The notes beneath the pieces were generated by a model. That model did not search any database. It was not told the origin of the DNA and saw only the letters and a list, made by a program, of their open reading frames with translations. The translations under genes and the position numbers were made by a program. Source: Planctomycetota bacterium (lineage in GTDB: Bacteria > Planctomycetota > UBA8108 > SXIK01). Taken from it: DNA of 64,000 bases. Positions 1-64,000 of this stretch are shown here, in pieces (positions within the stretch are counted from its first letter, which is position 1; each line of letters begins with the position of its first letter). The DNA is taken from the NCBI GenBank assembly GCA_965223845.1, contig CBDCXR010000004.1, positions 2,080,001-2,144,000 of the forward strand, given 5' to 3'.

Positions 1-848
1 TCGTCGAGAAGCGCAAGCTGAAGTGGGAGATCACGATCGGCCAGGCGTTTCCGAAGCTCCGAAAGAGCATGCAGCCTGAGTACCTCGAAGTGACGCTCGC
101 ACAGCTCCTCGCCCATCGCGGCGGCATCACCGGAGATTTGGTGAACGAGCACCCCGCATTGTGGAGAAAGCTCCGCCTGCTCTCCGGCTCACCCCGCAGC
201 GCTCGCAGCCTCCTCGTCAAGGAACTACTGAAGACGCCTCCGGTGGCGGAGCCGGGAACGAAGTTCATCTACTCGAACGCTGGTTACTCGATCGCCGGCG
301 CCGTGGTGGAGCAGGTCCTGAGGAAGTCGTGGGAAGAGCTGATGGCCCGGGAGCTGTTCCGTCCGCTCGGAATGCGCAGTGCAGGATTCGGCGCGCCGAA
401 GAATAAACAGCCTTGGGGTCATGCAGAGCCGTCGAAAGGCGGCGATCCCGTCGCCCCCGGACCGCTCGCAGACAACCCTGTCGCCCTGGCTCCCGCGGGC
501 ACGATCCATTGTTCCTTGGAGGATTGGGGCCGCTTCGTCGCTCTACACGTTCGCGGTATCGAGGGAAAGAAGCAGCGATTCCTGTCGGAGGAGTCGCTCG
601 AGAAGCTGCAGACGCCTCAAGGCGAATCGAAGTACGCACTCGGCTGGGTGACCGCAGAGCGCGAATGGGCCGGCGGGCGTGTCCTCTCTCACTCGGGCAG
701 CAACACCATGTGGTTCGCGGTCGTTCGCGCCGCGCCGAAGCGGAAGTTCGCGATCCTGGTGACCGCGAATCAGGGCGGCCAGTCCGAGGCGTGCGACAAA
801 GCAGTCGAGGCACTGCTCGAGTATTATCGCGAACGGGAGCGCAGCTGA
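1..848 (+). CDS. Serine hydrolase, beta-lactamase class C family (5'-truncated)
   Basis: Frame is open from the window start (VEKRKLKWEITIG...). Motifs LLAHRGG, F-x-YSNAGY, PAGTIHCS and HSGSN are typical of the AmpC-like family. SxxK lies upstream of the window. Confidence 0.85.
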   Translation, partial: VEKRKLKWEITIGQAFPKLRKSMQPEYLEVTLAQLLAHRGGITGDLVNEHPALWRKLRLLSGSPRSARSLLVKELLKTPPVAEPGTKFIYSNAGYSIAGAVVEQVLRKSWEELMARELFRPLGMRSAGFGAPKNKQPWGHAEPSKGGDPVAPGPLADNPVALAPAGTIHCSLEDWGRFVALHVRGIEGKKQRFLSEESLEKLQTPQGESKYALGWVTAEREWAGGRVLSHSGSNTMWFAVVRAAPKRKFAILVTANQGGQSEACDKAVEALLEYYRERERS

Positions 849-986
849 TCTCCGAACGCGCGTCGGGTTGGATCGAAACCGAACTTTCGTTTGATGGCGA
901 GTTCGCGCTGGCCCCGAGCCCGGAGCCAAGCGCGACGTCCCCGCGAGACCGCGATTGCGCGGAAAGAGCCTGAGGGGACTAGCGCC

Positions 987-2048
987 TCAGCGTCCCTTCG
1001 TACGGGAGAAAAGGCGCCGCAAGTCGCCAAGCTCCGGCAACGCGAGCTGGCGATCGCGTGGGAGCCCGAGGCACCGCCCGGCGAGCCGCATCCACCCTCG
1101 GGGTCGTGGCAGCTCCCAGAGGGCGAGTCGACGATCACGGAGGATGCGGTCGAGTGTCCACGGTCGACCTTCGAACTCGCGCCCGAGGTCGAGCCCGCGA
1201 GGCGCCCACGCACTCTCTCGAGCGAGAAAGTCTGCGAGGCGCTGCAGATCTTCGGCCGCAGTCTCCGAGAGGGCGGAGACACGTTCGAGATCGATGTCCT
1301 CGCGACGCGCTTCGACGAGCAGCGCGAGATCGACAAACCAACCGAGGATGGGTCCCGTCGTATCCGCGTGCGAAGATGCGTGAACAAGGAGATGAACGAG
1401 AAGCGCGTTCGGCTCGAAGACGCGCACCCGGCGGGTGGCGAGTCGATCGGCCACGGCGACTTCGTAGAGTCGTTCCGCCGACTCAGATTCGAAGAGCCGA
1501 AACCGGTGGTGGACGTCGAACACGCCGCCGGCGGCGTCGGCGAACAGCGTCGCGTCCCGGCTGCGCTGAGCCACGGAGAACCCGAGCTCCACGAGCTCGG
1601 ACTCGGTCGCCTCACGCTCGTCCTCCTTAACGAGGAGATCGACGTCGCGCATGGTGCGCGCTCCCGGGTCGTCATAGACGAGGTGAACGAGCGCCGCGCC
1701 CTTGAGGAGCACGGGCGCGATACCACGGACGTAGAGCCGCTCGAGCACGGCGTCGAGTCGGGCGAATGCGAGTTCGTTCAATCGCCGAACTCGCTGGTAC
1801 GACCGAGACAGCGCAGAGCGAACATCGGGCGGAAGGATCTCGCCGGCCGCGCACTCCTTGAGCGTCGCCCACGCTCCCGCGACTAGGCGGTGCTCCGAGA
1901 GAAGCTGCACCCAACTCGACCACGCCGCCGCGTCGGCGCTCGCTCCGGCGTCGGCCCAACGCGTTTCGTCTGGAGAGCGGCGCTCGACGATTGCCGCGAG
2001 GACGAGTCGGAGGAGATCCTCCGCGGACTCACGCGTCGCGCGCGACAT
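987..2048 (-). CDS. Nucleotidyltransferase family protein (NTP_transf_5-like)
   Basis: VLLKGAAL..LVY...RTMRDVDLLV signature, DVHHR and 'LVHLLVHASSH' helix. Start overlaps the end of the upstream S26-PqqD gene. Confidence 0.8.
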   Translation of the reverse strand: MSRATRESAEDLLRLVLAAIVERRSPDETRWADAGASADAAAWSSWVQLLSEHRLVAGAWATLKECAAGEILPPDVRSALSRSYQRVRRLNELAFARLDAVLERLYVRGIAPVLLKGAALVHLVYDDPGARTMRDVDLLVKEDEREATESELVELGFSVAQRSRDATLFADAAGGVFDVHHRFRLFESESAERLYEVAVADRLATRRVRVFEPNALLVHLLVHASSHADTTGPILGWFVDLALLVEARREDIDLERVSALSETAAEDLQRLADFLARESAWAPRGLDLGREFEGRPWTLDRILRDRRLALWELPRPRGWMRLAGRCLGLPRDRQLALPELGDLRRLFSRTKGR

Positions 2049-2775
2049 CGACGTCGTCCGTCACCGCGTCGACGTAACCGAGATCGTAAAGCGTCCCCGC
2101 GATCGACAGCACGTCTCCTGCCACGTCGCGCTGATGCTCGCGGCCGAGCTGGTCACTGATCGCCCGGAGCGATCGCTTCGCATCGAAGAGAAGGAACACG
2201 GCTCGTGCGCTTTGATTGAGGACGCGCACCTCGGACGATCCCTCCCTGAGGAGCAGCAGCTCGACGTCCAGATCGCGGACAGTCACGCCGGAATTCGGCC
2301 TCAGCACGGAGTCAAAATCGAGCTCGGACACACACAACTCCCCAGGTTCAAATCCGGTCGCCGCCGGTGTTCCGAACCGCGGAACCCAGCGCCGGACCTT
2401 CCGCAAGAATCGTGTCCAAAGCGCGTCGATGACGGGAACGAGCTCCGCGCGACCGAACACGACGTCGGTGCTCGTCCACTCGTCGTCGAACGAGTTGCCA
2501 TCGCCGCGCGTAAGGCACTCCGGTCCCGAGTCCGTTTCCCGCAGCGCCTTTACTCGATGGACGACCACCGCGCGGCCGTTCCACAGCGTGACGATTTCGC
2601 CGACGATCGGGGGCGCGACGGAGCCGCGAACGAGGACCACTCCGCCAGCGGGGATCGTTGGCTCCATGCTTCGACCGCGGGTGCGGACCCGCGCGCGACC
2701 GCCGTAACTGCGGAAGCGAGAGAGGTTCGCGGGAAGATGGACCGGAGACTTCCTGACTACGCGCGCGGCTGACAT
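2029..2775 (-). CDS. S24/S26 peptidase fused to a C-terminal PqqD-like RiPP recognition element
   Basis: N-half GRSMEPTI...VVVHRV...LTRGDGN matches the S26 Ser/His-type motifs. C-half VLNQSARAVFLLFDAKRSLRAISDQL...DVLSIAGTLYDLGYV matches the PqqD/RRE pattern. Confidence 0.75.
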   Translation of the reverse strand: MSAARVVRKSPVHLPANLSRFRSYGGRARVRTRGRSMEPTIPAGGVVLVRGSVAPPIVGEIVTLWNGRAVVVHRVKALRETDSGPECLTRGDGNSFDDEWTSTDVVFGRAELVPVIDALWTRFLRKVRRWVPRFGTPAATGFEPGELCVSELDFDSVLRPNSGVTVRDLDVELLLLREGSSEVRVLNQSARAVFLLFDAKRSLRAISDQLGREHQRDVAGDVLSIAGTLYDLGYVDAVTDDVDVARDA

Positions 2776-3246
2776 CGCTAGTCTCGCAGAGGCGACGGTA
2801 CCGGATCAGTCCTCCGGTCCACTCGGGGCGCGAAGTCGAACGCCCCGGGCGCGGGATGGAACCCGCGCGTCGCGCAGCGACGGCGGGAACAACTGCCGAT
2901 GGAAACCGATCGCCTCCCGGAGGAATTCCTTTCCGGGAAGCGATCGCATACTGCCTCTAGGGATCTAATCTCTAGAGTTGCCCCGAGCTCAGAAGCTGAA
3001 GCAGCCGAACTCGACGCCTTCGAGAATCTCGCGCGCGTCGACGGTGTCGACGGACGGAGCTTCCCAATCGAAACGAGGTTCGATGCGTTCCACTCTTGCC
3101 TCCATGGAAAACGGACGAGTAAAAGGATCCCCTTACGACAGGTGCAATTGTCCGAGATGCCGGCTCCACTTGTCAACGAAGCGAGGCTCGAGACCACGTG
3201 TCGGGTCGTTCGGTTCGCCTCGTGTTCGGTAACAGGAGATCGACGC

Positions 3247-4236
3247 TTGTCCACAGTTCGTTCCGCTGCGATTCCGGTCTTCGACGAGATCGTCCGGGTC
3301 GAGCTCGATGCGCCGGGCCTGGCGGCGACGTTGAGGCGAATCTACCCGAGAGCGACGGACGGGCGCGAGACCGACGTCCCGGTCATCGTGGCGCGCGTCG
3401 ACCGGGGAAACGCGGCATCGACCGAACGGCCGAACGGCCAAGGCTCCGGTAATCGATCGGGCGAATTCCGTGCCGAATTTCGGTTCGACCCCCCGGCGCC
3501 TCTGCGTGAGCTCTTCCCGCCGGAACTCGACGCTCGATTCGAGTGGGCCGACGGCCTCTGCGTGGACCGTAGCGCGGGAGTTCGCTTTCAGGAAACCGAA
3601 TGTGCGGTGATCGCCGAGGGACGCCCAGAGACCGCAACAGAAGTTCTCCTCTTTCACTACGCGCTCGCGCGACTTCGACGCCGCCGGCCGGAGACCGTCG
3701 TACTTCACGGGGCGGCGGTCGTCCACCCGCACGGTGGTGCGGTCATCCTCGTCGCGCCCTCGGGCGCGGGCAAATCGACGCTCACGACGGCGCTCTGCCG
3801 ACACGGTTGGGGCTTCTTTTCCGACGAGATCGTCGCGCTTCACGACGGCGTAGTTTTCGCCTATCCGCGGGCGATCGGTCTCCGCGACGGTGCGGAGTCA
3901 CTTCGCTCGTTCGAGCACGTTAGCGCCCGCGGTGAAACAAAGCACCTCGTCGATCCGCTCGACCTCGGCGCGACCGAAGCAGGAGCGTTCGCGCCACTTG
4001 CCGCCACTTTTCTGCTCGAATCGTTCGGGGAATCCGTCGAGCTGCAGCCGACCTCGCCGACTCTCCTCGCGTCGCGCATACTTCCTCACTGCTACACCGG
4101 GAGATCCGATCCCGCCGCACACCTCGTTCGGCTCGCTTCCACGATTCGCTCGAGTCGCGGAGCGATTCTCCGGCCCGGATCACCCGATGACACCGCGTCT
4201 CGCGTGAATGAGTGGATCGAGACAGTCGGGACATGA
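3247..4236 (+). CDS. HPr kinase-related P-loop kinase
   Basis: LHGAAV...VILVAPSGAGKSTL...GWGFFSDE signature of HprK-related kinases. Start placed at TTG 3247 behind AGGAG (3234-3238), inside track ORF 2899..4236. Confidence 0.75.
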   Translation: MSTVRSAAIPVFDEIVRVELDAPGLAATLRRIYPRATDGRETDVPVIVARVDRGNAASTERPNGQGSGNRSGEFRAEFRFDPPAPLRELFPPELDARFEWADGLCVDRSAGVRFQETECAVIAEGRPETATEVLLFHYALARLRRRRPETVVLHGAAVVHPHGGAVILVAPSGAGKSTLTTALCRHGWGFFSDEIVALHDGVVFAYPRAIGLRDGAESLRSFEHVSARGETKHLVDPLDLGATEAGAFAPLAATFLLESFGESVELQPTSPTLLASRILPHCYTGRSDPAAHLVRLASTIRSSRGAILRPGSPDDTASRVNEWIETVGT

Positions 4237-4320
4237 TCGTGATCGGTTTCCGCCCCAAACATCGCTCTTACCTCGTGTGCTCGCGCGGCAACGGCGACTG
4301 CGGTTCGCAAGAACGTCTTA

Positions 4321-4350
4321 TTGACCCTGTAGGCTCTATTCGCTTAGCGT
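4321..4350 (+). promoter_or_regulatory. Candidate sigma70-type promoter TTGACC-N18-TAGCGT
   Basis: Near-consensus hexamers in an AT-richer patch of the intergenic region upstream of 4805. Confidence 0.3.
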
Positions 4351-4723
4351 GAGTGCCGAGGGCGAACAGACCACGGGTCGATTCGCTCGAGAAACAAGCC
4401 AAGGGTAGTCGCTCCGACCGCGGAGCGTTGGTTTGAAAGGGCATACGGTGGCAGTGTTTCGAGGGCAGCATTCTCGATCCCATCGCCTGGCGATGCATGG
4501 AGGGAGATCCGTGCCGACACGGACCGGTCCTCTGTGCGCTCGGCGTGCGGTCGAAGGTCGGCTGCTCCCCGCACCGCCGCGTGGCCGCGATTGGGTCGCC
4601 CCGAGGGGTTGAGGGCCCGGGGCGCACTTTCGGCGGAAGCCTCGCCGCCGAGAGTCGGAGAGGTAGAAAAGCGACCGTACGAGGACGCGCGTCGCAAGGG
4701 AGATACCGAGAAGGGGGTACTGC

Positions 4724-4749
4724 GGAACCTAAACCGAATGTTCGAAGTT
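4724..4749 (+). promoter_or_regulatory. Candidate ECF-sigma promoter GGAAC-N18-GTT
   Basis: GGAAC at 4724-4728 and GTT at 4747-4749, 55 nt before ATG 4805. Matches a common ECF consensus. Confidence 0.3.
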
Positions 4750-4804
4750 GTGGGAGTCGCTGCTGGTTGCGACTCCGAATCCGGTTTCTTGGGAGCCTTT
4801 CGAT

Positions 4805-6604
4805 ATGAGAATCAAACTCTTTGCCATCGCTGCGGTGCTCGCGTTCTCCGCGGCGGAGCTTCGGGCTCAAGGCTTCGTGCTGCTGACGGGCGACGACGCC
4901 GACGATTTCGGGCACTGCTCCGGAGTGGGCGGCTGCGGAGGCCTCTTCCCTAACGCCATCGCGGATGCCGTAGGGAACAGCGGCAACGGCGGCGCGCCGA
5001 CGGACATCATCGCCGTCGGAGTCAACAGCAGTTCCGCGCTGAACAACCTCAATGCCTGGTCGAACGGTGGCGCGGGGAGTGCGGCTTCGATCCTGGGTGC
5101 CGCGGTCACGATCACCCACGCCCGGACGGTAGCGGAGATCGCAGCGATCAACTTCGCGAACTACAAGCTGCTCTACGTTCCGTCGAACTCGATCAATACG
5201 GGCGGCGGTATCAACAATACGCAGCTCGCGGCGCTCAACGGGCGTGCAGCGGACATCGCGAACTTTGTGAACAACCTGAATGGCAGTTTGATCGCGCTCA
5301 CTGAAGCCGGATCCGTCGGTGCTTGGGGTTGGCTTCCGCTCCCGCTCACGACGGCGAACGCCTCGTTCACCGGCGCTGCGGTTACCGCGGACATGGCCGC
5401 GATCTCGCCGGGAACGACGAGCGCGAACTTGAGCCACTGCTGTTTCCACAACGTATTCACCGGCCCCCTCCTCGTTGACGGCACTTACGCTGGACTCCGC
5501 GTCCTCGCCACCGCGACGAACGCGCCCGGCAACCTGAACGGTCGCCCCGTCTACCTCGGAAGTCGCCAGACCATCATCCGGACGGAAGACTGTTCCGACG
5601 GCCGAGACAACGACAACGATGGTCTCATCGACAACGACGACCCGGACTGTCAGGTCTGCGGTGACGGTGACATCGACCCAGGCGAAGACTGCGACGACGG
5701 GAACAACGTCGACGGCGACGGTTGCGACCGCGATTGCAACAGCGAGGCGCCGTCCGACTCGGATCCGCCGACCTGCGCGATCACGGGTTTCTCGGCCGGA
5801 CCGCCGACCCAGGTCCAGGCCACCGTCCAGGACACCGGAAGCGGAATCGACACCATCCAGGTACTCGTTCTCGAGAACGCGGTCGCCTCGTGGACCCAGA
5901 GTCCCGCGCAGACGACGCCGATCGTCATCACAGCGACGAAGATCGATCAGTCGAAGCGGGCTCGCATCCTCTTCCGCGTGACCGACGTCGCGGGCAACTT
6001 CGTAGACTGTGATCCGTACATCGTCAACCTCGACGTCCCGGCGGGCGAAACCTATGAGGAAGTCCTCGACGACGTCCCCGACTTCGAGGGTTGGATCACG
6101 ATCTACAACAAGGTCCCCGGTTTCCAAAGCCTCGAGTTCGACGTGAACGGGGATGTCTACAACATCGACGGACTCGCCTCCTACGAGACGCACTCGTTCC
6201 AGGTTTTCGACTCCCTGTATCCGGGGAACGAGAACGTGATCAAAATCCGCAGCGCGGACGGTCTCGGCGGAGTCGGCACGGTGTTCATCGCCGAGACGCC
6301 GGGAGCCTTACCGAGTGACTCGCTCGGGCTCTTCGAGCGCGGCGACACGAACGTCGACGGGACGATGGATCTCTCGGATCCGGTCTCGACGCTGAACTAT
6401 CTCTTCAGCGGCACGGCGACCCTCCTCTGCGAGGACGCGGCGGACGCGAACGACGATGGCTTCGTCGATCTCTCCGACGCGATCCACTCGCTCAACTTCC
6501 TCTACACCGGTGTGACGGACACGCTGCCGCAGCCCTACGGTGCATGCGGCGTCGACGGAACGTCGGACACGCTCACCTGCAGCTCGTATCCCGAGTGCCT
6601 GTGA
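4805..6604 (+). CDS. Secreted surface protein: signal peptide, Asn/Gly/Ala-rich N-domain, Cys-rich DUF4215-like repeat, Ig-like region, C-terminal dockerin-like domain
   Basis: Signal MRIKLFAIAAVLAFSAAELRA; EDCSDGRDNDNDGLID; VCGDGDIDPGEDCDDGNNVDGDGCDRDC; FERGDTNVDGTMDLSD...CEDAADANDDGFVDLSD. Confidence 0.8.
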   Translation: MRIKLFAIAAVLAFSAAELRAQGFVLLTGDDADDFGHCSGVGGCGGLFPNAIADAVGNSGNGGAPTDIIAVGVNSSSALNNLNAWSNGGAGSAASILGAAVTITHARTVAEIAAINFANYKLLYVPSNSINTGGGINNTQLAALNGRAADIANFVNNLNGSLIALTEAGSVGAWGWLPLPLTTANASFTGAAVTADMAAISPGTTSANLSHCCFHNVFTGPLLVDGTYAGLRVLATATNAPGNLNGRPVYLGSRQTIIRTEDCSDGRDNDNDGLIDNDDPDCQVCGDGDIDPGEDCDDGNNVDGDGCDRDCNSEAPSDSDPPTCAITGFSAGPPTQVQATVQDTGSGIDTIQVLVLENAVASWTQSPAQTTPIVITATKIDQSKRARILFRVTDVAGNFVDCDPYIVNLDVPAGETYEEVLDDVPDFEGWITIYNKVPGFQSLEFDVNGDVYNIDGLASYETHSFQVFDSLYPGNENVIKIRSADGLGGVGTVFIAETPGALPSDSLGLFERGDTNVDGTMDLSDPVSTLNYLFSGTATLLCEDAADANDDGFVDLSDAIHSLNFLYTGVTDTLPQPYGACGVDGTSDTLTCSSYPECL

Positions 6605-6639
6605 GCTAGAACCTCGGGCTAAGCGCCTGAGTTCTCCCA

Positions 6640-6680
6640 AAAGGCCGGAGCTTCCTCTCACCGAGGAGGCTCCGGCCTTT
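6640..6680. terminator. Probable bidirectional intrinsic terminator between convergent genes
   Basis: AAAGGCCGGAGCTTCCTC-TCACC-GAGGAGGCTCCGGCCTTT stem-loop with A-tract on the left and T-tract on the right. Confidence 0.75.
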
Positions 6681-6727
6681 CTCGTGACGGTTAGACCGCG
6701 CCCACTCCTCTCTCACCACTCCTCTCT

Positions 6728-6752
6728 CTCTTCCCTTCGTGCCCTTCGTGGT
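6728..6752. repeat. Short dispersed repeat (CTTCGTG units, 9-bp period), related copies at 49328-49361 and 49426-49453
   Basis: CTCTTCCCTTCGTGCCCTTCGTGGT shares both ends with CTCTTCCCTTCGTGTCCGTCGTGCCCTTCGTGGT. Confidence 0.55.
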
Positions 6753-6767
6753 GAAACCTTCTTCCGT

Positions 6768-7631
6768 CTACCGCCGCGAACCCCGGTAGTACCAATACAG
6801 CAAGTGAACCATCCCGTACGACAGAATGTGCCAAAGCGCGTGCCCCTGAAACGCCGCCTCCGGATCGCACCACGGCCCGCCGGTCTTCGAGAGCTCCCGT
6901 GAAATCATCGCGAAGATGAAGAGCGCGAGCCCGAGCCAGAAGGCGACGACGCCCCACACCGTCGAGCCCGTCGTATCCGTTCGCGCCGCGGCGGACGAGC
7001 TCGAGAAGAGCTTGGCCACCGGAGTTCTGAGCATGAAGTAGAGCTCGATCGCACCGCCGGTTCCGGCCCCGATCGGGACGAGGATCTCGCTGTTCACGCC
7101 GAGCGAGTGGAGGGTCGCGAAGAGCGCGGTGAACGTAGGATAGGCAAAGCCGAAGACCCACGGCGACGCAGCATTGTTGATCAGTCTCGCGACGCCGTAA
7201 CACATGACGAAGGACGAGAGGAGGTACATCGACAGGCCGTCGATGTTTCCGCCCCACGCCGTCATGGACGCGTGGTAGAACATGCTCCCCGGTCCCATGA
7301 AGGTGAGGATGAGACAGAGGACCAGCGGATAGACGGTGTCGCTCTTCATCCGCCCGGGGCCGTTCAGGCGACCGCACCTCCGATCGAGGCCGATCGCGAG
7401 CGCCATGCCGGCCGCGAGGATGAGCGACGACAGATTCGACCAGGTATTCGACGGCTGGAGGACACCCGGTTCGCCGATATCGTTCGGATCGAACCTCTCG
7501 CAGTAACAATCGTCGAGATCGACGCAGTCGTTCGCCTCTCCCGGCCACCCGAAGATGACGAAGCCCATGAACACGGTCATGGCGACGCCCCCGAAGATGA
7601 GGCTGATCCACAGCTCCCGAAAGTTCCCCAT
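6768..7631 (-). CDS. Ceramidase-like (CREST superfamily) multi-TM hydrolase
   Basis: CYCE, QPSNTWSNL, GSMFYHAS (SxxxH), conserved Asp in NIDG, and GHALWH (HxxxH) with about 7-8 hydrophobic helices. AGGAGG RBS. Confidence 0.7.
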   Translation of the reverse strand: MGNFRELWISLIFGGVAMTVFMGFVIFGWPGEANDCVDLDDCYCERFDPNDIGEPGVLQPSNTWSNLSSLILAAGMALAIGLDRRCGRLNGPGRMKSDTVYPLVLCLILTFMGPGSMFYHASMTAWGGNIDGLSMYLLSSFVMCYGVARLINNAASPWVFGFAYPTFTALFATLHSLGVNSEILVPIGAGTGGAIELYFMLRTPVAKLFSSSSAAARTDTTGSTVWGVVAFWLGLALFIFAMISRELSKTGGPWCDPEAAFQGHALWHILSYGMVHLLYWYYRGSRR

Positions 7632-7743
7632 CGTTATGCCTCCTGAGTTCGTGCGAAGCCGGACAGCTTGGCGTCAGCGCGTTCGCGTCCGCTCACTTTC
7701 GTTCACTCGGTCTGTTCACCTGGCCCCGGATCGACCCGAATCG

Positions 7744-8562
7744 TCACCCCGCAACGACCGCGATGATCCCCTTCACGACGGCGATGATCGCGCCGATGAG
7801 AAGAATGATTGCCCAGATGAGGGCGAGGATTCCGACGATGATCGCTCCGAGCGCGTCCGTGATGCTCACGAGAAAGATCGGCACGAATCCGTGCAGAAAG
7901 CTGAGGAGAATCACGCCGAGAAACCCGGTCAGAATCAGGAGCACGAGCGTCGGGATGCGGAGATTCCTCTGGTGTGCGAGCACGAGAAAGATCACGAAGG
8001 CGATTCGGAGGATCATGCTCGCCGTGAGGGTCGCGGTCGCTCCTCCGCGATCGAAGAAGCCGTAGATGCAGAAGTACGCGATCGTTCCGAACGGCGCGGA
8101 GAGGAAGAGCCCGACCATGAGTAGGAGGAGCGCCAGCACGGCGAAGATGAGGACGATCGATCCGATCAGGATCCCGAGCGACACGAGCAGCGTGACGATG
8201 CCCTGAACCAGCGGGATCACGGCCCGCGAGCGAGCGTCGGCGCGAAGCGTGAGCTTCGACGTGATCTGAGACACCGCCTGGACGATGAGCAGATAGAGAA
8301 GCAGCCCATCGATGAGCGCAAGGGACGGAATTCCGAACCCCGGTGGCTCCTCGCCCTCGGCAAGCTTGTTGGCGTCGGCCTTCACTTCCTCCGGATCGTC
8401 GACGTCGTGCTCGCGGAGCTGCTCGTCGATCAGCCCTCCGATCCCCGCGCCCTCAACGAGACCGCCGCCGAGCCAGATCGGCGCACCGAGGTCGACGAAG
8501 AGGACGAACACCGCGAGAATGATCGCCACGATGAAAAACGGCGTTCTCTGTCCAGCGAACAT
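7744..8562 (-). CDS. CIS-associated polytopic membrane protein (272 aa)
   Basis: Several long hydrophobic helices with PPGFGIP and PFGTIAY motifs. ATG 8562 lies 11 nt after the upstream stop. Confidence 0.7.
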   Translation of the reverse strand: MFAGQRTPFFIVAIILAVFVLFVDLGAPIWLGGGLVEGAGIGGLIDEQLREHDVDDPEEVKADANKLAEGEEPPGFGIPSLALIDGLLLYLLIVQAVSQITSKLTLRADARSRAVIPLVQGIVTLLVSLGILIGSIVLIFAVLALLLLMVGLFLSAPFGTIAYFCIYGFFDRGGATATLTASMILRIAFVIFLVLAHQRNLRIPTLVLLILTGFLGVILLSFLHGFVPIFLVSITDALGAIIVGILALIWAIILLIGAIIAVVKGIIAVVAG

Positions 8563-8573
8563 CGACGCGTCCT

Positions 8574-9059
8574 CTAGTCCTCGATCCCCATGGACAGTAC
8601 GCACTCCTTCGGGGAGCCGACCCCACGGAGGCACTCGAGCTCGAGGAAGCCACCCCGCTCGAGCGCCTGGAGCTCGAGCGGGGCGTCTCCGCCGCGAATC
8701 GTGTCGGTAAACGGCATCGCCCGGTCCCCTCGCCGCGGCCGGTAGTCGATCTTGAGCTCAGCGCCGTTCGGCACGGTCAGTTTCGCGATGCGCGTCTTCT
8801 CATCGCTAATGGCGATCGAAACACTCACCGAGCTTCCCTCGCGGACCGTGATCTTGCCGGCACGGAGTGCGCTCGCGGGACGGACGGTGAGCTCCTCTGC
8901 GGTGATCGCCGGCGAGAGAGCGCCGGCGAACCCACGGAGGGTCTCCTTCCACTCGTCGATGGAGCTCGAGTCCAGCTCGACGTCACCGGAATCTCCGCCG
9001 AAAACGCCGAACGCGAATACGATCGCGAGCACAATCAGGATGACGATGACGAGTTTCAC
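8574..9059 (-). CDS. CIS-associated small protein with N-terminal TM/signal anchor
   Basis: Hydrophobic N-terminus followed by a beta-rich domain. GTG overlaps the TAG of the upstream gene. Confidence 0.65.
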   Translation of the reverse strand: MKLVIVILIVLAIVFAFGVFGGDSGDVELDSSSIDEWKETLRGFAGALSPAITAEELTVRPASALRAGKITVREGSSVSVSIAISDEKTRIAKLTVPNGAELKIDYRPRRGDRAMPFTDTIRGGDAPLELQALERGGFLELECLRGVGSPKECVLSMGIED

Positions 9060-10390
9060 TACTGTCCGATTCTCCGGATCGCGCCGGGATCGATCCGCAT
9101 CTCGAGTTTTTCGCGAAGCTGGGGGTTCGCCTTGATGACTTCGCTCCAGATAACGGGACGAACCGACACCTTCTGCGTCGACACGGTGAGATTGACTTTC
9201 GCGCCGGGAAGAACGCGGGACCTCGCGCGCGGGATCTGATTGAGGACCGTATTCTCCGCGAGCGACTTGTTGTGCTTCTTCGAAACTGTACCGACGGCGA
9301 GACCGACGCGCTGAAGCTGAACGACCGCATCGGCGAGTGATTTCCTACCCAGGTTGGGCATCTGATTGAACACGGTCGCCACGAACGGGCGCGACTTCGC
9401 CGTCGTTCCCGCCGCGTTCCCTACCGTAAGCACGATGTTGAACTTGCCGGCCTTCTTATAGGTGTGCGACACCGAAGCCCCGCTCTTTGGTCCGCTGCCG
9501 TCGCCGAAATCCCACACCCACGAAGTGGGATCACCCTTCGACGTATCGTTGACCGTAATTCCCCAGTTCCCGGGATTGAGATGGCCGCCCCGCGGCACCG
9601 CCGTGAAGGTCGCGGCCAGCGTCTCGGCCGGCGGAGGTTCGACCGCGGGAGCGGTCACCACGATCTCCTTCGTCGCGTCGTTCGTGTCGTCACCGCGGAC
9701 GATCTCGAGCGTCACCGCGTAGGTGCCGGCTTCCGTGAACTCGAACTCCGCGGTTTCTCCCTCGGCGGTGTTCAGTCCGGCGAAGTTCCAGTGCCACTCC
9801 TCCGGCCCGCCGACCGAGTTGTCGGTGAACTTCACCGTGTGTGGCGCGACGCGCTCGCCCTCCGCGGGCTCCATCGTGAAGTCCGCCTCGAGCGGATCGC
9901 CGGAGCAGGTCGCGATTCCGATGATGAGACCGATGACACCGAGGAGGAGGATCACCCCGAGCAGGATCCACGGCCAGATCTTCGGCTTCGGCTTCGGATC
10001 ATCGTCTTCGATGACCGGAACGACCGGAGCTTCGATCGCAAACCGGCACGGCGCACTCTGCCCGGAGTCGTTGTCCGGATCGACCGTCGATGCGACGACG
10101 AGGCGGTACGTGTAATCGCCCGCCGGGGCCTCGGCCGGCGCCGCGAGGAGCACGGTGAACTGCTCGTTTCCATCGACGTCGAACGTGCGAACGTCCTCGC
10201 CTTCGCTCGTCCCTTGAATGCTGAGCCAGCCCGGCTCAGCCGGAGCGTCGATGTCGAGCGACGCCCGCGCGCGGATCTCTCGCCCCGAGACGTTCGTCAC
10301 CGAAAAGGTGCGCTCGCCGCGCCGCTCGTCCCCGGAGAGAGTGACGACCTCGTCGGCCGCCGGGCGGATATCAAAAACGGACATGTTCAC
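9059..10390 (-). CDS. Bitopic membrane protein: N-terminal Ig-like (COG1470-like) domain, TM helix, two PKD domains, PASTA domain
   Basis: TM IWPWILLGVILLLGVIGLIIGIA; PKD motifs VKFTDNS..WHWNF..GTYAVTL and WVWDFGDG..HTYKKAGKFNIVLTV; PASTA MPNLGRKSLADAVVQLQRVGL...VLNQIP...VNLTVS. GGAGG RBS. Confidence 0.75.
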   Translation of the reverse strand: MNMSVFDIRPAADEVVTLSGDERRGERTFSVTNVSGREIRARASLDIDAPAEPGWLSIQGTSEGEDVRTFDVDGNEQFTVLLAAPAEAPAGDYTYRLVVASTVDPDNDSGQSAPCRFAIEAPVVPVIEDDDPKPKPKIWPWILLGVILLLGVIGLIIGIATCSGDPLEADFTMEPAEGERVAPHTVKFTDNSVGGPEEWHWNFAGLNTAEGETAEFEFTEAGTYAVTLEIVRGDDTNDATKEIVVTAPAVEPPPAETLAATFTAVPRGGHLNPGNWGITVNDTSKGDPTSWVWDFGDGSGPKSGASVSHTYKKAGKFNIVLTVGNAAGTTAKSRPFVATVFNQMPNLGRKSLADAVVQLQRVGLAVGTVSKKHNKSLAENTVLNQIPRARSRVLPGAKVNLTVSTQKVSVRPVIWSEVIKANPQLREKLEMRIDPGAIRRIGQ

Positions 10391-10439
10391 TACCTCCGTT
10401 GCGTGGACGGGTCACTCGCGGCGGGAGCTCGCCGGTGAC

Positions 10440-10955
10440 TCACGTCCCTTGGGTGAATTCGTACGTGACGTAGGCCGGCTTCTCGCGGGCGATGACGCGC
10501 TCGATGAGAGGAAGAAACGCTCTCGCCTCCACGGGAACATCGACCTCGAAGTGAAACGACTTCTTCCCACTCCGCACCTCGAAGCCGGGGACGCCCGTGA
10601 GCGTCGCGAGGAATTCCGCGAGCCCGCGCTTCGTCCCGCGCCATTTACTCAAGCTTGCGCTCCTCGCGATCAATTCTCGAAGATGGCCGAGCCCCGGAGC
10701 CGCCACCGCGCCGAGAGACGGTTCCGATCCGACCGGCGAGAGGACGCGCTGGAGATCGAGCCAATGGGTGAGATAGAGGAGAAAGGCCGGCGGCGCCCGC
10801 CGAGCGTCGAAGTACTCGTCGAAGTTCTCGAGCGCACGTTCGGGATTCGCGTGAAGCGCCTCCATCGCCGCGAGGACGCCGCTCAAGACATTGCCGTCGC
10901 GAACGGAACGCTGAAAGATGCCCGGGAGCAAGCGCCGGATGTCATCAGTCTTCAC
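10440..10955 (-). CDS. Phage tail/baseplate protein (P2 gpI-like)
   Basis: LLPGIFQ, YFDARRAP..FLLYL..WL, KWRGTKRGL..FL and REKPAYV motifs; position after baseplate J. Confidence 0.8.
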   Translation of the reverse strand: MKTDDIRRLLPGIFQRSVRDGNVLSGVLAAMEALHANPERALENFDEYFDARRAPPAFLLYLTHWLDLQRVLSPVGSEPSLGAVAAPGLGHLRELIARSASLSKWRGTKRGLAEFLATLTGVPGFEVRSGKKSFHFEVDVPVEARAFLPLIERVIAREKPAYVTYEFTQGT

Positions 10956-13608
10956 GCGCGGTCTCCTCGTCGTCGCTCACGACATCGATGCGATGCTCTC
11001 CCGAGCAGAAGAGCCACGTCGGAGGTACGGCCACGCGCTGGCTGAACGAGCGCCCGGAGCAGTTCTCGTACGGAGGCTCGTCCGTCGGTTCATCCGTGCG
11101 CTCAGCGCTCTCGCCCGCTCGAGAAAGCTCGATGACACGGCGGCGGATCCCCTCCTCGCCGCCCCCGAGGGCGACGCGTCCGGTCGGATCGACCGCGAGC
11201 GCCCGCACGGGAAAGAACCGACCGGAATCGCGGAGCGGAAGTCCGCACGAGACGTGCGGGGTCGTCCATGCGGCGCCGTCGACTCCGAGGTCGAGCTCGG
11301 CGATCCCGCCGCGAAACGTTCCGGCGAGGACGCGCTTTCCGTCGTCCACGATCGCGAGCTCGTAACAACTTCCGGCGTTCCAGTCGCGACCGACGAGCTC
11401 GAACTTCTCGTCAGAGGCCGCGATGCTCCGGATCTCACGGCGAAAGCAACCTTCGCCTTTGTCCGCGCCAGATTTCGCGAACGCCGCGGCCCAGAGAAAC
11501 GCGCGCCCGCCCACCGGCTGGACGAGGAGCGAGTGAATGTTTTTTCCCCGAAGTCCGAAGTACTCGAAACTTTCGCCCCCGTTCTCGGAGAGATGAACTC
11601 CGCCGAGATTCTCTGCCGCGACGGCGATCCAATCCGTTCCCTTCGCGTCGCGCCAAACGCGGACCGCCCACATCCCGAGATCCGGATCGGACGGGAGTGC
11701 GATCACCGGCCGCGGCGTCACCGGTCCGCGCCGCCAGTCGTCCTCGAAGACGATCTCCTGCAGTCCCTTACTGGTTGCAAGGAGGAGGCGCGGGAGGCTT
11801 CCTCGCGATGTCCACGCGAGATCGTTCACTCGGTGCCCGAGCTGCGACACCCGGTCCCAGCTTTCGCCGCAGTTCTCCGACACGTAGACGGCCGAGCGTT
11901 CACCTTTCCGCTCCGTGGCGACCGCGACGATCCCCGCTTCCTCGGGGTGGACCGCGACGTGTGCGACTTCTTCGTCGGCGAATCGTCCCGCCGGTTCCCA
12001 GCCCTCGCCGTCGTTCATGGAGCGAAAGAGGATCGGTCCGCTTCCGGCGAACCACGTCCGCGACTGAAACTCGTCCGCGACGATGCAGCTCACGTCTTCG
12101 CTCGGCGCTTCGTCGACGTGGAGGGAGATCTCCTCGACCCGCAAGACTCGAGCGTCGCTCAGAACGAGGTCGTAGATGCGCGAGACGTGGAGCGGCGTAC
12201 CGAACCGCCAGCCCTGGTAGCCCTCGCTCGGGAACGGATTGATCGCGGCGTGAAGCCGTTCGAGAACACGCTCCTCGACCGCGCGGCGATCCGCCTCGCG
12301 GTGCGCGACGACGCGCGCCCGAACGCTCACTTTCTTGTAACGAGCCCAGTCGACGGAACAGACGGTTCCGAGCGGGCTCCGGCGGTCGAGATCACGCGCA
12401 ACCGCCTGCAGGGTGCTCTCCTTCTTCACGCCTTCGACATCTTCGACGCTCACTCTTCGCGCGGCGTCGTCATCGCCGATTGTCGGCACGATGAGCACTT
12501 TCACCGCGCCGAGCCGCCCGTGTCGCCAGACATCGGATTCCGCGTAGGCCTTCGCCCGTGCGACTTCACCCGAGAGGCGCTTCGCAAGGAGTTCGTAGTC
12601 GTCCGCGGTGACGGCGCGCTCGAGGCTCCGCAGTTCCTGTGGTCCGCGGACGAGCGCGTTCTCGAGGCTTTCGGGAGCCCGACCGCCGGTGCCCCGATCG
12701 ACGTTCGTCACCTTCACGCCGGGGATCTGATCCTTGAGCGCGGTCAGAGTCCCTTCGGCGACGTTGCCGTCGACGCCGCCGCCGCAGCGATACCACACGC
12801 GAATCTCGCGACCGGATTTCGGGACCTCCGCGAGCGCGACCGGACGCGCCGCCTCGCCCCCGTCGTGGCCGTCGACGCGATCGACGGCGGGTGCGAACAC
12901 GATCCGTCCGTCGACGCGATGCGCCACAAAGACGTGCCGCTCGTCTCCGAGCTCTGCGAAGTGACCCTCCTCGCGTTCCCGCCAGATACGAAACAGCTTC
13001 TCGCCGTAGCGGATCGCGGGGACGCGTTCGTCGTCCGCCTCTTGCGGATCCATCTCGACCGCGACGGTCAGGTCGAAATCCGATCCCGTCGGAGCGACAA
13101 TCGGCGGACGCGTGACCTCGAAGGTGAGTCCGGGCTCTCCCGTCGCAATCCCGAGAAGCTCTCCACGAACGAGCTCGCAGTGGTGCGCGACGACTTCGAC
13201 GGAGGCCGCCCCCGGCTCGATCGCGGCTTCGTCCGCGGTCGTAAAGATCGGCGCGGGACGATCCCCGCTCGCGCGCGCGACCGTCACTCGTGTTCCGAGC
13301 GGAATCTCGATCCGCCGGTCCGTTTTGCCGCCGGACCGCGAGAATACGAGCCGCGCCGTCGCGGCCGTCGGCGCCTGAAGCTGGACGCCGATGAGCCGGA
13401 GGAACTCGACGTAGGCCTTCTCGGGAATCCGATTCAGCCGATAGATCATCACATCCGTCAAGTACGCGAAAGCCTCGAGCAGAATTCGACCCGGGTCACC
13501 GGCGGACTGATCGTTCCAACTGGGACAGGCGCGCTTCATCTCACGGAGCGCGTCGGCGACGAGGTCGTCGTAGGTGCGGTCGTCAAGGTTCGGCGACGGA
13601 AGCGACAT
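10945..13608 (-). CDS. CIS baseplate assembly protein (gpJ/Afp11-like) with inserted BNR beta-propeller
   Basis: LPSPNLDDRTYDDLV, WNDQSAGDPG..LLEAFAY, YRCGGG..GNV, RAVTADDYE; Asp-box repeats SMNDGEGW, SENCGESW, SENGGESF; C-terminal LFCSGEH. Confidence 0.88.
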   Translation of the reverse strand: MSLPSPNLDDRTYDDLVADALREMKRACPSWNDQSAGDPGRILLEAFAYLTDVMIYRLNRIPEKAYVEFLRLIGVQLQAPTAATARLVFSRSGGKTDRRIEIPLGTRVTVARASGDRPAPIFTTADEAAIEPGAASVEVVAHHCELVRGELLGIATGEPGLTFEVTRPPIVAPTGSDFDLTVAVEMDPQEADDERVPAIRYGEKLFRIWREREEGHFAELGDERHVFVAHRVDGRIVFAPAVDRVDGHDGGEAARPVALAEVPKSGREIRVWYRCGGGVDGNVAEGTLTALKDQIPGVKVTNVDRGTGGRAPESLENALVRGPQELRSLERAVTADDYELLAKRLSGEVARAKAYAESDVWRHGRLGAVKVLIVPTIGDDDAARRVSVEDVEGVKKESTLQAVARDLDRRSPLGTVCSVDWARYKKVSVRARVVAHREADRRAVEERVLERLHAAINPFPSEGYQGWRFGTPLHVSRIYDLVLSDARVLRVEEISLHVDEAPSEDVSCIVADEFQSRTWFAGSGPILFRSMNDGEGWEPAGRFADEEVAHVAVHPEEAGIVAVATERKGERSAVYVSENCGESWDRVSQLGHRVNDLAWTSRGSLPRLLLATSKGLQEIVFEDDWRRGPVTPRPVIALPSDPDLGMWAVRVWRDAKGTDWIAVAAENLGGVHLSENGGESFEYFGLRGKNIHSLLVQPVGGRAFLWAAAFAKSGADKGEGCFRREIRSIAASDEKFELVGRDWNAGSCYELAIVDDGKRVLAGTFRGGIAELDLGVDGAAWTTPHVSCGLPLRDSGRFFPVRALAVDPTGRVALGGGEEGIRRRVIELSRAGESAERTDEPTDEPPYENCSGRSFSQRVAVPPTWLFCSGEHRIDVVSDDEETARED

Positions 13609-14072
13609 CAGGATTCTCCGCCGAGATGGAGCGGAAGGAGGATGCGATCGCGCTCACGCGACGGACGCACGCGATACTCGAGTTCGACATCGAGGCGTTC
13701 CGGAATCTCCGGGTGCGGCGCGGCGTCGACGCGGAGGACCTCCGCCCGCGGCTCCCAGCGCTCGACCGCGCTTCGGACATAGTGGATCGCGAGGCCGGCG
13801 GTCGTCGCATCGTTCGGCGAAAACACGAGACGTCGGAGATCACACCCGTACTCGGGCCGCATCACGCGCTCTCCAGGATTCGTGGTGAGGAGAATGAGGA
13901 GCGCCTGACGCACCGACGCCGCTTCGCTCACCATCGCAATTCCGCCGGTCGGTGAGAGGACGGCGCCGACGACCGGACGCTCGCGCTCGGTGCCGTCCAC
14001 GACCGAAGTCGCACCGTCCGACACGATCATCGGATGCTCGAATCGCCAAGCTCGGTAGCGGGCCTCCGGCAT
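13608..14072 (-). CDS. GPW/gp25 baseplate protein (Afp9-like)
   Basis: VRQALLILLTTNPGERVMRPEYGCDL...VERWEPR. Confidence 0.92.
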   Translation of the reverse strand: MPEARYRAWRFEHPMIVSDGATSVVDGTERERPVVGAVLSPTGGIAMVSEAASVRQALLILLTTNPGERVMRPEYGCDLRRLVFSPNDATTAGLAIHYVRSAVERWEPRAEVLRVDAAPHPEIPERLDVELEYRVRPSRERDRILLPLHLGGES

Positions 14073-14414
14073 TCAGCGTTCTCCCACGTAGCTTTGTCCC
14101 GGACTGAGGACGTTGTATTTCACCGTTCCGGGAGGGGTTCCGTTCGTTAACCCGGACGTCCCGACGAGACAAACGCGCTTTCCCTCGATGCGAATGAATC
14201 TCGAGTACGAGACCGATTCCGTCACCGTGACCGTGTTCGTGCACGGCTTGATGCCGACGCCGACGTTCGGGCACCCGCTGATCCCGACCCCGAGCGAATA
14301 CGGCTCGACGAGCACTCGATCACCGTCGATCTTGACGAGCTCTTGATGCGCCTGGATCTCGACGCCGCCTCCGTGCGCGCAGCTGAGCCGTGCCTTCTCG
14401 GTCAGGAATTCCAC
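14073..14414 (-). CDS. PAAR-like spike-tip protein
   Basis: LSCAHGG...ISGCP...KPC...IRIEGKRV Cys/His pattern; located between VgrG and gp25. Confidence 0.7.
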   Translation of the reverse strand: MEFLTEKARLSCAHGGGVEIQAHQELVKIDGDRVLVEPYSLGVGISGCPNVGVGIKPCTNTVTVTESVSYSRFIRIEGKRVCLVGTSGLTNGTPPGTVKYNVLSPGQSYVGER

Positions 14415-14428
14415 TCGTCGGCCTCCTC

Positions 14429-16177
14429 TCAGTTTGCGTCGCCGTCCGCGTCGTCACGGCCGGTACGCTCGGTGTCGCCCGAATCGGACTCTTCGCTGGG
14501 TTCCGGCTCAGGCTTCGGCTCGGAGGGAGCGTGCTCGAAGTCGATGTGGTCGGCGCGCAGCCGGATGCCTTTCCCCGGGGCGGCGATGTCGATGTCGCCC
14601 TCCGCTCGGAGCGAAACCAGATCGGGCGCGAGAGCGAACGAATGTCCCGTGCTCGTCTCGATCTCCACGCTCTCCGCCCGATCGTCGAGGCTCACTCGGT
14701 GCCCAGCCGGGGTCTCGAGCTCGATCGACTCGTTCGCGTCGTCGAATGCGAGACGGTGTCCGCCCGGAGTCCGAATCCGGATCTCCTCGACTTCGTCGTC
14801 GAGCTGGATCTCGTGTCCCCCCGGAGTTCTCAAAGTGAAACGCCGCACGCTCCCGTTCACGACGCCGCCGCCGTCGATCGTACCGCGATGCCCGTAGATG
14901 CCGCCGAGCACGATCGCGAACGCGGGATCGTGATCGGCGAACATGACGACGACGTTGTCGTCCACATCGGGAAGAACGACGAGGCCCTTCTCATCCCCGG
15001 CTCCGGGCGCCATGACTTCGAGCCACGACGTCTCGAGGTCGCCGTGGCTCGGAAGACGCACTTTGACGCGGCCGAGCTCCTCGGGGTCGTCGACCGACGT
15101 AACGACGGCGATCGTCGCGCAGGCGGCTCCACTCGACGCGGTCGGGCTCACACGAGGCGGAGGAGACGGGAGGTCGGTCGAGATCTCCGTCACGAATCCG
15201 CGGGTACCGTCGATGGCGTGCCGCACATCGCCGAGGACGAATCGCCCGCTCGAGCGCCGGCCGAGGCCGGAAACCTCCACGACGTCGCCGGCGCGAAGGG
15301 TCACGTCTCCATCCGTGACACCGGAAAAGCGCGATTCGTGGGCGGCGCGGCGGTCGAGCTCCGCCTGCGCTCGAGCGACGGCTTGCGCCGCGTCCGCGAC
15401 GGGGACGTCCACGATCGTTCGCTCGCCCGTTCCGCCGACATCGCCGGGGGCGAGCGCGACGTCGATCGACGTCCCGACACGAGGAGCGTCCACCGTCTCA
15501 CGGAGGAACGTCGCGGTCATGGGATCCCACCCGAGGGTCGAGACTCGCCGGCAGGTCGTTTCGGCATTCACCTCGACCTTCGCCTCGAAGAGATTCTCCC
15601 CGAGCTCGAGCGTGTGCTCGTCCGCGTGGCCATCGAGGGTCAAGATCCGCAAGCGATCGCCATCGAGCACGAAGTAGGCGCCGCAGAGTCTCGCGCGCTC
15701 GTCGAGCAAGTCGAAGTCGCTCTGACGATGCTGAAAGACGTGACGCCAGAGGGGACTCTCGACCTCGCACTCGACATCGATCCCGTCCTCGCGGACGAGC
15801 TCGGCCGCGAGATCGGCGAGGGTGACTTCGGTGTGGACTCGCTGCGGCTGTCGCTTCCGAAGGCGATGCAGGCGGTCGTAAGCTCGAACTCGAAGTTCAG
15901 ATTCGCGCGCCGGACCGCAGGCGACTTCGACCGCAGTAATGTCTCCCTCAAAGAGGAGGCCGCCGCTGTCAGGAAGAGCGACCCGCAGCGCCCGGCCGAC
16001 GGGAAACGCGTCGGCCGCTTCTCCCAAGTCACTCGGCTCGTAGACGGAGAGCTCACACATCGCCGGAAGGGAGAGTCGCTGGCGAGCGACCGTGTGGCCG
16101 ATTTTCTCGGCGATGCCGCCGGCGAGCTCGCTTCCGTCCACTTCAATGCTGAGCCGCGGAAGGACATCGATACTCAT
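14429..16177 (-). CDS. VgrG-like spike (late control D hub + gp5/gpV OB fold + beta-helix repeats; Afp8-like)
   Basis: QHRQSDFDLL; DDPEELGRVKVRLP; LPDVDDNVVVMF...LGGIY; four TPGGH repeats. ATG 16177 overlaps the upstream TGA (ATGA). Confidence 0.88.
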   Translation of the reverse strand: MSIDVLPRLSIEVDGSELAGGIAEKIGHTVARQRLSLPAMCELSVYEPSDLGEAADAFPVGRALRVALPDSGGLLFEGDITAVEVACGPARESELRVRAYDRLHRLRKRQPQRVHTEVTLADLAAELVREDGIDVECEVESPLWRHVFQHRQSDFDLLDERARLCGAYFVLDGDRLRILTLDGHADEHTLELGENLFEAKVEVNAETTCRRVSTLGWDPMTATFLRETVDAPRVGTSIDVALAPGDVGGTGERTIVDVPVADAAQAVARAQAELDRRAAHESRFSGVTDGDVTLRAGDVVEVSGLGRRSSGRFVLGDVRHAIDGTRGFVTEISTDLPSPPPRVSPTASSGAACATIAVVTSVDDPEELGRVKVRLPSHGDLETSWLEVMAPGAGDEKGLVVLPDVDDNVVVMFADHDPAFAIVLGGIYGHRGTIDGGGVVNGSVRRFTLRTPGGHEIQLDDEVEEIRIRTPGGHRLAFDDANESIELETPAGHRVSLDDRAESVEIETSTGHSFALAPDLVSLRAEGDIDIAAPGKGIRLRADHIDFEHAPSEPKPEPEPSEESDSGDTERTGRDDADGDAN

Positions 16178-16929
16178 CGCTGCGACTCCAAGACATCCTG
16201 GGACGGTACTCTCAGTAGGTGCCCGACGGGAACGCGCAAAGGATCGATGAGGTCGTTGAATGCAGCGATGACCCGCCAAAACGAGGCCGTTCCGTAGTAG
16301 CGAAATGAGATCTCATCCACTCGCTCCGAAGCGAGGAGGGGGTCAGAACTCGCGTCGTTCCCGTCTCCCGTAATCTCGTGCTCGAAAAGCTTGTCGGGCG
16401 GGACTTCTGCGTCGGGATCGAGCAACTCCGGAAGCGGACGGGAAGTCTCCGGCGTGTGGAGTCGGTCGCTGGGCTCACTCACTCGCCACAGCTTGAGACG
16501 AAGCCACGACCGTTCGGGCGCGCCCTCTGAACTGAACCGCTCGAGCTTCTCGCTCACGGAGACAATCACACCGGGAATGTTCCAGCTCTTCCCCCAGATG
16601 AACCGAACGAGCGGGGGACGCTGCGCTCCGCGGTCGAGGGTGGAGTTCTCCGACAGCTCCCAGAGCGGAGAGGTGAGATCGCGCACATCGGTAGCCGTGA
16701 TCGAGGAGCCGGCGATCTTCACGTCGAAGAGTAGATCGAGCGCGACTTCGGTCGTTCCGCCGCCCGTACTGAGAAGAGGATCGTCCTTGAGTCCCGACGA
16801 TGTCACCGGACCGGTGGAGGATCGCCGCGGCCGAACGCCCGAATGTCGCCGAACGGTGAGCGTTTCGGGATTGAGCAGACAACCGATGCGTTCACCGGTT
16901 GACTCGATGAGGAAGGCTACTCGCTCCAT
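16174..16929 (-). CDS. CIS tube-initiator protein with C-terminal LysM-like domain (Afp7-like)
   Basis: CLLNPETL, LDLLFD, PPLVRFIWG, LERFSSEGAPERS; C-terminal RVDEISFRYYG..FWRVIAAFNDLIDP..GHLLRVP. Confidence 0.85.
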   Translation of the reverse strand: MERVAFLIESTGERIGCLLNPETLTVRRHSGVRPRRSSTGPVTSSGLKDDPLLSTGGGTTEVALDLLFDVKIAGSSITATDVRDLTSPLWELSENSTLDRGAQRPPLVRFIWGKSWNIPGVIVSVSEKLERFSSEGAPERSWLRLKLWRVSEPSDRLHTPETSRPLPELLDPDAEVPPDKLFEHEITGDGNDASSDPLLASERVDEISFRYYGTASFWRVIAAFNDLIDPLRVPVGHLLRVPSQDVLESQR

Positions 16930-18398
16930 GGAATCCCTCGCTGCTCGAGGTCGATGCGACGGGCTCGCGCTGCGTCTCGCGATGCTGTTTCAGCAGCGCC
17001 GGCGTGCTCGGTCTCCACTGCGTGCGGATCGGCGAGGAGACTCGGCCAGCGGTCGAGCTGCGGATTCGGGTGCACGGTGGGATTGGCGAACGTCGACGGG
17101 ACGTCGACCGACGCGAGGAATCGCCCGAGATCGAATCGGACGGCGTTCCGATCTTTTCGCCGAACGCCTTCCCGCGAGAAGCCGGTCCGCGAATCGATCG
17201 ACGCATCCTCACGTTCGCGTGCTCGACGCTCGGCCGTCTCATCGCCAGTCGAAGGGCGCGAGAGCGAGCCCTCGGCTGCGACCGGTCTCGAGCTTGGGTC
17301 GATCGGGGGTCGAGAGCGCTCGTCTCGGCGGGACGATATCGCTGAGCGCCGCGGCGGAGGCGTCGATGGGACTCGGGCGCGCGTTGGACGCGCGCCGTCG
17401 ACGCGGTCCTCCTTCACCGGGGCCGGATCAGATCGCGGGTCCGATCGACGAGCCGCTGATCGGGCTCTCCCGGCGACCGGAGACGGCGCGCTCGGCGCCG
17501 CCGGAGATCGGGCGAACCGGAACTCCTCTACGGGTTGAGACAACGCCGCTTCGCTGCCCGAAGGGATAACGACATCGAGCGGCGTTTCGCCGCGAAGCTG
17601 CCGGCCCGGCCCGGCATGCGGTTCGCGGTCGGCGATGTGTCCCTCCGTGCGCCGCGCACGTTCTGGAGGTCGCCGAGACTCGGAAGCGCCGGCGCTGCTG
17701 GGTGTAGATCTCGCCTCGTGCGCTCGCGGTTTTCCCGACCGCTGACGCGGGCGGGGACCATCGCCCGCTTCCGCGCGAATCGCGCCCGCGGGCGGTTCCG
17801 TCCGGCTCCGCGGAGCTCGCGCGGCCTCCTCCGTCCGCGACGTCGCGATTCGTGCGCCAGCAGACTCCTGCGTCGACGGGGCGACGGCGCGCTTGGGATC
17901 GGGATTCGGTGCGCGGTGATCGCGCGGCGACGCGTCTCGCGGCCGATCGAGCTTCGACGAGCGCGGAGTCTCCGAGACGTCACTCGGAACGGGCTTCCTC
18001 TCTCGGCCGCGCGTCTCGCTGCGTTCGAGCTGTCGAACGGAGCCGCGACTCGACTTAGAACGCTTCCGGCGCGAATCGCGTGGCGGCTTCGCGACGTCAC
18101 TCGGGTGATCGACCGCCGATTCGGATGCGCGATGCGACTCGAACTCCGGGTCCGCCTCGGTCTCCTCGGCGGCCGTCGCCACCAGCTCCAGCCATTCGCT
18201 CGGCGGCTCATCGCCGACGAGTCGTTTCCACGCTTCGGGGACGGGAGACCTCTCGCCCGCTCGCTCGTCGCCCGGTGAGGACTCGCCTCGACCCGATCGA
18301 GATGGCGGCGGGCCGACGCGCGCCGCCACACGGCTCAAGAGCGCGGCGAACGACGCGAGCGCCGATTGGATCCATCGCCTGAGCGGTAGCGCTCTCAC
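16917..18398 (-). CDS. CIS-associated low-complexity protein (493 aa, R/P/S/A/E-rich)
   Basis: GTG overlaps the tube TGA and the stop overlaps the next ATG. Ordered-looking ends (PPSEWLELV; RWPSL...RRIDLEQRG..W) flank a disordered middle. Confidence 0.6.
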   Translation of the reverse strand: MRALPLRRWIQSALASFAALLSRVAARVGPPPSRSGRGESSPGDERAGERSPVPEAWKRLVGDEPPSEWLELVATAAEETEADPEFESHRASESAVDHPSDVAKPPRDSRRKRSKSSRGSVRQLERSETRGRERKPVPSDVSETPRSSKLDRPRDASPRDHRAPNPDPKRAVAPSTQESAGARIATSRTEEAARAPRSRTEPPAGAIRAEAGDGPRPRQRSGKPRAHEARSTPSSAGASESRRPPERARRTEGHIADREPHAGPGRQLRGETPLDVVIPSGSEAALSQPVEEFRFARSPAAPSAPSPVAGRARSAARRSDPRSDPAPVKEDRVDGARPTRARVPSTPPPRRSAISSRRDERSRPPIDPSSRPVAAEGSLSRPSTGDETAERRAREREDASIDSRTGFSREGVRRKDRNAVRFDLGRFLASVDVPSTFANPTVHPNPQLDRWPSLLADPHAVETEHAGAAETASRDAARARRIDLEQRGIPWSE

Positions 18399-18835
18399 AA
18401 TCGCTGGACTCCCTCGTGCGTGAGAGTGAGCGATTCGATCGCGACGGAATTGCCCTGCGCGTCGAGCACGGCGCCTCGCCATTCCTCAGGCCATGCTGCG
18501 TCGAGGTTCCAGCGCGCCACGGGGGTAGTGCCGTCCTCGTCGAGAAGGACGATCGAGCACGCCTTCCGCTCGATGATCCCCTTCGACGTCTTGTCGAACC
18601 ACTCGGCGAGCTGCGTCGAACTCGTCACCCCGTAGCGAAGCGTCACGCCGAAGTACTCCACGCGACCGGGAAGCGAACGCACCTGCTGCCCGGCGCCCGC
18701 CTCGCGATAGAGGATCTTCTCGATTCGTGCGCCGAGGCCCTCGGCGCGCGCGAAGCTGGCTTCGGTCACGCCGGAGATCTCGAGCTTGAAGTTGAAATCT
18801 CGATAAGGGTCGGTTCTCGTGCCGGTTTCGGCCAT
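18395..18835 (-). CDS. Tail tube protein (T4 gp19/Afp1-like)
   Basis: DPYRDFNFKLEI, GL..IEKILYREAG, LPGRVEY..VTLRYG, W..AWP..W.G..LDA..VAIESLTLTHEG. Confidence 0.93.
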   Translation of the reverse strand: MAETGTRTDPYRDFNFKLEISGVTEASFARAEGLGARIEKILYREAGAGQQVRSLPGRVEYFGVTLRYGVTSSTQLAEWFDKTSKGIIERKACSIVLLDEDGTTPVARWNLDAAWPEEWRGAVLDAQGNSVAIESLTLTHEGVQRL

Positions 18836-18843
18836 GGTTTACC

Positions 18844-20079
18844 TCACTCTGCTTCGACTTCCGTGCCACCTTCGTACTGCCCGATCCGAAACACGACGAA
18901 CTCGGCCGGACGGACCGGTGCGATGCCGATCTTGATCGTCACCTTGCCCGCGACGATCTCTTCGTGAGGATTCGTCTCCTCATCGCACTGAACGAAGAAC
19001 GCTTCCTCCGGCGTCGATCCTTTGATCGCACCGTCGCGCCACAGCCGAAGAAGGAAGGCGGTCACGTCGCGTTCGATCGCGTTCCAGAGATCTTCGTCGT
19101 TCGGCTCGAAGACCACCCAGCGCGTTCCGAGAGCGATCGACTCCTCGACCATCGCGAAGAGCCGGCGGACACTCAGATACCGCCACTCACTGCTGGCCGG
19201 CGCGATCGTTCGTGCACCCCACACGCGGATCCCTTCCCGCGGGAAAAACCGGATGCAGTTGACGCCCGCGGGATTGAGCGTGTCCTGTTCCTGATCGGTG
19301 ACGCGGTAGGTGACTCCGACAGCTCCCTCGACCGCGGTATTCGCGGGAGCTTTGTGAACGCCGCGTACGGCGTCGGTGCGCGCCCAGACACCGGCGATGT
19401 GGCCCGACGGAGGGACCTCGACCGTCTGCTTCGGATTGAGAGGGTTTCGGATGCGGATCCACGGGAAGTAGAACGCGCCGTAGCCGCCGTCCTGCTGCGC
19501 CGGGCGCAACCCGCCGCCGCCGCCGACCGGTGTCCGCTTGCCGCCGCCCTCTTTCTCATCCTTGTCCTTCGTGTCCTTCGGCGGTCCTTCCGTCCCGACG
19601 GTTTTTAGCCGATCGATCTCCTTCGGATCGGTGACGTTCGGAGCGTCGAGGATCGCCACGCGGTCCTTCAGCTTGCTGCAGTGATTGAGGACGGCGCTGT
19701 AGTCGGCGAAGCTCGTGGCGCCCGGCGCCGCGACGATGGCGACTTCATCGACCTGCTCGAGTGCGGCGACGCCCTCGCGCGGCTTCCCCACGATCGAACC
19801 GCCTTCGCCGACGTTGACGACGTAGCAGCGAGAGCCGCCGTTGGAGAAGAACCCGTGGACCGCACTCGCGAGATCGGTGAGGTTCGTTCGGTTGCCGACG
19901 TACTCCTTGAGAAACTGCGACCAGTTGTTGATCGCGATCGGCTGGTGAACGTGCCGCGTCGGATCGGGAGCGACCCCCACGAAGCCGGGCGTGCTGGTTC
20001 CGAGCGCCGTGATCGGTCGCGAGCCGGTCGACTCCTCGACGATGTAAACGCCTGGGGTGCCGTAGTCGGTCATGCTCAA
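18844..20079 (-). CDS. Contractile tail sheath protein (Afp2/3/4-like)
   Basis: YGTPGVYIVE, FFSNGGSRCYVV, DRVAILD, FYFPW, PPSGHIAG..ARTD..RGVHKAPAN, WGART, WVVFEPN, AFFVQCDEETN, APVRPAEFV. Start may be ATG 20073. Confidence 0.95.
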   Translation of the reverse strand: MSMTDYGTPGVYIVEESTGSRPITALGTSTPGFVGVAPDPTRHVHQPIAINNWSQFLKEYVGNRTNLTDLASAVHGFFSNGGSRCYVVNVGEGGSIVGKPREGVAALEQVDEVAIVAAPGATSFADYSAVLNHCSKLKDRVAILDAPNVTDPKEIDRLKTVGTEGPPKDTKDKDEKEGGGKRTPVGGGGGLRPAQQDGGYGAFYFPWIRIRNPLNPKQTVEVPPSGHIAGVWARTDAVRGVHKAPANTAVEGAVGVTYRVTDQEQDTLNPAGVNCIRFFPREGIRVWGARTIAPASSEWRYLSVRRLFAMVEESIALGTRWVVFEPNDEDLWNAIERDVTAFLLRLWRDGAIKGSTPEEAFFVQCDEETNPHEEIVAGKVTIKIGIAPVRPAEFVVFRIGQYEGGTEVEAE

Positions 20080-20870
20080 TCCTCCGTAGGTTCAAAGCGA
20101 ACGACGAGGGGAGCCCCGGGGCTCATTCCCTGATCGGTTTCCACTGCGAGTTCCCGGTTGCGCGCCCGGATGACGAGGCGCTTTACGGGTGGGTGGTGGG
20201 GAACTCCCGCAAAGCGAAACTCTCCCCGGCGATCCGTGACGGTCGATAGACGAAGGGCGGGAAGGGACACCTGCGCACGCGAGAGCGGGATCTCGCTCGG
20301 GCCCTTCGCCCCGGCGCGTTTCTTGAGCGGAGCGACGACGCGTCCCCGGAGCTCGCCGATCGGCGTGGGGTGAAAGACCAGCGGGTGTTCGACGATGCGC
20401 ACCTCGCGCGCGACGCGCTCTCGCCGGACGAGCGCGCGCAACAGGAACGCGGGTCGCGGCGCGAGGCCGAGCTCCGGCCAGAGCTCCCGCGGAATCTGCA
20501 GATCGAGCTCGGCCGGCGTCGGTTCGGACTCTGAAGACGGCCGGAGAGTGGGGGGAGATTCGAGCGCGCTGAACACGAGCTCGGAGAGCATCGCGTGTGC
20601 TCGGTGCGGCGACGCGTCCCACGCGGAGACGAGAAACCGAACGGCGAACTGCATGGGGGTGTCGGCTCGGCCACGCGGAAGCGGGGCGGGCTCGAACGCC
20701 AGCAGATACACTGAGATGGCGCTACTCTCCGTCGACGCTTCTCCGACGATCTCCGCATTCGGATGCACCCTCCGGATCCACTCGTGGAGCTGCTCGGTCA
20801 CGAACTCGATCTCGGTGGTCGGCGCGACGTCCGGTGCGTTCGCTCGTCGACTCCTCCTCTGGGCCGTCAC
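20076..20870 (-). CDS. Pvc16/DUF4255-like cap protein with C-terminal carboxypeptidase-regulatory-like domain
   Basis: ISVYLL..EP, RFLVSAW, W..LG..PRPAF; C-terminal LSRAQVSLP...TDRRGEFRFAGVP. GTG 20870 overlaps the patatin TGA. Immediately precedes the sheath gene. Confidence 0.65.
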   Translation of the reverse strand: MTAQRRSRRANAPDVAPTTEIEFVTEQLHEWIRRVHPNAEIVGEASTESSAISVYLLAFEPAPLPRGRADTPMQFAVRFLVSAWDASPHRAHAMLSELVFSALESPPTLRPSSESEPTPAELDLQIPRELWPELGLAPRPAFLLRALVRRERVAREVRIVEHPLVFHPTPIGELRGRVVAPLKKRAGAKGPSEIPLSRAQVSLPALRLSTVTDRRGEFRFAGVPHHPPVKRLVIRARNRELAVETDQGMSPGAPLVVRFEPTED

Positions 20871-22888
20871 TCGAGGGCCTCCAGAACTTCGGCCACCGAG
20901 CTCGCGTTCTCGGCCTCGAGCTGCCGCTCCATCTCGTTTCGTGCGGAATCCGAGATCATCCAACCGAGCGGCAAGGGGACGTCGCTCGATCGGAGCCGAA
21001 ATCGAATGAACTTGCCGTTCGCGGCGAGTACGGCGGTCTTGATCGCAGCCTCGGCGTAGTGTCCGCGCGCATCGCGCGTGCTCAGCATGGTGCTCAGGGG
21101 TGCCGTCGCCTCTTTGAGGAACTCTCCTTCGTCGACCTCACTGGCCGTCGGCACGCCCTCGTCGGGTTGTTCGGGATCGTTGCTGATCACGATCACGATC
21201 GGAACGATCCGGGCGGAGAGACCGCGCGCGTTCGCCCCTCTCTGCACTTCCTGTAGAACCTCGAGGAGAGTCGCAGCCCCCGAGTTCTCGAAGTAGCCGC
21301 CGTCGACGATGAAGAGCGAGTCCGGTGCGTCGATCCGGCCCGCCGGGCTGACGTACGGAAATCGCGTGCTCATGTCGACCGCCGTACTCAGAGGTACGGC
21401 ACGGCGAAGGACGGTCTGCAGCTCGAACACGTCCTCGAAGCCGCTGCTGAGCGAGAGGTTGCTCATGACCATCCGCTTTCCCGTGGCGACGTTCGTTCCG
21501 TTGAGAAAGAGCGCCGGTACGGCGAGAGCCTCGTCGGACTGCCAGAGGTCGCCGAAGCGCCGCGCGAAACGGTCGTTCTTCTGCTCGCGTTCCCAAGCGG
21601 ATTCCCACGCTTTCTCTAGCGAGCGCGCGCGATCGAAGTAGCCGACAGGAAAGGGGAGGAAGCGCTGGAACAAGTCCTGGAACAGCATCGCCGCGATCGT
21701 CGGGGAGAGGAAATCGCGCGCGAGGATCTCTCCCGCGGCCCGCCGCGCGTCGTTTGCGTCGTCGGCGACCAGCGCAGCGAACACCGCGCCGCCGAGGCTC
21801 CCCCCCGAGACTCCGCTGACCGCGAACGTGTGCCGGCCGAACCGCCGCGGTCGGGACCGACTCTTGTCCTCGAGCTCGCCGAGGACGATCGCCGTCCAGT
21901 ACGCCGCCCGAACCCCGCCGCCCGCGGCGGCGACAAGGAACACGGGAATCTCTTTTCCGTTCGCCTCGCCGTCGCGCGCGGTCAGCCATCGCCCGGCAAA
22001 CTCCTCGGTCGAATTCCCGCGGCGTGCCGCGGGTCGGGACCGGAGCTCGCGGACGTGGTGATTGTCGTTCCAGAAGCTGAAGAGGATGGCGGCGACGAGA
22101 ATCACGCTGAGAAGTCGGGTACAGCGCCAAATCCGCGCGAGATAGACGAGAAAGCTCCCGATCGGGAGCCAGCTCGACATCGCGATGAAGAGGATGCTCG
22201 CACTTCCGATCCATGGCGCGACGCCAACCGACGCAAACGTGAAGAGAACGAACCAAAAGAGCGAGAGCCCAAAGGAGATCAGGAGGAGCACCTTCGTCGG
22301 CCGTCCTAGTTGAACGACCCCCTCCACGGGCTCGCGAATCGGCTCCCAGCCGAACACGTTCTTCAGAACGCGCGTGCGGAAGTAGACGACGAAAAAGAAC
22401 CCGACCGCGAGGAGAACGCACACGACGCCCATGATATTCAGAACGACTCCGGCGCCGCGGGGATCGGAGCTCCAATACGCGGCGGCGGAGCGAAAAAGCC
22501 CGATACCGCACGCAAGGAGTACGAGGCAGCCGAGAATCCGCGGAACGTGCGCCTTGAATCGGGCGGTCCACTTGGGGCTGATCCCTTTATGCTCCTCCTC
22601 GTGGGGGAGGTAGAACATGAACCGCGCCCAGTACCACGCGTTGAACGCGAGAACGATCGCGGCGATGAGGAAGACGACCCACTGGAACGTCGCCCAGAGA
22701 AATCGCCCCTCCGTCTCGCCGAGTCCGCGGAGCGCCTCCTGGACTTGACCGACGAAAACGAGCGAGATCGTCACGAAGAGGACGACGATCCCGCTGAATC
22801 GGCACAGCTTCAGCACGCCGACCAGATCGGACAGCCAATCGAGGGCGGCGCGAATCCATCGCGTCACCGTCGCTACTAAAGACCGCAT
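20867..22888 (-). CDS. Multi-TM patatin-like phospholipase (673 aa)
   Basis: About 7-8 N-terminal hydrophobic helices; oxyanion AGGGVRAA, nucleophile GVSGG, catalytic DGGYFENSG. GGAGG RBS before ATG 22888. Confidence 0.8.
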   Translation of the reverse strand: MRSLVATVTRWIRAALDWLSDLVGVLKLCRFSGIVVLFVTISLVFVGQVQEALRGLGETEGRFLWATFQWVVFLIAAIVLAFNAWYWARFMFYLPHEEEHKGISPKWTARFKAHVPRILGCLVLLACGIGLFRSAAAYWSSDPRGAGVVLNIMGVVCVLLAVGFFFVVYFRTRVLKNVFGWEPIREPVEGVVQLGRPTKVLLLISFGLSLFWFVLFTFASVGVAPWIGSASILFIAMSSWLPIGSFLVYLARIWRCTRLLSVILVAAILFSFWNDNHHVRELRSRPAARRGNSTEEFAGRWLTARDGEANGKEIPVFLVAAAGGGVRAAYWTAIVLGELEDKSRSRPRRFGRHTFAVSGVSGGSLGGAVFAALVADDANDARRAAGEILARDFLSPTIAAMLFQDLFQRFLPFPVGYFDRARSLEKAWESAWEREQKNDRFARRFGDLWQSDEALAVPALFLNGTNVATGKRMVMSNLSLSSGFEDVFELQTVLRRAVPLSTAVDMSTRFPYVSPAGRIDAPDSLFIVDGGYFENSGAATLLEVLQEVQRGANARGLSARIVPIVIVISNDPEQPDEGVPTASEVDEGEFLKEATAPLSTMLSTRDARGHYAEAAIKTAVLAANGKFIRFRLRSSDVPLPLGWMISDSARNEMERQLEAENASSVAEVLEALE

Positions 22889-23180
22889 CGCTACCGGTCC
22901 TCCCACAGCTGAACACGACCGCGCGTCCAACCCGCGCGCGGATCGTCGAGATACTCTACGCCTCCGGAAACCACGTCGGTCACGACGCGCCCCATTGAAC
23001 GTTGGCGTTCGATCGAGCACCGCGATCGCTCGTCGCAGCGCGAAGGACGGGTCGCGGGAACGGCAGCTCGAGTCCCGCTGAATCCACCGCCCTCGATCTG
23101 CCCCGCTCGCCGCAGCCTTCCGCTCGCCGCGTTCGAATTTCGATTCCATCCGAACGCGATGCGCTCAATCCATAAGAGGA

Positions 23181-23210
23181 ATCATCCGGGAGTCCCGCCG
23201 CGTGTGTCAA
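23181..23210 (-). promoter_or_regulatory. Candidate sigma70 promoter of the patatin-CIS operon, TTGACA-N18-GATGAT
   Basis: Perfect TTGACA on the minus strand (23210-23205) with a 4/6 match -10 box (23186-23181), about 290 nt upstream of the patatin ATG. Confidence 0.4.
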
Positions 23211-23314
23211 GCGCGCGATCTGCGGCGGGGAAAAGTCGAGTCGGAGCCTTGCCCTGTTCGGTGTACCCGGTCAAGACGATCGCACACCGGGGAAACATGA
23301 AGCTCGCGTGTCGC

Positions 23315-24229
23315 TCACTCCGTCATTTCTCCGTAGATCTTCGCGATCTGATCCTTAAACATGCGTCCGCGGTAGCGATCGAGGTGCTCGGGAACTTCGA
23401 TCGACGCCTGTAGACTCTCGAGCGTCGCGTTCTTCTCGATCCCCTTGCGCACCGCGCCCCGAAGAGTCGCGATGTACTCGCGCTGTAGTGCAATCAGGCT
23501 CTCGTCCGCACAGGCGCCGTGTCCAGGCGCGACGATCTTCACGTCGAGCTTCGCGAGGGCATCGAGGACGCGCAGCCACGACTCGGTGTCCCCATCGCCC
23601 ATATAGTTGAAGGGGCCGTTCACGACCGCGTCGCCGGTGAAGAGGATCTTCTCCTTCGGCAGATACGCGAAACCGTCACCGCGAGTGTGTGCCGTACCGA
23701 AGTGGAGAAGCTCGACGCGTCGTTTCCCGTCGTCGACGACGAGGCGATCGGGGTAGGTGATGACCGGCGGCATCGGCCCTTCGTCTCCGAGCGCGCGAAC
23801 GTCGTCGCGATTCGTCTCTCGCCAGCGCTTTGGCTCGTAGCGACGCATCTCCGTGACGACGTTCTCGTGGGCGATCGGCAGCGCGCCCCGAGTCCGCCAC
23901 ACCGCGTTACCGTACGCGTGGTCGCCGTGATGATGCGTGTCGAACACGAAACGCACCGGCTTTTCCGTCACCTTCGCGATCGAGTCGAGGCACTTCTTCG
24001 CGCCATCGGGAAAGTTCGCGTCGATCGCGAGGACGAAGTCGTCGAGGACGATAAAACCGTTGTTGCAGTGCCCGTGCGGTGCGTCGATGCGCCCGTGACG
24101 GAAATAGACCCCCGGCGCCAACTCGACGACCTGGTCGGCTTCGGTCTTGAAGATGTCCTGAACGACGGCCGCGCCGGCGCCGAGGCCGAGCGCGCAGATG
24201 GCGAGAAGAAACCAGCCGGTGCGGGGCAT
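23315..24229 (-). CDS. Secreted MBL-fold metallo-hydrolase (cyclase-like)
   Basis: Signal peptide; THHHGDH..GN, AHTRGD, FTGD and PGHG motifs. Confidence 0.85.
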   Translation of the reverse strand: MPRTGWFLLAICALGLGAGAAVVQDIFKTEADQVVELAPGVYFRHGRIDAPHGHCNNGFIVLDDFVLAIDANFPDGAKKCLDSIAKVTEKPVRFVFDTHHHGDHAYGNAVWRTRGALPIAHENVVTEMRRYEPKRWRETNRDDVRALGDEGPMPPVITYPDRLVVDDGKRRVELLHFGTAHTRGDGFAYLPKEKILFTGDAVVNGPFNYMGDGDTESWLRVLDALAKLDVKIVAPGHGACADESLIALQREYIATLRGAVRKGIEKNATLESLQASIEVPEHLDRYRGRMFKDQIAKIYGEMTE

Positions 24230-24597
24230 GGGGCGTCCTTTCGACGAGAGATCTCGGAACGAATTCGCCCCGGACAGACTGGGGCGATCCCCTGCGGGGC
24301 TCGAGGCGGATTGTACCCGGCCTCGTCCGCCGAGCGCGCCGCCGGGTCGGGAATTCCCCGCGCGGTTAAACGCCCGTTTACCTTCGCCCCTTAAACTCTC
24401 TCGTGTTCCGACGTCCGGAGGTCGCGCGGGATCGACCGTCCTCCGGCCCGTGGACAGCCTTCTCCGTCTTCCTGGCGGGGCGAAAAACGTCTCGGTCTGG
24501 ATCGCGACTTCTTCCACTCGCCCGCCGAACTCTGTCGAACCCAATCTGTGCTTGCCGCCGTCGGGCCTGTGTCAAAGAAGCAAGTTTGGAGAACCCT

Positions 24598-25464
24598 ATG
24601 ACTCTCTCAAGGAACTGGTTTGGGGCAGCTGTCGTCGTCGCGCTGATCGCGACGACCGTCGCCATCGACGCCGGGCCGCGACGCCACCGCCACCGCCCAA
24701 CCGGCGACCGAGACGGTGTCACGGAAGGTGATCGCGACGGCGAGAGGCGCCACCATCACCACCGGCGCCATCGCGCGCACCCGTGCACGGTCCTCGAGTT
24801 CGACGCCGACGGCGATGGCGCTCTCAGCGACGAAGAGCGGGCGGCCGCCGTGGCGGCGAGACGCGCTGAGCTTCTCGCCGAATTCGACGCCGACGAGGAC
24901 GGCGAGCTGAGTGACGAGGAACGCGCCGCCGCACGCGCGGCGAAGATGGCAGAGCGCGAAGCCCGCATCGCTGCCCGCATCGCAGAGTTCGATGCGGATG
25001 GCGACGGTGAGCTCAACGACGAAGAGCGCGCCGCGGCCCACGCAGCGCGCATCGCCGAGTACGACACTGACGGCGACGGCGAGCTTAGCGACGAGGAACG
25101 CGCCGCCGCTGCCGCCGCCCGCTGCGCCGGCTCCGACGCCGACAACGAGGAGGAAGAGGGCGAAGCGATGGTTCTCGAGCTCGCGCTCAGCCTACAGTTC
25201 CTCCGCGGGGATTCGAACTTCGATGGCGCGGTGAACATCGCCGATGCGATCGACCTCCTCGGGTTCCTCTTCCTCGGCTCGGAGACTCCGCTCTGTCTCG
25301 ACTCGGCGGACGCGAACGACGATGGATCGATCAACATCTCGGATCCATCGGCGACGCTCGCGACTCTGTTCTCCGGAGCAGGGCCGCTTCCGCCTCCGAC
25401 AGGCACTCCGGGCATCGATCCCACCGACGATGCGCTCTCATGCGGGGGTGCTTCGGGTTTCTAA
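24598..25464 (+). CDS. Secreted EF-hand repeat protein with His/Arg-rich segment and C-terminal dockerin-like domain
   Basis: Signal peptide; four E[FY]DxDxDGxL[SN]DEER repeats; FLRGDSNFDGAVNIAD...CLDSADANDDGSINISD. Confidence 0.8.
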   Translation: MTLSRNWFGAAVVVALIATTVAIDAGPRRHRHRPTGDRDGVTEGDRDGERRHHHHRRHRAHPCTVLEFDADGDGALSDEERAAAVAARRAELLAEFDADEDGELSDEERAAARAAKMAEREARIAARIAEFDADGDGELNDEERAAAHAARIAEYDTDGDGELSDEERAAAAAARCAGSDADNEEEEGEAMVLELALSLQFLRGDSNFDGAVNIADAIDLLGFLFLGSETPLCLDSADANDDGSINISDPSATLATLFSGAGPLPPPTGTPGIDPTDDALSCGGASGF

Positions 25465-25543
25465 CTGAGCCTCGAGCCGGCGACGGAGAACGATAGAGTC
25501 TCTCGACTGTAGACGTTCCGCCGTCGTGCTCTCACCGCGTACC

Positions 25544-25581
25544 AACGGCCCCTTCACCTCCCTGGTGAAGGGGCCCGTTTT
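25544..25581. terminator. Intrinsic terminator between convergent genes
   Basis: GGCCCCTTCACC-TCCCT-GGTGAAGGGGCC stem followed by CGTTTT. Confidence 0.7.
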
Positions 25582-25661
25582 CCATCGAGAGCTCCGCTCG
25601 TCGCGAAGCGTGATCCGAATCGAAGACGCGTACGCTCCCAGCGAGCGGTCGGTCGTTCAGC

Positions 25662-26990
25662 CTATTTCACCGTCCAGTCCTGAGTGAGCGCAACGCGCCC
25701 GGGGCGGTTCGTCCCGTCGCCTGCCGGCATGAGCACCTCGGCGTAGCAGTTGCCGTTCCAACCGAGCTCGCTCTCGCGGAAGCCGTTGTCGTTCATACCG
25801 GCCGTCGCGTGCACCTTTTCCGAGAGCTCGTTCAGACGCTCTACAAAGTCAACGACGTCGGCTGTCGTGACCGGCTTCGGTGTTTCTTTCGACTGGTTGC
25901 CGCCGAGCGTCGCTTCGAACGCCATCGTATTGGCGAGCGATTCGAGATGCGCCTCGAGGAGCCGGGGATGAGCGAACGTCTTCACCGCCATCAGCTTCCC
26001 GTCGATCGCGTACGCGAATCCGACCGGCGCCCCGCCATCGGCTCGGCTCAAGGTCGAGAAACGGTCCTGGATGTTCTTCGACAGTTCCTCGCGACTCTTG
26101 CCGCTCGATGCAACACCGTCGCCATCAATCGCCGCGAGGAGAGTTCCCGTCGACGGACGTTCTCCCGACGACTGGTTCGCGAGCTCGACGTTCTTCCAGA
26201 CGATCGACTGATTCGCCTCGTACTGTCCGCTCTGGCGCACCATCTTGTTCGCGAGAATGTTCTGGGCCGAAAACCGGCCGCGGGTGTTGCTTCCCGAGCG
26301 GTTCGCGTTCCACCGTCCCTGCTCGACGCAGAAGGCCTTGACGGGAGCCGTCGATTTCGGAGCGACGACCAGATCCTCGCCGATCTGCCGATCTTGCTTG
26401 CCGCCTTTGATGATCGTCCCCGCGCAGATCAAGATCGGCACATCCCCGAGGTTCTCGACGACCACCGTGCCAACCGTCGCGCCGCCACCGGCGGACGCGA
26501 CCTGGGATAGATTCCGATTCCCGTTCTGCCAGCCGGCCGAGCTGGACGATGTCCGGCTGGCTGGAGGGCGCGAGGGTCTCGGCGCGGGGGAAAGGCGCGG
26601 GGCCGGAGTGTTGTCCGCACCCGCCGGTGTGTCGACCTGTGCGCCGTTTCGAGAGAAGTCGTTGACGAGAGTCTGAACCGACGGGGCGCCGTTTTGGCCG
26701 CCGGCACCCGAGACCTCGCGCACCTGCGCGGTCCCTTTCGCCTGCGCGTCCTGAAGCGTGACGAACTCGCCGATGTCGATCGGAGACTCGTCGATCACCG
26801 GCCAAATCGTCAACCGGTCCATGGTCACCGGAGCAGCGAAGAATCGGTTCTCGTCGAGGCGCGCCTCCTCGCCCGCCGGAAGCGGAGCCGGAACCGGTGA
26901 CTCCTCGCGCTCGCGGTTCGCACTGCAAGCGCTGAGTGCGAGCGCTCCGAGAACCGAGAGTCTTTTTCGCAATGAGCTACGAGCCATCAT
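25662..26990 (-). CDS. Lipoprotein with ARPP-1/DUF6569-like domain
   Basis: Lipobox LSAC; VENLGDVPILICAGTIIKGGKQDR...FCVEQGRW...QSIVW; a Pro/Ser-rich insertion. Confidence 0.65.
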   Translation of the reverse strand: MMARSSLRKRLSVLGALALSACSANREREESPVPAPLPAGEEARLDENRFFAAPVTMDRLTIWPVIDESPIDIGEFVTLQDAQAKGTAQVREVSGAGGQNGAPSVQTLVNDFSRNGAQVDTPAGADNTPAPRLSPAPRPSRPPASRTSSSSAGWQNGNRNLSQVASAGGGATVGTVVVENLGDVPILICAGTIIKGGKQDRQIGEDLVVAPKSTAPVKAFCVEQGRWNANRSGSNTRGRFSAQNILANKMVRQSGQYEANQSIVWKNVELANQSSGERPSTGTLLAAIDGDGVASSGKSREELSKNIQDRFSTLSRADGGAPVGFAYAIDGKLMAVKTFAHPRLLEAHLESLANTMAFEATLGGNQSKETPKPVTTADVVDFVERLNELSEKVHATAGMNDNGFRESELGWNGNCYAEVLMPAGDGTNRPGRVALTQDWTVK

Positions 26991-27418
26991 GAACCTCCAA
27001 AAACGCGGCTTCGCCCGTGGGAACGAGTGATTGAATCTTCGAGCTCAGCCCGAACTAGACTCGGGCCGACATGTTCGTACGAGCAAAAGCGGAATCTTGC
27101 AAACGGACCGGCGTCACGGTTTTGTAACAAGGCACGCGAAACGTCCCCGTTTCCGTACGCACGAGCCTCCTTCCGGTTCCCGAACCCTCCCCGAGGAGAT
27201 CCGCAATGCGAGACCGTCGCCTCCCCGAGACCTCAAGACGCCGCAGGCGAAGGATTCAATCCGCTCTTCGTCGTATCGCGACTTCCGGGAAGACCGCGAG
27301 ACTGGACAGCTCCGCACGAAATCGGATGGGGCCCACCAGCGGTCCTCGAGGTCAGCCTCCGCGTCGCGACTCCTCGATGATTTCGCCAGAACCGTCTACC
27401 GTTCGCGTCGCGACTCCG

Positions 27419-28750
27419 ATGGCGATGCTTCGGTGTTCGACTGCAAGCCGATTCCTGCGCCGACTCCTCGCGCTCGTGCTTCTCGCGGCGTCTGTCGCCG
27501 GTTGTGCCTCTCCGCCGCGGGCGTATCGCGATCGGCCGAACGTCGTCTTCATCCTCGCGGACGACGTCGGCCAGGAGGTCATCGGTGCGTACGGCGGCAC
27601 GTCCTACCCGACGCCGCGAATCGACGCGCTCGCAGCGAGCGGACTGCGGTTCGAGCACGCGTACGCGATGCCGGTCTGCCACCCGACGCGAGTGACACTC
27701 CTCACCGGACGCTATCCGTTCCGGCTCGGAAATTCGAAATGGGGGACCTTTCCCGAGCACGCCGAGCGCGAGACGATCGCCCACGCGCTCCGCGACGCTG
27801 GCTACGCGACGGCCGTCGCCGGGAAATGGCAGCTCACACTCCTCAAAGACGACGTCGGACACCCGCACCGTCTAGGATTCGAAGAGTACTCGCTCTTCGG
27901 TTGGCACGAAGGGCCGCGCTATCACGATCCACTCATCTGGCAGAACGGATCCATTCGCAGCGACGTCGCGGGACGCTACGGCCCGGACGTCTACACCGAG
28001 TTTCTCATCGAGTTCATGGAGCGGAATCGCGATCGTCCGTTCTTCGCTTTTTACTCGATGGCGCTCTGTCACGACGTGACGGACGACCTCGACGAGCCCG
28101 TCCCCTTCGGACCGCACGGCCGGTACGACAGCTACGCAGAGATGGCCGCCGCCATGGACGAACGCGTCGGGCGCATCGTCGATTCGGTCAATCGACTTGG
28201 ACTGAGCCGAAACACCGTGATCATCTTTACTGGCGACAACGGCACGGCGCGCCGATCGATCATCGGCGTCGAGGATGGGAAGCTCGTTCGCGATCCGGTT
28301 TCCTCGATGCGCGGAGGGGTCGACATTCCGGGAGGGAAGGGTCAGCTCACCGACGGCGGGACGCGTGTTCCACTCATCGTGAAATGGCCCGGCGTCGCTC
28401 CCGCGGGCGAAGTGACGAATGCGCTCGTCGACTGTAGCGACTTCTACGCGACGTTTCGCGCGCTCGCGGGAATCTCCGCTGCGCCCGAGGGGATCCACCT
28501 CGACGCCGTCAGCTTCGCGGACGTGTTGACGAGAGGCGCGAGTGGCGAACGACAGTGGGTGTACGCCGAGCGAGGCGACACCTGCTGGGTAAGAACGCAC
28601 CGCTGGAAGCTCTACCGCGACCACCGTCTGTTCGACGTATCGACGGATAAAGAGATCTCGGCGGATCCGACGAATGCCGACGCGGAGCGCGCACGCACGA
28701 TCCTCAACGCGGCGCTCCGCGAGCTGCGGGGCGGGGCGACGGAGTTTTGA
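27419..28750 (+). CDS. Arylsulfatase-family sulfatase (probable lipoprotein)
   Basis: PNVVFILADD, CHPTR (CxPxR formylglycine motif), LLTGRY, GKWQL, GDNG, GTRVP; lipobox VAGC. Exact start uncertain. Confidence 0.9.
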   Translation: MAMLRCSTASRFLRRLLALVLLAASVAGCASPPRAYRDRPNVVFILADDVGQEVIGAYGGTSYPTPRIDALAASGLRFEHAYAMPVCHPTRVTLLTGRYPFRLGNSKWGTFPEHAERETIAHALRDAGYATAVAGKWQLTLLKDDVGHPHRLGFEEYSLFGWHEGPRYHDPLIWQNGSIRSDVAGRYGPDVYTEFLIEFMERNRDRPFFAFYSMALCHDVTDDLDEPVPFGPHGRYDSYAEMAAAMDERVGRIVDSVNRLGLSRNTVIIFTGDNGTARRSIIGVEDGKLVRDPVSSMRGGVDIPGGKGQLTDGGTRVPLIVKWPGVAPAGEVTNALVDCSDFYATFRALAGISAAPEGIHLDAVSFADVLTRGASGERQWVYAERGDTCWVRTHRWKLYRDHRLFDVSTDKEISADPTNADAERARTILNAALRELRGGATEF

Positions 28751-28882
28751 TCCGGTCGCTCGGGAATTCGAGTAGACTAGAACGCCTTCGTTCGCAGCGC
28801 GCGCCTTCGAGCGTCCTACAACGAGGCGTTGTGGACACCCGCCCGGCAAATCTCCAGCACCTAACGCTTTTCGGATCGAATC

Positions 28883-29812
28883 ATGCCTCGAGTAAGCTCG
28901 AACTCCGCCCTCAGCATCCTCGTCCTCACGATCGTTCTCCTTGTCGGTAGGGCGGCTGTCCACGCCCAATCGGATCCACGGGTTCTCCTCCTCGGTGACA
29001 GCTGGACACTCGAAACGGCGATCTTCGAATCGATCGAGAACGCGTTCGCGAAGCACGAAATCGACGCCGAAGGAGCGGTGTTCCGCGATGGTACGACGGT
29101 GAACGGCCTCACGGCCGAGGCGCTCGCTGGTGGTAACGTCCTCGAGAGAGCCGTCCGAGCGCTGAACGAGAACCCCACCATCGACATGGTGCACCTGAAC
29201 GTCGGCGGGGCGGATTTTCTCTCGTTCTATAACGGGGAGCGCACCGACGAGGAGTTCGCAGAGTTCAGCGCGTCGCACGTAGAGCACATGCGGACCATCC
29301 TCGCCGCGCTCCTCGACGTTCGGCCGACCATTCGCGTCCTGATCGTCGAGTACGAGTTCCTCCCCATCCTTCTGCCGGATGTCGAGGATTTCGCCGCACA
29401 GCACGTCGCATTCGCGACGTTCGCACGAACACGCATCGACATCGCAAACGAGTTCCCGCGCGCCCACTACTTAGCGAACATGGGACTCTTCCACGCACGC
29501 TTCGGCTTCCCCCCGCACTTCGAAGCGGGAGAGACCCCGTGGCCGGGACAGGCGCCCGACTACGATCCGCTCCCCGGCGGCGATCCGAACTTCGGCGGTG
29601 ACGAACGCTACTGGCGGGACGGCACGCACCCGAACGAGGAGGGCTACGGGGCGCTCGCGGAGCACGCGGTCGACACGTACTATCGGGAGTGGTACTTGAA
29701 TCCGCTTCGGCAGGTAGCGATTCCAGCGCTCGGCCCCTTCGGACTCGCCGCGCTGGCGGCGGGCGCGATCGGGCTCGGGGCGGGGGTGCTGCGGCGACGA
29801 CGCGTGGACTGA
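28883..29812 (+). CDS. Secreted SGNH/GDSL hydrolase with IPTL-CTERM-like sorting tail
   Basis: LLGDSW and DGTHPN motifs; C-terminus IPALGPFGLAALAAGAIGLGAGVLRRRR. Confidence 0.75.
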   Translation: MPRVSSNSALSILVLTIVLLVGRAAVHAQSDPRVLLLGDSWTLETAIFESIENAFAKHEIDAEGAVFRDGTTVNGLTAEALAGGNVLERAVRALNENPTIDMVHLNVGGADFLSFYNGERTDEEFAEFSASHVEHMRTILAALLDVRPTIRVLIVEYEFLPILLPDVEDFAAQHVAFATFARTRIDIANEFPRAHYLANMGLFHARFGFPPHFEAGETPWPGQAPDYDPLPGGDPNFGGDERYWRDGTHPNEEGYGALAEHAVDTYYREWYLNPLRQVAIPALGPFGLAALAAGAIGLGAGVLRRRRVD

Positions 29813-29878
29813 GCTGGCCCCCGAACAGTTTACGAGAGAGTCTCGACCGCTCACGCGAGATCGTCGAGAGTTGGAGAG

Positions 29879-30226
29879 ATGGCCAGATACGCGGCCAAGC
29901 TATTGTTTCAGTTCCGGGTCGACGTCGACGGAGATCCTGGAAAACGCCGGCTTTGCGAGGAGCGTATCGTGAACTTCTCGGCTCGCTCGTCGCGAGAAGC
30001 ACTCACAAAGGCGAAGCGACGCGGCAAGAACGCGGAGGACGCGTACCTGAACGGCGACGGGAACACCGTGTATTTCGAGTTCGTCGGGACGATGGATCTA
30101 CTCGAGCTCGGCCTCGAGACCGAGGCCGACGAAGTGTGGTACGAGATGCGCCACCGAATGCGCCCGATGGAGAGACGAAGCGAAATCCTACCGACGGACG
30201 ACGAACTACTTCGTTGCCTCCCCTAA
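29879..30226 (+). CDS. DUF4288-like small protein
   Basis: YAAKLLF...EERIV..ARS..EA..KA...Y.N.DG..V..EFVG..DL...EVW pattern; GGAG RBS. Confidence 0.65.
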   Translation: MARYAAKLLFQFRVDVDGDPGKRRLCEERIVNFSARSSREALTKAKRRGKNAEDAYLNGDGNTVYFEFVGTMDLLELGLETEADEVWYEMRHRMRPMERRSEILPTDDELLRCLP

Positions 30227-30275
30227 GCGACCCGCATCCGCTTCACCGTTAAGTCACCCGCATCCGCTTCACCGT
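30224..30275. repeat. 26-bp tandem duplication of the aldo/keto reductase 3' end
   Basis: TAAGCGACCCGCATCCGCTTCACCGT followed by TAAGTCACCCGCATCCGCTTCACCGT (2 mismatches). Confidence 0.9.
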
Positions 30276-31340
30276 CTCCGACCCGTATGCCGCTGCCGAA
30301 AACTCCGCGAGGATCGCCTTGTCCTCCGGGGTCACCGCGATCGATCCACGGAGGATCTTTCGGTTCGCCTCGACGTCGCTCGGGAGCGAGAGTCCGATGT
30401 TGAGCATCGACACCCGGCGGTCACTCGCGACCCATCGGAGCGCCGCGGCGGGCATCTTGCGGCGCTTCGCTTCGTCGAACTCGCGGACGACGCGCAGCGA
30501 GTTGTGGCTCATGATGCTCGCGCCGAAGATCTTCATCGCGACGATCGCCATGCCGAGCTCGTGCGCCTTCGCGAGGCAGAGGTCGCGGAGCTCGACGGAG
30601 CGCGGCGAGAGCATCGTGTCCATGCCCTTTCGGAAGTAGCCGTAGGCGAGGAGGACCTGGTCGAAGCCTCCCGTCGCGATCATCTTGTGAACGGTCTCAA
30701 ACGCGACGTGGGTCGTGAGGCCGATGTGCTTACAGAGCCCTTCGTCGCGGAGTTTCACCATCGCCGCGTGGATCTCCATCGAGCGCTTGAAACCAACCGC
30801 TTCGATCGCGGGGCTGTGGATCTGAAGGCAGTCGACGTAGTCGGTCTGGAGATCCTCGAGACTCTTTTCGAGGCTCGCGCGAACGGCCGACGGATCGGGA
30901 GTGTGGGCTTTCGTTGCGAGGAAGATGTTCTTTCGGTCGCCCTTCAGTGCGCGGCCGAAGATCGTCTCGCTCTCACCGTAGACCCGCGCGGTGTCGAAGT
31001 AGCGCACGCCGGCGTCGTACGCGGCGCGAACCATCGCGACGCGCTCGTCCATCGACGGAAGGGGGACCCCGTATCCGGCGATGAAGCGCTGAACCATCGA
31101 CGAGCTTCCGATGCCGAAGATCGGGAGCGTCCGTCCCGTCTTGCCGAAGCGCCGGAGCGGGAGACCACTCGCCGGATCGCGCGGGTCGTTGGTCGCGGGT
31201 TTCGCGGCCGTTTCGTCGCCCGTCTCCGCGTGGCCGGATCCGGTGAACCCCAGCGTCCCCGCGGTCGCGATTCCCGCGGTGAGAAACTCTCGGCGCCCGA
31301 CTCCCCGTCCGCGTCCCGCGGTCTCGTCTCGCTCGGTCAT
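30249..31340 (-). CDS. Tat-exported aldo/keto reductase
   Basis: GRREFL Tat motif; RRFGKTG, YFDTARVYG, FLATK, SLEDLQTDYVD..QIH, IGLTTH, AMK. Confidence 0.88.
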   Translation of the reverse strand: MTERDETAGRGRGVGRREFLTAGIATAGTLGFTGSGHAETGDETAAKPATNDPRDPASGLPLRRFGKTGRTLPIFGIGSSSMVQRFIAGYGVPLPSMDERVAMVRAAYDAGVRYFDTARVYGESETIFGRALKGDRKNIFLATKAHTPDPSAVRASLEKSLEDLQTDYVDCLQIHSPAIEAVGFKRSMEIHAAMVKLRDEGLCKHIGLTTHVAFETVHKMIATGGFDQVLLAYGYFRKGMDTMLSPRSVELRDLCLAKAHELGMAIVAMKIFGASIMSHNSLRVVREFDEAKRRKMPAAALRWVASDRRVSMLNIGLSLPSDVEANRKILRGSIAVTPEDKAILAEFSAAAYGSETVKRMRVT

Positions 31341-31696
31341 ACGAGTGTCCTTCGGTTCGAGTTCGATTCGATGCCCGGACAATGAACGCGCGCCGCGCGC
31401 TCGGGACGACAAGCGGCGCCATCTTATCCCGCACCTCCGCTCTGATTCTATGCTCGCTCCCCTCGCGAAGTCCGGGACCAGGCTCCACCGCGCTAAACAG
31501 AGCTACGTCTACCGAGATTGAGGAAATCGCGAAACTTGGAGCGAGAGCTTCTCGAACCGCAAGGGGATGGCCTCCGCTCGAGCCTTCGTACGCGCAAGAA
31601 CGTTGTAACGGCCCGGCGGCGACCGCACGCCGTCGTTTCACTCGAAGGCTGGTGTTCGTCGCGGCGCGCTGCGCGAAGGTGACCGCTCGGGCGGCC

Positions 31697-32599
31697 TCAG
31701 TCGCCGCCTACGCGCGAAGCGATCTCCTCGGCGCGTCTCGTCGCCTCTTTCGCCGGGTTCGTGACACCTGCGGCGGTCGCCTGGCGCGCCACATTTCGAT
31801 AGGCCGCGAGGCCCGCCGGGTCACCGTCGCGCTGGTGGATCAAGTAGGCCTGGTAGAACATTCGATTCATCCGCTCCTGCGGATTGTTCGCGAGCTCGAC
31901 GGACTCGGTGATGTGCTCGAGCGCAGAGTCGATCTTTCGCGAGTGCTTTTCGAGCATCGCGAGAGAGTAGAGGTCTCGGCCACGGTTCTCCGGAAACTTC
32001 CGCATCATCTCTTCGTGAAGCCAAATCGCTTTCGCCGGGTATCCAGCCTGACGGAAGGCGTCGCGCGCCTTCGCCATGAGATCGCGGGTGTCCGGGTGAT
32101 CGGGGTGCGCTTCGAGAAACGAAAGGATGCCGTTCGCCCCGACGGCGAACTTCTTCGCGGCGAGAAGCTCATCCGCGACCATGTAGCCGTCCTCCGAACG
32201 AAACTGCTCCTCGCGCTTCTCCCGCAGCTTCGCGAACGCGAGCTCGTCGTTCATCTCCTTCATCGACGCGAGCGTCTTCTCGAGTCCGTCGATGCGGGCG
32301 AGGACCTCGTCGAGCCGCCCCGCCAAACCTCCGCCGGCCGCGCCGCCGTCACCCGGTGCGGGAACGGCGTTGTTCCCGAGCGTCCGCGAGCGCTGGTCGA
32401 GCGCGATCGAGAACTCGTCGACGTCAGCTCGGAGGTCACCGATGGCATCGAGAAGCGGAGCGAGAACCGCGTCGCCGTCATCGACGCCGGTGAATTCGAC
32501 CGTCGGGACGGAGTTTCTTTGGTCGAGCAAGATCGCGATCGTGCTGGCGTTGCCCACGATGACGATCGCGATGACGAGCGCGGCGGCAGTTTTACTCAC
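31697..32599 (-). CDS. Membrane-anchored coiled-coil/TPR-like protein
   Basis: N-terminal hydrophobic helix, heptad-like segment, helical repeats (FLEAHPDHP, MRKFPEN). Confidence 0.6.
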   Translation of the reverse strand: MSKTAAALVIAIVIVGNASTIAILLDQRNSVPTVEFTGVDDGDAVLAPLLDAIGDLRADVDEFSIALDQRSRTLGNNAVPAPGDGGAAGGGLAGRLDEVLARIDGLEKTLASMKEMNDELAFAKLREKREEQFRSEDGYMVADELLAAKKFAVGANGILSFLEAHPDHPDTRDLMAKARDAFRQAGYPAKAIWLHEEMMRKFPENRGRDLYSLAMLEKHSRKIDSALEHITESVELANNPQERMNRMFYQAYLIHQRDGDPAGLAAYRNVARQATAAGVTNPAKEATRRAEEIASRVGGD

Positions 32600-32689
32600 G
32601 GTTCACTCCTCAGAGACCTGCGTTTCCTGTCCCCGTCAATTGTGGCTCCCGCGTCCTCTGTCGTCACTCTCGAGTTCGGACAGGAGCCG

Positions 32690-33388
32690 TCAAAACTCCT
32701 CGGTTTCTCCCACGACGACGACCCCGAGCCGTACCGGTTTTTCGTCTTTCTTTCGATTCGGGATCTTGCAGTCGAGCACCCAGAACTCTCGTTCTTCGTC
32801 TTCCTCGAGCGCCGGCTTTTCCTTCGGTTCGCTGAAGAGCCGGACGAGATAGAGAATGGCGGGGTGTTTTCGGCCGGAGACCTTCGTCGCGAGCTCGAGG
32901 AGGTCCTTCGCCGGTACCGGCCTGGGCGACTTGTCCTCTTTCGCTGCGCAGAGGAGCAGAAAGTCTCTAGTCTCAGAGACGCCCTGGTGATCCCCGTCTT
33001 CGGGCTGCGTCGCCTTTCGTAGCGTTACGACCCCGGCGGGAAAGCGCCGACCGCGAAAGTCCTTCGTCCTTGCGTGGTAGCGCGCGACGGCGACGAGCGC
33101 GCCCTCGGGGATGGTCCCGAAGTCGACCCCGTCCACTGCGATGTCGGGCTTCCTCGTCTCGATCGTCCGGCGAAGCCAGAGATCGAGATAGGGCTTCCCA
33201 TCGGCGCCGACGATCCGGAGTCCCTTCGGCGAGATCTCGGCGCGGACCTCCTCTGAAATCGAGTCTTTCGGAACGGGCTCGTCGAGCGCCTTCAGCTGGT
33301 AGGCGTCTGCCGCGTGGACGGCAGTCAGCGTCGAAGCGAGAAGGACGAATCCGGCGCACGTGAGAGTCGGTCGGAGCTTTCGAGTCAT
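32690..33388 (-). CDS. Secreted hypothetical protein
   Basis: Signal peptide; DFRGRRFPAGVVTLR..QPEDGDHQGVS..RDFLLL and HPAI motifs; co-oriented with neighbours. Confidence 0.7.
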   Translation of the reverse strand: MTRKLRPTLTCAGFVLLASTLTAVHAADAYQLKALDEPVPKDSISEEVRAEISPKGLRIVGADGKPYLDLWLRRTIETRKPDIAVDGVDFGTIPEGALVAVARYHARTKDFRGRRFPAGVVTLRKATQPEDGDHQGVSETRDFLLLCAAKEDKSPRPVPAKDLLELATKVSGRKHPAILYLVRLFSEPKEKPALEEDEEREFWVLDCKIPNRKKDEKPVRLGVVVVGETEEF

Positions 33389-33524
33389 GGCAAGGTGTAC
33401 GGAACCGCAAGGGGTGAGCGGGGACGGAATCGGTCGAGGAGGGTGAGACGAGAACGAGCCGGCTCTCCTTCACCGCTACGGGTGAACGAGCACCGGCTCG
33501 CACGTAGGACGAACGGGATCCGAT

Positions 33525-34220
33525 TCAGATTTTGAACCGGCCGACGAGCGCACTCCGCGCGTTCGGACTACTCCAGCGAGGCCCGAGAGTCTTGCCGCGG
33601 TAGAAGTGAACGACCGTCTTCGCGCACTCCGCGCCCGTGGTCTTCGCGAGCGCAGGGTAGAACTGGTCTTCGTTCCCGCAGATGAGATCGCAGTGGGCGC
33701 GAAGCGGGGTCGTCTCGAGCTTCACGACCGGGTTTTTTCCAACCTGCACGGCGACGCGCATCCCCTCTCGCCGGTACGAGATCTCAGCCGACTTGACCTT
33801 GAGAATCCGCTTCGTGTACGCCGGTGCGAGGTTCTGAACGAGCCCGACGAGCGCTCGCCGCTGGGCTTTCGTGGCGCGTGAGTCGCAGTAGGCGACTCCG
33901 CGGACGGCCCCCTCGACATCCGTGCCGAGCGTTCCCTCGGCATCGATCGAGAGGACGATGACGAGTCCGTCGAGTCGCGTTCCCAACCACGAGCCGCGGT
34001 CGATCTTCCACGCGAGTACGGCGTGGTCGCCCCGCAGGTTCATCTCGCCGTTCGCAAAACACGGCCCGGTCCACACATCGCAGGTCCGCGCTTCGGCGTA
34101 CTCGCCGACGATCGTCGGTGTGGGCTCGGAGCCGACGAGCGACCCCGCCCCGAGTGCGATCGAGAGGACGGCTCCGCAAGAGACGAGCTGCTTCCAGCTC
34201 GGAGATGAGTTCAGATTCAC
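33525..34220 (-). CDS. DUF1326-like secreted Cys-containing protein
   Basis: GEYAEARTCDVWTGPCFANGE, AWKIDRG...LDGL, HCDLICGNE..FYP. GTG 34220 follows GGAGGA. Confidence 0.65.
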   Translation of the reverse strand: MNLNSSPSWKQLVSCGAVLSIALGAGSLVGSEPTPTIVGEYAEARTCDVWTGPCFANGEMNLRGDHAVLAWKIDRGSWLGTRLDGLVIVLSIDAEGTLGTDVEGAVRGVAYCDSRATKAQRRALVGLVQNLAPAYTKRILKVKSAEISYRREGMRVAVQVGKNPVVKLETTPLRAHCDLICGNEDQFYPALAKTTGAECAKTVVHFYRGKTLGPRWSSPNARSALVGRFKI

Positions 34221-34419
34221 GGGATCTCCTCCGTATCCGCAGGAATCGCGATCCCCAACTCGGGGAAGCACGCTCGGGCGTCCAGCGGTCCGAGCGGCAG
34301 ATTCAGCTATTCTCAGAAGAGACCGCCGAGCGATCAACCCCCGATTCCGCGCGCCGGCAGGACCGGGCCCACTGCCCGCGCGATCGACGGGCCGAGAACG
34401 CGGCCGGACTCGAGCGCGA

Positions 34420-34668
34420 TCAGGTCAGATCCGCCACGTCGACCGTCGTTTCGAAGCACGCGCGGCGCGCTCCGCACTCGCGCAGATTCACCGGGCGATC
34501 ATCGGGTCCGCGCCCCGTCTGCGTGCAGTCGCACCAGTACGCCGTCGTATCGGAAGACGACGACGGCACCTCGAGCTCGCGCGCCTCGTTCGGATCCAAG
34601 TCTTCGTAGAACATCTGCTTACACCGCAGGTGCAAGCACTTCTTTAGGTGGTCGAACCTCGTCGCCAT
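34420..34668 (-). CDS. Small Cys-rich protein (82 aa)
   Basis: CLHLRCKQMF...YWCDCTQTGRGPDD...EC..RRACF; AAGGA RBS upstream. Confidence 0.65.
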   Translation of the reverse strand: MATRFDHLKKCLHLRCKQMFYEDLDPNEARELEVPSSSSDTTAYWCDCTQTGRGPDDRPVNLRECGARRACFETTVDVADLT

Positions 34669-34819
34669 CGGAGTGTCCTTCCTCGAACTATGTCCCAAAG
34701 CCTAGCGTGTTTCGGCAGAACCAACCTTTGTCCCATGGGGTGAAACGGGCCGAAGTCGGGGTGAATCCGCGCCGCCCCGCCGTGCCGGCGAGGGGGCGTC
34801 GCGAACGCCGCCTCTAGGG

Positions 34820-35797
34820 CTAGTGCCAAGCTCCATTCGCCGCGACGAGAACCGCACGCTCAACCGCTGTCCGCGTCGCGGTGACTTTGTACGCGTTCTG
34901 GGAGAGCGGCTGCGCGCCCGCGACCGCCGCCGCGGCAGCCGCGCGAGCAACTTCGGCGGTCACGCGCTTGCCGCGGAGAGCGCTCTCGGCCCCGGTCGCC
35001 CGCTTCGGCGTCGGCGCGACTGCGCCGAGACACACGCGAGCGTCCTTGCAGGTGCCGAACGACATCTCGAGCGCGACGCTCGCGAGCGTGATCGGCCAAT
35101 CGTGCGCCGCCTTCTGCCGAACGTCGTAGGTGGCGCTGTTCGCGCGCGCGGGTCCGACGACGACACGGGTGACGATCTGATCCGGCCGCGCCACGTTTTC
35201 GCGCGTGACGTCGCTGCTCGGGGACGCAAAGAACGACTCGAGAGGCATGCGCGAGCTCCCGTTCGCATCGGCGAGCTCAACCTCCGCGCCGAGCGCGATC
35301 AGCGCCGGTGCCAAGCTCGATGGATGCACCATCACACAGGGGCTCGACGTGTCGAAGATCGCGTGAAACTCGTTCTCACCGGTCTTGGCGGGGCAGCCGC
35401 CCGCGCCCTTCTTCGCGCAGTCGAAGTTGCCGTGCGCGTAGTACCAACACGACGGCCGCGCGCAGAGGTTGCCGCCGACCGTCGCCCGGTTGCGAATTTG
35501 GGGCGTCGCGATCGCCGCCGCGGCTTGGTGGAGCGCCGGATAGTCGCGCGCGACCGCGGCGTTTTTGAGTAGCGCGGTGAGCGTCACGTTCGCACCGATC
35601 GACAAGCCGTCGCCGTCGGGAGCGACGCTGTCGAGTCCGCCGATCGACTTCAAATCGACGACGACGTCCGGCTCGACGACGTGTTCCTTCATGAGGTTGA
35701 GAAGGTTCGAGCCGCCCGCGAGGGCGACGGCGTTTCCGCCGAGAAGCTTCGAAGCCTGGGCCGCGCTCGTCGCGGCAGTGTACTTGAACGATTTCAT
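34820..35797 (-). CDS. Xanthine dehydrogenase-family FAD subunit (PaoB/YagS-like, with 4Fe-4S Cys motif)
   Basis: LAGGSNL, ATPQIRNRATVGGNL, RPSCWYY..DC.K....C...C..VHPS, LGAVAP, NAYK. Confidence 0.9.
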   Translation of the reverse strand: MKSFKYTAATSAAQASKLLGGNAVALAGGSNLLNLMKEHVVEPDVVVDLKSIGGLDSVAPDGDGLSIGANVTLTALLKNAAVARDYPALHQAAAAIATPQIRNRATVGGNLCARPSCWYYAHGNFDCAKKGAGGCPAKTGENEFHAIFDTSSPCVMVHPSSLAPALIALGAEVELADANGSSRMPLESFFASPSSDVTRENVARPDQIVTRVVVGPARANSATYDVRQKAAHDWPITLASVALEMSFGTCKDARVCLGAVAPTPKRATGAESALRGKRVTAEVARAAAAAAVAGAQPLSQNAYKVTATRTAVERAVLVAANGAWH

Positions 35798-35874
35798 GAT
35801 CTGTCTCGTGGTCTCGTGGCTGGGGATTCCTCAGGTCGGATTCCGAGGTCGAGGAGCGGCGCCGGAGCGCGACC

Positions 35875-37989
35875 TCAACCCAGAGCTTCGAGCACCTTTC
35901 GCGGCGTGATGGGAATCGACGACACTCGGACTCCGATCGCGTTGCACACCGCGTTCGCGATGGCGGAGGCCGTCGGAATCGTAGGCGGTTCACCGATCCC
36001 GATCACCCCGCGCTCGGGGTAATCGAGGAGGTGGACATCGATGTCGCCGAGATCCGAATGCCCGGCGAGCTTGTACCACTCCATGTCGGCGTTGAGTTGA
36101 CGTCCCGTGTCGAGATCGAGTCGACGGTCTTCGAAGAGACCGTAGTTGATCCCCATGACGACACCGCCGATAACCTGGCTCTCGCAGAGGAGTCGATTCA
36201 TGACGAGGCCGCAGTCCGCGACCGCGACGAGACGCTCGAGGCGCACTTCGCCCGTCCCGACGTCGACGGCGACCTCGGCGAACTGAGCCCCTCCCACGCC
36301 TTGGCTCGACATGCCGCGCCCTTCGCGTCGATCGCCGCTCTCCGTCAGCGGATCGAGCCCGAGGTGGGCGCAAGCCTGCGCCCAGGTGAGCGACTTGGCC
36401 GGCGCACTCTTCGAGCGCACGCGGCCGCCGTCCGCAACGAGGTCGTCGGCGGCGACGCCGAGCGCCGGCGCGACGACTCCGAAGAGCTTCGTGCGGGCCT
36501 TCTCCGCCGCTACCGCGACCGCCAGGCTCACGCCGCCGCATGTCGTGCTCCCGCCGCTTCCCCCCGCAGCGGGGTACGCGGAGCTTCCGACGAAGCCGGT
36601 GATCTGCGATGGCTGGAGCCCGAGGATCTCCGCGGCGACCATCGGGACGAGAGTCGTCGTGCCGACGCCGATGTCCTGCGAGCCGCAGCGGAGCTCGACC
36701 TGTCCGGTCGGATAGATCGTGCAGCTCGCCTGCGCGCGTCCGGCGGAGCCGCCCCAGGTGCTGAGCGCACAACCGAGGCCGCGCTTGATCGGCCCGGACG
36801 TCGGATCGCCGCGTCCGTGACGCTTGGCGAACCAACCGATCTTCTCGGCGCCGAGCTGAAGCTCTCGCTCGTAGATCGGCTTGAGCGTTCGCATGCGGGC
36901 GTTGTGATCCGGCAGATTCTTCAACCGAAACTCGACCGGATCGACTCCGATCTTGTCCGCCAGGTCATCCATCACTTGCTCAGTGATGAGAGAACCCTGC
37001 GGGTGCCCAGGCGCTCGCATCGCGCGGCGATCGCCGGCATTCACCTTCACGTCCTTGTGCGCGCGGCGTTTCGATTTCGGCTCATAGATATAAGGAAGAG
37101 GAAAGCCGGCGCCGCCGGAGTGCCCGCCTGTTCCCCAACTGTCGGCATCGAATGCGATCAGCTTGCCGTCGGCATCGACCCCCGCCTTCACGCGAGCGTA
37201 GGCCGACGGTCGATTGCCGCCCGCGACGTGCTCTTCGTCGCGATCGAGCATCAACTTGACCGGCCGTCCGGCCTTCTTCGCGAGCTGAGCCGCGACGATC
37301 CCTTGGACGTCGGGTCCGAATTTGCTCCCGAAGCCGCCTCCCATGAAGGGCGCGTTGCAAGTCACCTTGAGATTGGGGATGTCCTTGAACGCCGAACGGA
37401 GGCCGTTCGCCGTTCCGCCGACGGCCTGGGTCGAGGCGTAGACGACGAGCTCGTCGGATGAGATCCAGTGCGCAACGAGACCGTGCGTCTCGAGACACAC
37501 GTGGGTGACGACGGGTGCGCCGTAAAATCCTTCGACCGTCGTCGCCGCGGACTCGAGAGCGGCCGCGACATCGCCCGCCTCCTCGGTCTCGCCTTCGCGT
37601 ACGCCTTCGCCGCCACCCTCGAGTCCCTGCGCCTCCGACGATACGTGCGGAAGAACGTCGAACTCGGCGCGCACGGCGCGGAGAGCGTCGCGTGCGACCT
37701 CCTCGGTCTCCGCGGCGATCGCGACGATCTCGTCACCGGCGTAGTGGAGCTCGCCGCCGGTGTCCTTGATGACGTGCGTCGCGCGCACGCCCGGCATCGC
37801 TTCGACCGCCGAAAGGTCCATGCTCTTCAGCCGCGCGTGGGCGTGCGGCGAGCGGTAAATCTTCGCGTGCAGCATCCCGGGAAGGTTGCGGTCGTACGAG
37901 TATTTCGCCCGACCGCTCACCTTGAGCGGACCGTCCATGCGGCGCACGCTCGACCCGATGACCTTGCGTTCAGTTGGCCAAGCTGGCAT
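35875..37989 (-). CDS. Xanthine dehydrogenase-family molybdopterin subunit (PaoC/YagR-like)
   Basis: RMDGPLKVSGRAKY, GGGFGSK, MRAPG, QDIGVG, GGSGGS, GIGEPP...AIANAV. Confidence 0.92.
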   Translation of the reverse strand: MPAWPTERKVIGSSVRRMDGPLKVSGRAKYSYDRNLPGMLHAKIYRSPHAHARLKSMDLSAVEAMPGVRATHVIKDTGGELHYAGDEIVAIAAETEEVARDALRAVRAEFDVLPHVSSEAQGLEGGGEGVREGETEEAGDVAAALESAATTVEGFYGAPVVTHVCLETHGLVAHWISSDELVVYASTQAVGGTANGLRSAFKDIPNLKVTCNAPFMGGGFGSKFGPDVQGIVAAQLAKKAGRPVKLMLDRDEEHVAGGNRPSAYARVKAGVDADGKLIAFDADSWGTGGHSGGAGFPLPYIYEPKSKRRAHKDVKVNAGDRRAMRAPGHPQGSLITEQVMDDLADKIGVDPVEFRLKNLPDHNARMRTLKPIYERELQLGAEKIGWFAKRHGRGDPTSGPIKRGLGCALSTWGGSAGRAQASCTIYPTGQVELRCGSQDIGVGTTTLVPMVAAEILGLQPSQITGFVGSSAYPAAGGSGGSTTCGGVSLAVAVAAEKARTKLFGVVAPALGVAADDLVADGGRVRSKSAPAKSLTWAQACAHLGLDPLTESGDRREGRGMSSQGVGGAQFAEVAVDVGTGEVRLERLVAVADCGLVMNRLLCESQVIGGVVMGINYGLFEDRRLDLDTGRQLNADMEWYKLAGHSDLGDIDVHLLDYPERGVIGIGEPPTIPTASAIANAVCNAIGVRVSSIPITPRKVLEALG

Positions 37990-37994
37990 GGCGA

Positions 37995-38699
37995 TCACCT
38001 CCCTCCTCGCATCCGCGCGGCGGCATTCTCGACCGCCTTCGCCGCGTTCGGCTGAGTGCCGCACCGGCAGATGTTTCCGTCGAGACCGCGCCGGATCTCA
38101 TCCTTCGACGGACTCGAGTTCTCGCCGAGAAGGGCGACTGCAGCCATGACGAATCCGGGAGTGCAGAATCCGCACTGCGATCCATCGCACTCGACGAACT
38201 CCTCCTGCACCGGATGGAGTTTCGCTCCGTCCGAGAGACCTTCGACCGTGGTGATCTCGCGTCCCTGCGTCTCGATCGCGAGCACGCCGCAGGCGTAGAC
38301 GATCTCGCCGTCCAGCATCACGGTACACGCGCCGCACGACGAGCGATCGCAGACGCGTTTCGGCCCAGTGACGTCCGCGACTTCCTGCGTGTCGATTTGA
38401 ATGTGGTTACGGATCGCGTCGAGAAGCGTCACCCGTGGCTCGAGCCGCATGGACAGCGTTTCGCCGTTCACGCGGAGACGCACCGGAACCGCGTCGGGCC
38501 CCCAGTCGTCGGCTCCCGTGCGCACGGCGCCCGGCCCCTTCGCGGCGAGCGCGTCGGCCGCCGGCAAGCTGGCGGCGGTGGCGCCGATGCCGAGGGTCTG
38601 GAGAAACGATCGTCGGCTGACGCTCGACGATTCTTCACTCGGCGCGGCTTCCGACTCAAGATCGGGGTCTCGGCCGCGGCGGTCTCGAGATTGCTTCAT
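37995..38699 (-). CDS. Xanthine dehydrogenase-family 2Fe-2S subunit with Tat signal (PaoA/YagT-like)
   Basis: SRRSFL Tat motif; CDRSSCGACTV, QCGFCTPG, GNICRCG. Confidence 0.92.
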   Translation of the reverse strand: MKQSRDRRGRDPDLESEAAPSEESSSVSRRSFLQTLGIGATAASLPAADALAAKGPGAVRTGADDWGPDAVPVRLRVNGETLSMRLEPRVTLLDAIRNHIQIDTQEVADVTGPKRVCDRSSCGACTVMLDGEIVYACGVLAIETQGREITTVEGLSDGAKLHPVQEEFVECDGSQCGFCTPGFVMAAVALLGENSSPSKDEIRRGLDGNICRCGTQPNAAKAVENAAARMRGGR

Positions 38700-39058
38700 C
38701 GGCGCTCCTTTCCGCACTTCGACTCGCGAGCTCGACAGTCGGGGACGAGACTCCAATCGCGGACGACAGTGCGCGGACAGCAGATCGTCCAGACCGAGAC
38801 GGCGTCTCGGTCCGGCGTGCTCTGAATCAGTTTTCGCTCATTGGAACCGCCCGGACCCCGCTCCGTCGTCCGGCGACGCACTCGGCGCGACCCAGTCCTA
38901 ACTCACCATCTCCGGCAGCAACGAATCCCGCGCACCGGAGCTCGACCCAGCCCCAGAGATCGAGTGCCGTCCGTGTCGGGACGCGCCTCGAGGATCTCCG
39001 GAGGCGAGTTCGTTGTAACGGCGGGAGGGAGACCCCAACAAGGAGAAAGTGCCGCGGA

Positions 39059-39751
39059 TCAGCGCGCTGCGCGGTCGACGGCCTTCTCTCGAAGCTCGAC
39101 CTCGCCCTGGCAGCACGCGCAAGGTCCGGGATCGACGCCGCGGATCGCGCACACCTCGCACCAGTAATAGACGTCGTACCGAACTCCGTCGCGAATCCAG
39201 AGCCAGCCGCTCACCTCGAGGAGCTGCGAGCCGGGAAAAATGCGACCGGAGAGAACGAGCGAGTGCTTGCGAAAGCGCTCGTCGACGAAGAGCGCTTCGG
39301 AGTGCGGCGTACGCACGAGTGTGAAGTAGCGCGGCCCATTCTTCGCGTCGACGCGAAAACCGTAGAGGTGATCGTGCACCGGATCGACCGCGGCACCGAA
39401 TCGGGCTCTCAATTCTTCGGCGAGGCAGACGACTCGGCCGGTCTCGCGAAACGCGCGCGGAGTCTTCGCCGCATCCGTCGAAGTGCGCTGCGCATCGTCG
39501 TCGGTCGGGTGGCTCGGGCGATCCGATTCGCTCGGCGATGGCGCAGGGTCCGTGACGTCGATCGGCGCGCTCGCGCGCCCGAAGAACGCATCGCCGCTCG
39601 CGCTCGGCGCGGACATCGTTCCGCAAGCCGAGAGACCGAGAGCGAGGGCACTTAGCACCATCGCCGATCGCGCGAACGATCCGATGCAAACACGGCCCGA
39701 ACGCGCGAACCGTGCGGAGGACGTGATCTCGGTGGAGAAGAGAATCGTCAT
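39059..39751 (-). CDS. Hypothetical lipoprotein with C-terminal CxxC...CxCC metal-binding motif
   Basis: Lipobox LSAC; GRVVCL; YYWCEVC......PGPCACC. Start uncertain (39751 or 39661). Confidence 0.6.
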   Translation of the reverse strand: MTILFSTEITSSARFARSGRVCIGSFARSAMVLSALALGLSACGTMSAPSASGDAFFGRASAPIDVTDPAPSPSESDRPSHPTDDDAQRTSTDAAKTPRAFRETGRVVCLAEELRARFGAAVDPVHDHLYGFRVDAKNGPRYFTLVRTPHSEALFVDERFRKHSLVLSGRIFPGSQLLEVSGWLWIRDGVRYDVYYWCEVCAIRGVDPGPCACCQGEVELREKAVDRAAR

Positions 39752-39934
39752 CGCCTTCACGATAGGTGGTGGGTTTGAGTCCGTCAACGCCGGGCGATCG
39801 GCGGCTCCTTTCCCTCGAGAGGGACTCGAGTGCGGGCCGGAGGCATGAGCTCGAATCACTCTCCGGTCGTGCGTCGACCGCACCGACCAGGGTACACTCG
39901 AGATCTCACTCCCCACTCGGCTGAATGCCCATCG

Positions 39935-41077
39935 ATGGACAACGTCTACCGCACCGCTCATGAGCTAGCGGCGGCCCGCACGCCCTTCGCCCTTGCGACA
40001 GTCGTCTACACCCGCGGCTCGACGCCGCAGAAGCCGGGGGCGAAGCTCATCGTCGAGGCCGACGGCTCCGCCATCGGGACGCTCGGCGGCGGCTGCGTCG
40101 AGGCGGACGTTCGCACGGAAGCGCGAAAGATGCTCGCCGAGGCCCGCGGCGCCGAAGTGCGTCGATTTCGTCTCACCGAGGACATCGCCTACCGCGACGG
40201 ACTCGTCTGCGGCGGCAACATGGAGATCCTCATCGATCCGGTGCACGAGCCGGCGGACGTCGTGCACCTCCTCGAGGAGATCGTCTCGGCGCTCGAGGGA
40301 GGCGGTGATCGTGCGATCGCGTTCGCGTACGCGGCGGGCGAGAGCGACAACTCGCGAGACCGCACGAGCGACGATTCTTGCGCCAAGTCGTTCATTCGCC
40401 CCGACGGAGAGAGCACCGGCTCGCTCGAGCCCCCGAAACTCGACGACGAAATCCGCACACGCGCTCGCGCGCTCATGCCGCGCGGGGGAATCGAGAGCGT
40501 CCGAACCGACGACGGACGTCGCGTGTACGTCGAGACGTTTACGACTCCAGCGACGATCGTCATCGCCGGTGGGGGGCACGTGGGGAAGGCGATCTACACC
40601 TTCGCGACGCTCCTCGGATTCCAGACGATCGTGATCGACGATCGCGAATCATTCGCCAGCGCGACGCGTTTCCCAGAGGCCCGCGTGATCCACGACGACT
40701 TCGTCGCCGCGATTCGCGGACTCAGCCTCGGACCGAATCACGCGGTGATCGTCGCCACCCGTGGACACAAGCTCGACGACGTCACTCTTCTCGAGGCCGC
40801 GCGTTCCGGTGCGGGTTACGTCGGTCTGCTCGGCAGTCGACGAAAGGCGATGATGATCCTCCGAGACCTCCACCTGGCCGGCATCCCCGACGAGCGCCTC
40901 CGCGACATCCGTGCGCCGGTCGGACTCGATCTCGGCGGTCGGCGTCCAGACGAGATCGCACTCAGCATCGTCTCCGAAATCGTCGCGCTGCGAAACGCGC
41001 GCACCGGCGGAACGATGAGCATGGTCGACGATGAGATCCTCGCAAAGGTGAAATCTCTCGCCGAACGGGCACCGTGA
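39935..41077 (+). CDS. xdhC: XdhC/CoxI family molybdoenzyme maturation factor
   Basis: LATVV..RGSTPQKPGAK, GTLGGGCVE, GLVCGG, GGGHVG, TRGH..D, YVGLLGS, PVGLDLG..PDEIALSI. Confidence 0.9.
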   Translation: MDNVYRTAHELAAARTPFALATVVYTRGSTPQKPGAKLIVEADGSAIGTLGGGCVEADVRTEARKMLAEARGAEVRRFRLTEDIAYRDGLVCGGNMEILIDPVHEPADVVHLLEEIVSALEGGGDRAIAFAYAAGESDNSRDRTSDDSCAKSFIRPDGESTGSLEPPKLDDEIRTRARALMPRGGIESVRTDDGRRVYVETFTTPATIVIAGGGHVGKAIYTFATLLGFQTIVIDDRESFASATRFPEARVIHDDFVAAIRGLSLGPNHAVIVATRGHKLDDVTLLEAARSGAGYVGLLGSRRKAMMILRDLHLAGIPDERLRDIRAPVGLDLGGRRPDEIALSIVSEIVALRNARTGGTMSMVDDEILAKVKSLAERAP

Positions 41078-41703
41078 GCGATCGTCGAGTGGCGGCGATT
41101 CTTCTCGCCGCCGGGGAGTCCTCGCGCATGGGGCAGCCGAAAGCGCTTCTCGAGTGGGAGGGCGTCCCGCTCATCGAGTATCAGATTCGACAGCTCGCCG
41201 GCGTTCCCGTGTCGTCGCAGGCGGTTGTTCTCGGGCACGAGGCGGACAGGCTCCGGTCCGTCGCCGAGCGTGCGCTCGGCGACGCTCCCGGAGTGATCGT
41301 CGAGAACGCGTCCTACCGCGACGGGAAAACGACCTCCATCATCGCGGGCCTCCGCGCTCTCGAGCTAGCGGGCGAGTCCGTTCTCATCCTCGCCGTCGAC
41401 GAGCCGCGCTCGGATACGTTCCTCCGGCGGCTCGTCGCTGCGCATCGGAGCGCGAGCCGCTCGATCACCGTCCCTTCGGTCGGCGAACGGCGCTGTCACC
41501 CCCCGGTCTTCTCGAGCGAACATCTGGAAGAGCTCTTCGCGATCGAAGAGCGAAGCTACGGCATTCGCGCAGTTCTAGAGCGCCACGCGGCCGCCATCGA
41601 CACGATCGAATTCGGCGCCGCGAACGTCCCCAGCTTCAATACTCCCGCGGAGTACGTGCGAGCGCGCGGCGGGGATTCTCCGAGAAGGAACCCGGACGAG
41701 TGA
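41074..41703 (+). CDS. mocA: Molybdenum cofactor cytidylyltransferase (MocA-like)
   Basis: ILLAAGESSRMGQPKALL, N..Y.DG...S...GL, AVDEP, HPPVF; overlaps the xdhC stop. Confidence 0.8.
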   Translation: MSDRRVAAILLAAGESSRMGQPKALLEWEGVPLIEYQIRQLAGVPVSSQAVVLGHEADRLRSVAERALGDAPGVIVENASYRDGKTTSIIAGLRALELAGESVLILAVDEPRSDTFLRRLVAAHRSASRSITVPSVGERRCHPPVFSSEHLEELFAIEERSYGIRAVLERHAAAIDTIEFGAANVPSFNTPAEYVRARGGDSPRRNPDE

Positions 41704-41731
41704 GCGGGAAATACGAACCGTTCGTCGCGAT

Positions 41732-44104
<2,373 letters not shown>

Positions 44105-44329
44105 GGGCGAGCGGTGCGCGTACAAGAGTCGAGGACGAAACGGAGCTCGCCGGCGCCGGCGGTCAACTCGCGAACTCGATCGCTCAAGATACTCGAGCCC
44201 ATCGCAACGGAACAGAGAGCGCCCCGTCGACAGCCCAGGTCGGGGTAGAGATACCTTGCGGAGTCCGGGACAATAGCTTCCGGGATTGCCGTGTCCGGTC
44301 GATCCCGCATCGTGAAAGGAGTCCGAGCC

Positions 44330-47284
44330 GTGTTTCGACGTCCGATCGTCGCCGTCGCCTTCATCGTCGCGATCTCCGGATCGGCCGACGGCGGCGATCG
44401 CGAGCACTGGTCGTTCGCCTCGCTGTCGAAGTCCGCGCCTCCGGTGAGCCGTGACTCGTGGGGGCGGTCTCCGATCGACGCCTGGATCCTCCAGCGGCTC
44501 CGGGAAGCGAAGCTCGCCCCTTCGCGCGAAGCCGATCGATCGACACTCATCCGGCGCGTTCACTTCGTCGTGCTCGGACTCCAGCCGCCGCCCGACGTCA
44601 TCGCTCGATTCGTAAGCGATCCGCGGGCCGACGCCTACGACAAGATGGTCGATCGAGTGCTCGCGAGCCCGCGATTCGGGGAACGCTGGGCGCGGCACTG
44701 GCTCGACGTCGTCCGCTTCGGCGAAACTCACGGATTCGAGACGAATCGTGAACGTCCACACGCATGGCGGTATCGCGATTACGTGATCGACTCGCTCAAC
44801 GAGGACAAGCCGTACGCCCAGTTCGTGCGCGAGCAGATCGCAGGCGATACCCTCGGCGCTCCCGTCGCCACGGGGTTTCTCGTCGCCGGTCCCTACGACC
44901 TCGTGAAGAGTCCCGATCCGAAGCTCACGCTGAATCAACGCCAAGAAGAGTTGGCCGATATCGTCGGCACGACCGGGACGACGTTTCTCGGACTCACGCT
45001 CAGTTGCGCGCGCTGTCACGATCACAAGTTCGACCCGATCACCCAGACGGACTACTACGCGATCCAGGCCGTCTTCGCGGGAGTGGAGCACGGCGACAGC
45101 GAGCTCCCTCCGGTCGACGAGAGTGCCGCCGGCATCGCGCGGCGGAGTGCACGCGCACTCGAGCTCCACCGCACGCTCGCCCGATTTCTCGCACCGGGAG
45201 GTCGGAGCTCGATTTCGATCGACGACACGCCGTCGCCACCCGTGCCCGCGTTCACGTCGCTCCGGCCCGGCGCGATTCGCGCGCAGGTCCGCGAAGGGAC
45301 GGAGCGCGGGGCGAAGAGCGACCCCGGAAGCGAAACGCGACCGCCCAACCTAAACGGGGGAGCGTACACGTGGTGGAGGAACGTAGCCGGACAGGACTTC
45401 GCGGTCTACCACATGGCGGCGAGCGGGTCGCATCGACTCCAACTCTCTTGGGGCTGCGGGCGATCCACGCACTCGCCGAACGCCGAGTATCTTCTCGATC
45501 GCGACGGCGACCTCGATTCACGCGAGGATCAAACGCTTCTCGTCACGGTCGACCAACGCGCGTTCGCGACCGGAGAGCGACCGGATCGCGAGGGTGCCTA
45601 CTGGAGCGGCTTCTACGACGCAGGCGTTCACAAACTCCGACCGGAAACGACCCTCGTCGTCCGCGGCGGATCGGATGGGGACGTCATCACGACCGATGTC
45701 GTGTCGATCGAACGCGTCGGCGCCCGAGACGAAGAGCTCGAGCACGCGCCGGTGACGGCGCGCTACAACGAAGAGTCGTTTCCGCCCGCTCGAGCGCTGT
45801 TCGTCCGGTTTACGATTCTCGCGACGAACTCGGGCGAACCCTGCGTCGACGAGTTCGAAGTTTGGTCGGAAGGAACAAACATCGCCCTTGAGAGCGCCGG
45901 TACGAAAGCGCGCTCTTCGAGTACTCTCCCCGGACACGCGATCCATCGGCTGGAACACATCCACGACGGGCGCTACGGCAACGGACGGAGCTGGATTTCG
46001 AACGAACCCGGCCGGGGATGGATCGAGCTCGAGCTCGCAAAACCGCGGTCGATCGACCGCATCGTCTGGGCGCGCGATCGAGAGGGTCGCTTCGCCGATC
46101 GCGTCCCGACGCGCTACCGCATCGAGGTGTCGCTCGATCGAGAACGGTGGACGACAGTGGCGAGCTCGACGGAGCGGGCGCCGTTCGGCGAGCCCAACAC
46201 TCCGCAGTATCGATTCGTCGGCGACGCGGCAGACGACGGTGAGCGAGCGCTAGCGGAGCTCCGCAGCTTTGCGGCGGAACTAGGGGACTCCGCCGAGACG
46301 AGAAAAGCGTACGCCGGAACGTTTCGGCAACCCGACCCCGTCCACCGTCTCCACCGGGGAGATCCATTCGCGAAGCGTGAACGTGTCGCGCCGAACACCG
46401 TCGCGCGGCTCGGGAAGCTCGACCTCTCGGAATCGGCGAGCGAGCAGACGCGGCGGCGAATGTTCGCCGAGTGGATCGCGCGCGACGACCACCCGCTCAC
46501 GGCGCGGGTGATCGCGAATCGCATTTGGCAGCACTACTTCGGCACGGGGCTCGTCGACACTCCGAGCGATTTCGGACTCATGGGCACGACGCCGACGCAT
46601 CCCGAGCTCCTCGACTGGCTCGCGCGGGAGCTCGTCGGGTCGGGCTGGTCGCTCAAGCATCTCCATCGACAGATTCTTCTCTCGAGCACGTTCCGGCAGT
46701 CCAGTCGGCCGCGCGAAGACGGAGCGGCGGTCGATGCCGGCGCTCGGCTCCTCTGGCGATTTCCACCGCGTCGACTCGAAGCGGAGTCGATCCGCGATCG
46801 CATCCTCGAGGCGAGCGGAGCGCTCGATCTTCGTATGGGCGGACCGGGATTCAGCGGTTTCGAAGTCCAGCTCGAAAACGTTCGGCACTACTTCCCGAAG
46901 ACGACCTTCGGCCCCGAGGATCGACGCCGGATGATCTACATGACGAAGGTTCGTCAAGAGCAAGACTCCGTCTTCGGCGCCTTCGATTGTCCGGACGCGA
47001 GCCAGACCGCGCCGCGGCGCAGTCGTTCGACGACTGCGATTCAGGCGCTCAACCTCTTCAACAGCGAGTTCGTTACGGTGCACGCGAAGCTCTTCGCCGA
47101 ACGCTTGATCCGCGAGGCGGGAGATGACCCGAGAGCGCTCACGAATCGCGCCTATCGTTTGGCCTTCGGTCGTGTGCCGACAGCAGCGGAAGCGGAAGAC
47201 GCCTCGAACCTCGTCCGCGAGTACGGCGCCGCCGCGCTCACGCGCGCGCTGTTCAACACGAACGAATTCATTTTGGTTCCGTGA
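44330..47284 (+). CDS. DUF1549/DUF1553 (PSD1) protein with inserted golvesin-like and discoidin-like domains
   Basis: [77 protein letters not shown] 44330 follows AAGGAG. Confidence 0.88.
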
Positions 47285-47294
47285 GGGAGAGCGG

Positions 47295-48797
47295 ATGAAC
47301 CCCGTCGACGCGCCGCCCCATCCTCTCCTCGACCGCCGTGGGTTCCTCGGCCGCTTCGGCACGGGTCTCGGTGGCGTCGGACTCACGCATCTCCTCGGCG
47401 CTCAGGGTCTCCTTGCAAGCGAGAGTGGGGAACGCGAACCCGCGAACGACGGACCGATCCGTCCGCGTCTCGACCCCGCTCGCCCACAGGCCCCGCGCGA
47501 TGCGCACTTCGCTCCGGCGGCGCGTCGCGTCATCGTGATCTTCTGCTCCGGAGCGTGCAGCCACCTCGATACGTTCGACTACAAGCCGGAGCTCGTCCGT
47601 CGGCACGGTCAGCCGCTGCCGGGCGGGAAGCTCATCACGTTTCAGGGCGAGCAGGGCAACCTGACGAAGAGCCCGTGGGAATTTCGGCCCTACGGCGAAT
47701 CGGGAAAGATGGTCTCCGACCTCGTCCCGCACCTCGGTGCGCTCGCCGACGACATGTGCTTCGTGCACTCGCTCACGAGCAAGACGAACACGCACGGGCC
47801 CGGCGAGAACTTCATGTCGACGGGATTTACGCTCGACGGATTCCCGAGCATCGGCGCGTGGATAACGTACGCCCTCGGGAGCGAGAGCGAGAATCTCCCG
47901 TCGTTCGTCGCGATTCCCGATCCGCGAGGGACCCCGCAGTCGAGTGTGAACAATTGGGGGCCCGGGTTTCTTCCGGCCGCGTTTCAGGGGACGGACTTCA
48001 ACGCCGCGAAGCCACTGCGAAACCTAGCTCGACCGCCGGCGGTCTCTCCCGAAGCGGACGCTGCGACGCGTCGATTTCTCGCGCGCCAGAACGCGCGTCA
48101 CCTCAAACGATTTCCCGGCGACACTCAGCTCGCCGCGAGGATCTCGAGCTACGAGCTCGCAGCGAAGATGCAGCTCAGCGTGCCGGAAGTCAGCGACATC
48201 TCTTCGGAGCCGGCGCACATCCTTCGTCTCTACGGCGCCGACGACACGCAGAACAAACTTAAGTCCGCGTTCGCTCGCAACTGCATCCTCGCGCGGCGCC
48301 TGGTCGAAAAGGGAGTTCGATTCGTTCAGCTCTTCAACGGCGCGTACCAAACGGGTGGGGAGGGAGTCAGCAACTGGGACGGTCACAAATACCTTCACAA
48401 GCAGTACAGCGTGCACGGGCCGGCGCTCGACCAGCCCGCCGCGGGCCTTCTCATCGATCTCAAGCAGCGCGGCCTTCTCGAAGACACCCTCGTCGTCTGG
48501 TGCACGGAGTTCGGCCGCATGCCGACGTTTCAAAAGGGCGCGAGTGGTCGCGATCACAATCCCTCGGGATTCACCGCGTGGCTCGCCGGAGCCGGCGTGA
48601 AGGCGCCGTTCTCATTCGGCGCCACCGACGAGTTCGGCCATCGTGCGGCGATCGACGTCTCGACCGTCTACGACTTCCACGCGACGATCCTCCATCTCCT
48701 CGGACTCGATCACGAACGGCTGACGTTTTACCACAACGGGATCGAACGACGGCTGACCGACGTCCACGGGCACGTTCTCACGCCGATCCTGAGCTGA
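47295..48797 (+). CDS. DUF1501 protein (Tat-like motif)
   Basis: [55 protein letters not shown]. Confidence 0.9.
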
Positions 48798-48830
48798 AGG
48801 CGACCCTGCCAGCCCCGCCCTCCTCCGAAA

Positions 48831-49196
48831 CTAGAGTCGATCGGGCTGAACGACCGTGCGATCGTTCTCGACGTTCCCCGTGTTGAGCGTCGTAGCAGGT
48901 TCGACCATCAGCACCTGAACCTCCTCCACCGCGACGGGCTTGTGCTCAACGCCGCGCGGAACGATGTAAAACTCGCCCTCCTCGAGGTGAACGACCTCGT
49001 CGCGGAAGTGAAGATCAAACTCGCCCTTGACGACGAGAAACATCTCGTCCTCGTCCGCGTGGTGGTGCCAGATGAACTCACCCTGAAACTTCACGAGCTT
49101 CACAAGCTGACCGTTCATCTCGCCCACGATCTTCGGCGACCAATGCTCGGAAAACAGCGCAAACTTCTCCGCAAGATTGACCTTAGCCGCCAGCAT
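48831..49196 (-). CDS. Cupin domain protein
   Basis: HWSPKIVGE, GEFIWHHH..EDEMF, VPRGVEHKP, NTGN. Confidence 0.9.
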   Translation of the reverse strand: MLAAKVNLAEKFALFSEHWSPKIVGEMNGQLVKLVKFQGEFIWHHHADEDEMFLVVKGEFDLHFRDEVVHLEEGEFYIVPRGVEHKPVAVEEVQVLMVEPATTLNTGNVENDRTVVQPDRL

Positions 49197-49328
49197 TCAC
49201 ACTCTCCATTCACACTCTCCATTCACACTCTCCATTCACACTCTCCATTCACACTCTCCATTCACACTCTCCATTCACACTCTCCATTCACACTCTCCAT
49301 TCACACTCTCCATTCACACTCTCCATTC
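49194..49328. repeat. 13-bp tandem repeat (CATTCACACTCTC) x10 plus a partial copy
   Basis: Ten perfect units counted from 49194 to 49323, then CATTC. The first unit contains the cupin start codon. Confidence 0.97.
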
Positions 49329-49471
49329 TCTTCCCTTCGTGTCCGTCGTGCCCTTCGTGGTCCACTTCCTCTTCCTTTCTCCCCGCTCTCCCGATCTCCC
49401 CGCTCTCGATCTCCTCCTTCGTCTTCCTTCGCGCACCTTCGCGCCCTTCGTGTAAATCTCCCCGCACCGAC

Positions 49472-51628
49472 TCAAAACCGAATCGTCGCCCCCACCTTCA
49501 CCGCGATCTCCGTCTGATCGACCCGCGGACGCCCCTCGTTCCGGTCGACCTCCTGAGTCAGAACGACAAAGAGATCCGAACCGGGAACGAACTCCCAGCG
49601 AAGCCGACTGTTCACTCCAATTCTGTCGGAGACGTCGTCGTACTGAACGAGGTTGTACCAGATGAGCTCCGTCGTGAAGTTGATCTGCAGCCGCACGGAC
49701 GCGAGCCGCGTGTCGAAGTTCCCTTCGGGCAGTCGAATCTTGTTGAGCTCGTAACCCGTCGACACGCTGAAGTGCCGACTCGGATCGAGCGTAAGGTTCG
49801 CCACCCAGCGGTCGCGGTAGCCGTCGTAAAACGTGCCGATCTCGTACGCCGCATCGAGCTCGACCGGCCGTTTCGTCGCGCTGGCGAATCCGAAACGGTA
49901 GCGCTGCCACCAATACTCGTCCGGCGGGATTGTGACGCCGGGATGGATTTCGAAATCCGCTCGCGGCTCGTCGAAGCGAGTTTGCGTGTTGAAGAAGATT
50001 TCGTCACTCGATTCGAGAAGAAGAAGGATCGGGGTGAGTGAGTAGAGCGCGGTCTCGAGTTCGTCGTCGAGATCCGTCACGTGCTGCTGGAAGTAGCTGA
50101 CGAAGATCCGGCGAAGCCAATCGCTGTCGGGAGTGAAGAATCGGGAGGTCGCCTCGAGTTCGTACGCCCGAATGCCGCGTCTCGGGGCGAATCCGAGGGC
50201 GGGATAGAAATTCTCGTCGAGCTGGTAGTACTTCACGTAGGTGACGAGTTTCTCGTGCTCGGCCAACGCGACACCGGAGAACGCGAGGTTGTCGCTTCCC
50301 GCAACGCCTTCGGTCCAAGTGCCCGAGAGGAACGCGTTTCCACCGAGCGTCCAGTCGTCGATGAGCGTCGTGTTGCGAAAGTTGAAGTCGGTTCCGGCGA
50401 AGAGATTGTCGTTCCTCGAGTTCGGGTCGCCCGCAGTGACGAGCACGCCGAGGGTCGAGTTCTCGAGGACGTTTCGGCTGACGCGCCCGACGAACGCGTT
50501 CCGCGCCGGCAGCCCATCGTGCGAGTCGACGAGAGCGTCGATGACGCCGACGTTGTACTCGCCGACGCGGCCGGTGAGTTTTCCCGCGATGGTGATGGGT
50601 ACTGGCTCACCGCTCGCACTGAGTCCGATTCTCCGGCTGAAGAACGGAATGAGAGCACCGCGCACGTCGCCGAACTCGAAGATACTCGCGTCCTGAAGGA
50701 AGAACTCCCGCTTCTCCGGAAAGAAGAGGGGAAACCTCGTGAGATTGATCTGACGCGCGTCGACTTCGGTTTCCGCGAAGTCGGTGTTGTAGCTGAGGCT
50801 CGCGGTGAGATTCGGAGTGATCGAATAGCGCGCGTCGACACCGGCATCGAAGAGACGATCGACGTCGTCGTCGACACGGTCGTCTCGGTACCGCGCGGCG
50901 CCGTAGGGGCGAATCTCGAGACCGATTCCCTGCTCGAGGCCTTCCAACCCGCCGAGGTCGCCTGCCTCGGAGACATCGTGGTCGCGATAGCGGACCTGCG
51001 CACCGCTCCAGCGAACGATCTCGTCGCGCCGCTTGATGCCGCGAGAGAGATTGAATCCCCAGACCGTCGAATCCGCGGCGAACGCGATCGACGTGTGTGG
51101 AATCGCGACCTCCGCGTACCAGCCTCGCTCGTCGATCGTTGCGTGGGCGTGCCAGACCGCATCCCAGTCGTCATTCGGAATCGGGTGCGCGGAGATGAGT
51201 GCGTCATCGCGCGCGCCGTTCGGATTCACGCGAAAGATATAGCCGTTGCGGCGGTCGAGGAACGTGTCGAGAACGATGGCGACATAGTCGTTCCGAGTGG
51301 TTCGGCCGTCGCGAGCCATTTCGGTAGCGACGATCGCCGCGGGCTCGGTGTCGTAGCACCAAACTGCGACGTAAAGCGCGCGCCGGTCGTAAGCGACGGC
51401 GAATTCCGTCCGCTGCGTGGGCTCCGCACCTTCGTTCGGAAAGGCCTGGAGGAGATTCCCCGCCCGCGGAGTCGTTCGCCACACCGGGTCGTCGAGACGA
51501 CCGTCGATCTTGGGTGGCGTCGTCGCGCGAACTGCATCGATGCGTGGCCGCTCGGCGGAGACCGGCGAGCTCGCGATCGCAGCCAAGGCCACGACGGCGA
51601 TCTGTGCAAAAAGCCCAGACTCCCGCAC
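49472..51628 (-). CDS. CBM9-like domain + DUF5916 outer-membrane beta-barrel protein
   Basis: PKIDGRLDDPVW, W.AEVAIP, WGFN..R, NTDFAETEVD..INLTRFPLFFPEKREFF, FFSRRIGL, C-terminal Phe. Confidence 0.85.
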   Translation of the reverse strand: MRESGLFAQIAVVALAAIASSPVSAERPRIDAVRATTPPKIDGRLDDPVWRTTPRAGNLLQAFPNEGAEPTQRTEFAVAYDRRALYVAVWCYDTEPAAIVATEMARDGRTTRNDYVAIVLDTFLDRRNGYIFRVNPNGARDDALISAHPIPNDDWDAVWHAHATIDERGWYAEVAIPHTSIAFAADSTVWGFNLSRGIKRRDEIVRWSGAQVRYRDHDVSEAGDLGGLEGLEQGIGLEIRPYGAARYRDDRVDDDVDRLFDAGVDARYSITPNLTASLSYNTDFAETEVDARQINLTRFPLFFPEKREFFLQDASIFEFGDVRGALIPFFSRRIGLSASGEPVPITIAGKLTGRVGEYNVGVIDALVDSHDGLPARNAFVGRVSRNVLENSTLGVLVTAGDPNSRNDNLFAGTDFNFRNTTLIDDWTLGGNAFLSGTWTEGVAGSDNLAFSGVALAEHEKLVTYVKYYQLDENFYPALGFAPRRGIRAYELEATSRFFTPDSDWLRRIFVSYFQQHVTDLDDELETALYSLTPILLLLESSDEIFFNTQTRFDEPRADFEIHPGVTIPPDEYWWQRYRFGFASATKRPVELDAAYEIGTFYDGYRDRWVANLTLDPSRHFSVSTGYELNKIRLPEGNFDTRLASVRLQINFTTELIWYNLVQYDDVSDRIGVNSRLRWEFVPGSDLFVVLTQEVDRNEGRPRVDQTEIAVKVGATIRF

Positions 51629-51648
51629 GACGCTTGGCTTCCCTCCGG

Positions 51649-52353
51649 CTAGACGTCCGCGACCCCGAGAAGACGAAGGACCGTTGCGAGATCGACTTCG
51701 GTGAGGCTGTCGACGATCGTGTCCGCGGCCCCGAGCTTTTCCCTCGGGACGGAGTTCGTCACGGCGATCACCCGGCAGCCCGCACGCCGCGCCGCCTCGA
51801 CGCCGTTCGGTGCATCCTCGATGACGACGCAGCGCTCGGGCGGGAGCTCGAGCCCCGCGGACGCCTTGAGGAAGAGTTCCGGATCGGGCTTCTTGTGCGT
51901 GACATCGCTGCCGGTGACGTACTCGAGCTCGGGGTACGGGACACCGGCGGAGCGAAGAACGGCTTCCGACTTCTCGCGCGTGCTGCTCGTAGCGATCGCG
52001 ACGCCGAATCTCCCGCTCGCACGCGCAGCCGAGATGAGCTCGAGAACGCCGGGGAACGCCGGGAGCGGCCGCTCCCGCAGGATCGCGAGAAAGTTCTCTT
52101 GCCGCCGCGTCGTCGCGTGCTCGACATCTTCACGCGAGAGTTCGAGCCCATGGACTTCGGCTGCAGCCCGCACGTAGGCAGCCGCGCCGCGTCCGAGCCC
52201 ACGCTCGAAGTCCTCGCGACGGACTCCGTCGAGGCCGAAGAGCTCGGCAAACATCCGGATCGACGCCGCGGCGTTGACCGCTTCGGTATCGGCGATGACG
52301 CCGTCGACATCGAAGATGAGTCCGCACGAGATCGGGTTCGATTCGATCGACAT
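51649..52353 (-). CDS. HAD-family phosphatase (beta-PGM/CbbY-like)
   Basis: IFDVDGVI, ATSS, KKPDP, VIEDAPNG. Confidence 0.9.
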   Translation of the reverse strand: MSIESNPISCGLIFDVDGVIADTEAVNAAASIRMFAELFGLDGVRREDFERGLGRGAAAYVRAAAEVHGLELSREDVEHATTRRQENFLAILRERPLPAFPGVLELISAARASGRFGVAIATSSTREKSEAVLRSAGVPYPELEYVTGSDVTHKKPDPELFLKASAGLELPPERCVVIEDAPNGVEAARRAGCRVIAVTNSVPREKLGAADTIVDSLTEVDLATVLRLLGVADV

Positions 52354-52695
52354 CCTCTCGCTCCGAATTCCGACGCTGCGACGATCGTCGATGATCGAAG
52401 AGGAGGCCGCAAGCGATCAGATCGCGGTGTGACCAAACGCCACACGCGACACATCACCGCGGTACGGATGCGCGATCGAAGCGTGAGTGCCCTCCTCGGC
52501 CGTCTCGACGGCCTTTCGATCGCGCAAGCTAGAACGGAACGTAGAGCGACGTCCCAACGTAGAGCGCCGAGTCGTCGTTCTCGTCGAACAACCCGTCTGC
52601 GAAACGTCGCGCCACCGGCGGGAAAACCCAAACCCACCTGGACAGATCGATCGGCGGAGAATAGAAGTCACGGTGCTCCACGTCGCAGCCGATCG

Positions 52696-53853
52696 ATGTC
52701 CACCGAAACTCCCTCGACCGCCCAGCCGCCGCGCCTCGGCCTCCTCCTCGACGGAGGCGGTGCGCGAGCGGCGTATCAGGTAGGGCTTCTTCGGTTCCTC
52801 GCTTCCGAGGTTCCGGACCTCTCCGTACCGATCCTCACCGGCGTCTCCGCCGGCGCGATCAACACGGCGCATCTCGCGAGTCGATCGGGCTCGTTTGCGG
52901 AGTCGGTCGAAGAGCTTTCCGAGCTGTGGCGGCGTATCTCCGTCGACCAAGTGTTCGACGTTCACAGTTGGCAGATCGTGAAGACAGTGCTCCGCTGGGG
53001 CCTCGGTCTCATCTCGGGCGGGCGATTCTCGCCGAGCGAGCTTCGCGGCCTCACGGACACCGCGCCGCTCCGCAGGTTCCTCACCGACGCGCTCGAGCTC
53101 GAGGACGGAAAACTCGTCGGCATCGGGCGCAACATCGACCGCGGCGTCGTCGATTCCGTCGGAATCACGACGACCGATTACGCGACGGTACGCGCGACGA
53201 CGTGGGTTCAGAGTCACTCACCGGCGCTCTGGGAGCGGCCCAATCGCGTCGCCGTCGAGTGTTCGCTCGGTCTCGATCACGTGCTCGCAAGTGTCTCGCT
53301 TCCCCTCTTCTTTCCCGCGACGAAGATCGGCGAGGTGTGGCACGGTGATGGCGGTATCCGATTGACCGCACCGTTCTCGCCGGCCGTCTATCTCGGCGCC
53401 GAACGCGTGCTCGCGATCTCGACGCGATTCGCGTCTGAAGCTCGAGACGATACGGCCACGCTCAAGATTTATCCTCCGCCAGCGTACGTGGCCGGAGTGC
53501 TGCTCAACGCCGTGTTTCTCGACATGCTCGAGTACGACGCGCGAAATCTCGAACGGATCAACCGACTCATCGAGCACGTCCCCGTCGAAGAGCGAGGAGG
53601 ACTGCGCCGGGTGGAGACGCTGATTCTCCGGCCGTCTCGCGATCTCGGCAAGCTCGCCGCGGAGCACGAGCCCCGGCTGCCCGGTCTCTTTCGCTTTCTG
53701 ACCCGCGGCCTCGGGACGCGCGTGACCGAGGGATCGGATGCGCTGAGCATGCTGATGTTCCAGCACGAGTTCGTCGACCAGCTCCTCGCGCTCGGCGAGG
53801 CCGACGCGCGGGCGAGAGGCGACGAGATCATCGCGTTCGTGAACGGAGAATGA
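52696..53853 (+). CDS. Patatin-like phospholipase (soluble)
   Basis: DGGGARAAYQ, GVSAG, GDGG. ATG 52696 inside track ORF 51514..53853. Confidence 0.88.
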   Translation: MSTETPSTAQPPRLGLLLDGGGARAAYQVGLLRFLASEVPDLSVPILTGVSAGAINTAHLASRSGSFAESVEELSELWRRISVDQVFDVHSWQIVKTVLRWGLGLISGGRFSPSELRGLTDTAPLRRFLTDALELEDGKLVGIGRNIDRGVVDSVGITTTDYATVRATTWVQSHSPALWERPNRVAVECSLGLDHVLASVSLPLFFPATKIGEVWHGDGGIRLTAPFSPAVYLGAERVLAISTRFASEARDDTATLKIYPPPAYVAGVLLNAVFLDMLEYDARNLERINRLIEHVPVEERGGLRRVETLILRPSRDLGKLAAEHEPRLPGLFRFLTRGLGTRVTEGSDALSMLMFQHEFVDQLLALGEADARARGDEIIAFVNGE

Positions 53854-54248
53854 ACGTGTCGCGGGATCGATCCGGACGACGAGTCCAAGCGCGCGGGCGA
53901 GCTCTCGCAGTCGCACTCGCTCTCTCTGCGCTCACCGGGTGCGCGGCAACGACGCTCGTCGAATCGTCACCACCGGGAGCTCGCGTCGAGATCGACAACG
54001 ACTACGTCGGCCGGACGCCGCTCGAGCACGAATGGAGCGTATCGGCGGCACAGCGCTACAACCCGCTGCGCTGGATCGGAATGCTCCTCCCGTGGAACTG
54101 GAGGGGACCTCGCCTCGGTCGAACGCGCATCGTTCGCGTGCTTCCGCCTCGGAGCGATCTCTTCCTTCAGTCGAAGGTGCTTCCCGGTGGAAGCACGCCG
54201 CCGACGCACGTCTTCTTCGACTTGACGATCCCGCCGGAGAAGCCCTGA
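53850..54248 (+). CDS. PEGA-like lipoprotein
   Basis: Lipobox LTGC; VESSPPGARVEID..YVGRTPL; ATGA overlap with the patatin gene. Confidence 0.7.
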   Translation: MNVSRDRSGRRVQARGRALAVALALSALTGCAATTLVESSPPGARVEIDNDYVGRTPLEHEWSVSAAQRYNPLRWIGMLLPWNWRGPRLGRTRIVRVLPPRSDLFLQSKVLPGGSTPPTHVFFDLTIPPEKP

Positions 54249-54347
54249 GCGGATCGCGCTTACGCGTCGCGTGAGTACGCCAACGGGCCTAGGGGGCTTC
54301 TCCCCGTGCGCCCGGGTGCGGTAGACTAGCCGTCTCTGCAGAACGAG

Positions 54348-57300
54348 ATGCGACCCCTCGAGCGATCGGGAGCGCAGGTGGCCTTGAATTCCTTACGAAC
54401 GGTTCGAGTGGCCGGCTTCGGCCCCGCGTGGGCGATCGGGGCGATGCTCCTAGCATCCCCCGGAACCGAGCCCGCGAAGGAGATCGTTCCGCCGCCGAGA
54501 TCACCGGAGTTCTTCGAAACGCGCGTGGCTCCGCTCCTCGAGAGACGCTGCGTCTCGTGTCACAACGAGTCGAAACGGAAGGGCGGCCTCGCCCTCGATA
54601 CGCGCGCCGGACTCGATGCCGGCGCGGAAGGTGACGCAGTTGTCGTTCGCGGACGACCGGAAGCGAGTTCACTCATCGCCGCAGTGTCGGGTGACGATCC
54701 GGCGATGCCGCGGTTGGGCCCGAAGCTCGATCCAGCCGAGGTCGCCCGACTGCGAGAGTGGATCGCGGCGGGCGCGCCCTGGCCGGCGGGTCGACGTCTC
54801 GCGGCGAAGCTCGATGCCGATCTCGATTGGTGGTCGCTCCGTCCGATCGCGCGTCCTCACGTCCCTCTCGTCGCGGACGGCGACCCCGCGCCGGGCGTTC
54901 GAACGCCAATCGACGCGTTCGTGATCGCGCAACTAGAGAAGAACGGGCTCCGTCTTTCGCCGGAAGCGGATCGGCGGACTCTCATCCGCCGGCTCACCTA
55001 CGACCTCCACGGCTTGCCGCCGTCGCCCGAGGAGGTCGAGGCGTTCGTCCGAGACGATCGTCCCGACGCGTACGATCGACTCGTCGATCGCCTCCTCGCC
55101 TCCCCGGCCTACGGGGAACGCTGGGCGCGGCACTGGCTCGACGTCGTTCACTACGCCGACACCCACGGCTACGACAAGGATAAGCTGCGCCCGAATGCGT
55201 GGCCGTATCGCGACTACGTCATCCGGGCGCTCAACGAGGACAAGCCGTACTCTCGGTTTGTCGAGGAGCAGATCGCGGGGGATGTTTTGTACCCGGGCAC
55301 GCGAGACGGGATCGTCGCGACAGGATTCATCGCCGCGGGCCCGTGGGACTTCATCGGGCACGCCGAGGTTCCCGAGTCGAAGATCGACGGCAAGATCGCA
55401 CGCAATCTCGACCGCGACGACATGGTGACGACGACGATGCAAACCTTCGTCAGCACCACGGTTCAGTGCGCTCGCTGTCACGATCACAAGTTCGATCCGG
55501 TCACGCAGGAGGATTACTACAGTCTCCAGGCTGTGTTCGCGGCCCTCGACCGAGCCGATCGCCCTTACGAGCGGTCCGACGAAGTAGGGACCAAGCGAAA
55601 GCAGCTGACCGCCCGGCGCGACGAGCTCGTTCGCTCGAGGGAGCGACTTCTCGCCGAAACGCGGCAGAGGGCCGGTCCCGAGCTGGAGCGCGTGGAGCGG
55701 GAATTGGCGACACTCGAGCAAACGACCAAGCCTGCGGAGCCGCGCCCAGAGTTCGGCTATCACAGCGCGATCGAGGCCCGCCAGGACGTCGAGAAGTGGG
55801 TGCAGGTCGATCTCGGTGCACCGGTCGAGATCGAGCGCGTGATCTACGCCGGGTGCCACGACGACTTCGCGGGGATCGGCGCCGGATTCGGTTTCCCCGT
55901 TCGCTATCGCATCGCCGTCTCCAACGACGAGGATTTCGCCGAGGACGTTCACGTCCTCATCGACTCGACGGACGCCGACGCTCCCAACCCAGGGGTGACG
56001 CCGCAGCTCGCCAGCGGTGGGGGACGCACCGCTCGCTACGTCCGCGTCACCGCGACGAAGCTCGCCCATCGGCAGCGCGACTATATCTTCGCTCTCGCGG
56101 AGCTCTCGGTGGTCACGACGGACGGGCGGAACGCCGCGCGTGGCGGGAAGGTGACTGCGCTCGATTCGATCGAGGCTCCCGTCCGCTGGTCGAAGAAGAA
56201 TCTCGTCGACGGGTACTATCGCGGAGGGCGGGCGAACGCCGCCGACCTCGCGAAGATCGAACGTCTTCTCGGCGAACGAGAGAGGATTCTGAGCTCCGCG
56301 CAAGGAGAAGTCACGCGTCGTGAGCTCGCTGCGATCGCGAGCGAGATCGATGCCATCGACCGAAACCTGAAGGCTCTCCCGGCTCCCGGTCGCGTCTACG
56401 CGGGAACGATTCACACCGGAAGCGGCGCATTTCAAGGGACTGGAAGCGCCGGCGGCGCTCCCCGCGAAATCCGAGTCCTCCACCGCGGGGACGTGCAGTC
56501 GCCGGGGGCTCTCGTCGATCCGGGCGTCCCGCCTCTTCTCGCCGCGGCGACTCACCGCTTCGCGCTTCCGAAAGAACACCCCGAAGGAGAGCGAAGGCGG
56601 GAACTAGCCGCGTGGATCACTCGCCGCGATAACGTCCTTACGTGGCGGTCGATCGTGAACCGCGTCTGGCAGTACCATTTCGGCCGCGGCATCGTCGAGA
56701 CGGCGAACGACTTCGGGCGGATGGGCGAGCAGCCGAGTCACCCCGAGCTCCTCGATTGGCTCGCGGCATGGTTTCGCGACGACGGGGGTCAGTCGCTGAA
56801 GGCTCTTCACCGCCTGATTCTAAGGAGCGCCGTCTACCGCCAGCAGTCGGTCGACCGACCGGAGGCGAGTGCCGTCGACGCGGGCAATCGGCTCCTCTGG
56901 CGGATGCAGCGGAGGCGCCTCGAGGCCGAAGCGGTTCGCGATACGGCGCTTCTCCTCGCTGGGCGTCTCGGGAGAAGGATCGGTGGACCGGGCTTTCGTG
57001 CGTTCATCCTAGAGAAGCCGGAACACTCGCCGCACTACGAGTACGCGAAGCACTCGCCCAGCGATCCCGCCAGCCACCGCCGCACGATCTATCGCTTCAT
57101 CGTAAGATCGCAGCAGGATCCGCTCATGACCACGCTCGACTGCGCGGATCCCTCGCTCATGGTCGATCGCCGAAACGAGACGCTCACCGCGATCCAGGCG
57201 CTCGCGCTCCTCAACAATCGCTTCGTGACGTACGCGGCGGAAGAGTTCGCGGCGCGACTTGCGAGCGAAGAGACGCTCGAGGCGAAGATTCGCCGGGCGG

Positions 57301-57431
57301 TGTGGCTCGCTCTCTCCCGGAAGCCATCGCGCGAGGATGCGGAGCTCCTTCTCGACCACGCGAAGCGCTTCGGACTCGCGAACGCGTGCCGCGTTCTGCT
57401 CAACCTAAACGAGTTCTTATTCGTCGACTGA
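54348..57431 (+). CDS. Planctomycete cytochrome c + DUF1549/DUF1553 (PSD1) protein with discoidin domain
   Basis: FFETRVAPLLERRCVSCH...MP...WIAAGA; [16 protein letters not shown]; [11 protein letters not shown]; KWVQVDLG; HPELLDWLA; RLEAE. Start uncertain. Confidence 0.9.
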   Translation: MRPLERSGAQVALNSLRTVRVAGFGPAWAIGAMLLASPGTEPAKEIVPPPRSPEFFETRVAPLLERRCVSCHNESKRKGGLALDTRAGLDAGAEGDAVVVRGRPEASSLIAAVSGDDPAMPRLGPKLDPAEVARLREWIAAGAPWPAGRRLAAKLDADLDWWSLRPIARPHVPLVADGDPAPGVRTPIDAFVIAQLEKNGLRLSPEADRRTLIRRLTYDLHGLPPSPEEVEAFVRDDRPDAYDRLVDRLLASPAYGERWARHWLDVVHYADTHGYDKDKLRPNAWPYRDYVIRALNEDKPYSRFVEEQIAGDVLYPGTRDGIVATGFIAAGPWDFIGHAEVPESKIDGKIARNLDRDDMVTTTMQTFVSTTVQCARCHDHKFDPVTQEDYYSLQAVFAALDRADRPYERSDEVGTKRKQLTARRDELVRSRERLLAETRQRAGPELERVERELATLEQTTKPAEPRPEFGYHSAIEARQDVEKWVQVDLGAPVEIERVIYAGCHDDFAGIGAGFGFPVRYRIAVSNDEDFAEDVHVLIDSTDADAPNPGVTPQLASGGGRTARYVRVTATKLAHRQRDYIFALAELSVVTTDGRNAARGGKVTALDSIEAPVRWSKKNLVDGYYRGGRANAADLAKIERLLGERERILSSAQGEVTRRELAAIASEIDAIDRNLKALPAPGRVYAGTIHTGSGAFQGTGSAGGAPREIRVLHRGDVQSPGALVDPGVPPLLAAATHRFALPKEHPEGERRRELAAWITRRDNVLTWRSIVNRVWQYHFGRGIVETANDFGRMGEQPSHPELLDWLAAWFRDDGGQSLKALHRLILRSAVYRQQSVDRPEASAVDAGNRLLWRMQRRRLEAEAVRDTALLLAGRLGRRIGGPGFRAFILEKPEHSPHYEYAKHSPSDPASHRRTIYRFIVRSQQDPLMTTLDCADPSLMVDRRNETLTAIQALALLNNRFVTYAAEEFAARLASEETLEAKIRRAVWLALSRKPSREDAELLLDHAKRFGLANACRVLLNLNEFLFVD

Positions 57432-57445
57432 GAGAGTTCGTTTCG

Positions 57446-58936
57446 ATGCGAGAATCCCGTAGTTCTTCGACTCCACCCGCCCTATTCGATCGGCGCAGCT
57501 TCCTTTGGCGATCGGGCGGCGGTCTCGGTGGCATCGCTCTCGCTACTATGCTGGCCGAGGCCGAAGCGCGGGCCGCGGGCGGCTCGGCGCGCAGCGAGGG
57601 GATTCACCATCGTCCGCGCGCGAAGCGAGTCGTGCAGCTCTTCATGGCGGGGGCGGCGAGTCACGTCGATCTCTTCGACTACAAGCCGCGACTCTGGCGA
57701 GACCACGGAAAAAAGTGGGACCCTGGCGAGAAGGTCGAGCTCTTTCAAAATGGCCTGGGCGCGACGTACGCTCCGCCGTGGACGTTCCGGCCGTACGGTG
57801 ACTGCGGGAAGCACCTTTCCGAGATCGTCGCGCCGCTCGGGAAGTGCGTCGATCGCATGGCGTTCATTCACAACCTCGTCGGCAAAACGGGAGTCCACAG
57901 CCAGGCGACGTTTCTCCAATCGACGGGCTTCCAGCTTCCGGGCTTTCCCGGCGTCGGGGCGTGGGTGAGCTACGCACTCGGAAGCATGAACGAAGACCTC
58001 CCGACCTTCGTCGTCCTTCCCGACCATCGCGGGTTCGCGTCGAACGGGCCGAAGAACTGGGACGCCGGGTTTCTCCCCGCTCAGCACCAGGGAACGATCG
58101 TTCAGCCGATCTCGGACGATCCGGTTGCGAATCTCTTCCCGCCCGAAGGGAGCTTCGTCACGCCGGAAAGCGATGCGGCGGCGCAACGACTTCTCGGTCG
58201 GCTCAATCGACGACACGCGGTGCTGCGCCCCGGCGACTCGCGCCTCGGTGCACGCATGCGTTCCTACGAGCTCGCCGCGCGCATGCAGCTCGCCGCTCCC
58301 GATGCGCTCGACATCACCCGCGAACCTGATCACATCCTCTCGCTCTACGGCCTCGATCACGGACAGAAACAGTTCGCGAAGACGATCAACCCCGTCGAGG
58401 AGATCGATTACTTCAGCCGCAAGTGCCTCGTCGCCCGGCGACTCCTCGAACGCGGCGTTCGCTTCGTCCAGATCTGGTCGGGCTGCGACAACGCCTTCCC
58501 GCGGAGAAACTGGGATTCGCACGAAGACATCGCGCGTGACCACGGCCCGCTCGCACTCGGGATGGCGAAGGGCGCGTCGGCGCTCATCGAGGATCTCGAT
58601 CAGCGCGGCATGCTCGACGACACGGTCATTCTCTGGACGACCGAATTCGGGCGCATGCCCTGCGCACAGGGCTCGAAAGGCCGAGACCACAATCCCTTCG
58701 GCTTCACCAACTGGCTATGCGGTGGGGGAATCCGCGGCGGCGTCACTCACGGCGAGAGCGACGAATGGGGGTATAAGCCGGCGGACCGCGCGAATCCGAC
58801 GTACGTCTACGACGTTCACGCGACGATCCTTCACCTGCTCGGCATCGATCACGAGCGCCTGACCGTGCGGCACAACGGGATCGACCGGCGGCTCACGGAC
58901 GTGCACGGGCACGTCATCCGCGACCTTCTCGCGTAG
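57446..58936 (+). CDS. DUF1501 protein (Tat-like motif)
   Basis: [55 protein letters not shown]. Confidence 0.9.
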   Translation: MRESRSSSTPPALFDRRSFLWRSGGGLGGIALATMLAEAEARAAGGSARSEGIHHRPRAKRVVQLFMAGAASHVDLFDYKPRLWRDHGKKWDPGEKVELFQNGLGATYAPPWTFRPYGDCGKHLSEIVAPLGKCVDRMAFIHNLVGKTGVHSQATFLQSTGFQLPGFPGVGAWVSYALGSMNEDLPTFVVLPDHRGFASNGPKNWDAGFLPAQHQGTIVQPISDDPVANLFPPEGSFVTPESDAAAQRLLGRLNRRHAVLRPGDSRLGARMRSYELAARMQLAAPDALDITREPDHILSLYGLDHGQKQFAKTINPVEEIDYFSRKCLVARRLLERGVRFVQIWSGCDNAFPRRNWDSHEDIARDHGPLALGMAKGASALIEDLDQRGMLDDTVILWTTEFGRMPCAQGSKGRDHNPFGFTNWLCGGGIRGGVTHGESDEWGYKPADRANPTYVYDVHATILHLLGIDHERLTVRHNGIDRRLTDVHGHVIRDLLA

Positions 58937-58960
58937 CGTGCGATTCGTCCGCGACTGCGA

Positions 58961-59122
58961 TCAGCAGGACACGCGGTCGCGCGTGCGCCGGGACCGCGAG
59001 GGGGCCGTGCGCGGATCGCCGTACCATTTGGCGTCCGACTGGGACGGATCCGCGGCCCCGAGCGCCGTGACGATCACGACCAACGAGACAGGAATCAGCA
59101 GCATGTAGATGAGTAGCGACAT
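58961..59122 (-). CDS. Possible small membrane peptide (53 aa)
   Basis: Hydrophobic N-terminus MSLLIYMLLIPVSLVVIVTALG with GAGG upstream; no family recognised. Confidence 0.3.
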   Translation of the reverse strand: MSLLIYMLLIPVSLVVIVTALGAADPSQSDAKWYGDPRTAPSRSRRTRDRVSC

Positions 59123-59270
59123 CGAAGAGACCCTCGTGGGATTAGGAATCCCCTCCCCATCGGTCTCTTCGGCGAGATGGCCGCGACTTCTACACAAAAA
59201 AGCCGAACCGCGGCGCTGTCGTCCGGTAAACCGCAGCCGGTCCAGACGAGTCCGGTTCGAGCGGGCGCGA

Positions 59271-60827
59271 TCACCCGCCCTGGTGTTTCGATAGGTACTC
59301 CGCGACCGCCTTGTCGACGACGAGCTTCTTCACACCGAGCTCGGCCGCTTTCTTGCGCGTCACTTCGAGCGGGACGCCGTGCTCCATCCCGATGTAGAGA
59401 GCCCAGAGACCCCAGACCCGGTTCGCGTTCGAGCCGTGGATCAAAACGGGCCCCTTTTTCTTCGCCGCGCGGACGGCGGCGAGAAACTCGTTCGCCGCCT
59501 TTTCGTCGAAGGTCTGCGGTGCGACCGGCATGTGGATGTACTTGATCCCGAGCTCTTCGACCGCGACGTCCTCGTCGAATCCGAGTCCGAACAGCTCGCG
59601 TGCCATCCTCACGTTGATTACGGTCTTTACGCCTTCGTCCTGCGCGGTGTAGAAGTCCGGCTGCGCCGGCTGCCCGGCGAGATGGAAGTCGCCGAGTTGA
59701 TGCGAAACACCGCGCAGAACGCGGATCTTGGATGGCTTCGGCTCAAGCGCAGCGGGCCACTTTCCCCAGTCCTTGCCGCGAGGTTTTCGCGCCGCCCCGG
59801 GACCGACCGCTTTCGGCGGTGTCGCCGCCGCGAGGCTCGCTCGATCGACGCCGGCCTGGTATGGCGTGCCAACACCCGCCTCGGCGACCGCGCTGTTCCA
59901 GGTGCGGATTCCGAGGTCGCGGACGACGAGCGCCTGCGCCCAACGATCAGAGAGCTCGACTCCGTCCGGACCGACGATGGAGTAGGGGGGCGGACCGAGC
60001 TCGCTCTTAAAAACGAAGACGTCTCCCGGCCGAGCGTTCTTCAGCCATGCAACCATCGCCTGCTTCCACCAACCGGCAAAGCGGCGAGCTTCTTGGGTGT
60101 CGCCTTTGTCACCGACGTCGATTTGCGCCTGCGCTCCGTTCCCGATTCGCCCGTCGACCATGCCGGTCCGAGCGAGCACCGCGTCGAAAGCAGCCTTGAT
60201 CTCGCCCCGCACGGGCCCGTTGACGCCGTACGAAATCACGAAGTGGGAAAGATCGGCGTGAAGCTGGATCCCCGGGAGCTCCCTCGCCCAGCGCCCCGTG
60301 AGCACCAGATCCTGCGTGATGGTCCGGCGGTGAGTCTCGACGTAGAAGGGAAGCTTCGCTTCACGACAACGTGCCGACATCGCACGGATCTTCTCCGCTC
60401 CTTCGTCGAACGTAACGAAGGTCGGACGGATCATGGCGACGAGTCCGCGTGCGTTCATTTCTTTCGCCGCCGCGATCGCTTCGTCGAGCTCCGCGACCGT
60501 GCTCGGGGCGCACTGAAGAGTGAGAGCTAGACCGTGCTTCGCCGCGAGATCGCGGTAGGCGTTTCGCTCGCCCGGTTCTCGCGGAAGAAAGAGCATGAAG
60601 CCGTCGAACCCGGACTTCGCGATGTTCGAAATCTTGTCCTCTCGCGACCATTCCGGACCGCCGCGAGGGAGACCCCGCATCGCCCAGATCGCCTGTTCGA
60701 CGCTAAGGCGCGGGGCGCGTTCCGAGCCGTCGTTGATCCAGTGAGCCGGCTCGGCGCGAGTCAAGGTGGATTGAACTATGAGAAGAGCGAGGACCGAGAA
60801 CCGGGCAAAGCGTAGGAAGTTTCGCAT
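59271..60827 (-). CDS. Secreted sugar isomerase/epimerase TIM barrel fused to a PTP/DUF442-like domain
   Basis: Signal peptide; YVETHR..ITQD, ADLSHF, ELGPPPY, DRWAQA; C-domain LAGQP...GVKTVINVR...YIHMPV...PVLIHGSNANR. Confidence 0.75.
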   Translation of the reverse strand: MRNFLRFARFSVLALLIVQSTLTRAEPAHWINDGSERAPRLSVEQAIWAMRGLPRGGPEWSREDKISNIAKSGFDGFMLFLPREPGERNAYRDLAAKHGLALTLQCAPSTVAELDEAIAAAKEMNARGLVAMIRPTFVTFDEGAEKIRAMSARCREAKLPFYVETHRRTITQDLVLTGRWARELPGIQLHADLSHFVISYGVNGPVRGEIKAAFDAVLARTGMVDGRIGNGAQAQIDVGDKGDTQEARRFAGWWKQAMVAWLKNARPGDVFVFKSELGPPPYSIVGPDGVELSDRWAQALVVRDLGIRTWNSAVAEAGVGTPYQAGVDRASLAAATPPKAVGPGAARKPRGKDWGKWPAALEPKPSKIRVLRGVSHQLGDFHLAGQPAQPDFYTAQDEGVKTVINVRMARELFGLGFDEDVAVEELGIKYIHMPVAPQTFDEKAANEFLAAVRAAKKKGPVLIHGSNANRVWGLWALYIGMEHGVPLEVTRKKAAELGVKKLVVDKAVAEYLSKHQGG

Positions 60828-61175
60828 GATGGAGTCTCGAGGTAGCGGAGTTTTCGACCGGGAGCGGTGAAGATCGTCAGACTACCACTCGCTGTCGGCC
60901 TTTGCACGACGCCGCCCGCCCGAACGTAGCCCTCACCAGAGGTGATCGCTCGGACCGTTTGACGAGGCCGATCGAAGCGGCTTCATTTCAGCCCCGGGGA
61001 TCGCTGGACGCACGCGGGGACCTGCCGAGTCGCCGCCGGTACCCCGTCGTGAGCAGTTTCGATTCATGAGCTGATAGGGTTACAGGAACTGAACGGCGCT
61101 GTACACTCGTTCTATCGGCGGGTTCGCGCGCGGAGCGCGAGTTCTGGGGAGGAGAAGTCCGGAGCAGGAGATACT

Positions 61176-64000
61176 TTGAACCCATCGCACGCAGTGTCGT
61201 CGCGGGTCGGTTGGGGAATCCGTTTCACACTCGTCGTGATCGTGCTCTCGCTCGCGCCGGGTCTCGCCCGCGCGTTCTCGATCATCCCGCCGGCCGACCT
61301 CGGCCAGCTCGCGTCGCAGGCGGAGGCAGTGGTCTTAGCGAGCGCGGGAGAGTCGAGCGCTGCGAGTCGGGGAGCGCTCGTCTTTACGACGACCGAGTTT
61401 CACGTCGACGATGTCGTCGCCGGTCCGATTCGAGTGGGCGACGCCGTCGACGTCGTCTGTCCGGGAGGGATCGCCGACGATCGCGAGTGGATCGTCGATG
61501 GTTCACCGCGTTTCGTTTCCGGCGAGAGATATCTCCTTTTCCTCGACGCGCGTCCCGGCGGCACGTGGATCCCCAAGCTCCTCAGCTACGGCCTCCTGCG
61601 CGAAGCCGTCGCAGGCGACGGACGAGCGCTCCTCACCCCGATCGCCACGCGACCCGGCGCGAGCTTCCGCGCGCCGAACGGCGAGATTCCGGAGTCCATC
61701 GCGACATACGAGCGCGACGATCTTCTCATTCACCTCTCGCACGTGCTGAGCGGTCGAGATCGATGGACCGGCGAGACTCTCGCAGTCGAACCTGCGGTCG
61801 AGGATCTCCCGGGAATCGCGGGCGACGTCCCGGCCGGCTGCACCTACTTTGTCAGCAGCAATCGCAACACGCGCTGGCGCGCATTCGATTCGTCCGGCCG
61901 CGCCGAGATCCGCGTGCGCACTCCGGGCGATGGGCTCCTCACCGGCGGCGGTGTGAAGGAGGTCGTCCAGGCGATGAATCGCTGGATGGAGGTCGACGGA
62001 ACTGGCGTCAATCTCGTCCTCGAAGGAACGACGGCGGCGAGTGTCGCCTGCTCCGGAGGGAGCAACGACACGCTCGAGAACGCCATCGTCTTCAACGATC
62101 CGTGCTTCGACATCGCGGACTCGGAAGGTTGCGGCGGCGTTCTCGCCTTCGGCGGACCACTCCTTTCCGGTACACATTCCTTCGACGGCGCGTCGTGGGC
62201 GACGATCTCGGGCTGGGTCGTCGTCGTCAACAACGAGGCGAGCTGTATCGGCAGTCGCAACTTTTCGTTCATGCTAGCGCACGAGCTCGGCCACGGACTC
62301 GGCTTCGGGCACGTGAGCGATCCAAACGCGCTCATGTGGGAAGCGTGCTGCAATCCGGTGAACAGTACGGATCGCCGCTGCGTGACTTACACGTACCCGC
62401 AAGAAAACCCGGACAATGAGCGGCCGACGGTCGACGCCGGCTCCGACCTCGATCTCGCCCTTCCCGATCGCACTCTGCGGCTCGCCGGAACGGCGGACGA
62501 TGTCGACGGACCGCAGCCGCTCACGACGAGCTGGGCGCAGGTGAGCGGTCCCGGACTCGTAACGTTCGCGGACCCGAGCGCTCTCTCGACGACGGCGACG
62601 TTCTCCCGCTCGGGAGTCTACGTCCTCACACTTACCGCCGACGACGGCGAGTTGATTCGATCCGACGCGATTCTCGTCTCCGTCGCCATCGGAACCGGAC
62701 CGATTCACCGCCTGACATTTCGACAAGGCACCGATGGCTACACCGCGGCGATCGACACGATTCTCCGCGAAGCCTCTCCGCAGGCGACGGCGCCGAGCGG
62801 AACGGCGCTCACCATCGACGGCGAAGACACGAACGATCTCGAGGTCCATTCGCTTCTGCGCTTCGGGAGTCTCTTCGGAACGTCCGAACGTCAGGTTCCT
62901 CCGGGGGCCGAGGTGACACTCGCAACTCTCTCGGTCGCGACGACGGACGAAGGGAGCGGGGCGCGATTCTACCGTATGACGGAGCCGTGGGAGGAGCGGT
63001 CGAGCTGGTCGACGTTCGGTGCGACCGGAATTCGACGCGGAGTCCACACCCTGTCGAGCGCCGAAGACACCATCGAAGGACATCCGGGCGCGGTCACGAT
63101 CGACGTCACGGCGAGCGTCGCCGCATGGAGCGAAGAGCCGTGCGCCAACCTGGGATGGGCGCTCCTTCCGATCGGCACGAACGGCTGGACCTTTTCATCC
63201 ACTGAAGGCGGCGATCGCCCCTTGCTCGTCGTCGAATACGTCGCGGAGGACGATCTTCCGCTCATCTCGGTCGGCGACGATTGGAGATATTTGAAGGGAC
63301 GCGCTCCGCCTCCGGCCGATTGGCACGCGCTCGACTTCACTCCCGATGACGAGTGGCTCATCGGGCCGACCGGGATCGGCTACGGCGACGGCGATGATGC
63401 GACGATCCTCTCTGATATGGAGGACAACTACCTCACCGTCTACGCTCGGCGCGAGTTCGAGGTGACGAGTGCGGCCGCGGTCGGGCGACTCGTCCTCGAC
63501 ATCGACTACGACGATGGCTTTGTCGCGTACCTGAACGGAGACGAGGTCGCACGGTCGGCGTCGATGGGAGCGGCGGGCAGCCCCGTCGCCTACAACACTG
63601 CCGCGTCCTCGCACGACGCCGGCGCGGTCGAATCCTTTACCATCGGCACCGACTCGCTTCGTGACGGAACGAACGTCCTCGCCATCGAGGTGCACAACTC
63701 CACGCTCGGGAGCAGCGACCTTTCGCTGCTTCCCTCACTCTCCGCGGCGCGAAACTTCATCGAGCCGGGTGCCGAGTGGACGTTCCGTCGAGGGTCGGAG
63801 GCGATTCCGGTGGACTGGACGAATCCGGCGTTCGACGATGCCGACTGGGAACGCGGACGCGCGGGCATCGGCTACGGCGATGGCGACGATGCAACCGTCC
63901 TCGCAGACATGGAAGGCAACTACGCGTCCGTCTTCTGCCGGAAACGATTCTTCGTCGCGCCGGGAACCGCGTTCGATGAAGCGCTTCTCTCGGTCGTCTA
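61176..64000 (+). CDS. Large secreted matrixin-like zinc metalloprotease with PKD/Ig, DNRLRE-like and repeated beta-sandwich domains (3'-truncated)
   Basis: Absent from the ORF track because it has no stop in the window. TTG 61176 follows AGGAG; signal peptide; HELGHGLGFGH..DPNALM at ~62280-62337; NERPTVDAG PKD; repeated W..G..GIGYGDGDDAT.L.DM motifs; frame open to the end. Confidence 0.8.
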   Translation, partial: MNPSHAVSSRVGWGIRFTLVVIVLSLAPGLARAFSIIPPADLGQLASQAEAVVLASAGESSAASRGALVFTTTEFHVDDVVAGPIRVGDAVDVVCPGGIADDREWIVDGSPRFVSGERYLLFLDARPGGTWIPKLLSYGLLREAVAGDGRALLTPIATRPGASFRAPNGEIPESIATYERDDLLIHLSHVLSGRDRWTGETLAVEPAVEDLPGIAGDVPAGCTYFVSSNRNTRWRAFDSSGRAEIRVRTPGDGLLTGGGVKEVVQAMNRWMEVDGTGVNLVLEGTTAASVACSGGSNDTLENAIVFNDPCFDIADSEGCGGVLAFGGPLLSGTHSFDGASWATISGWVVVVNNEASCIGSRNFSFMLAHELGHGLGFGHVSDPNALMWEACCNPVNSTDRRCVTYTYPQENPDNERPTVDAGSDLDLALPDRTLRLAGTADDVDGPQPLTTSWAQVSGPGLVTFADPSALSTTATFSRSGVYVLTLTADDGELIRSDAILVSVAIGTGPIHRLTFRQGTDGYTAAIDTILREASPQATAPSGTALTIDGEDTNDLEVHSLLRFGSLFGTSERQVPPGAEVTLATLSVATTDEGSGARFYRMTEPWEERSSWSTFGATGIRRGVHTLSSAEDTIEGHPGAVTIDVTASVAAWSEEPCANLGWALLPIGTNGWTFSSTEGGDRPLLVVEYVAEDDLPLISVGDDWRYLKGRAPPPADWHALDFTPDDEWLIGPTGIGYGDGDDATILSDMEDNYLTVYARREFEVTSAAAVGRLVLDIDYDDGFVAYLNGDEVARSASMGAAGSPVAYNTAASSHDAGAVESFTIGTDSLRDGTNVLAIEVHNSTLGSSDLSLLPSLSAARNFIEPGAEWTFRRGSEAIPVDWTNPAFDDADWERGRAGIGYGDGDDATVLADMEGNYASVFCRKRFFVAPGTAFDEALLSVV

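What the first reader, a model, noticed from the sequence alone, without database searches (positions are those of the whole stretch)
6768..22888. Compact, apparently membrane-associated contractile injection system bracketed by two lipid hydrolases
Seen: 15 co-oriented genes, most with overlapping or abutting start/stop codons. Order is patatin, Pvc16-like, sheath, tube, low-complexity protein, tube initiator, VgrG, PAAR-like, gp25, baseplate J, tail-I, TM-PKD-PKD-PASTA, TM protein, polytopic membrane protein, ceramidase-like. A candidate promoter precedes it and a terminator follows it. There are no capsid, terminase, portal, integrase or TssJLM genes. Known: the core matches Afp/PVC-type eCIS, and membrane-linked CIS are described in Streptomyces and Anabaena. 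Inference: this is a producer-membrane-docked CIS in a probable planctomycete, whose cassette includes enzymes acting on phospholipids and amide-linked lipids. I do not know of a characterised system with this composition.
Basis: partly seen in the sequence, partly recalled or inferred. Interest (0 to 1): 0.85.

Follow-up and report, generated by a model that had tools for sequence, protein, structure and literature searches.

The report
Membrane-linked contractile injection system cluster
A planctomycete gene cluster encodes a phage-tail-like injection machine of a widespread but unstudied type that always travels with three membrane proteins, while the two lipid-cutting enzymes at its ends are local additions rather than standard parts.

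Summary
Fifteen co-oriented, tightly packed genes lie on the minus strand (6768-22888), and Pfam confirms the contractile injection system (CIS) core, the patatin and the ceramidase-like gene.

The three membrane proteins are a hallmark of a whole CIS lineage. The lineage has a short sheath, a baseplate-J protein fused to a beta-propeller, and no AAA+ ATPase. At least 581 baseplate-J relatives were found in many phyla and on plasmids.

- All three membrane proteins occur in 56 of 60 loci with enough downstream DNA.
- The 6-TM protein occurs in exactly the 8 of 401 planctomycete genomes that carry this baseplate J.
- A complex model places the cytoplasmic N-domain of the single-pass protein on the propeller: score 0.63, best control 0.00.

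The lipid hydrolases are not conserved. Patatin was found in 0 of 86 related loci. The ceramidase-like gene was found in 1 of 86, although that case also sits beside the CIS.

The closest solved relative is the Streptomyces cytoplasmic CIS, whose membrane adaptor CisA is an analogue, not a detectable homologue. Verdict: a new variant of a known kind, and interesting.

The parts
20867..22888 (-). Membrane-anchored patatin-like phospholipase. About 7-8 predicted TM helices in the first 271 aa, then the patatin domain. GxSxG, GGGxR and DGG motifs are visible in the translation. Specific to this locus, not part of the conserved system.
   Evidence: Pfam PF01734 E 5.5e-10; translation; hydropathy scan; 0 of 86 related loci.
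20076..20801 (-). Pvc16/Afp16-like tail terminator (cap) with a C-terminal CarboxypepD_reg-like domain. An alternative start is the GTG at 20870, which overlaps the patatin stop.
   Evidence: Weak Pvc16_N in the window; 9 of 14 orthologues hit Pvc16_N and 14 of 14 hit CarboxypepD_reg; orthologues are about 228 aa; junction sequence.
18844..20073 (-). Sheath, short form (409 aa), without the inserted domain of class IId sheaths.
   Evidence: Pfam; PDB best hits 8bky/9gtp at 1.4e-102, matched in two stretches; tree.
18395..18835 (-). Inner tube protein (gp19/Afp1/5-like).
   Evidence: PF06841 E 4e-37; TIGR02241.
16917..18401 (-). Low-complexity (R/A/S/P-rich) protein with a conserved C-terminal motif, WPxL...LDxEQRGxxW(N/S). 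Candidate tape-measure or tube-lumen protein.
   Evidence: In every locus that holds both the tube and the initiator, an ORF fills the gap between them. Most are 300-650 aa (range 157-1202), and nearly all end with the motif, at or just inside the initiator gene.
16174..16929 (-). Tube initiator (Afp7-like).
   Evidence: PF19266 CIS_tube E 1.3e-10; 69 of 80 loci.
14429..16177 (-). VgrG-like spike, one contiguous gene (gp27 plus gp5 OB and beta-helix repeats).
   Evidence: PF05954, PF04717; NF033848.
14073..14414 (-). Conserved 113-aa protein at the spike-tip position ('PAAR-like'; not confirmed).
   Evidence: 75 of 80 loci; no Pfam hit in the window copy or in 15 orthologues; Atlas lead only.
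13608..14072 (-). gp25/TssE-like baseplate wedge protein.
   Evidence: PF04965 E 1.4e-24.
10945..13608 (-). Baseplate J (Afp11/Cis11-like) fused to a C-terminal beta-propeller of about 380 aa with Asp-box-like motifs. The fusion is the hallmark of the lineage.
   Evidence: Pfam and TIGR02243; only PDB hit is 9gtp_1K, covering query residues 214-498; AF2 model of residues 490-887 has pLDDT 87.9 and matches propeller folds at Foldseek E 5e-11; full-length homologues in 80 of 80 loci.
10440..10955 (-). Small tail-I / Cis12-like baseplate protein (171 aa).
   Evidence: PF09684, TIGR02242; weak match to 9gtp_E at E 0.058; 80 of 80 loci.
9059..10384 (-). Bitopic membrane protein. It has a cytoplasmic Ig-like N-domain of about 115 aa, a TM helix (140-158), then two PKD domains and one PASTA domain outside. 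Proposed link between baseplate and membrane, and possibly a sensor.
   Evidence: Pfam; alignment A3; N-domain HMM in 58 of 60 loci; complex model. Topology is inferred from lysines before the TM helix and acidic residues after it.
8574..9059 (-). Small protein (161 aa) with an N-terminal TM helix, conserved with the system.
   Evidence: Local HMM in 58 of 60 loci.
7744..8562 (-). Six-TM membrane protein of an unnamed family. Motifs: LRKPFF, PFGTxAY, AQQRFLQNKGL, FLHGxVP, SITD.
   Evidence: Alignment A2, 34-48% identity across phyla; 1188 clusters, none named, no Pfam; found in exactly the 8 of 401 genomes that carry the propeller baseplate J; AF2 pLDDT 90.
6768..7631 (-). Ceramidase-like (PF05875) polytopic hydrolase, 112 nt after the 6-TM gene. 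An accessory seen in only two planctomycete loci.
   Evidence: Pfam E 2.3e-10, above the cut-off; single copy in G000 and in G178, next to the CIS in both.
6639..6681 (-). Terminator-like hairpin (13+5 bp) followed by U's, between two convergent genes.
   Evidence: Fold of 6600-6775 on the minus strand.
23181..23210 (-). Sigma-70-like promoter match upstream of the patatin gene. Not above chance.
   Evidence: 1 found, 1.0 expected.

Best explanation
The cluster encodes a complete, ATPase-less contractile injection system of a distinct and widespread lineage that sits next to class IId.

The structural parts are a cap, a short sheath, a tube, a disordered tape-measure-like protein, a tube initiator, a VgrG spike with a tip protein, gp25, baseplate J and a small tail-I protein. 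The defining additions are a beta-propeller fused to baseplate J and a dedicated three-protein membrane module.

Proposed mechanism (inferred):
1. The particle assembles in the cytoplasm.
2. [quoted passage not shown]
3. That holds or recruits the baseplate at the inner face of the producer's cytoplasmic membrane, beside the small TM protein and the 6-TM protein.
4. The variable ectodomain (here PKD-PKD-PASTA) reports on the periplasm or cell wall and licenses firing through the membrane.

With no sheath-recycling ATPase, each particle would fire once. Whether firing exports material to neighbours or kills the producer is not resolved.

The patatin gene is a local addition. The ceramidase-like gene is a rare accessory of planctomycete loci. 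Both are integral membrane enzymes, so they are not tube cargo.
For: Shown:
- CIS core by Pfam and NCBIfam.
- Nearest solved relatives are the Streptomyces CIS sheath (1.4e-102) and Cis11 (1.3e-53).
- In a quick ML tree of 23 sheaths the window falls in a 16-row clade (SH-aLRT 99) made up only of loci of this lineage. The Streptomyces and Deinococcus IId references lie outside it.
- The lineage is widespread. At least 581 baseplate-J relatives were found. The best 80 all have the roughly 880-aa form and come from about nine phyla. It also occurs on plasmids of Deinococcus sp. AJ005, Paracoccus sp. MC1862 and Rhodovulum sulfidophilum.
- The membrane trio is conserved. Of 60 loci with at least 5 kb after tail-I, the bitopic N-domain is in 58, the small TM protein in 58, the 6-TM protein in 57, and all three in 56.
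- Presence and absence match. The 6-TM family was found in 8 of 401 planctomycete genomes, and these are exactly the 8 with full-length propeller baseplate J.
- Neither the trio, the propeller nor the PAAR-like gene was detected in the two IId reference loci. Those loci do carry a DUF4255 protein and a roughly 650-710-aa ATP-binding protein.
- No dedicated ATPase. None was seen in the cluster or its flanks. A Streptomyces Cis15-position protein used as query finds only AAA-domain-level matches more than 0.9 Mb away in this genome.

Model-level support:
- The complex of baseplate J 490-887, tail-I and the bitopic N-domain 1-128 scored 0.63 (runs 0.03, 0.67, 0.63). The best of 3 controls scored 0.00.
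- That mark was reached by 116 of 157 solved complexes and 2 of 215 mismatched pairs. These counts hold only roughly here, because my own alignments and three chains were used.
- The runs agree in at least 64% of contacts, and the partner's pLDDT is at least 81.
- The contacts are propeller residues 593-800 with N-domain residues 42-109.

Precedent: membrane proteins encoded beside CIS genes mediate membrane association. CisA does so in Streptomyces (PMC12237407, sections 3, 7 and 9 read). A 6-TM putative anchor does so in haloarchaea (PMC11566945, passages read).
Against: - No localisation, expression or particle data exist for any member of the lineage.
- One of the three complex runs scored 0.03, and the alignments were unpaired.
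- The 6-TM gene lies on either strand, 2-6 kb from tail-I. It is upstream of the sheath in Paracoccus and on another contig in G195. It is linked to the cluster, but not always in the same operon.
- Its fold gives no function. Foldseek finds nothing at E<=1e-3. The only VIA-align matches that stand out are CDF/ZnT membrane domains at Z 15.6 and 14.9, which is marginal for helical bundles.
- No effector was identified.
- PASTA and PKD are general binding modules, so the sensor role is an inference.
- Planctomycetes are diderm. An outward shot would also have to cross the periplasm and outer membrane, and no such parts were found.
Confidence: 0.6

Rival explanations
1. Streptomyces-like mode. 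The particles float free in the cytoplasm. The bitopic protein recruits them to the membrane only briefly under stress, and firing kills the producer (regulated cell death or lysis). In this genome the membrane-bound patatin and the ceramidase-like enzyme would add to membrane breakdown.
For: The closest solved relative is the cytoplasmic CIS of Streptomyces. CisA is encoded at the same place, just after the baseplate genes, with the same N-in/C-out topology and a proposed sensing ectodomain. It is predicted to bind Cis11, the baseplate-J homologue (PMC12237407, sections 3, 7, 9). Related Chloroflexota and Deinococcota CIS are also unattached in the cytoplasm (PMC12998442, section 23). There are no tail fibres and no recycling ATPase.
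Against: The adaptor's N-part here is a folded domain with a confident predicted interface on a dedicated propeller, not a long disordered region as in CisA. That fits stable docking better. Two further conserved membrane proteins have no counterpart in the IId loci examined. The hydrolases are absent from nearly all related loci.
Confidence: 0.25
2. One reading: patatin and ceramidase are working parts of the cassette, a CIS specialised for acting on phospholipids and amide-linked lipids.
For: Both genes are on the same strand as the cluster. Patatin's stop is 65 nt (or minus 4 nt) from the next gene, with no terminator-like site between them. A terminator-like hairpin follows only the ceramidase gene. 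PF05875 is uncommon in the phylum: 29 of 401 genomes at E<=1e-5, 18 of them over the cut-off. In both genomes that have PF05875 together with this CIS lineage (G000 and G178), the single copy lies within 3 kb of the cluster. Catalytic motifs of both enzymes look intact in the translation.
Against: Patatin is in 0 of 86 related loci. Ceramidase is in 1 of 86, and there it is the C-terminal part of an ORF of about 1,100 aa transcribed divergently at the other end of the cluster. Six of the 8 planctomycete carriers have no PF05875 hit at all. Both proteins are polytopic membrane proteins, so they are unlikely to be loaded into a tube. No transcript data are available.
Confidence: 0.15
3. A classical extracellular CIS. 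Particles are released by lysis and bind target cells. The membrane proteins serve lysis, release or immunity rather than docking.
For: The core gene set and the Pvc16-like cap are those of eCIS. The loci occur on plasmids and are spread patchily across phyla, as eCIS loci are.
Against: No tail-fibre gene, no Afp12-size baseplate protein and no Afp15 ATPase were found. [quoted passage not shown] Its conserved part is cytoplasmic and is predicted to bind the baseplate.
Confidence: 0.08
4. A decayed prophage tail or an R-type tailocin.
For: All core domains are phage-tail domains.
Against: There are no head, packaging, integrase, fibre or lysis genes. The same gene order is kept, with intact frames, in 80 loci from many phyla. 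The sheath clusters with CIS sheaths, far from pyocin and T4 sheaths.
Confidence: 0.02

Closest known systems
Streptomyces coelicolor / S. venezuelae cytoplasmic CIS (class IId) with its membrane adaptor CisA (SCO4242)
   Same: Closest solved sheath and baseplate J. Single afp11, contiguous VgrG, small Cis12-like protein, no fibres. A bitopic N-in/C-out membrane protein is encoded just after the baseplate genes, with a putative sensing ectodomain and a predicted contact to the baseplate-J homologue (PMC12237407).
   Different: The sheath here lacks the inserted domain (409 aa against 534-541 aa). Baseplate J carries an extra beta-propeller. There is no AAA+ ATPase and no second tube gene. The adaptor's cytoplasmic part is a folded Ig-like domain of about 115 aa, not about 285 disordered residues, and its ectodomain is PKD/PASTA rather than solute-binding-like. 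There is no tblastn similarity between the window's membrane proteins and the S. clavuligerus IId locus. Two further membrane proteins are conserved here. The sheath clade is separate.
Haloarchaeal T6SS-like CIS (Halogeometricum borinquense) with the putative anchor Hbor_38620
   Same: A CIS lineage whose membrane-bound mode correlates with a conserved six-TM protein encoded beside the cluster (PMC11566945, passages).
   Different: The archaeal protein has a cytoplasmic domain of about 150 residues. The 6-TM protein here has only short loops. The archaeal cluster has two cis11 genes plus cis12 and cis13. Its sheath is more distant (38.5% identity; outside the clade). Homology between the two 6-TM proteins was not tested.
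Anabaena thylakoid-anchored CIS (tCIS)
   Same: The baseplate is extended to reach a membrane inside the producer (as described in PMC12237407, section 3).
   Different: In tCIS the anchoring is by baseplate extensions themselves. Here a soluble propeller is predicted to bind a separate membrane protein. Sheath similarity is lower (7b5h, 3e-55).
Afp / PVC extracellular CIS (subtype Ia)
   Same: Shared core domains: sheath, tube, initiator, VgrG, gp25, baseplate J, Pvc16-type cap.
   Different: There is one sheath gene instead of three, and no Afp12-size protein, Afp13 fibre or Afp15 ATPase. The tape-measure-like gene lies between the tube and the initiator. The Afp-like sheaths are the most distant rows of the tree.

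Membership tests
Contractile injection systems (Afp/PVC-like superfamily) | Sheath, inner tube, tube initiator, VgrG spike, gp25 and baseplate J encoded together | tested here: met
   Pfam hits for all six; synteny in 80 loci.
Contractile injection systems (Afp/PVC-like superfamily) | Afp16/Pvc16-type tail terminator (DUF4255/Pvc16_N) | tested here: met
   Weak in the window (E 0.0047, below cut-off). Nine of 14 orthologues hit it, 5 at or above the cut-off.
Contractile injection systems (Afp/PVC-like superfamily) | Afp15-type AAA+ ATPase (one of the eight subunit types present in more than 85% of loci in Chen 2019, PMC6899500) | tested here: not met
   No AAA family among the 43 window proteins scanned. 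None is conserved in related loci. The own genome gives only AAA-domain matches elsewhere.
Contractile injection systems (Afp/PVC-like superfamily) | Tail fibres (Afp13) for binding a target from outside | tested here: not met
   No fibre family hit. The post-baseplate position is taken by a membrane protein.
eCIS subtype IId (Chen et al. 2019) | Single afp11, contiguous afp8, afp12 and afp13 largely absent | tested here: met
   Gene content compared with PMC6899500, section 10.
eCIS subtype IId (Chen et al. 2019) | Falls inside the IId clade on a sheath or baseplate tree | tested here: inconclusive
   In a quick tree with only two IId references, the window's 16-row clade (SH-aLRT 99) excludes both. 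The forks joining the groups are weak or open. The reference trees of dbeCIS and eCIStem were not reproduced.
eCIS subtype IId (Chen et al. 2019) | afp10 (PAAR-motif protein) present | tested here: inconclusive
   A conserved 113-aa gene lies after VgrG. It has no PAAR Pfam hit in the window copy or in 15 orthologues. There is an Atlas lead only.
CisA family (Streptomyces CIS membrane adaptor) | Sequence homology to CisA / SCO4242 | tested here: not met
   tblastn of the window's bitopic protein against the S. clavuligerus IId locus, which includes the gene at the CisA position, gave no match at E<=1e-3. No profile comparison was made.
CisA family (Streptomyces CIS membrane adaptor) | Bitopic, N-terminus in the cytoplasm, encoded just after the baseplate genes | tested here: met
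   One TM helix at 140-158; position after tail-I in 58 of 60 loci. Topology is inferred from charge distribution only.
Canonical T6SS (subtypes i-iii) | TssJ/L/M membrane complex and ClpV | tested here: not met
   No such Pfam family among the 43 window proteins. Not searched in the rest of the genome.
Patatin-like phospholipase (PF01734) | Domain match above the curated cut-off, with GxSxG and DG(G) motifs | tested here: met
   40.2 bits against a cut-off of 27.7. GVSGG and DGG were read in the translation. That these are the catalytic motifs is from my recall of the family.
Ceramidase / CREST-type membrane hydrolase (PF05875) | Domain match above the curated cut-off | tested here: met
   40.7 bits against a cut-off of 32.5. 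Activity and substrate are not testable here.

The most novel reading that the evidence does not exclude
This is a third, widespread way of coupling a phage-tail machine to the producer's membrane. Beta-propellers on the baseplate plug into a modular sensor-adaptor: an Ig-like N-domain, a TM helix, and swappable PASTA, PKD or other ectodomains. The adaptor works with a dedicated 6-TM protein and a small TM protein, which together form the site, and perhaps the gate, through which an ATPase-less, single-shot CIS fires when the envelope signals damage. On this reading the lineage has been largely overlooked by eCIS surveys because it has too few recognisable core genes. It is present in cultured Micromonospora, Nitrococcus, Nitrosomonas and Rhodovulum.
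Probability: 0.4. Interest if true: 0.8.

Novelty: new variant of a known kind. Interest (0 to 1): 0.62.

Why it matters
How CIS particles that have neither tail fibres nor a T6SS membrane complex find and fire through a membrane is an open question. It has only recently been opened, by CisA in Streptomyces and by a putative anchor in haloarchaea.

This locus points to a large, cross-phylum lineage with three useful properties:
- The membrane partners are encoded with the machine and are strictly co-inherited with it.
- A specific, testable interface between baseplate and adaptor is predicted.
- The adaptor's outer domain is swapped between hosts.

The lineage occurs in cultured, non-pathogenic bacteria and on small plasmids, so imaging and genetics can test the proposal directly.

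It also shows that surveys demanding ten core genes or an ATPase can miss whole CIS lineages. Rhodovulum sulfidophilum DSM 1374 is scored as lacking eCIS in the Geller et al. supplementary table, yet its plasmid carries this system.

Tried and rejected
- **Island test.** The two same-family genomes (G216, G338) have no orthologue of the patatin or the ceramidase. Only the neighbouring MBL-fold gene has one, at 63% identity, with no surrounding synteny. Whether the block was inserted could not be told.
- **Second patatin.** I first took the ORF at 51514-53853 for a paralogue of the cluster's patatin. BLASTP shows no similarity (E 0.99), so I dropped the idea.
- **Expression.** No RNA holder was listed for 13300-23200, and the four holders are contigs from one study.
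- **Fold of the 6-TM protein.** Foldseek against PDB found nothing at E<=1e-3. VIA-align found CDF/ZnT membrane domains at Z 15.6 and 14.9, with ferritin-like bundles below. This is too marginal to name a family. I saw no CDF-type HxxxD pairs in the alignment (by eye).
- **PADLOC.** The only hit is the PASTA region against PD-T4-6, a domain-level match.
- **PDB sequence searches.** Searches with the PAAR-like and Pvc16-like proteins found nothing useful.
- **Earlier findings of this scan.** Nothing by place, sequence or words.
- **Careful ML tree.** It did not finish in 300 s, so the quick tree is reported. Nine of the 21 related loci I picked dropped out of the tree because my script's ORF-matching condition did not retrieve their sheath.
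- **Literature.** No paper in the library holds both 'contractile injection' and 'PASTA domain'. A search for 'contractile injection', 'membrane anchor', 'baseplate', 'transmembrane' and 'lineage' gave nothing on this lineage (listing only). A search for 'contractile injection system', 'Planctomycetes' and 'eCIS' found one paper, on sheath evolution (listing only).
- **Supplements.** The Chen 2019 supplements (dbeCIS locus lists) were not opened, so whether dbeCIS holds members of this lineage is open. In the Geller supplements, files 13-15 were not searched.

Full report
**Observation**

The window is planctomycete DNA, with PSCyt1/2, PSD1 and DUF1501 genes. It is about 65% G+C. On the minus strand between 22888 and 6768 lie fifteen ORFs with the high third-position G+C of real genes.

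It finds patatin, a weak Pvc16_N with a CarboxypepD_reg domain, sheath, gp19-type tube, CIS_tube initiator, VgrG (GPD plus base_V), gp25, Baseplate_J, Tail_P2_I, a protein with two PKD domains and one PASTA domain, and Ceramidase. NCBIfam agrees on the core.

Four genes have no family: the low-complexity gene, the 'PAAR-like' gene, a small TM protein and a polytopic protein.

With the starts I judge most likely, neighbouring genes overlap by 1-13 nt or lie 0-14 nt apart. The exceptions are 65 nt after patatin, 55 nt before the bitopic gene and 112 nt before the ceramidase gene.

The promoter match is what chance gives. The terminator is real as a structure. No head, packaging, integrase, T6SS membrane-complex or AAA+ family appears among the 43 proteins scanned in and around the cluster.

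**Relatives within the phylum**

I searched 400 other planctomycete genomes with the 887-aa baseplate J. Seven had full-length homologues, in three families. Thirty-five more had only partial matches to longer proteins of another CIS type.

In the seven loci the core from the Pvc16-like gene to tail-I is syntenic:
- Each has a single-pass membrane protein straight after tail-I. Pfam finds PASTA or PKD ectodomains in six of the seven.
- Six have the polytopic protein within 2-6 kb, on either strand.
- None has the patatin gene.
- One (G178) has a ceramidase-like domain.

**Relatives elsewhere**

A scan of one genome per species with a baseplate-J alignment found at least 581 relatives. The best 80 loci come from Actinomycetota (many Micromonospora), Gamma- and Betaproteobacteria (Nitrococcus, Ectothiorhodospira, Nitrosomonas), Desulfobacterota, Chloroflexota, Acidobacteriota, Verrucomicrobiota and others. 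All have the roughly 880-aa form. Four of the 80 are the same contigs as four of the seven above, so the two sets hold 83 distinct loci.

tblastn with the window's proteins found these genes in the 80 loci. Many loci are cut short by contig ends:

| Gene | Loci of 80 |
|---|---|
| baseplate J | 80 |
| tail-I | 80 |
| gp25 | 77 |
| PAAR-like | 75 |
| VgrG | 72 |
| tube initiator | 69 |
| polytopic protein | 65 |
| tube | 64 |
| sheath | 62 |
| Pvc16-like | 47 |
| N-part of the bitopic protein | 33 |
| patatin | 0 |
| ceramidase | 0 |

Local HMMs sharpen the count. Among the 60 loci (window included) with at least 5 kb after tail-I, the bitopic N-domain is in 58, the small TM protein in 58, the 6-TM protein in 57, and all three in 56.

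Three plasmids also carry the lineage with its membrane genes: Deinococcus sp. AJ005 p96k, Paracoccus sp. MC1862 and Rhodovulum sulfidophilum DSM 1374. They carry neither patatin nor ceramidase. That gives 86 related loci in all.

**The membrane module**

The bitopic protein has four parts:
- a conserved N-domain of about 115 aa with an Ig-like pattern (FxVxNxS...W...GxYxxRLxVxS..PxE);
- a PWW-type junction;
- one TM helix;
- a C-terminal part that differs between hosts (PASTA, PKD or others).

One Ktedonobacteraceae locus has four tandem copies.

The 6-TM protein is 34-48% identical between phyla, about as conserved as the sheath, with several invariant polar residues. Its family has 1188 clusters in the large protein collection. 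All are 'hypothetical' and none has a Pfam domain.

In the 401-genome planctomycete sample the 6-TM family occurs in exactly the eight genomes that have the propeller-bearing baseplate J, and in no other. In G195 it lies on a different contig.

Its AF2 model is confident (pLDDT 90) but matches no solved fold clearly.

**Baseplate propeller and docking**

Residues 490-887 of baseplate J fold as a beta-propeller (pLDDT 87.9). The nearest folds are GH74 and WD40 propellers at E 5e-11. The Streptomyces Cis11 chain (652 aa) matches only residues 214-498. The two IId loci I examined match only up to about residue 526. So the propeller is an addition of this lineage.

I ran a complex prediction with the propeller region, tail-I and the bitopic N-domain as partner:
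- It scored 0.63 (runs 0.03, 0.67, 0.63). The best of three controls scored 0.00.
- That mark was reached by 116 of 157 solved complexes and 2 of 215 mismatched pairs. These counts hold only roughly here.
- The runs agree in at least 64% of contacts, and the partner's pLDDT is at least 81.
- All confident contacts are between the propeller (593-800) and N-domain residues 42-109.

This supports binding but does not show it.

**The low-complexity gene**

In every locus that holds both the tube and the initiator, one ORF fills the space between them. Most are 300-650 aa, with a range of 157 to 1202. The ORF is rich in P, A, R, G and S. In nearly all loci it ends with WPxLP...LDxEQRGxxW(N/S), at or just inside the initiator gene.

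So it is a real, conserved gene with a fast-evolving body. Its position and conserved C-terminus fit a tape-measure or tube-lumen protein. That assignment is inferred.

**Placement among known systems**

Against solved structures, the sheath is closest to the Streptomyces CIS:

| Solved system | PDB entry | E-value |
|---|---|---|
| Streptomyces CIS | 8bky/9gtp | 1.4e-102 |
| Streptomyces CIS | 8bl4/9gts | 8e-100 |
| unnamed sheath | 9ezm | 2.6e-95 |
| tCIS | 7b5h | 3e-55 |
| Pvc2 | 6j0b | 9e-53 |
| Afp2 | 6rao | 4e-50 |
| AlgoCIS | 7adz | 1.4e-47 |

Gene content fits the Chen et al. description of subtype IId (single afp11, contiguous afp8, no afp12/13; PMC6899500, section 10), except for the missing Afp15 ATPase. 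A Streptomyces Cis15-position protein finds only AAA-domain-level matches elsewhere in this genome.

In a quick ML tree of 23 sheaths, the window sits in a 16-row clade (SH-aLRT 99) that holds only loci of this lineage. The S. clavuligerus and D. taeanensis IId references, a Treponema and a Nostoc plasmid, the H. borinquense sheath and the Afp-like sheaths all lie outside it. This is the quick method with few references, and 9 picked loci dropped out.

The IId loci carry a DUF4255 protein plus a roughly 650-710-aa ATP-binding protein, a 535-541-aa sheath and two tube genes. They lack the trio.

**Prior literature**

Membrane partners of fibre-less CIS are a recent topic:
- CisA is a bitopic protein encoded after the baseplate genes. 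It is needed for contraction and is predicted to bind Cis11 (PMC12237407, sections 3, 7 and 9 read).
- A six-TM protein correlates with the membrane-bound mode in haloarchaea (PMC11566945, passages).
- Related Chloroflexota and Deinococcota CIS float in the cytoplasm (PMC12998442, section 23).

I found no paper on this lineage.

The Geller et al. pipeline required ten core genes and an Afp12, 13, 14 or 16 (PMC8213781, methods passage). Its supplementary table scores R. sulfidophilum DSM 1374 as eCIS-negative, though its plasmid carries the system. I did not check that the IMG record used there includes the plasmid.

**The lipid hydrolases**

The patatin protein has about 7-8 TM helices before the catalytic domain. 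It has no counterpart in any related locus, and the two same-family genomes have no orthologue.

PF05875 is uncommon in the phylum: 29 of 401 genomes at E<=1e-5, 18 of them over the cut-off. It gave 0 hits in 14 control genomes. Only two of the eight carriers of this CIS have it, each as a single copy, and in both it lies beside the cluster.

In G178 it is the C-terminal part of an ORF of about 1,100 aa that is coding throughout and transcribed divergently from the cap gene. Two independent adjacencies are unlikely by chance. So I rate the ceramidase-like gene a real but rare accessory of planctomycete loci, and the patatin gene a local neighbour or recent recruit. Both are integral membrane proteins and so are not cargo.

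**Verdict**

The feature it put in the title, the two lipid hydrolases, is the least general part.

What is new is the lineage itself: an ATPase-less CIS with a propeller on its baseplate and a strictly co-inherited three-protein membrane module.

No direct evidence exists for localisation, firing direction, cargo or biological role.

Noticed in passing
window 51514-53853 (+): A second ORF with a patatin domain (E 7.5e-21). It is unrelated in sequence to the cluster's patatin (BLASTP E 0.99).
   Followed up: yes
window 4748-6604 (+), residues ~528-617: The C-terminal 90 or so residues of this 618-aa protein, which has no Pfam hit, match at 40-56% identity in 150 or more open frames in each of G000, G216 and G338. 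This is a massively multiplied C-terminal module.
   Followed up: no
G000:C4:7781189-7781563 (L002): A weak second match to the sheath C-terminal region (E 2.7e-9, 30% identity) inside an open frame of about 750-830 aa with no Pfam hit.
   Followed up: partly
35 planctomycete genomes (e.g. G145:C7, G321:C33, G276:C69): A different CIS type, with baseplate-J proteins of about 1030-1160 aa that match only parts of the query, is more common in the phylum than the lineage studied here.
   Followed up: no
L008 12238-17179 (G195:C11): In this related locus the bitopic gene is followed by two genes with MAP3K_TRAF_bd/TPR-S domains, one of them fused to DUF4231/SLATT. Domains of this kind are, by my recall, known from conflict systems.
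   Followed up: no
L009 16208-19684 (G178:C25): The ceramidase-like domain here is the C-terminal part of a long ORF (about 1,100 aa, third-position G+C 0.83-0.98 from about 16500 on). The ORF has many hydrophobic stretches and an HExxH-like motif.
   Followed up: partly
L023 13694-17819: Four tandem paralogues of the bitopic adaptor in one Ktedonobacteraceae locus, each with the same N-domain and TM position.
   Followed up: no
L025 3532-7140 (= G258:C285): The tape-measure-like gene is 1202 aa here, against 300-650 aa in most other loci. If it sets tail length, this locus would build a much longer particle.
   Followed up: no
Geller et al. 2021 supplementary file 10 (PMC8213781): Rhodovulum sulfidophilum DSM 1374 is listed with ecis = 0, although its plasmid NZ_CP015419.1 carries a full locus of this lineage.
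   Followed up: partly
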